NCBI GenBank assembly: GCA_008632985.1
Contig: QPGO01000171.1
Coordinates: 124,001 to 160,155, forward strand
DNA from: Psammoneis japonica
Lineage: Eukaryota
DNA length: 36,155 nucleotides
Reading direction: 5' to 3'
Part shown: piece after piece, positions 1 through 36,155 of the stretch
How positions within the stretch are numbered: position 1 is the stretch's first letter
How the letters are laid out: every line of letters starts with the position of its first letter
Program-made: the position numbers and the translations under genes
Notes under the pieces: model-generated
What the model was told of the DNA's origin: nothing
What the model saw: the letters and a program-made list of their open reading frames with translations, nothing else
Databases searched by the model: none

Positions 1-140
1 TTCCATGATGGACTCTCTTGGTCATGTGCCTGAGACTGGGTGTGATGCGCATCCTCAGATCGATTGTGAGCACAAAGCTCTCATGCACCGCGGCACAAGA
101 GACCTCAGACTGTCTGGGGAATTGGCTGCTTTGAGACATC

Positions 141-1544
141 TTGCATGCATGCAATGACCGCATGCTGGTGGCCTTGAACAGTCTCTCTTTGCTCAAGACA
201 ATGAAGCAGGGACTGCATGTTGATGCAGAACATTTGGCCAAGAATTGGTCTGTCAGTGTCAAGGACGCTGAGAACACTCTCAAAGTCACAATGCAGGGTG
301 GCATGCAAATGGTCCTCCATCCGATGCCATTGCGGAGGCTCCGGACCAATGACCGACAGCTGCGATGCAGGCGTGTTGCAAAGGAGATGTGCTCCGATGC
401 CTCAATCTCCTTGACCAAGTCAAGAAGGGGCAACACCTGTGCTCAGATCTTTGGCATGTCCAGTGGTTGGGCACGGGCTTGTCCCCTCAGATCTAAAGGA
501 CTGGCAGATGAAGCACTGTCCTTGCTCTTTGGGCAAGATGGCATGCCCCACACGACGATTGCAGATGGGGCAAAGGAGCAGGCACTGGGTCAGTTCAGCA
601 AGAAATCCAGGGAGGCTGACTGCCATGTCAAGCAGCCTGAACCCTGTGCTCCATGGTCCAACTTCATTGAGGGAACTGTTCATGAACTCAAGTGGGGTGC
701 AGGATGCAAGATGATGAAGACTCAAGTCCCAAAATGCCTTTGGGATGATTGTCTTGAGCTTGAAGCTCTCATCCGATCCAACACCATCCATGACATTTGT
801 GAGTTAGAGGGAGAGGTCCCAGAAACCACTTGTCTGGACAGACAGCCAACATTTTGCACACATGTGAGTTCAGTTGGTGTGACTGGGTCATGTTCAGGGA
901 CACAGCAGTCTCCTCATTCCCTGAGGACAAGAAAGTCTTAGGGCATTGCCTTGGTCTGAACCATGACACTGGTCCGGCTGTGATGGCAAAGACACTGAAG
1001 AACAATGGACAGAAGTCATCCATCGTTCATCCCATTGACCCTTGAACCCTGAAGAACAGTGCCACGAGATTCACTTGGCATTGTGCAAGAAATTTGATGG
1101 GCCAATGGAGGCCAAGCTAGGTGACGACGGTTGAGGACATTAATGAACCTGGTGCTGTGACCCTCACTTTTGATCCATGTGAGGACAATGCCAACCAGGA
1201 GGCTCCTGCAAGTGTGCCTGACAAGGACGATGTTCTTGATGCTGCTTTTGATGTTTGTGTGAACTCAGAAGTGTTGCTGCCTCACGGGGACACCCAACAA
1301 ACTGGGACAGTCAAACAGTGCAAGCTTGATTCGGATGGAGCACCAATGGGCAGAGCCAATGCCAATCCCATCCTAGATGCTCGTGCACATGAGGTCAAAT
1401 TTCCTGATGACCAGGAAGCTGAGTTTGTGGCTGATGTCATGGATGAGAACATGTTTGCACAATGTGACAATGAGGGCAACCAGTGCTTGCTCCTGGATGC
1501 TGTTGTCAATCACAAGACCAATGGGCATGCAGTCCAGAAGGATG
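141..1544 (+). pseudogene. Copia integrase and downstream pol linker, frameshifted
   Basis: ORFs 141-941, 830-1045 and 1121-1544 continue one pol sequence across frameshifts. Confidence 0.85.
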
Positions 1545-2153
1545 CCCACCTGTTTTTTTTTTGCCAAACGTCCATCACACCATGGCGACTCTACGGTCAC
1601 CGTTTCCTCAACGGCATCACCTTCAAGAGCCACAACAATCAACAACATTTTGTATCTCATGAACTTGTGTGCGGTAGAATTGACACATGTGAGTGTAACG
1701 GGCTCATTGTTGACTTATGCGGTCAAAAAGCGACGGGCAAAAAATTGAACATTTCAGCTGTTTTGGCTACGATCAATCAATGGCAAGGCACAGCAAGGCA
1801 CACACATGTGAAATGAATTACGTGACATCGACACATGCCAGTGTTATGGTGAGTTTATGGCTGTTGATGGGGCACATTGCGTTTGCGGTCGCCATTGTCA
1901 TCGTGGTTCGACAAGTTGTGGAAAATTTGAAATCTAAAACATTTGTGCACACAGATGCATTGTCACTCACAGGATCTACATGTCATGTGTTGCTCGACAT
2001 GCAAAGTATTTACATTTTTCACTTGTCACAATTTTTAATGTATGAACAAGGCATTAGCATTGATTGCCCAATGTGACACATGTTAAAGTCCACACATTAA
2101 CATTGGGCTTGCTGCCAGCAAAAAAAGGACGTTTGGCAAAAAAAATGGGTGGG
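1545..2153. mobile_element. Non-autonomous TIR element (MITE copy A), older and rearranged
   Basis: Inverted ends CCCACCTG(T)nGCCAAACGTCC (1545-1573) and GGACGTTTGGC(A)nTGGGTGGG (2127-2153); 1578-2153 aligns with 5592-6170; no TSD. Confidence 0.85.
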
Positions 2154-2545
2154 TTGATCTGGTGCATGAACATGGCCTTCATTGCATGGTTTTCCAAGTG
2201 CCAAAGTGCAATTGAAACCTTGGTTTTTGGAGCCAAGTTCACAGCCATGAAGCAGGGCATGGAGTCACTGCAAAGCTTGCGACACAAACTGCGGATGATG
2301 GGCATGCCATTGACTGGTCCATCCTACATCCATGGGAACAACATGTCTGTCATCCACAATGCACAAAGTCCAGAATCCACTTTAAAGAAGAAGTCAAACT
2401 CCATTTGCTGCCATGCCGCATGAGAGTTGGTGGCAATGGGTGAGTCACTCACTGGACACATTCTTTCTCGCAACTGAGATCATGTGTGGTGGCATGAAGC
2501 AAGATGAACTTGTGGGAATGCTTCTCCACGAGACACATCTGTGAA
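2154..2545 (+). pseudogene. Copia RNase H domain remnant
   Basis: IAWFSKCQSAIETLVFGAKFTAMKQGMESLQSLRHKLRMMG...SICCHAA*ELVAMGESLTGH matches the Ty1/Copia RNase H C-terminus; premature TGA at 2421. Confidence 0.9.
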
Positions 2546-2685
2546 GACTGGTCGTCTGTCACATCCGGCTCCCTTTTGCCCATGGGGTTTGTTGCAGGTT
2601 GCCAGGGTTTCCTTGTCCTGCCAGAGTGACTGAATGCAGCTGGAGAGTAAATTGGGTCAAGGCGACTCATTGTCTGTTCATCGAC

Positions 2686-2867
2686 TTGAGGGGACTGAAG
2701 AATTTACTGTGTGACCAATTCAAATTAGTTCAGTGTGCTTTGTCATTGGAGATTGGGAGCAGAGTGGTTCCTCAGGTTAGATCTCACTTCTAGAAAAGCA
2801 GCATGATGTTACAAGCCTTTCTTTTAGTCCTGTCCCTGGTTCATGCAACTGCAGGGTAATTCATTCA
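2686..2867 (+). repeat. Polypurine tract (TTGAGGGGAC) and putative 3' LTR (2696 to 2843 or 2867)
   Basis: A purine tract directly precedes TGAAGAATT at 2696; TTCA ends at 2843 or AATTCATTCA at 2867 form inverted termini; LINE coding sequence starts just after. No second LTR in the window. Confidence 0.55.
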
Positions 2868-3915
2868 AATGTCAAGGGAAATTTCCCGGGAGCACTTCAG
2901 TTGCCCCTCGCATGCCACACTGTTCCACTGGTCTCATTGTCCAAGAGTCTTCGGCACATTCCAAGTTCAAGCCCATCCTCCGATGACAAGCTTCAAGCCC
3001 TGCCCTGGTTCAACATGTGAAAGAGAAGTGTGGCTGGACTGATGAGGTTTTCCAACTCATGGACTGGCCAGTCCACTCCAAACTCCTGTCTCGTAATGTC
3101 CACAGGAAAGTGAGCACTGTCAAGCTGGTTCAAGACTTGTTGCCTGCCAACAAGATTGTCCACAGGTGCAATCCCATCCAACCTGATTGCTGCATTCATT
3201 GTCAACATCCAATGGAGGACAGGGACCACATCCTGTGGTGTCCTCACAATGAGGCATGGCAACATGCTTTTCTTCAAGGATTGCACAAGAAATGTGATGA
3301 CATTGACACATCTCCTCCCATGCACAATTTCCTGTTGTCAGCCCTGGAAACATGGTTCAGTGAAGGCCTGCTTTACACAGATAAACTTCACCACAGCATT
3401 CTGGAGACATCTCACACCCAAGAGCAGATTGGATGGGGAGGCACCTTTTTGATGGTCATTTTTCCTTGCATTGGAACAAGGCGCACCTGGTTCACTTGAA
3501 GACAGTTGCTAATTTGGATTGTGACACTTCCAGAGTGGATTGGGCAGCTGCTGTTGGCAGCCACATGTGGAACCAATGGCGGGAATTATGGGACCAACAC
3601 AATGAGGATGCCATCCATGGCGACAACTCAGAGACCAGCAAATCAGTGCAGTGCAAGCACACCAAGGCAGTGGTCAAGGCCATGTGCTCTTATTCCAGTG
3701 ATCACTTGGCAAAGGATCAAGCAGAACTTTTCGATTCAGTTGATGAGCACCTTGTGCTCACTCCACCCACAGGCACCAAAACTGGTTGGTGATCATCAGA
3801 CCCATGTTCAAATCCAGCATCCGAAAGGTGAAATGGTTGGCTTTGCAAGGCACACACACTGTTGCCAGTTACTTTGGCATGGTGTCACCTGATGGTGATG
3901 CCATTTCAGGCTGAT
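2868..3915 (+). pseudogene. 3' fragment of LINE ORF2 (post-RNase H region with zinc knuckle), related to the LINE at 13770-23960
   Basis: STVKLVQDLLPANK..CIHCQHPMEDRDHILWC aligns with STVKFIHELLPTNK..CLMCKSPMEDCDHILCC of ORF 14326-14826; QEQIGW and W..W..LW..HN motifs. Confidence 0.85.
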
Positions 3916-3939
3916 TGCTGTGTGTCCCTGCCGCACATT

Positions 3940-6720
3940 AAGTGTGCTGGGTGTGTGGGTTAGCTTGTTGCTGGAGTTGTGGGGCAGGAACACAGCAGCA
4001 CCTTAAAAACAGATTTTGGGTTTTGTTTTTGTTGTCAATGTCCAGGTGGAAATCACATTGGTTGTGCTGTGTCTTGGGAGCTGGTCGTTCAGGCAGCTTG
4101 GGTTCATTGCTTGCCTCAGGTTTGGATCTGTCTGTGAAGATTGTGAATTGAAGGTCCTTGTCTCCTTCTGGCAGCTCGGCTGGAGAGAGGTCATCCTCAG
4201 TTGCTGCTGTGCCAGTGGTTGGATCAAAAATGAGAGAGTTAGCCAGCTTGTTGGCTGCAGCTGTGAAGTTAAGATGGTGTCTTTTGTCTGGGCAGTGGTG
4301 CTTCAAGAACAGCAGGAGGCTGGTGATTCTTCCTCTTGCTTCATCGGCAAGCTTGGGCAAAAGTTGAATTTGGCACACCCCTGCATCTTCTTGTCTTTGT
4401 TGATGGCTGGGAACAGCTTCTCTCTTGGGCACTTGTTGGACTGCATCTGCAATGTTGCCTCACGCAAAGATTTGCTGTTCGGCTGACTCTCTGATCTGCA
4501 GTCGAGTTCAGAGATCTGGTCTGTTGATTCCTGGCAGTCATCACTTCTCATTGTCCTGACAAAAGCATCTTGCCTGGCTTGCAGCATCCGGGCACCATGT
4601 TTAGACCTGTCCTTGAAGATGTTCCTGTGGTTGGGGATGAAACGGCAGTTCTGACCTGAGGGAAATCCACCTTTTGCTGTTGAGGAGTAAATGTGCTGTG
4701 GGGCCTTCCTGGCTTGATGTTCTTTTTTGGAATGAGCTTCAGCTTCAAAGGCACAGACCTTGTTTGTCTTTGTGTCCCACCTCTGCCCCAGTTCCCGCAT
4801 GTTAAAGTTCCTCCATCTAAAGCCTGCTTCCTGGCTCGTGTCTTCCTGGAAAGCAACCTTGAGGGCTTCACAGTTGTGGTCCTTGAAAGACCAGAGCAGC
4901 CAACCGAGCTTGGAGAGCTCCTGTGGGAGTGGCACCAAGTTAAGGTGTAACCAAGTCTTGCCATCCTGGAAGAAGCAGTTCATCTCCTCCACAATGATGT
5001 TGTGGGATTTGTTGCTTCTGAAAAAGATGTTGTAAAAGGCCTCTGCCTCTTTCTTGGTGACATGGCAATTTGTGAATGCATTCCCTCATCTGCACATCAT
5101 TCTGGGCAGCTCTCATTCTGGTTTTGCAAGAGTGGCTTTTTAGTTGAGCCCTCTCTCCATGGGCATGGAGCATGTGACGTGTCCACTTCCTGCAGAATTG
5201 AAAACATCTCGGTCAGTTAGGATGTCCCAACAACATTTTCTAACCTTGCTCTCCCTGTCCTTCTTGGTGGTGAACTCAATGATGCACGTGCACCTGCATT
5301 TGTGAGTCCTGGGTGCTGACTGCACCGCCAGTGTAAGTTGCTGAACCAGGCTCTGGGGTTGTGTTGGTCTTTTGGAGTGCTGGTCACTGGAGTTGCATGG
5401 GAGTCATTTCCGGATCTGAGTTATTTTTTTTTCTGCTAAATCACCTTTTTTTTTTTGCTGCCGGCCCCGCCACTAAAGAATGGTGGGCACATGATGCATG
5501 CAGCGGCAGCCACGCTAACTCGACAAGCACGACTCAATTCAGTACGAATTCGCCGTTTGTGCGCTGTAGACGGAAACCGCGGAAACCACCTCACCATGGT
5601 GACTCTACGGTCGCCGTTTTCTCAACGGTATTACCTTCAAGATCCACAACAAGCAACAATATATCGTATCTCGTGAACTTATGTACGGCATCATTGACAT
5701 ATGAGAGTGTAACGGGCTTGTTGTTGACTTATGCGGTCGAAAAGCGATGGGCAGAAAAGTGAACATTTCAGCTGTTTTCGCTACCAAGAATCAATTTCAA
5801 AGCACAGTAAGGCATATGCCTTTGAAATGAATTACGAGCTATCGATATATGGCAGTGTCATGGTGAGTTTATGGTTATTGATGGAGTATATTGCATTCGC
5901 GGTCGCCATTGTCGTTGCGTTTCGAAAGTCGTGGAAAATTTGAAATATCGAGCATACGTGTTTGAAGGTTTATAAATTTATATAGGATGTTCGTATTGTA
6001 TATTATGATGTATACAGAGTATTACATTTTTCTGTTATTACTAATGCATTGATTAAAATAATATATAAGTATTGATTGCTTAGTGTAAACTATATGGAGG
6101 TCCCAATATACACATTAGGCTTGCCGCCAGCATAAAAAAAAGAATGTTTAGCAAAAAAAAAATGGGTGGGTTTCCGGATGGGCCATCCTCCTCCTCTTAA
6201 GGGGTTTTGTTCTGGGCCAGGCCTCCACGTCCGGAGCAACGTCTTGGATGGTTGGATCAGCCATGACGAGTTTGAGAATGCCTGACTTGATCCCAGGGAG
6301 ATTTTCTGATGGAGTCGTGCCTGTTGGTGGCAGCTGATGGGGACAGTGTTCCTGCGTCTTCATCTTTGTTAGTTTGAGTTGATGAAGTCATCGTTTCATC
6401 CGCACTTGCATCATCAGCAGACTGTTTTGATTCTTTGACCCCAGCTGGTGTTCGGGCAACCACCCAATTGTCCACCAGCCCAATCACATGGGAGTTTGTT
6501 TTCAATTTCTTTGGTCCTCGTCTGTTTGGAAACCTTTTGGTCACCAACATTTCACGGTCCCTGACCATGGTGCTGCATGTTTTTCCATCCCGGTCATGGT
6601 TGGTCCTACAACACTGCTGGCATTGATTCCATGTGTCTGATTTGAGTGACTGTGACTTCCCTGTGCACCTCCGTGCAAGAGATGTGCCATGGCATGTTTC
6701 TCTGCAGTTTTTACCAGTGC
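3940..6720 (-). pseudogene. Probable ORF1 of a second diatom-type non-LTR retrotransposon, decayed and interrupted by MITE copy B
   Basis: ORFs 4303-4992 and 3938-4432 carry LGWLLWS, FRWRNF and YSSTAKGGFPSG..RF, resembling ORF1 of diatom LINEs (recalled, not searched). Confidence 0.5.
5416..6170. mobile_element. Mutator-like non-autonomous element (MITE copy B), 755 bp, recent insertion
   Basis: Perfect 9-bp TSD TTTCCGGAT (5407-5415, 6171-6179); imperfect ~50-bp A/T-tract TIRs (5416-5465 vs 6123-6170); keeps TpA and CpG unlike its flanks. Confidence 0.85.
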
Positions 6721-8310
6721 ACGATGTTGCAGATCTTAGAGAAGTTTGTCTTGATCTTCACGGCCTCAACCCATTTGTTGGCCTTATGACTGTGCACAGC
6801 TTCATGCAGGGATGGCATGTCAGGGTCCTTGTGTTTCTTTGTAGTTGCACAAACCCTGGGATCATCAATGTTGCAGGTCTGTGAATCAACACAGGTGTCC
6901 AGAGTGGCAAGATGCGCAAACTGTGCTGCAGTCCCATGCAACTCATCTTTTGGGTCCACCGGTGTGAAGAAGACTTTGTCCACGAACCTTTTAGACAGCA
7001 ACTGAACCACATCAGGTGGGTCCAGTGGAGGTGGTTTGAAAGCAGCGCAGATGCAAGCAGCTCAAGCTGGCTTCCTCTGTTTACATTGCAGTTCATCCGG
7101 GGTTAGCCAACTGTTGTCTAAATGGACATCTTGACCTGTCTCAAGAAGCATCTGGACAGATTGGTCCAGACATGACTCTTCCCAGTGGCTCGGCACCTCA
7201 CTGTCACTCTCAATCGAAGATGCAGCAGCAAAGAGATCATCAGACATGACATGGCACTGGGGAGCAACACTGCCAGTCTGCAGATTAAGGAGAAGAGGGA
7301 CCTTGCTTGAGTGGATGTTGCTCAAACCAACAAAAGAGACCACAGCAAGTGCATGGTTGCCAATGGAGCAGTTTCTTGCCTTGTTGAAGTGCAGGGTCCA
7401 GGACATGTGCTGGACACCTCCAGACGTGGATGTCATGAAGACGATGTCTGGGAACTGTTGTGCCAGTAAAAACATCTGCAGGGCAATGACCCTGCACGTT
7501 GGGAGTCACATTGTAAATGTGAGAGGCATGGGACAATGCCATGGGCCACAGAGAGCTGTCAATGCCCCCTTTCCAGTGGATGGACACATGAAGCAACATT
7601 GCTCTTGCCATGTTGGAAACTGACTGAATGCTCTGCTTTGTCATGCCCATCTGATGGTGGGCATTTGTGCGACAAATTTGGATCCATTGTTCATGTTGTC
7701 ATGCATGTTGCTGGAACTCATTGGCCTTGAATGCACCTGAATCAGCAAGAAATTCTTGAACAACAACACCATGATCTGGCGTGTGCTTTTCATGTGCTTG
7801 TTTTGCTTGTGCCATCTCAACAGCCAAAAAACCTGGTTGGTGTTTAATGTGGATGCATCCAGAGGCATGATCAACAAAAACCCACCCTTGAATTGTTTGG
7901 ACAAGGCCTTGCTGCAGAAGTCACAGGTGTGACCAAGCAGACGGGATGATCAGCTTTCAGTGTGCTGTCACGTTCTGGGACCAAGGCATGTTTGGCAGAA
8001 TGAAGGGAACATCTGTGCCCCTTTGCATGTTCACAAACTTCACACTGTGGGTGGTCACACTTGGACTCAAACTTAAATTTCGGTTGGAGAAACCGCTTGG
8101 CACAGAGTGGGACTTGAACCCGTGCTAGGTTCACATGACCAAACCTGGAGTGCCATTCCAAAAGCAATTTCTGGCCAGCGGCAAGGTTCTGATTGTCCTC
8201 ATTCAACATTGCAAGGTTGACTTGAGGAGCTGGGGTGGCACCATTGGAGGCCATTGCAACAGGCAAGTGCAACAGAGGCCGCAATGCAGCGGTGTTCAAT
8301 TCTCTGCACA
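6720..8310 (-). mobile_element. Degenerate Copia pol fragment: GAG-pre-integrase, integrase core, start of RT region
   Basis: LLEWHSRFGH..CEVCEHAK (HHCC); SNMARAMLLH..LWPMAL..IYNVTPN; HVWRCPAHVLDP..GKKL..W; LLNLQTGSVAPQCHV.SDD; DPDMPSLHEA. Confidence 0.9.
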
Positions 8311-8800
8311 TCATTTTTAACAATTGACGTCATGTGTGTTAATCGTTTGTTTGGAAGTTTTGCATGCAAGAGGCAATGTTACACTGCCTTTATTTGACGC
8401 GTTTTATTCAGACAATTGTTGCCTGTTTCTTTTCATTTATTTTTAACAATTGATTTAAAAAGATGCCCTTTGCTTGATTCTGATGCATTACAATTTGACA
8501 ACAATGTTGCTTTTATTGTCAAACGTCATCTTTGACATTTGTTTTCAATGGCTCCAACTCGCACATGCCTCACTGTAGTGGCTGGTACACCCTCTGCGCC
8601 CAAGTCACCCCCATGTGCTTTTCCAGCACTTCCCAGAATTTTAGTGCATGGCTCTCTACCCGATTTTGAGCACACATTCTACATGCGTAATCATCTGTGT
8701 GTTTCATGACAGCACATCCTCTCCCCAAACTACATTTGACCAGAGCATGTGCTGTTGTGATTCACGCACATTCTACGCAAATCACAACTGACTTCTTGCC

Positions 8801-9850
8801 ATGGCAGTCGATGATTTTACCCCCTCCCATGATGAGGTCGACCCCAACCCATCCTTCCAATTTCCCGATGAGGTTGATTTTGATGACATGGAATGTTCAA
8901 CCAATGGATTTGGAATGGAGTTGTTTGGTCCCAAGCTCAAAAGCATGCTTTCAACGTGTGCATCCAAAAAGCAGTTTTTGGAGACAACAAAATGGACTCC
9001 CTCTCCGCAATTCCTCGCTTTTCCTTTCCTTTGCCACAAGCCAAAGTGACGTCAAATTCCACATGTTGCAGAAATTATCCACACCAACAATGTCATCAGG
9101 AAAACTCTTGGATGCCCCGATGTTCGGTCTCACATCAAGACTCGTGGTTGGTCCCTGAAGAAATCCCATGCACTGAAAGGTCAATGTGTTCTTCCTTGTC
9201 AAAATTTGGATGAAGCTCTCTGTTTCTCCAAAATGCCCGGAGAGACAGTCAAAGAAGAGGAGCACGGCATGCAACTTCACTGCAACATCAAAGCAATGGT
9301 AGAATTTGTTTGCATGATCATCACCGGTGACAACCCAAATGATCCTGTTTCTGGCAAGCCTTGTTTCCATTTTTTACAGTGCAAAAATCTCCAATCATTG
9401 ATCAATGACCATGCACAAGACCTTCACGTTGCATTCTTTGTTGCCAAAATTGTCATGCATCATGTCCAGTGCAAACAAAAAGACTTTGACTGTTGGTTCA
9501 TGCAGATCTTCTGCCATGTCAACACCCAAAAGGAGTGGCACATGTTTGTTGACAGCTTTCCAGTCACACGTGATTCTAACAACCTGGGATCCCAGGTGGA
9601 TGAGATCAAGGAATTCCTTGTGCCAGACAAAATCGGTGACAAAGAATTCTGTGACAATGGCAGGTGATTCCCTTGCCCATCGGGAGGCACACGAAGAAAA
9701 AATCAAATGCATGTTGAATCATGAATTTGGGAAGTGCTGTCCCAAGGAGCAACCTGGTGCATGACCCAGGTGTGGCAAGTTGCTCACAATTCTTGATTGC
9801 AGAATGCATGATGAGAGGGCTGACTGCATGGATGATGACAACAAATGAAA
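8801..9850 (+). pseudogene. Decayed orphan gene, unknown function
   Basis: ORFs 8801-9049 and 9206-9667 are in one frame, broken by a TGA (probably ex-CGA); AT-rich 5' region with TGACGTCA at 8325; no domain recognised. Confidence 0.5.
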
Positions 9851-9999
9851 ACATCAATCCAAAGCCAAATGCAAAATCAGGAGGACCTGCAAAGATGGCA
9901 CCTGTTTGCATGACGGCAGGCCCACTCCCCCCATTTTTCCTTCACCTCCTGCGTGCATTTGTTGTCTCATGCATCCTTTTTCCCCATTGTTTTTATGTG

Positions 10000-12900
10000 C
10001 CTTACAAGAGCCTTCCTTGACCGTCCCCAACAAGAAGTCCAGGACCGCATCACCCTCGAACCCGGCACATTCTCCAGCATCTGGCGACATGCTGTTATCC
10101 CGGGAGGCGCACCGCACTCTCACCACCAACCTTCCCACTTTGTCAGAAACTGTGGATCATACAAAATCCTCTTCTTCCCTAAAAGGTCCTCCCTCCAACC
10201 CACCCGCCTCCCGGCCTGTTGTTGCGGCAAATCACCCTGTTGTTGCGTCTCCTCCACTGGACCCCAACGACATGTCGTGGCTGGACAAGTCCACCCTTCG
10301 CCAGCACTTTGACCCATCCAAGTGCTGATCTGTTGCATCAGAGGAAGTTGCTGCCCATGTGTCACGCCTTCAAATTGTTGACAAGGCGACCAACACGGAG
10401 TGTGTGCTGCACCATTCCACCGCCAACTTTTACCTTGCAGACAACCTGAGGGAGAACTGGCACATTTTTCCAATGAAACCCCCACAAGCAATCCCACCAC
10501 CGCACATCTCATGTCAGAGCTGAGGGCCCTCCTCACCTGGATCACTGCTTGGACAAACTCTCCATTGCCCGACAAGCAAACTCTCTTTACAACGGGCACT
10601 TTGGTTGCCTTCGTGTGTGCACTCCTGCCCTTTTGCTTTTCATTTTGTTGAAGGGTGAGTCAGATCTAAAATGCAACAGATTGCTCGCAGTTGAGAAGGA
10701 AGACAGATGGAGGATCAAGTTTGGCTGTGCTGGGCGGTTGCATCATCCAAAGGAGCCAGGCTCTACAAAATCTGCCAAACCCAAGGCCACACATGGTCTT
10801 GATGTTTTTGATCCTGACGAAAACTTCAACGCAAAAGAGTCATTCAAAATCAAGGCCACAGTGGCAGACATTCTTGACTCGATTCAGCTTTGCAAAAACG
10901 AGGTCGAGCTTCAGAAGCTGAGCAATCCTCCACCATTCAACTGGTTGCTTTGCTGCGACAAAAGTGTTTGAAAGCATTTTGCGACAAAATGGGTTGTCTG
11001 TGTTTCCCACAGGAGGATGTCACCATGCAGGGATTGTGCACATCCGGTGGTCAACACTGTGATGGACACCGTGACGGAAAAAACTGCACGTGGCTTCGAC
11101 ACAAAAAAACAGCCGCCGGTTGTTTTTTTGTCATGGATGCCTCTGGCAACACATGGTCCTTCAAGGTGGTCACCACCAGCAGAAGTCCCATTGGTCAACA
11201 CTGCGACAACAAGTGCGACATGAAGCTGATGCTGACTCGGATGCACCACAACCAAACTCAGCCCAACTTTGTGCTTCAAGACATGGACCTCCAACATGAT
11301 GGTCCCACCCATCCTGACTTTGTGCTAACCGCCCGTACATTCAAAAATCTCTCACTGGATGACAGCAGGCCATGGGACAATGTTGTCATTGGCGGAGGTG
11401 GAGACACGGGAATTCCCAAGGTGCACATGGATCGGCTGAAGTTCCCTGCATTCCCTGTGAGAGACTTCCACCCATCTGCCCCAGCCACAGTTCTGTGCCA
11501 TTTCAAGAACATTGTGTGCAGATCTGGGCCAGATCTGAAATGAGTCACAAGACTGGCTGTCCTTGCCAGTTGTCCAATGGGACATCACCGATTCCACTGT
11601 GTTGGGGACAAGCACCTGCCCGACCCATGTTGCCAAGGCATGGACCCATTTTTACAATTTGCCAATTCCTTGATGAATGAGTTTGGCATTTTGTTCAGCA
11701 ACCCACAGGTGGGCAGGATCAGCCCTGCCAATTTGACCCACAAGAAGTTCACTGAGGTTTTTATTGACAACAGGTGCATGAGCACCACTGGTGACCTGGT
11801 CAACCTGATCATCAACAAAATCTTTGCAGTGCCACTTTGGATCAATGACCACGTGATCACCGATGAGTTCTGTCCCAATTTAATGGAACAACACTGCAAG
11901 GCTGCCTGCAATGTTTGGGCACACCGGCAAGCATTTTTTTCAGCAAGATTTGTCTCATGTTGGTGCTGCATTGTCATGCGCCATCCGGTGTTGCAGTGAA
12001 GGACCACCTGTGTTTGAACAACATGGTGCATCCTGTCTTCAATTCTGGAGCTGCCACTCAACTGGCCCACATCAACCCAGAAGAACAACCGCTCATGCAC
12101 CAACGGATGTCATCGGAGACCGGGACCGAAAAGCATGGTTGGAATGGAACAGAGCACAAACTTTGTGAGAATGCCAACAATCACTGCACCTGCATGTTCA
12201 ATCACATGTTCCATGGTCCATGTTCTGGACAAGACCTGCTCACATTTTCTCCCTCAGGTCATCATCTGCGCAAGCCCTGTGGATTAGAAGAGTGTCAAAC
12301 AGTGGAGTGTGTTGACTCAGACCCAAACCTGTACAAGCAAAAAGTTGCAATGGTTCACGATGGAATTGTGGCTGACAACGAACTAGACTCCTTGTCTGGA
12401 GCATCCAACAGTGATGATTCCTTGTCACGTGATGGACTTGCGGCCAACAATGAATTAAACTCATTGTTGGGAGCATCCAACGTGGACAAATCCTTGACAC
12501 ATGATGGACTTGTGGCAGACAATGAACTAAGCTCCTTGCCAGAAGAATCCTCCCTCAACAAAGAAAGTGAGGGAGCAGAGACCGCAAGTCACCAATCGTT
12601 GCATGATGGATTGGCCTTTGACACAGGGGTTGATGGATGCAACGAATCAGATCACTGCATGCCCATCGTCACTCTGGATGATGAGGAGGTGTCTGTTGAT
12701 GCAACCGACGTGCAAAGGCACCTGACCTTTCACAAAATCCCAATCTGGACATGAATGAATGCATGGGTGCAACTTCAGTGTGAGTCTCACATTGGTGCAT
12801 TGTCCCATTCTATTTTCTTATTGTTCTCTTTGACTTGTGTGTCGACTGTGGTTGTGGCTCATGTGAGACTCTTGTTTCAATTTTTTAACACTCCCCAGTC

Positions 12901-13774
12901 ATGAGGGCAGTGCCAAAATCCTGTGGCTGTGCATGATGAGGCCTGTCAATGCAGGAGAGCTGTCCTTCGATGAACTTTGTTCTGACCATGGGGTGGAGGC
13001 TGTGGCAAACACTTGGCAATGAAGAGACGAGGCAAGGTGTCAAGTTGCGGAGGACCTCTGTGCAAACGCCATTGTGGAGGTGCACAGCATCTCTCTGCAG
13101 GACGGAAGTGCCACTCACCAGCACCTAAATTGCAACATTTCTGCCAAGGATTTCATCAATTGCGTGAAGTTGCGATTCGACGGTGAGATTGATTTTAAGA
13201 AGAGTGGATTTGTTCAGATTTGCATGGACCACCACTGGATGCAATGGGGGGAGTGGCAGCAGACATCTTTCCGAAATCACTTCTTCCACAAAAACCTGAA
13301 AGAGATGATGCAATCATTGTTGCATCCCAAGTTTGAAAGGTGCTGCATCATAGTCCTGAGTTTGAAAGGTGTTGCATCACAGTCCCATGCAACCTGTGGT
13401 CCCTCACCTAAGTCATGCACAACCTGGAGTGCATGGCAGAACATGCGCTGATTCAATGCATGACCCATGAAACGGTGATGGACAAAGTTACGATTTACCA
13501 GTCATCCCTCGAAATTGCAGAGCAGGACAGGAGGGATGGGCTTGGAAAACCATCCAACCAGGAAGCCATGCATTTGGGAGTCATGGAACAGGAAATTTGG
13601 GAAACCCTGTCAGAAACAGAAAGGGATGCTGTCCCAGAATTCCTCAAGCAATTTTGGAGTTACGATCCAAAGAAGCCATTGAAGTTCTTTTCCTTTGAGA
13701 GAAGAATGCCAAAAAAAACAGATCTACATTTAAAGTGCTGTCACTCCATTGCCAGCAAAGCTGGTGCCGGCTAA
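10000..13774 (+). pseudogene. Decayed orphan gene(s) with acidic repeats, a probable intron (12780-12898) and a C-terminal Rossmann/methyltransferase-like segment
   Basis: Chain of + strand ORFs (10549, 10890, 11577, 11915, 13074, 13415); GTGAGT..TTAAC..CCCAG intron signals; no TE catalytic motif seen. Confidence 0.45.
12356..12545 (+). repeat. Coding tandem repeat, 72-bp unit, about 2.6 copies
   Basis: GATGGA starts at 12359, 12431 and 12503; peptide DG(I/L)(V/A)A(D/N)NEL.SL.GASN.D.SL. Confidence 0.9.
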
Positions 13775-13849
13775 CCCACACTTCCAGTGCACTGTTGAGT
13801 GCAGCAGAAGCTTGCTGGGATCAGCCAGAATGGGCGTCATTGTGAGATG

Positions 13850-16800
13850 ACGCCCCACCAAAATAGCTGGTGCTTGAGTGAGTGCCTCATGCTTTGCCTT
13901 CTTCAGGCTGTCTTTTAGGCGTGGCTTTGCCACAGCAATCCAGTTCATAATCCGTGAAGTTGAATGGGACATGTGATCGTCGATGGAATCTAAGAGCACG
14001 TCTCTGTCTTTAGCAAGACATTCTTGTCATTTGTCACAACAGCCGTGAGCTCAGCTTCCACCTGTCTGCATTGAGATGATTTCCTTGACTCTGCGTTGTG
14101 ACGGTGAACTGCTTGATTGTGTTCTTCCCAAAGTTCCCACCAGAGTTTCCAAACAAAAGTTCCCATCTGCACTCCCCAAACTGGAGGCGGAAGATTCTCC
14201 CTGTGGCACTTCTCCAGCAGGCTCTTCTCTCAAAGGTGCATCTCCTGAAGTGCATTCCAGAGAGCAGAATGCCGGCCATTAAACACCTGTTGCCACCCTG
14301 TTTCTGTCTGGGCTCTCTACAGCGGTCACAACATTGGGGTGACCTCAGATTTGTGCATCATCTCATCTCGGAACCATGCCTCTGTGGAAGTCAAAAGCAA
14401 ATCGCGAAGAGGTGGCCTTGTGTTGATTTTGTCACAGCACTTGTGTGAACCTTGTAAGAATTTACGTCGCCAGGCCTCATTGTCAGGACAACATAGGATG
14501 TGATCACAATCTTCCATTGGGCTTTTGCACATGAGACAATGATGTGGCCGCACTGGGTTGTAACAATGAGTGATTTTGTTTGTGGGAAGGAGTTCGTGAA
14601 TGAATTTAACCGTAGACACGTGTTTCTTGTAGTGCCTTTGCACTGGCATTGGGTGAACATTCCAGTCAATCTTCTCCATGGTCGTTTCGGTCCAATCATT
14701 CCATTCCCTGATGTGTGCAAGGAGATCAGGTGCCGTGGTGGCACATCGAACCGTGGATTTGAGACCTGCAGCAACTGTTCCATCTTTAAGGCACAGGTGC
14801 GATTGGCAATGGGGCAAGGGGATCACTGCCTTTGTGTCGAAGTCATGTTGTCCTTGATGTCATCCCATCAATTTGTCAGTGCGTGTGTTGACTTGTGCAT
14901 TGAGCAGGAGAGTCTCTGCTGGAGAGTGTTTGTCCTGATGCCCTTTTACCCACTCAATTGTCAGAGCCTGACCTGGGGAAGAGGAGTTTAGAGTTTGTTT
15001 GATGGCGGTGAGCATTTGATGTGTTTCATTGATGACATCCCAGTCAGATGACAGCACATTGGCACCATGCTGACGCAGACAGAAATCTTTGTCGGAATGC
15101 TTGCTTGCCAAAGGGTCGATTAAAGGACAACCGTAAGACAGTCTGGACAACACCCTAACCAGGGCCTTGTTGTCACACCAATTGTCAACTCCTTCGTGCG
15201 ATGACATCTTACAGAACTCAAGCAAGTGAAACACAAACCGTGTGAGGCACAAGAAGCCGTGCGCCTCAGCACGGTAAGATGACGGCATTCGACCAAACAC
15301 CGAACCAGCACAGTTCACCAGGGGTCTTCCCTTGAATGTGATGGTCCATCCAAAGGTTGCATTCTGATGAAGAACTGAGCCATGGCTGCCAGCCATAAGG
15401 TGACTTGACACAAAACAATCCACCAGGTTGTAGAGTGAGGTGTGAAATTCAATGTCAGAGAAGAGAGCTGACTCCCAGGAAGGCAAGGCATGCAAGCGGT
15501 CTTTGAACAGATCAGGCAAGGAAGGGCTTGTTTCAATCAAGAGCTTTGGGCAATGAGGCATGTGTTTCCATCTTCCATCTTGGGCAGTGTCAATTTCAAC
15601 CGGGAATGATGATTCAGAAGGAGAGGGAACCATCTCAATTTGATGCAGCGACGTCGCCACTGTGTCCTGGACCAAAAATGCATGAAAACCAGTTGGTGAT
15701 TGCATGCACAAGTGTGATTCTTCTGGAGACAAGTGTGCAGAGGATTGCATCCGCATCTTAGAAGGGGGAATTAGCCAATTGCCCAAGGGAGCTTTTGGGC
15801 GAATGGAGTCTGGATGACACAACAACCCGCACAAGCACATCCAGGCTCCCCATGCTCGATGGCAGGGTTTGGTCTGCTTGACGTTGTTAAGAGTGCTGAC
15901 ACTGCTAAGGTGCACAGGATTGCCGTAGACTTTGGACTCATCAAGGAAACACCCATTGGCCAGAGTGACATCTGACACTGTGAGGACTTACAGATGCAAG
16001 CAACAGCAGTTGATCCACCTGATCTCTCGAGAAGAATGTTCTTGCAACTCCAGGGCAACATCCATTGGGAACTGATCATCAATGCATTGCAAGGGAAGGA
16101 CACCATCTTGGGTGACTGCAATGCTGCCTCCGATTTGTTGCAGGAAGGATCGAACTGATGAAAACCAAAGCGACTCACTGTGAGGATGGGGAGTGCTGAC
16201 GTCTTTAAGGAAGCTAACCCCTGCACCCAGGAGGAGCTGGTTCCATGCGATGGCAATGTGAACCGCAGTGTACGATTGATCATCGTGCAGCAGATGCGGT
16301 GTTCCATGGGAGTGTTTCAGAAGCTGCTGCATTTGAGCCAGTCCTTGCTCAACATCAAGAGATCAAAATCCACCACCACCAAGGGATTGCGGGCCACACA
16401 GGATCAGGTGCTTTGTGTTTCAATTGTAGCCACATTTGGCAAAGACAACTTGCATCGCACATCGCTGAATCTGCAACAGCACTTTGGAGGCAAAGTGAGA
16501 ATGGCAAGAACAAAAGTCATCGATGGCAAACAGCACACGTGACAATGTCGCCATGATTCTGTGCAGTCAAGAGGCACAGCCCACATGAACAATGCTTTTC
16601 CATCACTCTTGGTTTGGAGAACTTGTTGCTGTTTCTTTAACGTTCCTGCCAGGGAAGGGCAATGACCCAAAGTTTTGTGGGGAGCACAGACGGACAACTG
16701 CTTGCTGTGTCTAGAGGTGGTGCGATCAGCCAAGAAAATTTCCACTGCAAGTTCTTGATTGTACGGACGAAGGCTCGGTTCACCGAAATCAGAGAAATCC

Positions 16801-17720
16801 CACTCGACAGCATGAAGGAGCACTTGGGAAGTTCTGGTTCATGCCCACTTGCGTGGAGCAAATCGCACCAGAGTTGGTTATCGTGCTGCAGTTTGGGAGC
16901 AAGATCTTCTGCGGAAGGCTGAGGTGATGCTCTGAAGTCGTCAACTTGTTTCGATGTGTCGTCAACACATCCTCGAGCGCAGATGTTGAGTTGATGAGAC
17001 CTGTCGGTGATTCAAAATGCGCTCCATTGCTGTGGCCTTTGAGTCAAAGATGTTGAACAGAAGACTGCAGAGGTCATTCCAACAAACGGGGAATTGCCAC
17101 TGCCTTGGCCAGTGCCACAGATGGGGTGGTCTGAGCTGTGAGAATGCGACTCTTCTGAAAGGCCCAACAAGGTCAGCAACCAACACCTGGCAAGATGGAC
17201 AGTGGCAATCGCTGCAACTGCAGCCAAAGGTTCCATGCCCAAACTAACTGATGTGATGGACATAAGAACTGGGAGATTCCTGTTGCAGCATGAAGTGCAA
17301 TCGTCATCGCTTGTGATCAACGTCTTGCGAGAAGTCCAAGAAATCTCCAACATGAGGACTTCCAGGAATGCAGGAGTCTGAGTGCACAAGAAGGCTCGTG
17401 TGCTGCATGTGCCTGGATTAAACAGCTGGTGTTGTTCCACATGTTGTGCGAGGGCCCTCCACTTCATGCTGGCAATCAACTGAAAGTCCGCCTCATGTGT
17501 GTGTGTGGCTCTGAGGCGGTGCATCTTGTTGTTGCTGGGCTCTGAAGATCATGATGTTGACAATGTCGCACCACCTGTCAAAGGAGCATCCCCATTTGAG
17601 TGCACAGTTGAGCAGATTTAGGCGGATCCTTTGCAATTGCACTTGAACAGCATCCAACTCTGTTCTCCTTGTTGCAGGGTTTGCTTGAGGATCCGTTGCA
17701 TGACAGGATTTGAACAAGAT
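13850..17720 (-). pseudogene. LINE ORF2 C-terminal part: RT, RNase H (~14860-15420), zinc knuckle
   Basis: ORFs 17493-17717, 17012-17524, 16404-16823, 15988-16332, 14860-15978, 14326-14826 and 13730-13999 in the expected domain order. Confidence 0.9.
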
Positions 17721-19990
17721 TTTAGTTTGTCACACACAACCATGTGTGCTCTTAGTTCCATGCGCGTCGCTTGATGTAGTTTGCTTTCGAGCCATGCGGC
17801 TCACAAGAACAACAACAGCAGCACCGACATCAACGACACCAGTCTTTTGGCTCCTGCAACGGTCTCTGCACGGAGACTCATCTGCTGTTTAGACAGCAGC
17901 AAGGAGTTGTTGTTTTCTTCCACCCAGTCATCTTCATTTTCTGTCAGATTAACAGTCTCCCTCATTGTTGTCCATTGAGTGTTCATCATCGTCATTGTCC
18001 GCCTCTAGTTGGCTTGTCAGCAGGGGTTTTTAACCCATCACTCCACTCTCAAGCAACCCAAAGCATTGCCAGCTGCGTGCCAGCTGCAGGTTCGGACGTG
18101 CTGGCACACCTCTACAGACCGGATGGGAAGCTTGGCACTTGACTACAAATGGGATGCCACAGCCCCGCGGCTTCTAGCTCATGAGACAGTTCAAGACTCC
18201 AAGTCAAGATTCAAGTCAAGTTTCAAGTTATTTCAAGCTCACCCTCTGACTCTAGCTGGTCCCGACACTCACCCAGTTGCAACATGGTTCTCACCAGACA
18301 GCAACAAATCAATGGCCTCAAGCACATCCTAGGCACTGTTCTGAATCAAGCCGCAGACAGTCCATTGCGCTCTGCTCTCAACATTGACGGAACCGATTTG
18401 CATCAGGACCTCTTTGCTTTTACTCCGATGCAACTGGATGCCCTTGTTTACAACAATGGCACCAATCAAATGCCCTTGCCATGTGGTTACAAAGCACAGA
18501 TAGCTGTGCTGATTAGCCTGCACACAGCAAAAGCGAGCAGCGGCGCCGATGTTAGCAACAACCCTCAATTGTTCACACACGAGGAGTTCACTGACTGTTG
18601 TCTTAGTGCTGAGCATGCAGCGTCCCTCTCCATGGGCACAGCACCATCTGCTCCCACTCCTGGCTCATTGCCACCCAAACCACGTGACCCCATACATGAC
18701 TTTAAACGAGGCATCAAACGTGACCCACTCACCTTCGTGCTTCTCAAGTCTGACAAACAGTGGCACACATGGCACACCTCCATCATTGCACAGGCCCGCT
18801 CTCAAGACGTCGCACGCATTCTCGACCCGACGGACAAGCCCTCTACAGCTGAGGACAAGGCCCTGTTTGACGAACAACAGAAGCACATGTTCACTGTGTT
18901 CGAATGCATCTTGCAGAATGACAAAGGCAAGGCACTTGTTCGTGAACATGGCGGCTCCTCTGATGCTCAAGCGGTGCATCGTGACCTGTCCAAGCACGCC
19001 CTTGCTTCTGCTCGCGCATCCCTGGAGTCCTCGACCCTTCTCATGTACCTTGGTGATGGCACCTGGAAAGGATCCACTCATGCCTTCACACTTCACTGGC
19101 AGGACCAGCTTTGCAAGTGTGAAGCTCTCATCCCGGGTTCGGACCATTTCTCTGCTGGCCAGAAACGTGTCATGCTTGAGAATGCTGTTCACCCTGTCAA
19201 AGAACTCCGTTCAGTAAAGAATCAGACCAATTAGTTCGGCACACAGAATGGCAAGGGCCTTTCTTACAAGCAGTGCTGTGGACTCCTGCTTTCTGCAGAG
19301 ACACAGTGCGACAGCACGTTCGCCCCCAAGACGTCTCCTTGTGCTCCACGCCGTGCCATCTACGAACATGACCTGGTCCCCAACGACCCTGATGATGATG
19401 CATTCTTCGACATTGACAGTGATGTTGACGTCATCCAAGCTTGTGCTGCACAAACTTGCGGCAACTCCCTCACCAGGGAACAATGGCATCACATTCCGCC
19501 GGACCATCAGCGCATTTGGGACACCTTGCCCCAGTCCACCAAGGCCATCATTCTTGGCTCATGCACCACCCACACTGGCAACTGCCATGACCTGATGGCG
19601 GTCAACCTGCACGACCTCCGCACTGGCAGTGATGGCAATGTCAACTTGTCCACCAATGCTCACGATCTTGTGTTGGCCTTCGCACAATCCGATGCTGCAG
19701 CTGATGCAGCTGATGCTAACCCCATTCTGGCTCATCTCACCAGGTGCAAGCCTCTGCCACCTGGCGACTTGCAACATCTCCTGGCACCTGAACAGCCTCC
19801 TTCCACCTGTTCTGGAGAGAAACCGCCCAGATCTGCACCTTCTGTCCGCTCTGATGCAAAGCCCAACAACACTGACATCAAAATCAGCAGCCACAAATGC
19901 CGTCCTGTCAACAACCACAATGTCGTCTGCTCTGCCTCGACCCCCAAATTGACTCGAAAAGGCGCCCATGTGGATCGTGGTGCAAATGGC
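17720..19990 (+). mobile_element. Truncated Copia (leader, gag, start of protease) inserted in the LINE RT
   Basis: Gag 18284-19234 with DFKRGIKRD, LFDEQQKHMF.VF, KGKALVR, WKGSTHAF, KRVMLENAV; protease-like HVDRGANG ends at 19990, where LINE sequence resumes. Confidence 0.85.
18284..19990 (+). pseudogene. Copia gag and N-terminus of protease
   Basis: ORFs 18284-19234 and 19526-20026 with the motifs above. Confidence 0.8.
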
Positions 19991-22131
19991 TTTCCAGTGG
20001 CCTGGATGAAGACCCGACTTGGTTGAAGTGGAGGTGGGTTCTGCCCATGATTTGAATTTTCCATGAACATCCTTGGCTGTGAGAAAGTTGGATGCAGACA
20101 CTGGGGTGCGTCTACGAAGATGCTTGATCAAGAGAGCTGATGCTTGATCAAGAGAGCTGTAGCTTCCGTCATCCCGAGCACAGAATGCTTGCCATCAAGA
20201 ATCAAATCAGCCATGATGGCATTTCTTTCACACCCTGAGTCAATCAACAGAGGAGGAACAGTTGGAGGAGTGCCATGAGCCTGACCAAAATGCTTCTGAT
20301 TTCTTGCAATCAAGGCGGCCGCAACATCTTGGGGAGCACCAATTGTTTCCCAGTTGTCGCATGCTTTGGGATCCTCCAACGGATTTGCGGGGACTTGCTT
20401 GCACCTCACTGACACTGAAACCATCCTTGTCTTCAAATGCACTAATCTTTCAAAACACACAGACTGTCTCCTCTGCACATCTTATGTTCCGAAGAATTTT
20501 TGCCTCTTCAGTTGCTTCAGGAGTTCCTTCAAGGTCCAGTTCTGCAATCCGAGCATCTTGTTCTTTTTCTCTGTGATGCAAACTGGCTCAAGCAACCTGT
20601 CTGCATTCGGACTGGGCTCAACAAAGGGCATTCTGACATCATGCCAAGGCAGAGGGGAAAAGGAAGGACTCTCCTGCAGTTTACATTTTTCTCGAACAAT
20701 CGAGTGCACAAAGGCAGTCCTGTTTTTAAACATCGAGAGAAGGCGAGACAGAATGAATGCTTTTCTTTGTGGGTCTGCCAGTTTTTGGGACCACTCAGGT
20801 TCATGACATCATCAACAATGCTTTGCAGTGGAGATGCAAAATTGAGTCATGTCATAGTCCAAACGTTCTGCTGGTTCATGGTCCGGATGGTCCGATTGCA
20901 GGAGAGGTTCACTTCCAGCTAACACATTTCGACTGTCAAGCATTGGACCGATTGCTTTACGGCAGGTCGTAACATGCTTTGGTGATTTTGCAAGAAGGGT
21001 GCAGTGAGAAGAACGAGGGATGTCCACGGAGGAGTTTCCGAACAACAACTCTGCATTGAAGTCCACACAGTGCGCTCGGTGGTGGGAGGAAATCCTGCAT
21101 CCGAAGGGTTCACACCCACAAGCTGTCACTGCTTGGAGAGCACCTGATGTGGCTAGGACGTAGTCGAGATGGCGGGATTCTCATGGGCAGGTGGCAAAGT
21201 CGAGATCCTGCATTTGGTTGCACATCACATCTGAGAGCTTGAATCGAATCACCAAGTGGGCTGGGGAGTCGGCATCATGTCAAAAATCTGTGTTGAAGTT
21301 GCCAAAAAGAACTGCTTTGTGATTCGGTTCATCCAAGAACATTTCCAAATCTGGGATAGATCACAACAAAAGGTGTGTCACGGGTCAGGTCATGCTCTAC
21401 CTTGTTGTTGCAGTGAGTTGACTTGTTGGGCACAGGCTGTTGTTTTCCCTGCAGAGGAGGCATTGTTTGAGCACACTCAGTGGCAAGACACAAACATGAC
21501 TTGCTTGCCCTGCTTGCCATCAAAAAATTTGCGTGGACCATCTTCCCAACTGGTCAAGCATCTTGGTGCGGCAGCGAGATGCAACTGAATTGCAGGATGT
21601 GATGGCAGTGCCACCTGGCTTGCATGGAGTTGTGAAGGGAGTGGATGATGCCAAAAAGGAGACGCAACCATGGTGTGGTGTGTTCTGGACTACTGACCGG
21701 CATGGATGGGCCATGGAGGGCTGAGAGGTGTTGAGACAGGTCTCTGACATCCCAATGACATCCTTCTGAATTTCGTTAATGACCTGGCAGAAGGAGTTGA
21801 AGTTGCCACCACGAGAGTCAGAGGAACAGCCGTTTGCATTGAACGTGCAGAGATGAGCAACATCTGGAGTTTTTGGACCAAGCGGGTCCCCAACAGCTTC
21901 ATTTGATTTTAGATTCAAACAGTCAATTGTTTGAGGGGGCAGAGAATGTTGTCTGCTGTCAAGGAGATGACTCCATTGTTGGGCGGCTTTCTGCAGAGAG
22001 GCAGATGAGGGCACATTCGGAGGGATCCCCTGTGGAGCAGCGGGAGTGACAGCAGGAGAGAAGGGGCACAACCCCTCATGTTGTTGCCATGCTCCCTCAA
22101 AGGGAGACTTGAAAAGACACATTATCTGCAT
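19988..22131 (-). pseudogene. LINE ORF2 N-terminal part: APE endonuclease and linker to RT
   Basis: ORFs 21520-22131, 20812-21129 and 20128-20478 (RNQKHFGQAHGTP); FKSW.E.TSTS..GLHPGHWKA. Confidence 0.88.
20119..20158. repeat. Perfect 20-bp tandem duplication GATGCTTGATCAAGAGAGCT x2
   Basis: Read directly; frameshifts LINE ORF2. Confidence 0.95.
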
Positions 22132-22149
22132 CTGTTGTTGTGGGCAAAG

Positions 22150-23833
22150 AAGACAACTTGGTCAGCCCCACCAAAAATGCGAGTCTTCAAGGGAAGTGTC
22201 TGTTGAGGAATTGTCCGGGGGCTCCTCAGACGAAGCTCCAGCAGGGGCACTGGCTGTTGGTTTCTTGCACACAGGAGATGAGCAGGCATCCGATTCTGGT
22301 TCTGGGAGGGGCAGCCAAGCCTGAATGAAGGTCTGCAGTTCCGTGACAAGGTTGTTGATTTGAAGCTGATGCTTTTTTGTAAGGTCCTGTTGGAGAGCAG
22401 CCACAGATTGCTGATGTTGCTCTTCAATCTTTGTCAGCCTAGCTTCATTTTCTTGTCTCATACGTGCAATTTTTTGTTTTAAATCATCCATGTCACACGC
22501 ATGATCTGTGAGGTCGGAGGCAGCAGCAGCAGGCGAAGGTTCAGAAGGGGATGAGTTGAGGACTTCAGCAAACGTTTTGAAAGGAGGAACTCCAATGTCA
22601 GTGGGAACCGGAGGAGCGGGAGGAGCCGTGCTTGTTGCTGCGGGTTTGGGTGGAGCATCTGCACTGTCTTGGGATGTGTCAGAAATGTCAAGTGAGTTCC
22701 AGCTCTTAACACTGGCTGAAAATCGTCAGAAATGCCTGGAATCATGGGAACCAGATGGCCTGGGGTTGGCAGAGCATCGGCGGGAGATCATTCAACACAC
22801 TCTGAAGATTCTGTGAGACACATGCACAGACAGACTTGTGATGTTTCTTGGACACCAAAACATTAAACCTGGAAAAGGCAGTCTTCCTCTTTGATGGAAC
22901 AACGTCTGTGACACCTTCAAGAATGATGAAACGGGGACGAAGGAAGAAGTTGAGATTGGCGGCATAATGCAGAAGAGGAACCACACAAGTCATTGCCTGA
23001 AGCTTCTGTTGGTGTTGAACAGCCTTCTTGTACACTTTGATCTTGTTTTGTGAGCAACGCCAACGGGACAGGATTGAGAATCTGGGACAAGTTTTCAGGA
23101 TTTCCAGCAACACCTGAACAACATCTTTTGCCTTTTCATGCGGAGTTTTGATTGAACAGAATTTAGCACGGACAGACTTGTCAGTCAGAGAGGTGATCTT
23201 TTGAGGGACGAGCCAAGTGGGCAGTTTTGCTCTGTGACCCTTGGGTGCAACTGCTTGAATGCTCTTGACAACGACGTTGGTTGTGCAGCATTTTGGGAGA
23301 AATTCAGAGACTTGATCTGCGTGAACAAGATTCACGACCGTTTCGTCCCATTTGTGGTGATGCATGTAGATGGAGTTAGTTTGGAGGGTTTTAGTCACAA
23401 AGGGAATGTCTCGGATGTCCGGAAGAGTCAGGGACGCATGGATGCGATGAACAATCACATGCGTTGGCTTACAATGACGAGAACCGCTGATGCAATGAAT
23501 CACGAAATGTTGAGAGTGAGCAAGGCCAGTGGTCCATTCAACCACATTGATTTCCACAATCAGCTTTCCATGATTGGAGAAAATGGACATCTTGTTTGCA
23601 AGAGGGTCCTGAGTTGCTTTCTGTTGTAAGGTTTGTAACACCTGCATGTGGCCCATGGCCAGCACAGTGGATGCGTTGGCATCGTCAGAGGTGTGTTCGA
23701 AATGGAGGGTGATCTCTGTAGTTCCATCACTGTTTGAAGCACGGTTGCTGGCACGGGCAGGAGTAGAAGGCACATCTTTGTTGTCTTTGGGTGGATCAGG
23801 GGGATCTTTGACAGTGGGGTTAGCCTGCGGCAT
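22150..23833 (-). pseudogene. LINE ORF1
   Basis: ATG at 23833 (MPQANPTVKDPPDPP); ORF 22742-23971 followed by coiled-coil-like ORF 22162-22491, directly upstream of APE. Confidence 0.7.
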
Positions 23834-24141
23834 CGGAGAGGCCGTTGTGGTGATGAAAACGCAGTGCAAAACACATGCAGAATTCCATGTAGAAACTGTT
23901 AATGTGAAGCTGTGTAGAAAAGTTCGAGAGAAAAATGCCAAATCGGCAGAGCCACCTTGGCAGATGGCCAAGGCACTTTCTGAATCCGTTCATCGACGAA
24001 TGACGTTGCTGTGCAAGGATTGTGAATTCCACTTGCTCAGTTTTAGGTGCAGTTGCAATTCCTTAAGGTGTCACACAAAGACTTGCGTGCTGTTGCTCAT
24101 GGGCTGTAGACCACAGCAACAATTCTACATTGAGTGGACTG

Positions 24142-24182
24142 AGTGGAGCAAAGATTTTCAGTGGAGCAAAGATTTTCAGTGG
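24142..24182. repeat. 18-bp tandem duplication AGTGGAGCAAAGATTTTC x2
   Basis: Read directly. Confidence 0.95.
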
Positions 24183-24823
24183 CGAGTGTCTTATCAACAT
24201 GTCAAGTGTCACAAAGAAAGAGGTGTCGAAGTGTCTCAAGCACACACAGAGGAAGAAGTTTTTGGGGGGTCAAACTGCATCTCACACCAATGTGTCCAGA
24301 GATGTCATCAGATTTCCTCTAAATCACAAATTAGAAGGCGTTGGATTTTAAACAGTGACATTTGTGGACATGCAGGTGTGAGATGCAGTTTGACCATCAC
24401 AATTGACATCTGCTCTCGATGATCTTTTGATGGGTGTGTCATTTGTTGGTCTGACAAAGACATGTCATCTTCATCCAGCTCCTCTAAGTTGTGCTTCGTG
24501 TTGAGTCCCGGGAAAATCTGTTCAAGAATTTCTGTGGGATTCACCATGCCATGAACGGAAATTTCGCCACTGGTTTTGGTCGCACATGAGTGCGGTGATT
24601 TTGCATTTTTTCTACACAACCTCTGGTGTCTAATTTTGCGCAGCCCTGCGTGAATCCTTTGCACAGCATGCAAGTCTTTGGATGACACCTTAAATTGGGT
24701 GAGTGATCCTTGTCCTGGTTTTGTCATGGATTTCTGAAATTGTGCATGTCCGGAAAATGTGATGCTCCAACACACTGTCAAATTTTACATTGCTGTTTTC
24801 ATTTGCTGGTGTCAAAACTGCCC

Positions 24824-25210
24824 TCACGCGCTTTTGTGGAACTTGTCTGCCCATGTTTTTCTCCTGTCTTGAGTCACCCAAACCTGCTTTGTCTTGTCGT
24901 GTGACTCGGAAATGCCTGGTTGCTCCTTGTAAACCAGCAATTTGTCTCCAAATGCTTCAATGGGAACCAAAAACAGTTTTGGAGAATGCACGGCTTTTTC
25001 CAGTGTGGACAAATCTTGGTTTTTTACTTGGTCCAATTGCCAATGACTGATGAGGTTGGTGTGTTGCACATGGGTTTTCTTTCCAGTTGGACATTGCATC
25101 AATTTTCTCCCGGTGGGAAAAGGTGATGGATTTGCTGGCATGCTCAATGCCTCCGCCATGTTCAAATGGCAAGTTCATTTGAAAAGCCTTGCATGCCAGA
25201 CACACCAATG
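24824..25210 (-). pseudogene. Possible C-terminus of a Plavaka/CACTA-like transposase
   Basis: PKLFLVPIEAF..LLVY...VWVTQDRRKTWADKF resembles that family's C-terminal pattern from memory only; no catalytic motif present. Confidence 0.25.
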
Positions 25211-25212
25211 AC

Positions 25213-25288
25213 GAATTCCAGCCCTGGGTGTGGGAGCTTGCAGCACTGACATGTGACATGATTGGTTTTCATCATCCGTCGCATGTTT
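25213..25288 (+). mobile_element. Isolated left end related to the 32623-33022 TIR element
   Basis: TTCCAGCCCTGGGTG..GTGACAT..CGTCGCATGT vs TTCCAGCTCTAGGTG..GTGACAT..CGTCGTATGT (32631-32700). Confidence 0.55.
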
Positions 25289-25506
25289 CACTCTTCGACC
25301 CTTGGGTGCAACTGCTTGAATGCTCTTGACAACGACTTCGGTTGTGTAGCATTTTGGGAGCAATTCAGAGACTTGAGCTGTGTGAACAAGATCCATGACC
25401 GTTTCATCCCATTTGTGGTGACGCATGTAGATGGAGTTAGTTTGGAGGGTTTTAGTCATGAAGGGAATGTCTCGGATGTCCAAAAGAGTCAGGGACGTGT
25501 GGATGC
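25286..25506. repeat. ~220-bp direct copy of LINE ORF1 segment 23225-23445
   Basis: Colinear match GACCCTTGGGTGCAACTGCTTGAATGCTCTTGACAACGAC...GGATGC; both encode LQTNSIYM.HHKWDETV. Confidence 0.95.
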
Positions 25507-25849
25507 AAATCAATCGCTGGCACGCTGTTTTTCACGCAAAAACATGACATTTCATGTGATGTCTCGTAGAATCAGTGCCAGCATCGTCACAGCCAGGAAT
25601 GTCATGTGTGACACACATCACGCTGCCAGAAGTGCTTGCACGGACAACCACCAGCTGGTGCTTCCTCCGGCAAGCAACAATTGTCCACGAGGAAACACCA
25701 TGTCATTCTTTTTGGGCCGCACAATGCAGTGCTGCTTCTACATGTTTTTTGGATGTGCGGTGGGAACGCGCACCATCACAGCATTTGCACAAATCGCACC
25801 ACCATTCAACTTCTACGTGCGGTGGCATTAGTGTCGAATCACACAACCA

Positions 25850-27010
25850 AGGCAAGTCCGAATTAATTGTGTGTTCCGCCTCCAAACCCCACCCCCCTTC
25901 AAGGTTCCAGATTCCTTCTTGGATCACAGCCCACTTGCTAATCACAGCTTTGCAGCACCTGGTGCAAATCCCACTGCAACAGTCAGCACGTTGCCAGTCA
26001 GTCCCGGGGAAGAATGGAAATGCTGCCACAAGTTGCAGTCGTGATCACGCAGGTTATGCACTGAAAAGACTTAATGTTAAGTTCAATGCCATGACCTGCG
26101 TGGGCCCCATGTGCTGTGATTGTTGGGTCATTTGCTGACTGTGCCTGCAACAAGGTCAATGCCAGAACTTGCTTAGATTCTGCGTGCTGTGATGAATGGA
26201 CAATTTTGACCCACCCCCCTCCCATCACACGCAGAAGCTTGAGGCAGAACACAGCTTTAATTCTGACGCACCCAAAAACATTTTGTGTCAATTGCAGACG
26301 ATGTTGCAGGAATTTGGAATTCTCAGAACAAACACATGTCTCACTGAGCATGCAGATTCTACGAGTGCTGCACCAGAAACAAAGATCGCAGCACAAAACA
26401 TTTGTTTTTTTTTTCGACGATGAGCAAAAGCCGTTGTGCAATGTCGGGTAAAGGTGTGAAGACCCTCGGTTCGATGGCTCCACATGCCAACCTTGACACA
26501 TGCCGAGCACACATGGGAAGCCTGCACCAAGGGTTTGAAGTGGGAATGTTGCAAACATCACCGATGCATTTTTGGAGTCCTGTTTTGCCATCTTCATCTG
26601 CTGGCCAATGCGCTTTCTTTGTCGACTGTTTTGGCAAAGACTTGGTCAGCAGCAAAAAGTGCAAGCCACATTTACATTCTGACACATCCAAACTGCAGCA
26701 TGAGAGCTTTGTGCCGCATAAAACCAAAAGCTGTTAAGCCTTCTCACTGTTTTCCTTGGCACCGGCTGGTTTGGATTGGAGCAACATCTTGTGTCGAGTG
26801 CAGGAAGCAACAAATGAGCGGATGAACATGGTGGCATGTGACACACCCCACACTCTCATTTGTGAATGGCCACTTGATGATTTGAGAGCTTGCCACTGCA
26901 ATGGAAGCCAACATCAAACAAGTGCTTGCTTCTTTTTCTTCGGAATCCACAGAGAGAAGATGTTGAAAGTGAGAACATGCAACAAAAGGCAAAGCAAGAT
27001 TCAGTCAATG
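25850..27010 (+). pseudogene. Decayed orphan gene, possibly 2OG-Fe(II) dioxygenase-like
   Basis: ORF 26196 joins 26402 via a poly-T frameshift; 26402 and 26756 share a frame; candidate HxD..H motifs. Speculative. Confidence 0.25.
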
Positions 27011-27725
27011 CCAAACACTTCAAACCATGCACTCACATTCTCGCTCATGCTGATGACAACACAAGAGCTTTGCACCACAATGAAACAAAAACCAAATGGC
27101 CTTCTCACTTTCTTTCCTCGGTGCAGCGTGTCACGTCATGCTCATGACCCAACACTTTGTGATGTCACAAAGAACAACAGAGAACTGCGGACAGAACCAA
27201 TCCACATCTGCGCGAACATGCATCAAGAGACACATGCATGCTGCATGAACCATTGTCCAACATCTTCCTCCCAAGTGAATCAAGAAGACTCCCAAACACA
27301 CGCGGGACAGCTCACAAGCAAACGCGGAACAATTGACAGTAAAATGACCGGACATTTCTCAGCCGAACTTCAAGTTCCCTTTCAGCCAATCCAATCCTCA
27401 CAAGAAAACGGTCGAAATGATGAAGAGCGAGTCAGATCTCTCGATTTTTCCCGTGATGCCTTCGGACATCACACGCGACCTCCTCAGAAGTCCCAAGATG
27501 TTCCCTTGCATGACACACACTTAAAAAAGAACCCAGGAACGTTCCTGCATGACAAGAACAGAGTTTCTTTGGAAAAGAAAGAATCAAAAGAACATTCCAC
27601 GGAGCGGCCGCTCCAGAAATTCACTCCATGATTTTGCACCTTTGTGGTCTCACTTTTCATGAACAACTCTTAAATTTGCCACAATCACCACAACAGGCCT
27701 TGTGCCACATGACACTTTGATCAAA

Positions 27726-30700
27726 CAGCTGCACATCATTGCAACAATGCCGCCTCTCAGCAAAGCACTGAGCACTCTGCTTAAGGCGAAGAAAGCCTGC
27801 AATGGCAGCCCCCAGTTCGACGGAACTGAAGAACAGTGCTTTGGAGCATCACCTCAAGACAACAAATTGTGCAGTGCAGGAGAACATGACCAGTCAAGCG
27901 ATTGTGAAGTTACACAAGTCACACCCCAAAGCAGCGGACGACATTGCGAACCCAATCAAGTGCAAGGTTGCACCTGACCCAGAAGAACCGGAAGACACGG
28001 TGGCATTCTATGTCCATCAGTGTGATGCCTCCAACAAGGAAAAGCACCTGGTGTTCTTAAAGAACTTTCATGAGTTAAGAGAGCTCAAGCACTGGACTGC
28101 CAGACCAGCCCTCCATTGCCAGATGCTGTGCCGGACCAAAGGCTCCACAAAGGACTGACATCAAAGAGCTGTCAGAGCTCTAGTTGAAGACCCACAAGAT
28201 CTTACCCCAGAACAATTTGATGCAGCAGCAGAGACCGTCACTGCTGGATTGCTTCCGCAAAACTCAGCGGCGGCACAGAAACAGTGCTTGCGCTCCACAC
28301 GCAAGCCAAGAGAGTCTGCCTTCATTGATTTCACCTCCAGAGTTTTGGAAATCAATGAGCTGGGTGCCCTGCATGAGAGGCTCTGCAGAAGAGAGAGCCC
28401 CTCTCACCAACCAAGAGTTGACTCATGCAGCAGAGCAAGCTGTGCCGGATGATTGGCACAAGAAATTCCAACTGTCCACTGGACACAGAGGTGAGCATGG
28501 CATGGCAGACTTGGAGACATGCTGTTCCACCATTGAATCCTTCCTGCAGAAGAAGAAGGCCCACAAGAGAGAAGGTTGTCAAGTGACCAACGGTGATTCC
28601 AGAGACGTGCCCCCACTCATGGCTGCCGAACCGCATTCAGACATGGAGGCGACCGAGCGATGTGACCGAGCAACAACAATAATGACAACGCCGGAGCTCC
28701 TCCCAACCAACCACATCGACATCCTGCTCGACACCAAGCCAACTCACAGCGTGATGGGAACCGTCCTCAAGGCTGTGGTCAACAGAGAGGATGTGCCCAA
28801 ATGAACCGGCAAGAAACACATGCCGTGAACGAGCCAGAAGAAGCTCTGCCAGTCCAGAACCCGGACAATGGTGCAGACACAGCCCCAGCGGAACAACTGG
28901 AACAACTTGGCATAAGAGATGATGCTGAACCTGAACCTTACAAACAAGAAGACGGACTTGAGACACAGGAAGACGATGCAAGCTGTTCTTGTGAAGAATC
29001 AGATGGAGAACATGACACTTACGTGGAAGAGAACCATTGCATTCTGTTGCCAGAAAACTTTGAGCTGCAACAGAGACAGAGACCTCCTGTGGACCCAGCA
29101 GAAACATCTGACGAATCCAGCCTGCCGGAACTCGTGCCACACGGCAGATCAACATCGACAGACAGCGATGATTTGTGGAGCACCGACAGCAGCATGTCAG
29201 CAGTGTCGTGGACAACCTCACACATGTCGTCTGTGGACGAGCTGTCATCTTTTGGAGAAGATGCCGATGATGAGTGCGATCCTGTAGACAGCGCAGACGA
29301 GCGCGCATCTCTGACATCATCAATTTTTGAACATGACAGCACGGACGCCCAGAAGTTGATGGAGGCATTGTGTCCAGATGGAACGGACAATTGTGACTAC
29401 ACAGTGTTCCCTCATGGAGGCACACATCCTACGAGAAGGGGCTCATGTGTTCCAGGTCACCCAGATGAATTCGAAGAAGATGAAGGACATTCAAAAACAT
29501 CCAAAGACACCGAACCCCACATGTGTGAGCAATGTCACTCACTTTCTCATCGAGCAACTGCATCTAAGACGAAGCAAGCTGTGTCGGCAGATGAACTTGT
29601 GAACAGCGAGTCTGACAGGAAAATGTCAGTGGCTCCAGAATCTGACACCGATGAAGAGAGCATCCACATGACACATGAACTTGTGCGAGCCGTGGCGCCT
29701 GAGCCACAACCATCAGCACAAATGCCTGAACCAGATCCTCACAGTGATGGTGACGAGCATTTGAGTGCATTTGGTGATCACGATTTTTTTACTGTGAACC
29801 TGGCACAGTGCACCCAGATGATGAAGAGCATTGCACTTGGTTCCACCAAGAGGAAGAAGTCCTTGGAGATGGCATGTCAGACCATGTCAGAGAACAAGAA
29901 GAAGAGCAAAGTGGCAACAAGAAGCTGAAAAGACATGCAGCACAAAAGCCCAAAAATGCAAGTGGAAGAACCCCGGATGTGTGGTGCGACTTCAACTGCT
30001 CGATCCAGTTGATGGGACTTGAGACAAAAGTGACAATTTTTCACTTGCCTCACTCGACAGCGGCAGCAGTCGAACAATGACAAAGAGAGATGTGCTCTCA
30101 AAAGGGACACTGGATGAGGCCACCTTAGTGCCAACAAAGTGGGAGACTTTGTTTGTGCAGACCCATCAGACAACTCATGTGGCACTCACTCGTCATCAAT
30201 TCCTTGATGCATCCTTGCACAGACAATTCGATTTGTGCTTTTACATTTCACCCTTACAAGGAATCTACGATGCTGCAATGGGACGAGATGTCCTGTTCAA
30301 GCTTGGGATGAAGCTTGATTTCCAAGAAAAAGTCATAACTTGGGATGACTTGTCCTTTCCGATGAGATGTCCTGAGGATTTTTGGCACCAACCGATGATG
30401 CAAGAAGAGCTCATGGTGGCTCGTAAGGCCAAAGCCATTTGCCCAAGTGACTGCAGTCCTGTGGAGGACTTAAGAGAGTGTGTGCCCGACCACTTGTCAA
30501 GAGAGCAAGGTGAAGCTCTCATTGCCTTGCCAGAAGACTTCTCCAGTCTCACGCAAGGAGAGCTCGGACAATGCATCAAGCGACCACCAGTCAATGTTGA
30601 GCTTAAGCCCAGCACCAAGCCCATCATGTGCCAACCTTACAGCATGCCCCAGATCAACTGCAACATGGCAAAAGGAGAAGCAGAGAGATTGTGCCGAGTG

Positions 30701-31619
30701 GGAGTTCTGAGAAGGATCTCAGACTCAGCTTGGGGATTTCACTCAATGTTCACACCAAAGAAAGGTGGTGATTGCCAATTTGTCACCGACTTTCGGCTGT
30801 TAAATCGATGCATGCAACGACGCCCGTGGCCTCTACCTTTGATGCCAACCATGCTGCGAAAGCCACACGGCTGTGCTTGTGTCACCGCGATCGATTTGAA
30901 CATGGGATTTTTCTCGATGCGGATCAGACAGAAGTGTCAGCAGCATCTGACTGCTGTGCTGCCGTTTGGCAAATGTGCTTACTGCAGATTACCAATGGGA
31001 CTTGCACCAGCCCCAGACACATTCCAAGAAGTCATGACTGACCTGTTAGGACACTTGGAATTCGCACTGATTTTCATTGACGACCCATTGATTGTTGGCA
31101 AGGGATCCTTTGATGATCACCTTGCCCAATTGCGTGAAGTATTTGTGCTTTTGAATGATGCAGGCTTTAGAATAAATTTGCGAAAAACTTTCTTTTGCAC
31201 TCTAGAAATGGAGTGCCTAGGGTTTGTTGTTGCTGGAGACGGAATCAAACCGCAACCGAAAAAAGTCAATGCGATTGTGAATTTGGTTTCGCCCAAAACA
31301 AAGAAAGAACTCAGAGGTTTTGTCGGAATGATAAACTTCTGTTGCGAAATGTGGCACCTTTGTTCCCATCCATTGGCACCTCTTTCGAGCATGACCTCGA
31401 AAGCAGTCAAGTTTGAGTGGAAACCCGAACACGAGCAAGCGTTTCAAGAAACCAAGAGACGGATCTCTGCCAAGATGCTTCTTGCCTGCCCTGATTTCAA
31501 TGAGATGTTCTACATCTACACCGATGCTTCGAAATGCCAGCTAGGCAGCGTTGTCATTCAAGGCAAGCGCCCGATGGCATTCTACTCCCGCAAACTCTCC
31601 GACACGCAAAAAAGACATC
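27726..31619 (+). mobile_element. Degenerate Ty3/Gypsy retrotransposon (gag, acidic spacer, protease, RT, start of RNase H), truncated by a Copia insertion
   Basis: Gag AQKQCLRSTRKP..F.SRVLEIN, EL..A..AVPDDW; protease LDSGSS at 30053-30070; RT FVTDFRLLN, AIDLNMGF, RLPMGL, FIDD, FVGMINF; RNase H YTDAS..LG, AFYSRKL. PR-RT-RH order. Confidence 0.93.
30044..31619 (+). pseudogene. Gypsy pol (protease-RT-partial RNase H); frame open but conserved residues substituted
   Basis: ORF 30077-31651 plus in-frame upstream DSG; the last codons run into the Copia LTR. Confidence 0.92.
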
Positions 31620-31789
31620 TGTCGCGGTCAGCCGTCCGACGTACAGACTGACAGACTGTACCTCGTAGAGAACAGCTCGTGCTGACTCAGTGGGATGATG
31701 TTGAAGATACCTCTGAAGTGACTGACGTGGATAGATCATAGACCGTAGAAGTGGCAAGCCTCTAAAGCTCACAACATCTTCACAAGACA
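31620..31789 (+). repeat. 5' LTR, 170 bp (TGTC...GACA)
   Basis: Starts exactly where Gypsy RNase H homology stops; 4-bp inverted termini; followed by a PBS-like motif and gag ATG. Confidence 0.7.
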
Positions 31790-31801
31790 GGTTGTGAAGC
31801 C
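31790..31801 (+). promoter_or_regulatory. Putative primer-binding site GGTTGTGAAGCC
   Basis: Directly after the LTR CA; resembles the GGTTATG-type half-tRNA-Met PBS of Copia elements with TA changed to TG. Confidence 0.45.
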
Positions 31802-31846
31802 TTTCGTTACCTCAGCAATTTTTGCAACAACACTCACTGCTCACCA

Positions 31847-34000
31847 TGGCCCCATCCAAGTCCAACAAGGCTGACACGCCCAAAAAGGACAAGAACTCTT
31901 CTGAACCGAAGAAGAAGTGCAATGTCGCGACGCCCTCACCAACTGGTGGCAAGGAATCGACAAGCGAAGAGCGCACACCCCGCAAATGCGGTGGGAAAAC
32001 CGAAAAGGCGATCGGCAAAACAGCCGACGACACGACGACGAAGTCACGTGATGATGTCAATCCACCAAACCTGGATGCCAAATGTGCCAATGACGCGCGT
32101 AAAACCGATGACGTCGACTCTATTGAGTCAGACAAAGACATGTCCAAAATGGACATTTCTGATGATGAAAGTGTCTCGTCCAAAACATCCGACGCGGGAA
32201 CTCCACGCAAAACTCGCACCAGGAAGCACCCATCTGAGCGCGCACGTGACCGCCTCACCGCGAAGATAAATGAACAGGCTGCTGGTGCATACGCTGACAA
32301 GCATGTCCAGACGCTAGCTGAACCGCTAGAGGACAAACTCACTGAAGACCCAGAGTCATTCTTTGACTTTTTGTTTTGTCTCGAGGAACGTCTTGAGACA
32401 TGTCCAGCATGGGACAAAATCAAACTCGTGGGTGACACTAAAATGTCTTTAACTAAAGACTTTCCCCAACTGTCCCTTGTGGACTTCGAGTCCTTTGCCC
32501 TAGAGCGCTGGGTCCTTGAAGAACCAGACAAAGTCCGTGAGCTCTGCAACGACCAGACATCCAAGCACTTCGCTCAACGCGCGTTAAAGCAACTGCTTGT
32601 CGCGTCATTCGACAAAGAGCTATGGATGCGTTCCAGCTCTAGGTGGAACCTCGTACTGCTGCACTGTGACATCAACAGTTTTTTGGATCGCGTCGTATGT
32701 CGCGCACACACATTTCTACGTGTTACATTCTACGAAATTGTTTCATGCTCCCTGTTTTGCAAAGCCAAAGGCTTTCTATTTTTTCAACAGTTATGAGAAT
32801 GAAAATGTGCTGGGCACACTCTTTAATGTCTGTAGAACATGCCCGGGCAAACTGTTGTTGATGTGCTCCAAGTGTGAAGGAGGAAATACGTTCGTAAAAT
32901 TGCCTCTTTTTCTGTTGGCGATCATTCGTATTTTCATTACAGCATAAATTTACTACGGAGCTCGCACGTAGAATTCTACGGGCCCAATGTCACACGGAGT
33001 CCCACCCAGGACTGGAACCCATCTACGTCAGGACATTGCCCCGGACATGAACAAAGCATGCCATCGCGATGGCTCCACGTGCTTCTTCTTGGCTTGCCAG
33101 AAGCTCTTTCCATCGCCTCAGATGCACATCAACAACATCCAGTCCCAGATGTTGAAGATCTCTCTGGTCAATGACTGCGACAGCAACGTTGACAAGCACA
33201 TGAGCAAGTTCCGCCAGCACTTGTGCTTGCACACTCAGTGCGACAGCATGCTCGAGTGTGCCCTCGTAGAAAAGGCATTTGAAGAATTCAAGACTGCCCC
33301 TTGCAAACCCTTCGCGGACGAGATGGCCAAGAATGAGACAGAATGGATGCACAAGACACAGGTCACGTGGACAATCAAGACCCTGTTCAATGAGGCGATC
33401 AGCCTCAAGAACGCTTGTGTGGCCCAGCAGATCTGGGATGAGCCCTCGGACAACGACACTCAACTCATGGCCCCAATCACCGGTCAGAAAGAGACAGTCG
33501 GATTCGCGCAGCAAATGACCAAGGTCGCGACCGCCTTACAGAGCACCCTGCACCAGCAGACACGATTCGAACGTCACGGCCATTATAACAGGCACGGCAA
33601 TCCAGGTCGCGGTGGTCGTGGTGGACATCATGGGCGCGATCGCCCTGGTGCACCTAGTCGTGGATCCCCGCCGTTCTTGCATCTCGAACCCGAGAACAAG
33701 TCTCAGGAAAAACAATGGGGTGACAAGACCTGGCATTGGTGTGATGCTTGTAAAATGTGTTCTACACGCCACAGCACCGACACCCATGATGAGTGCATTG
33801 CTGCAAACAGCAACAAGAGCGGCAAGCGCACATCCAACCAGAGCGGCGGCGTGCAGAAAAAGAGCGCCTACGACCACAAGTGCCAAAAGGTTCAGTCTAA
33901 GATTCAGGCTGACATTGATAAGTTGCAGAAACTCACTGCCAACTTTTCTTTCTCCAAATCTGTTGCTGCTCTTGAGCAACAGAGGGGAGACGGCAATTAG
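31847..34000 (+). pseudogene. Copia gag interrupted by a 400-bp insertion
   Basis: Removing 32623-33025 joins ORFs 31822 and 32987 in frame (SFDKELRQDIAPDM). Confidence 0.85.
32623..33022. mobile_element. 400-bp non-autonomous TIR element
   Basis: CTA direct repeats at 32620-32622 and 33023-33025; imperfect TIRs ATGCGTTCCAGCTCTAGGTGGAAC..GTGACAT vs reverse complement ATGGGTTCCAGTCCTGGGTGGGAC..GTGACAT. Confidence 0.8.
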
Positions 34001-34078
34001 ATGCTCCTAATTCACCACACACTTAAGATCCGGTTTTAATCAAATGCTTTCCTGGAACGGTCAAAATAAAAGCAAAGT

Positions 34079-35921
34079 GTGAAACTAGCGCCATCTGTGC
34101 TAAAACTGCACCAGCAACGACATGGTTTAGCAGGAGAGATCATTGACAATGCTCATGCATTTGAGATGGCTCTCGAGAACCGCGGACGATTCATCCGTGG
34201 TGGCCCCGTGCAAGCGAAACCCCGCTCCACGTCTGCATTTGTTGATGAACGTGATGTGCCACAACTGGTCAAAGTGTGTGAAACTGTTGACTCTAGAACT
34301 CCTGAAGAAAACAAGGAGTTACCAAACACTTTAGCAGAACATGCTGCATGCCTCACAGACATGGCACCTACCCTGACATCAGATGAAATTCACTTGGTGA
34401 TCGATTCCAGTGCATCTGTCACCATCACAAACAATGAGAATGATTTTATAGGGTGTGTAAGACCAGCTCAGAACTTGAACTTGAAGGGTGTCGCTTCAGG
34501 CCTCTCCATGGAAGGCATTGGCACGGTGAGATACTCCTTCATGGACGACGCCAGTGTCAACTTCACCATCGACACAGAAAACGTGTCATGCATCCCTGCC
34601 TGCCCGGTCAGACTACTTTGCCCACAGCAAGTGGCAGCCACAAGTCCCAATCAGGATGCTGATGGGTTCTTTATATGCGGCAGTTCTATGACAATGATTC
34701 ATGGGCAGCATCGCGAGACAGTGCGACATCAATCATGAATCACATCTACCGATTCTTGCTGCTGCACCAGGCTTCGGTAACTGCCAAGCATTTTGCTCTG
34801 ACATAAGAGCTGATGGCACTTTACCATCACGCACCAATGTTAAAGCACACTCGGCTTCGTGTCCGGCTTTTGCTGTCACAACACGAAAGCAAAAGGTGGC
34901 GGCCGACACAAAGGTCAGACCGACTCAAGCTGACAAGCAAAATGAAACCACAAATAAGAACGGCAAAAAGGCCCGGCCTACCCAGCCTCAACAAGCCTCA
35001 CCAGTTCACGAGGGAGGCACAGAAGACAATCTACTCCCCATTCAATGCGATGTGTTAAAATTACATCATCGCATGGGCCACGTTGGATTCGAACAAATCC
35101 GAGAATGGGCCAAAATCGGCATGGTGCCGAAACGCTTCGAAAAATGCAAAGCCCCGGTCTGCAAAGCTTGTGCACATGCTAAAGCAAAGCGCAAAGCTGC
35201 GCAACGTGGTCATTGAATTGATGAACGCCACGACCACGCTCCAGGTCGAGGTGTGTTGGCGGACCAACTCGACATGAGTCATCCAGGCCCACTTCCCACT
35301 GCTCGTGGCAAACCAACCACTCGCAGGTACAAACACTGTGCCCTGTGGATTGATCATTTTTCTAGATTTATCTGTCCACACATGCAAGAGTCTGCTGGAG
35401 GAAAAGAGACTTTGAACGGCAAAACCAAGCTCGAAAATGTGACATCAAAATCGAGCACATTCATGCCGACAATGGCACATTCGCCGCTGCAGAGTTCATC
35501 GAACACTGCGTTGAAAATAAACAACGGAACTCCTGTTGTGGAGTGGGAGCACACTGGCAAAACGGCATCTCCGAATGCCACACAGGCGTTGTCACCTCAA
35601 TGGCACGCACGCACCTGTTGCACGCTCAGTCCCTGTGGTCTGATGCAGTGACTACCGAATTATGGCCATGCGCCATTCGACAGGCTGTCAACTTTCACAA
35701 TGTGTGCATCAGAAAGGGCAAACAGAAAAACCCCTGGGAACCATTCACCGACAAGAAACCGCCATTCCAAATGGATGATTTTCACATGTGGGATGTCCCG
35801 TCTATGTCGCCGACAAAAGTGTCCAAGACGGGACTCACATCGGAAGATGGGCCGAACAGTCATGACAAGGAGTGTACGTGGGACATTTGCTGGACCATGC
35901 CAGCAATGTCCACCTGGCATG
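34079..35921 (+). pseudogene. Copia pol: protease, GAG-pre-integrase, integrase (frameshifted)
   Basis: ORFs 34079-34738, 34701-35216, 35253-35651 and 35543-35959. Confidence 0.9.
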
Positions 35922-36155
35922 TGAAGCAAACTTCTGCGTCATTGCGTCAGCAGCTGTGAGATTTGGGAGATTCGAATGACCGGGATTGTTGACACCTTGA
36001 AGAAATTCTGCGACAGAAACCTGAACACTGTGGCTGCAGTCAATCGCAGCTTTTCCCATGATTTTTAGAAAGCATTCGTGGACAACTTATCAAGACCATT
36101 CACTGTGATCACACTGTGTCTTGTTCTTTCCTTCTCTTTTCTTTGTTGTGCATTC

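What the first reader, a model, noticed from the sequence alone, without database searches (positions are those of the whole stretch)
1..36155. Window-wide TpA to TpG/CpA hypermutation of transposons: candidate 'reverse-RIP' genome-defence system
Seen: TpA is scarce in all old elements and TG/CA are abundant. Residues whose codons contain TA are swapped at conserved motifs in unrelated families. Gypsy: GKCAYCRLPMG (GKY.Y), ECLGF (EYLG), LACPDF (LAYPDF), DASKCQLG, ASLDSG (LLDSG), DDPLI (DDLLI), GEAERL (EV), YDAAMGRD (VIGRD). Copia: LRCRR, RACPL, EPCAPW, LRHKL, PQCHV. At 2409-2429 tgc cat gcc gca tga gag ttg (expected YHAVRES) shows TA>TG, TA>CA and CG>TG side by side. Established: 5mC deamination explains only the CG changes, and fungal RIP creates TpA rather than removing it. 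Inference: a second process, A>G at TpA on either strand, acts on genomic DNA of silenced repeats. It hits LTR, LINE, MITE and orphan sequence on both strands, which argues against RNA editing or RT error. Candidates are a DNA adenine deaminase or modifier, or error-prone repair tied to methylated chromatin. I do not know of a description of this, but could not search.
Basis: partly seen in the sequence, partly recalled or inferred. Interest (0 to 1): 0.92.

Follow-up and report, generated by a model that had tools for sequence, protein, structure and literature searches.

The report
TpA-to-TpG/CpA hypermutated retrotransposon graveyard
This stretch is a pile of dead retrotransposons in which nearly every T-A step has been turned into T-G or C-A, the mark of a mutation process so far reported in only one alga.

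Summary
TpA is at 0.20 of expectation over 36 kb (470 seen, about 2,368 expected). TG and CA are at 1.6 and CG at 0.48. The TG+CA excess (2,751) is 2.4 times what CpG loss (1,124) can supply, and TpA loss (1,898) fills the gap.

Outgroup polarisation shows the direction. Conserved Tyr survives at 2 of 15 Gypsy columns and 0 of 11 Copia positions, mostly as Cys (TGY) or His (CAY).

A repeat pair in the window shows one copy with TG/CA where the other keeps TA, 34 times against 3. This loss (79%) is more complete than its CpG loss (48%).

Two young islands rich in TA and CpG sit inside the tract. Surviving TpA is strongly biased: RTAY is nearly gone and YTAR is retained.

Independent contigs match the window exactly, so this is not an assembly artefact.

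The transposon proteins here are closest to diatom sequences, so this is probably a second lineage. The enzyme, and whether the process spares host DNA, could not be tested because no genome is held.

The parts
1..36155 (.). TpA-depleted, TpG/CpA-enriched, CpG-depleted tract made of retroelement debris
   Evidence: Of 243 stop-to-stop ORFs of 70 aa or more, only retroelement domains gave Pfam matches above weak level.
48..1591 (+). Copia A: integrase and linker part of a Copia-type polyprotein, heavily mutated (0 Tyr in ORF 135-938)
   Evidence: 1,829 homologues. Homologues carry RVT_2 downstream. tblastn maps the element.
1572..2155 (+). D1 copy 1: mutated copy of a short repeat, sitting where the Copia A RT region (about 490 residues of the homologues) is missing
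2118..2532 (+). Copia A C-terminal part. It includes 2409-2429, which reads ICCHAA*E where homologues read ICYHAVRE.
   Evidence: 60-72% identity to full-length homologues.
5401..6300 (.). Island with near-normal TpA (0.67-1.13) and CpG mostly 1.2-1.7 (0.49 in the last 300-nt window). It contains D1 copy 2 (5586-6172), the little-mutated copy.
7874..8329 (-). Copia B: GAG-pre-integrase domain
   Evidence: PF13976, E 5e-7.
14863..15987 (-). 375-aa ORF that resembles RNase H-bearing clusters; a lead only
   Evidence: Atlas scores 0.91-0.96; no Pfam match.
17490..18156 (.). Bin holding a very high-copy segment (summed contig depth 75,317 against about 35 for unique contigs)
   Evidence: table 2.
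21523..22161 (-). Possible LINE endonuclease remnant
   Evidence: PF03372 at E 9e-4, 19.5 bits, below the cut-off of 24.5.
23224..23456 (+). D2 copy 1 of a 230-nt repeat. The second copy is at 25285-25515, 91% identical.
   Evidence: The differences are mostly CG against TG/CA and CA/TG doubles.
28666..29925 (+). 420-aa open frame upstream of the Gypsy RT, without a Pfam match (presumed gag/protease part)
   Evidence: The gag/protease reading is an inference from position.
30023..31648 (+). Gypsy pol fragment: RT plus RNase H (P0001)
   Evidence: PF00078 at 2e-17 and PF17919 at 6e-16. Polarised against 38 homologues.
32560..33100 (.). Island with TpA 0.64 and CpG 1.11. It lies in a young, very high-copy repeat (depth 17,972-57,122).
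34070..35956 (+). Copia C: weak Pol_BBD match, GAG-pre-integrase domain and downstream frames
   Evidence: PF13976 at 1.4e-6 and PF22936 at 3e-3.

Best explanation
After they inserted, the Gypsy, Copia and other repeat copies in this window were hit, copy by copy and on both DNA strands, by a transition process specific to the TpA step. It turns TpA into TpG on one strand and into CpA as read from the other. This ran alongside ordinary 5mC-type CpG decay.

The process is faster than CpG decay and runs close to saturation. It prefers TpA flanked as R-TA-Y, with TAT/ATA lost most and TTAA least.

It is the same kind of process that a 2026 preprint demonstrated in Bigelowiella natans on integrated viral DNA. 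Here it is seen on retrotransposons whose proteins are closest to diatom sequences.

Shown here: the signature, its direction, its context, its presence on both strands, its unevenness between copies, and that it is not an assembly error.

Inferred: that it is aimed at silenced or foreign DNA rather than at all DNA, and that the agent is an enzyme. The leading candidate is an ADAT2/TadA-type adenine deaminase acting on DNA, whose natural tRNA substrate already has U before the target A. An enzyme that modifies T at TpA would give the same outcome.
For: 1. Budget. The TA deficit is 1,898 and the CG deficit 1,124, against a TG+CA excess of 2,751.

2. Baseline. 78 related Gypsy loci from metagenomes have TA obs/exp with a median of 0.80 and a range of 0.54-1.18, even where CpG is nearly gone. 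The window's Gypsy is at 0.18.

3. Direction in the Gypsy.
- Conserved Tyr is kept in 2 of 15 columns, against 140 of 211 other columns (p 7e-5).
- The replacements are C6, F5, H1 and I1.
- Leu>Pro is always CCA (3), Ile>Met is ATG (3) and Ile>Thr is ACA (2).

4. Direction in Copia A.
- Tyr is kept at 0 of 11 positions (C8, H3), against 245 of 322 others (p 3e-7).
- Lys 15/15, Gln 8/8 and Trp 7/7 are all kept.

5. Context, from the D1 pair.
- The fraction of sites differing by a transition is 0.27 and 0.38 in the TpA context.
- It is 0.13-0.19 at CpG and 0.02-0.09 elsewhere.
- Copy 1 has TG/CA where copy 2 has TA 34 times, against 3 the other way.
- TA loss is 34 of 43 and CpG loss 11 of 23 (p 0.013).

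6. Unevenness. TA-rich, CpG-rich islands lie inside the tract.

7. Flank bias. Outside the islands RTAY makes up 5.7% of surviving TA, against 26.4% in the control loci. YTAR makes up 42.7% against 24.7% (chi-square p 1e-24). Survival ratios are TAT 0.34, TAC 0.93, TAG 1.16 and TAA 1.60.

8. Reality of the sequence.
- Four contigs of run X1 (707, 2,328, 1,050 and 790 nt, depth about 35) match the window with no differences.
- Five unrelated metagenome proteins show the same Tyr-poor, Cys-rich pattern.

9. Precedent. In the preprint, 230 of the 231 single-nucleotide mutations in the two viral regions are A>G or T>C, and all of these fall on TpA. The rate is about 6e-7 per site per generation.
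Against: - No host gene, intron or single-copy intergenic DNA is available, so targeting of transposons is not shown.
- Among the 40 best-supported places where other genomic copies differ from the window, CpG-type differences (14) outnumber TpA-type ones (5). Four CA/TG doubles are ambiguous between the two. A further 2,515 places were not shown.
- D2 and the two smaller repeat pairs show few TA-type differences.
- Five of the 13 lost Tyr in the Gypsy are Phe, which needs an A>T transversion that this process does not explain.
- D1 also has 48 transversions, and its 3' half aligns poorly.
- Run X1 may be the sample the window was assembled from, so it is not fully independent.
- No deaminase or other candidate gene lies in the window.
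- TA and CG depletion correlate across bins (rho 0.41), which age alone would also produce.
Confidence: 0.7

Rival explanations
1. Genome-wide context bias. In this organism all unconstrained DNA loses TpA by the same transitions, and dead transposons merely display it. Nothing is targeted and there is no defence.
For: No neutral host DNA could be compared. TA and CpG depletion rise together across bins, as age would predict. The whole 36 kb is affected apart from two short islands.
Against: The little-mutated D1 copy and the 32.6-33.1 kb repeat keep TA-rich sequence that looks non-coding. A long-resident, active lineage could not do that under a constant background faster than CpG decay. In B. 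natans the same signature is local, about 1,000-fold above the rest of the genome.
Confidence: 0.15
2. The same targeted TpA process, but the chemistry is on thymine. T at TpA is modified (5-hydroxymethyl-U or base-J type) and mispairs with G, giving T>C. Adenine deamination plays no part.
For: TpA is self-complementary, so T>C on one strand and A>G on the other cannot be told apart in any of my counts. The RTA/TAY flank bias reads equally well either way.
Against: Nothing here speaks for or against it. No modification data and no enzyme gene are available. The preprint's only candidate is an ADAT2 homologue.
Confidence: 0.1
3. RNA-level A-to-I editing of transposon transcripts (ADAR-like), fixed by reverse transcription, so that copies are born mutated.
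For: The elements are retroelements. According to the preprint's discussion, ADARs favour U before the edited A. Tyr>Cys (14) outnumbers Tyr>His (4) over both families.
Against: - Sense-strand T>C is common: 20 CA against 14 TG in D1. Leu>Pro (CCA), Ile>Thr (ACA) and Tyr>His also occur.
- Raw TG and CA counts on sense strands are 1,042 and 1,148.
- TAG is retained and TAT is lost. As I recall, ADARs prefer a 3' G, which would predict the opposite.
- The B. natans targets are DNA viruses.
Confidence: 0.04
4. Sequencing or assembly artefact, such as a modified base at TpA being misread.
For: The pattern is extreme and regular. X1 may be the same sample as the assembly.
Against: Contigs at about 35x depth are identical to the window over 4.9 kb. 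Islands with normal TA lie within the tract. One repeat copy is mutated and the other is not. Proteins from separate JGI and ENA metagenomes carry the same pattern.
Confidence: 0.01

Closest known systems
TpA hypermutation of integrated viral DNA in Bigelowiella natans (Mettrop et al., bioRxiv 10.64898/2026.01.13.699255). I read the abstract, Introduction, Results, Discussion and term passages. I did not read the Methods, and the supplements are closed.
   Same: - The changes are TpA>TpG and TpA>CpA only.
- The long-term signature is low TpA with high CpA+TpG in clustered 1-kb windows. 25 of 36 bins here pass that paper's own cut-offs.
- RT, endonuclease-RT and DDE domains are enriched among TpA-depleted coding sequences.
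- Insertions are affected unevenly.
- The enzyme is unknown.
   Different: - Here the targets are LTR and other retroelements, and the signature is near saturation (0.20, against 0.45 for their NCLDV region).
- A flank preference is visible here. Their main text mentions none.
- CpG decay is superimposed here.
- The transposon proteins point to a diatom-like host, not a chlorarachniophyte, but the host is unresolved.
- No mutation-accumulation data exist here.
Repeat-induced point mutation (RIP) of fungi
   Same: Repeats are inactivated by context-specific transitions, leaving a dinucleotide scar.
   Different: RIP is C>T, mainly at CpA, and creates TpA. Here TpA is destroyed and GC rises. Dependence on duplication was not tested here.
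5mC deamination (CpG decay) in methylated transposons
   Same: It also acts at a self-complementary dinucleotide and yields TG and CA. It is present here too (CG 0.48; Arg>Cys, Gln, His or stop).
   Different: It explains only about 1,124 of the 2,751 excess TG+CA, and it cannot remove TpA.
APOBEC editing of LTR retrotransposons and ERVs (PMC4866542; search listing and start of abstract only)
   Same: It is a deaminase footprint preserved in genomic retroelement copies, and it is read as a defence.
   Different: APOBEC editing is C>U on cDNA, giving strand-specific G>A. Here the change is A:T>G:C at TpA on both strands.
ADAT2/3 and TadA adenine deaminases with reported DNA activity (as cited in the preprint for amphioxus and Trypanosoma)
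   Same: They make A>I, which is read as G. The natural target A34 follows U33 in tRNA (recalled textbook knowledge), which would give a TA context.
   Different: No such gene was examined here. Activity on chromatin DNA, and any targeting, are unproven anywhere.

Membership tests
B. natans-type TpA hypermutation | Changes are almost only A>G / T>C | tested here: inconclusive
   Transitions at TA sites dominate D1 (34 TA-loss events). But D1 also has 48 transversions, in part from poor alignment, and 5 Tyr>Phe changes occur in the Gypsy. Old copies carry other decay as well.
B. natans-type TpA hypermutation | The changes fall on TpA, giving TpG or CpA | tested here: met
   Transition fractions are 0.27 and 0.38 at TpA, against 0.02-0.09 in contexts that are neither TpA nor CpG. 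Tyr codons become TGY or CAY.
B. natans-type TpA hypermutation | [quoted passage not shown] | tested here: met
   33 of 36 bins pass the first cut-off, 26 of 36 the second and 25 of 36 both.
B. natans-type TpA hypermutation | Confined to foreign or integrated DNA while the rest of the genome mutates normally | not testable with these tools
   No genome is held and the window has no host gene. The only indirect support is the unmutated islands.
B. natans-type TpA hypermutation | Ongoing, measurable high rate in some lineages | not testable with these tools
   It needs mutation accumulation or pedigree sequencing.
Fungal RIP | C>T at CpA in repeats, raising TpA and AT content | tested here: not met
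   TpA is at 0.20 and CpA at 1.59. The direction is TA>CA/TG by outgroup.
CpG decay by 5mC deamination as the sole cause | The TG+CA excess is matched by the CpG deficit | tested here: not met
   The excess is 2,751 against a CpG deficit of 1,124. Related elements with CpG down to 0.04 still have TA of 0.54 or more.
ADAR-type RNA editing fixed by retrotransposition | A>G on the transcribed (sense) strand only | tested here: not met
   Sense-strand T>C is frequent. Raw TG and CA counts show no sense-strand excess of TG.
APOBEC-type editing | C>T / G>A in strand-coordinated clusters | tested here: not met
   The changes are at A:T pairs. A runs test on the 34 D1 events gave 16 runs against 17.5 expected (p 0.36).

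The most novel reading that the evidence does not exclude
TpA hypermutation is not an oddity of one chlorarachniophyte. It is a widespread system of marine protists that edits individual retrotransposon copies. It is seen here in a genome with diatom-type retrotransposons and in at least five unrelated metagenome proteins. It inactivates elements faster than 5mC decay and has its own extended motif (R-TA-Y, with TAT/ATA preferred and TTAA spared). That motif is the fingerprint of a still unidentified DNA adenine (or thymine) editing enzyme.
Probability: 0.4. Interest if true: 0.85.

Novelty: new member of a known kind. Interest (0 to 1): 0.64.

Why it matters
Natural enzymes that edit adenine in genomic DNA are not established. 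The only report of TpA-directed hypermutation is one preprint on one alga and on viral insertions.

A second case would do three things. The targets here are ordinary LTR retrotransposons, the signature is near saturation, and the host's transposons look diatom-like.
- It would widen both the host range and the target range of the process.
- It would supply an extended motif with which to screen candidate enzymes and the existing mutation-accumulation data.
- It would give a simple screen for other genomes and metagenomes: TpA <= 0.4 together with CA+TG >= 1.5, plus Tyr>Cys at invariant RT and integrase residues.

There is also a practical point. Loss of TAA and TAG leaves long open frames in all six frames, which can mislead gene prediction in such genomes. 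Here there are 243 frames of 70 aa or more and 54 of 150 aa or more.

Tried and rejected
- Whole genome: none is held, so transposons could not be compared with host DNA.
I sent ORF lists instead.
- Earlier findings of this scan: nothing by place or by words.
- Sequencing runs: no RNA holder is listed. X2 and X3 hold next to none of the sampled words.
- The search for related loci found nothing with P0001 in metagenome contigs. It also found nothing with the hypermutated P0040 in genome contigs or viral contigs. The DNA behind the Tyr-poor metagenome proteins could therefore not be read.
- The search for homologous proteins found nothing for the Copia C frame 34698-35213 with 'longer' lengths.
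- The protein atlas was uninformative for ORF 22745-23989, with scores of about 0.8.
- Host identity: two cluster look-ups gave no organism names. The only named relatives are diatoms at 40-50% identity. That does not settle the host.
- Gypsy LTRs: no LTR pair was found. The contig joints at 25280/25288 to 32703/32704 coincide with a weak 70-nt similarity (score 41, against a maximum of 33 in shuffles). I did not use them as insertion borders.
- Strand-coordinated clustering of D1 events was not significant.
- Sense against antisense asymmetry showed no excess of TG over CA in raw counts.
- No tRNA genes and no Rfam families were found.
- Literature: seven searches on TpA depletion or hypermutation, deaminase or defence, B. 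natans transposons, ADAR or DNA editing, diatoms, and TA-dinucleotide A-to-G. They returned only the one preprint describing this process.


Full report
**Observation**

The window has 48.8% GC and an extreme dinucleotide profile. TA obs/exp is 0.20, CG 0.48, TG 1.63 and CA 1.59; all other dinucleotides lie between 0.89 and 1.19. There are 470 TA, against a mean of 2,366 (sd 36, minimum 2,273) in 200 shuffles.

Every 1.5-kb bin has TA at 0.07-0.47. TAA (157) and TAG (113) are rare beside TGA (882). That explains why 54 stop-to-stop frames of 150 aa or more, and 243 of 70 aa or more, are open.

With the cut-offs of the B. natans preprint (Rho TpA <= 0.43, Rho CpA+TpG >= 1.52), 33, 26 and 25 of 36 1-kb bins pass the first, the second and both.

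The depletion is not quite window-wide. Bases 5401-6300 have TA at 0.67-1.13, with CG at 1.2-1.7 in all but the last 300-nt window. Bases 32560-33100 have TA at 0.64 and CG at 1.11.

**What the sequence is**

Pfam on all 243 frames found only retroelement domains:
- Gypsy RT and RNase H at 30023-31648 (+).
- GAG-pre-integrase domains at 7874-8329 (-) and 34698-35213 (+).
- A weak Pol_BBD match and a sub-threshold endonuclease match at 21523-22161 (-).
- Two weak matches that I take for chance.

The frame at 135-938 has 1,829 homologues. They carry a Copia-type RT downstream. tblastn with full-length homologues maps a Copia element at 48-1591 and 2118-2532. About 490 residues of RT are missing between these two parts.

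No tRNA gene and no Rfam family is present. No host gene was recognised.

**It is not CpG decay alone**

The deficits are 1,898 for TA and 1,124 for CG. The excess of TG plus CA is 2,751. CpG loss can supply about 40% of that excess.

As a baseline I took 78 related Gypsy loci from metagenomes. They have TA at a median of 0.80 (range 0.54-1.18), even where CG is as low as 0.04. The window's Gypsy has 0.18. These loci were picked by motifs that contain Tyr, so they lean towards intact copies.

**Direction of change, Gypsy**

I compared P0001 with 38 of the 114 homologues found.
- 226 columns are conserved at 70% or more, and 142 of them are kept in the window.
- Tyr is kept in 2 of 15 columns, against 140 of 211 others (p 7e-5).
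- The replacements are Cys 6 (TGY), Phe 5 (TTY), His 1 (CAT) and Ile 1.
- All three Leu>Pro are CCA, three Ile>Met are ATG and two Ile>Thr are ACA.
- Arg>Cys (3) and Arg>Gln (1) are the CpG share.

**Direction of change, Copia A**

I compared Copia A with 12 full-length homologues. These were the first 12 of more than 1,300 residues among the 84 hits.
- 333 positions are conserved and 245 are kept.
- Tyr is kept at 0 of 11 positions (Cys 8, His 3), which gives p 3e-7.
- Lys 15/15, Gln 8/8, Trp 7/7 and Asn 11/12 are intact. Arg is kept at 15 of 30.

**Context at DNA level**

The window holds few internal repeats. The best pair, D1, is 1572-2155 against 5586-6172 (594 columns, 75% identity).

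| Difference class in D1 | Count |
|---|---|
| TA against TG/CA | 37 |
| CG against TG/CA | 16 |
| CA/TG doubles | 4 |
| Other transitions | 20 |
| Transversions | 48 |

The 3' half of D1 aligns poorly, which inflates the last two classes.

I then restricted the count to sites whose neighbour is conserved.
- The fraction differing by a transition is 0.27 (A/G after T) and 0.38 (C/T before A).
- It is 0.13 and 0.19 at CpG, and 0.02-0.09 elsewhere.
- The asymmetry is strong. Copy 1 has TG (14) or CA (20) where copy 2 has TA, against 3 cases the other way.
- So 34 of 43 TA are lost, against 11 of 23 CG (p 0.013).

A pair has no outgroup. The polarity rests on the protein results and on copy 2 lying in the TA-normal island.

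The 34 events show no strand-coordinated runs (16 runs, 17.5 expected). The other three pairs are short or saturated, and they show mostly CpG-type and CA/TG double differences.

**Flank preference**

| Class of surviving TA | Outside the islands | 78 control loci |
|---|---|---|
| RTAY | 22 (5.7%) | 26.4% |
| RTAR | 80 | not compared here |
| YTAY | 119 | not compared here |
| YTAR | 165 (42.7%) | 24.7% |

The difference from the controls has chi-square p 1e-24. Inside the islands RTAY is the commonest class (31 of 84).

Pooled over both strands, the survival ratios against the controls are TAT 0.34, TAC 0.93, TAG 1.16 and TAA 1.60. In D1, 1 of 24 RTAY sites kept TA, against 6 of 15 YTAY sites.

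The preprint's main text mentions no context beyond TpA. I could not see its figure 2B or its tables.

**Strand**

Both outcomes occur within single elements. Raw counts on the sense strands of nine oriented segments are TG 1,042 and CA 1,148.

Tyr>Cys outnumbers Tyr>His 14 to 4 over both families. The TAY flank preference would explain this without any strand bias. That explanation is an inference.

**Is the sequence real?**

Run X1 holds 51% of the sampled words. Its contigs were laid on 16156-36155.
- Four pieces (707, 2,328, 1,050 and 790 nt, depth about 35) are identical to the window.
- 7,705 contigs matched at 80% or more.
- Summed depths reach 75,317 and 57,122 in two bins, so the families are high-copy.
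- Places with other letters are mostly transitions (2,094 against 461 transversions).

Only 40 of 2,555 such places were listed. Of these, 14 are CpG-type and 5 are TA-type, four of which show TA in the other copies. Eight places form 4 CA/TG doubles, 8 are other transitions and 5 are transversions. This small sample does not show TA-type dominance, and I count it against my reading.

X1 may be the sample behind the assembly, so it is not fully independent.

Independent support comes from proteins of separate JGI and ENA metagenome contigs that carry the same pattern:
- P0040 has, at 17 Tyr columns, Y3, C9, H2 and F2.
- P0101 has 0% Tyr and 5% Cys.
- P0060, P0119 and P0364 are also Tyr-poor.

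**Prior description**

Seven literature searches returned one paper on this process: bioRxiv 10.64898/2026.01.13.699255. I read the abstract, Introduction, Results and Discussion.
- In B. natans mutation-accumulation lines, 231 of 302 nuclear single-nucleotide mutations fall in two integrated viral regions.
- All but one of these are A>G or T>C, and all of those fall on TpA. The rate is about 6e-7 per site per generation.
- The hypermutation appears in 11 of 15 lines.
- The genome has 124 clusters of TpA-poor, CpA+TpG-rich windows.
- TpA-poor coding sequences are enriched for RT, endonuclease-RT and DDE domains.
- An ADAT2 homologue is proposed as the candidate enzyme.

**Host**

The host is unresolved. 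The only named relatives of the transposon proteins are diatoms.
- Cyclotella cryptica, at about 40% identity to the Gypsy.
- Thalassiosira sp., at 47-50% identity to Copia A.
- One atlas cluster with two diatom members.

I estimate about two chances in three that this is a stramenopile rather than B. natans.

**Mechanism**

Shown:
- The process acts after insertion.
- It acts on both strands.
- It is specific to TpA and sensitive to the flanking bases.
- It differs between copies.
- It is faster than CpG decay.

Inferred:
- An enzyme directed at silenced or foreign DNA. Adenine deamination by an ADAT2/TadA-type enzyme fits the U-A context of its tRNA substrate (recalled knowledge). Modification of T at TpA would give identical data.
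- The link to silencing. It rests only on the correlation of TA with CG depletion across bins (rho 0.41, p 0.012), which age alone would also give.

**Verdict**

This is a new, probably second-lineage, example of a process that has only just been described, and it adds retrotransposon targets and an extended motif to that description.

Noticed in passing
window 30023-31648 (Gypsy positions 296, 297, 351, 401, 439): Five nearly invariant Tyr are Phe (TTY). This needs an A>T transversion that the TpA transition process does not explain. The metagenome protein P0040 shares 'NFC' where the consensus is 'NYY'. It may mean that active lineages replace Tyr by Phe to shed target sites, or it may be plain family variation.
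   Followed up: partly
proteins P0040, P0060, P0101, P0119, P0364 (metagenome contigs up to 18 kb): Unrelated Gypsy and Copia proteins from JGI and ENA metagenomes are Tyr-poor (0-1.3%) and mostly Cys-rich, like the window's copies. The same hypermutation seems to exist in environmental protists. Their DNA could not be fetched.
   Followed up: partly
window, all six frames: Because TAA and TAG are rare, long open frames abound on both strands: 243 of 70 aa or more, many overlapping. Most have no family match and are likely not genes, which is a trap for gene callers.
   Followed up: partly
window 17490-18156 and 32164-33497: These are very high-copy segments, with summed contig depth 18,000-75,000 against about 35 for unique sequence. 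Contig joints link 17.7-17.9 kb with 32.9-33.0 kb. This suggests a short dispersed repeat of roughly a thousand or more copies.
   Followed up: no
window 12359-12538: A tandem repeat of a 72-nt unit, about 2.5 copies at 75-78% identity. It lies inside an open frame (11867-12751).
   Followed up: no
window 24268-24395: An inverted repeat with 40-nt arms, 85% complementary and 48 nt apart. It could be the ends of a small foldback or MITE-like element.
   Followed up: no
window 1591-2118: The RT region of Copia A (about 490 residues of the homologues) is absent. The D1 repeat (1572-2155) occupies the gap, so there was either a deletion with an insertion or a non-autonomous derivative.
   Followed up: partly

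Follow-up and report, generated by a model that had tools for sequence, protein, structure and literature searches.

Two diverged copies of a non-coding DNA transposon, A and B, lie in a 36-kb stretch of repeat-rich DNA (the window) and differ asymmetrically at TpA. Where B has TA, A has CA or TG at 33 sites, and the opposite is found at 3 (P = 2×10−7, binomial test), mostly in one direction, as a sequence-only reading of this DNA had claimed. These differences are probably best explained by a TpA-directed A:T-to-G:C process that nearly spared copy B, most simply as a late arrival.

An abundant MITE-like family

Copies A and B (Table 1) are diverged members of an abundant, MITE-like family of non-coding TIR DNA transposons. 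Both are short and non-coding, belong to a family of many copies and carry inverted repeats (19 nt at 100% in A and 41 nt at 80% in B). They share with MITEs the terminal and subterminal inverted repeats, the 9-bp TSD around B, a length of 609-755 bp, the lack of a protein family match and the many copies, but differ in that no autonomous partner was found for the A/B family and that the outer 5' 8 bases of copy B do not mirror its 3' end. When the termini of A and B are compared, CCCACC starts three of the four element ends, the outermost 5' 8 bases of copy B differ from the other three termini, and one position of the terminal repeat reads TA, TG, CA and CA across the four ends. Three frames of ≥120 aa overlap the copies, and none has a Pfam match. 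No Rfam family or tRNA gene was found in the elements, and the two sub-threshold Rfam hits both lie outside them; a SINE or RNA-gene origin was therefore dropped.

The 3' ends given in the sequence-only reading were kept, but its starts were too late, A beginning at 1545 and B at 5416. The TSD of copy B is intact, as that reading had held: TTTCCGGAT at 5407-5415 and 6171-6179 matches at 9 of 9 positions and includes an unmutated CpG. No TSD was found around copy A. Neither additional copies nor fragments of the element were found elsewhere in the 36-kb window, a TA-free 19-mer of the element hit metagenome contigs at 13 loci, all of them chance matches of 19-27 nt, and a two-motif pattern search of genome contigs gave 0 matches. 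At a likeness of at least 80%, 180 contig pieces of run X1 align to the element, and the high-copy repeat corresponds to the 5' two thirds of copy B, with as many as 30 contigs at a single place. The segment of B without counterpart in A is covered by other family contigs (summed depth 963-1390 in bins 5446-5527), which makes copy A a deletion derivative.

Table 1. Positions of the two copies, their parts and the coding fragments used to polarise mutation
Feature	Position	Strand	Description
Copy A	1545..2153	.	Non-autonomous TIR element, 609 bp, without TSD
Copy A 5' inverted repeat	1555..1573	.	19 nt, 100% complementary to 2127-2145
Copy A 3' inverted repeat	2127..2145	.	
Copy B	5416..6170	.	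755 bp
Copy B TSD, left copy	5407..5415	.	9 bp
Copy B TSD, right copy	6171..6179	.	9 bp
Copy B 5' inverted repeat	5425..5465	.	41 nt, 80% complementary to 6123-6162
Copy B 3' inverted repeat	6123..6162	.	
Copy B segment without counterpart in copy A	5446..5585	.	~140 bp, covered by other family contigs
TpA-dense internal part of copy B	5938..6110	.	Copy A 69% identical, with CA/TG versus TA in B
Copia-type pol fragment left of A	192..1537	+	Homolog residues ~237-684
Copia-type pol fragment right of A	2151..2462	+	Homolog residues ~1207-1310
Gypsy-type RT/RNase H frame	30023..31648	+	Second test of mutation direction

Asymmetry and direction of the TpA differences

The local alignment of A (1572-2155) with B (5586-6172) comprises 448 matches, 125 mismatches and 25 gap columns (78% identity overall, 83% over the first 370 columns and 69% over the remainder), and all eight example strings quoted in the sequence-only reading are present in it. 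Copy A has 18 TpA and copy B has 55. The 54 scored TpA of B are read in A as CA (20), TG (13), TA (10) or as another state or a gap (11), whereas in the reverse view 3 of the 18 TpA of A are CA in B. With B as reference, A/T-to-G/C transitions occur at 34 of 104 TpA positions versus 17 of 253 other A/T positions (P = 1.7×10−9, Fisher's exact test); with A as reference there is no enrichment (4 of 36 TpA positions versus 23 of 294 others, P = 0.52). Both strands are affected in copy A (20 CA versus 13 TG, P = 0.30 for equality), and among the 33 converted sites the changed and unchanged strands show no difference in flanking-base preference. CpG co-varies with TpA, CG in B facing TG or CA in A at 11 sites and the opposite being found at 5, so that if B had gained TA it would also have had to gain CpG out of TpG/CpA, by the reverse chemistry. 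Single steps between TA or CG and CA or TG make up 52 of the 125 mismatches; the other 73, of which 26 are transitions and 47 are transversions, could stem from ordinary divergence of old lineages. In view of these 73 mismatches, the gap columns and the ~140-bp 5' segment absent from A, the earlier description of the pair as a direct before/after view is only partly right.

Of the two copies, A is the abnormal one. Its o/e ratios (TpA 0.36, CpG 0.72, CpA 1.97 and TpG 1.63) resemble the composition of the window (TpA 0.20, CpA 1.59, TpG 1.63 and CpG 0.48; TpA 0.05-0.57 in 1-kb bins), and copy B has an ordinary dinucleotide content (TpA 0.89, CpG 1.29, CpA 1.21 and TpG 1.14). It is extremely improbable that B descends from an A-like ancestor and became TA-rich through RIP-like C-to-T changes at CpA/TpG. 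As described in the available part of the source (PMC2621366), ascomycete RIP likewise riddles repeats with dinucleotide-specific transitions, wrecks transposon genes and leaves family members mutated to differing degrees, but it turns CpA into TpA with an AT-rich product, whereas here TpA goes to CpA/TpG; premeiotic duplication sensing also belongs to RIP, and the system here is known from sequence alone. Copy B fails both RIP indices, and the RIP signature was found in neither B, A nor the window: TpA/ApT is 0.80, 0.37 and 0.22, respectively, against a threshold of ≥0.89, and (CpA+TpG)/(ApC+GpT) is 1.25, 1.49 and 1.68 against ≤1.03 (thresholds from the same part of PMC2621366). Moreover, the CpA and TpG o/e of B are 1.14-1.21, and B is richer in CpG than A and the family majority. 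A RIP-like origin would agree with the CA/TG found in the majority consensus at the listed sites (see below) and with the DNMT4 encoded by many diatoms, which, according to the accessible text of PMC9998398, may be related to fungal RID; yet the three-state sites described below still demand TA-to-CA/TG steps, and TA is lost across the whole window, conserved Tyr codons included.

In the coding DNA around A, the direction is TpA loss. About 520 codons are absent between the two Copia fragments precisely at the location of copy A; TpA o/e is 0.08 in 545-1544, left of A, and CpG o/e in the flanks of A is 0.19-0.24. For the Copia host, a Tyr column was taken as conserved when Tyr occurs in at least 75% of 12 Copia homologs. 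Nine conserved Tyr columns of the Copia host read Cys (6), His (3) and Tyr (0) in the window, and the conserved His is retained in 4 of 5 columns and the conserved Cys in 4 of 4. The 15 Tyr columns of the Gypsy frame read Cys (6), His (1), Phe (5), Tyr (2) and Ile (1), giving 12 Tyr-to-Cys versus 4 Tyr-to-His in the two + strand frames combined. The changes in A probably ran from TA to CA/TG, as in its coding surroundings. For the minus-strand frame at 4306-5085, to the left of B, no homologs were detectable, so the flanks of B are not polarisable by protein comparison. The members of a repeat pair at 23224-23456 and 25285-25515 differ mostly at CpG, and their TpA are too few to inform. CpG decay is the deamination of 5-methylcytosine in silenced transposons, with CpA and TpG as products; it is seen alongside in the same DNA here with the same products, but it cannot yield TA-to-CA/TG.

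ADAR-like RNA editing of A after U, fixed by reverse transcription while A was carried inside its Copia host, is very unlikely to have made these changes. It would suit the nesting of copy A in a retrotransposon, the excess of Tyr-to-Cys over Tyr-to-His, which is a possible sense-strand bias, and the preference of ADAR for U before the edited A, as given in the available portion of bioRxiv 10.64898/2026.01.13.699255. However, both strands are affected in A as well as in the coding frames, where Tyr became His 4 times, the family is a DNA transposon most of whose other copies are converted too (at the best 40 of 219 places), and the depletion runs on both strands over the whole 36 kb and stops at the ends of B. 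The ADAR signature, with changes on the transcribed strand only and in retroelements only, was not found.

Other copies of the family

The states of the family were read from contig pieces aligned to B at ≥80% likeness, at the best 40 of 219 variant places by support; because these were picked by support, sites where most copies match B are not among them. At all 10 A/B-discordant TpA sites listed among these 40 places, most other copies have CA or TG, one alternative state, carried by 6-21 different contigs, accounting for 62-85% of the summed contig depth, and the majority shares the state of A at 7 and has the opposite state at 3. A CA/TG consensus or fixed subfamily differences, which the sequence-only reading had named as evidence against itself, are thus formally found at these 10 sites, and the A/B difference is partly lineage history rather than in-place mutation of A. 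Within the well-covered 5586-5937, B has 22 TpA, and at 13 of them a simple majority consensus reads CA or TG.

Three sites have three states. B reads TA at 5680/81, 5840/41 and 5887/88, where A reads TG, CA and CA, respectively, and 6, 11 and 13 other contigs read CA, TG and TG, opposite to A; whatever the rooting, each of these sites then needs one or more TA-to-CA/TG steps. At 5731, 5783 and 5871, TA is retained in both A and B, and TG is found in 18, 14 and 20 contigs. The seven listed sites at which A agrees with the majority in having CA/TG against the TA of B lie on the branch of B and, the family being unrooted, are readable in either direction. We argue that the CA/TG majority in this unrooted family goes back to common descent from a lineage that had already been converted, and not to a gain of TA in B. 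The earlier claim that TA was lost from A and not gained by B is, for an unrooted family, supported by the three-state sites, the composition and the CpG co-variation. In bins 5979-6101, the contig of the locus itself was the only one aligned to B at ≥80% likeness, and no inference is drawn from these bins because converted copies would fall short of 80% likeness in this part and some contigs may go undetected.

It is possible, if rather doubtful, that although the changes ran from TA to CA/TG, most conversions of A were already in its source copy, which came from a converted and still-transposing lineage; the pair would then say little on mutation at the present site of A. The agreement of A with the majority at 7 of the 10 listed sites is what such inheritance predicts, but it also fits independent 50:50 outcomes. 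One and the same tetranucleotide, TTAT, is read mostly as CA at 5680 but mostly as TG at 5730; the outcome is thus not set by local context, and common descent is the simpler reading. The 19-nt inverted repeats of A are fully complementary, as expected if A was still mobile in this form. On the other hand, A is opposite to the majority at 3 of the 10 sites and keeps TA at three majority-TG sites, which indicates that the fully converted majority form is not its ancestor, and the DNA around A is itself heavily converted. Some of the changes in A probably arose in place and were not inherited.

Probable late insertion of copy B and the proposed process

Copy B is TpA-rich inside depleted flanks, as had been noted: its TpA o/e of 0.89 compares with 0.18 in each 1-kb flank, and the depletion, which affects both strands along all 36 kb, ends at its boundaries, TpA density changing at the element ends. 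The composition steps at these ends and the intact TSD support the earlier view that B came to its present site after the flanks had mutated. Copy B itself carries some changes: it deviates from most other copies at 8 further listed sites (7 transversions and 1 transition), has TG at position 5600 where A and 17 contigs have CG, and has the deviant 5' 8 bases. A contig joining 5296 to 6241 across an unknown interval was rejected as a clean empty site, being a diverged copy of the flanking repeat.

That B has been at its site as long as the flanks and was protected rather than young, not having been targeted, is unlikely. Its differences from most copies at the 8 sites imply that its lineage is not new, and in Bigelowiella natans the process is regional and active in only some lines, according to the available text (bioRxiv 10.64898/2026.01.13.699255); both would fit protection. 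Against this stand the composition step at the element ends beside an intact 9-bp TSD with an unmutated CpG, and the fact that the 5' two thirds of B is a high-copy repeat, a type of DNA mutated elsewhere throughout the window.

Under the late-arrival explanation that we favour, a TpA-directed A:T-to-G:C transition, giving TpG where the A of the + strand changed and CpA where the A of the other strand changed, would have acted on nearly all of the repeat-rich window, alongside CpG-to-TpG/CpA decay. Copy A and the lineage ancestral to most family copies would have been exposed to it, and copy B would almost have escaped, most simply because its insertion at 5416 came after the flank mutation. 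By analogy, the chemistry may be adenine deamination, and the favoured candidate would be an ADAT2/TadA-like enzyme acting on adenine after T in the DNA of silenced repeats, as proposed for B. natans.

Of the 231 mutations that mutation-accumulation lines of B. natans showed in two viral regions, 230 were A-to-G/T-to-C, all at TpA, the targets being integrated giant-virus and virophage DNA, and clusters were delimited by Rho TpA ≤0.43 and CpA+TpG ≥1.52 (available part of Mettrop et al., bioRxiv 10.64898/2026.01.13.699255). The traits shared with the present DNA are A-to-G/T-to-C changes at TpA on both strands, with a TpG or CpA product by strand, a regional action directed at foreign or repeat DNA, a direction of TpA loss (read here in the coding DNA around A), and blocks of long-term low TpA with high CpA+TpG (0.20 and about 1.6 in the window). 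The systems differ in host (a rhizarian there; here a stramenopile, probably a diatom), in targets (here retrotransposons and a DNA-transposon family), in the far deeper depletion here (0.20 versus 0.45 in its viral region, as given in the same part of the preprint), in the parallel CpG loss here and in the manner of observation, the process having been seen in real time there and being read from sequence here. Almost no other change accompanies the process there; here, between diverged copies, TA/CG-type steps are 52 of the 125 mismatches. The word "diatom" is absent from the accessible part of that preprint.

It is quite possible, though short of probable, that in this diatom-like alga a DNA-level defence deaminates TpA adenine in silenced repeats as the inverse counterpart of RIP, targets both DNA transposons and retroelements with TpA loss about as fast as CpG loss, is episodic so that late arrivals like B are untouched, and has failed to stop a converted MITE lineage from spreading. 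We found no report in the literature of TpA-directed A:T-to-G:C hypermutation in diatoms; the one description so far is a 2026 preprint, on a chlorarachniophyte. Its operation in diatoms would mean that the process is ancient or originated repeatedly among eukaryotes, and that much of a repeat-rich genome is shaped by it. TpA loss removes TAA and TAG stops and thereby creates many false open frames that would mislead gene finders. Non-coding DNA-transposon sequence is also affected, and three stages are seen in one system, with TpA o/e about 0.1 in the host element, 0.36 in A and 0.89 in B; once every copy is gathered, such staged copies and a non-coding target make the rules of timing and targeting testable.

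Composition of the window and its two transposon copies

The dinucleotide composition of the window is extreme (see the table), and observed/expected (o/e) TpA ranges from 0.05 to 0.57 over all of its 1-kb bins. Because TAA (364) and TAG (230) stop codons in the six frames are scarce relative to TGA (1720), the window holds 88 frames that run for 120 aa or more without a stop, and many false gene models are to be expected in TpA-poor DNA of this kind. Only five of these frames gave Pfam matches at E ≤ 0.001 (one Gypsy RT/RNase H, two Copia gag-pre-integrase and two with below-cutoff matches); the search matched nothing in the other 83. Among the relatives of the transposon proteins, the named ones come from diatoms (Cyclotella cryptica models and Thalassiosira sp.; ~40–50% identity), which agrees with a diatom source of the window but is no proof of it. 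Outside copy B, residual TpA is rarest by o/e, taken without an unmutated baseline, in ATAT (0.01), GTAT (0.04), ATAC (0.05), CTAT (0.05) and ATAG (0.06) and commonest in TTAA (0.42), TTAC (0.36) and TTAG (0.34); TA preceded by A or followed by T is nearly absent.

Copies A and B, two diverged members of one MITE-like DNA-transposon family, both reach further 5′ than the sequence-only reading had placed them. Three of their four ends start with CCCACC, continue with CA or TG and a T-run, and then show a GCYAAAC motif; the outer 8 bases of B's 5′ end deviate from this pattern. About 140 bp of B (5446–5585) are absent from A and present in other family copies. Searches of A and B against protein families, Rfam and tRNA genes matched nothing. 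In one DNA run, 180 contig pieces fall on 5200–6400 at ≥80% likeness, with at most 30 distinct contigs at one place; this run holds the locus itself and may be the assembly's source, and its contigs do not independently confirm the window sequence.

Of twelve full-length Copia-type homologs that align with the window, the two inspected (P0122 and P0124) match the first Copia fragment with residues ~237–684 and the second with residues ~1207–1310. Because residues ~684 to ~1207 are unmatched between the fragments, ~520 codons, the reverse-transcriptase part, are missing between 1537 and 2151, precisely at the site of A, probably through a deletion or through recombination between two insertions.

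Features of the window, with dinucleotide o/e ratios
Feature	Position (strand)	TpA	CpG	CpA	TpG	Remarks
Whole window	36,155 bases	0.20	0.48	1.59	1.63	
Copy A	1545–2153	0.36	0.72	1.97	1.63	No TSD; inverted repeats 19 nt, 100%
1-kb flanks of A		0.08 / 0.17	0.19 / 0.24	1.68 / 1.73	1.88 / 1.60	
Copy B	5416–6170	0.89	1.29	1.21	1.14	TSD a perfect 9-bp direct repeat (5407–5415, 6171–6179); inverted repeats 41 nt, 80%
1-kb flanks of B		0.18 / 0.18	0.21 / 0.34	1.52 / 1.92	1.54 / 1.45	
Copia pol fragments	192–1537, 2151–2462 (+)					
Gypsy frame	30023–31648 (+)					
Milder depletion	31001–33000	0.30–0.46	0.79–1.11			Frames without Pfam match; perhaps younger DNA, or DNA spared in part
Tandem pair	12359–12502					72-nt units, 75% identical
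Direct repeats	23224–23456, 25285–25515					~2 kb apart, 91% identical; mismatches mostly CG vs TG/CA
Inverted repeat	24268–24395					40-nt arms, 85% complementary; 48-nt spacer
Three-state site	5680/81					B TA; A TG; 6 other contigs CA
Three-state site	5840/41					B TA; A CA; 11 other contigs TG
Three-state site	5887/88					B TA; A CA; 13 other contigs TG

Direction of the change at TpA

The local alignment of A (1572–2155) with B (5586–6172) has 448 matches, 125 mismatches and 25 gap columns, and contains all eight example strings of the sequence-only reading. Of 54 scored TpA in B, A has CA at 20, TG at 13, TA at 10 and another state or a gap at 11, whereas the 18 TpA of A meet CA at 3, TA at 10 and other states at 5 in B. 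The TA/CA-TG difference is thus confirmed as mostly one-directional. With B as the reference, A/T to G/C changes are concentrated at TpA (34/104 versus 17/253 elsewhere; P = 1.7×10−9), and with A as the reference they are not (4/36 versus 23/294; P = 0.52). CG in B is opposed to TG or CA in A at 11 sites, and the reverse holds at 5.

The pair on its own gives no direction of change. Five lines of evidence, however, support loss of TA to CA or TG, the direction claimed from the sequence alone, and disfavour gain of TA in B in the manner of fungal repeat-induced point mutation (RIP). First, the RIP indices of B (0.80 and 1.25) both fail the thresholds of ≥0.89 and ≤1.03 (PMC2621366), and its CpA and TpG levels are ordinary; the compositionally abnormal copy is A, in the same manner as the entire window. 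Second, all nine columns of the Copia fragments with Tyr in ≥75% of the 12 homologs have lost it in the window, to Cys at 6 and to His at 3, with conserved His kept in 4/5 columns and conserved Cys in 4/4, and the 15 conserved Tyr columns of the Gypsy frame have Cys at 6, Phe at 5, Tyr at 2 and His and Ile at 1 each; TA loss is therefore shown for the DNA embedding A. Third, any rooting needs a step from TA to CA or TG at the three-state sites, because only TA is one step from both; one terminal-repeat position also reads TA, TG, CA and CA across the four element ends. Fourth, A and B share TA at 5731, 5783 and 5871, where 18, 14 and 20 contigs, respectively, have TG. Fifth, at 5665, 5779 and 5836 B has CpG where A and most contigs have TG or CA, so that TA gain in B by C-to-T would also need the opposite change for its CpG.

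Tyr-to-Cys changes outnumber Tyr-to-His (12 versus 4) in the + strand frames at 192–2462 and 30023–31648, small numbers that may reflect a sense-strand bias. An RNA-editing route would accommodate this excess and the nesting of A in a retroelement, but it is unlikely, as the changes fall on both strands and extend to a family of DNA transposons.

History of the two copies

TpA o/e falls into three grades, namely the host Copia (0.08–0.17), A and B, and both boundaries of the TpA-dense stretch are the termini of B, which indeed lies TpA-rich and with an intact TSD inside depleted flanks. Because the TSD contains an unmutated CpG, composition changes sharply at the ends and the 5′ two thirds are high-copy, the earlier proposal that B inserted after its flanks had mutated is supported; that B was instead protected from mutation, rather than young at its site, is less probable. 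The lineage of B is not young, because B differs from most copies at eight places, seven of them transversions, among the 40 best supported of 219 variant places across family contigs (the listed places below). Its survival at sites that escaped targeting, followed by a cut-and-paste move to 5416, is a possible course of events.

The direction of change and the late arrival of B are supported, but the reading of the pair as a "direct before/after" view is supported only in part. Of the 125 mismatches, 73 are unrelated to TA or CG (26 transitions and 47 transversions). At the listed places 5643, 5653, 5692, 5754, 5759, 5787, 5788 and 5820, A agrees with 10–30 other contigs and B stands alone. 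At all 10 listed A/B-discordant TpA sites a single converted state has most of the summed contig depth (62–85%), A having the same state at 7 and the opposite at 3. Between 5586 and 5937 B has 22 TpA, of which at least 13 have a majority alternative, the other 9 not being among the listed places. Majority outcomes are opposite at 5680 and 5730 in the same tetranucleotide, and local context therefore does not account for the copies agreeing with one another. Most simply, the greater part of the family was founded by one converted copy, and A would partly share that history and then have gained its own changes.

A CA/TG consensus, or subfamilies, had been named beforehand as counting against the before/after view; formally this is the state of the listed discordant sites, and we read it as not meaning TA gain in B, given the five lines of evidence for TA loss. 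Three lineages without an outgroup do not suffice to fix the root; the CpG sites place it along the branch leading to B, and changes lie to either side of it. B itself is not untouched: it has TG at 5600, where A and 17 contigs have CG, and TG at 5719/20, where A has CA, so that a TA ancestor is implied.

Relation to known hypermutation

A preprint on mutation-accumulation lines of Bigelowiella natans reports 231 mutations in two viral regions integrated in the genome; 230 were A-to-G or T-to-C changes, every one of them at TpA, and only some lines had them. As the responsible enzyme, its authors suggest an ADAT2-like DNA adenine deaminase (bioRxiv 10.64898/2026.01.13.699255). The signature of the window agrees with this directly observed TpA-restricted pattern, as the preprint describes it, but comes from another host lineage, has retrotransposons and a DNA-transposon family as targets, differs in the depth of TpA depletion and loses CpG in parallel. 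Compared with fungal RIP, as described in PMC2621366, the process is reversed in chemistry and in product. Our literature search for TpA-directed hypermutation in diatoms found no description; RID-related DNMT4 enzymes are reported from diatoms, their function given as unknown (PMC9998398). Together with its putative enzyme, the process in the window would belong with the recently described TpA-directed hypermutation.
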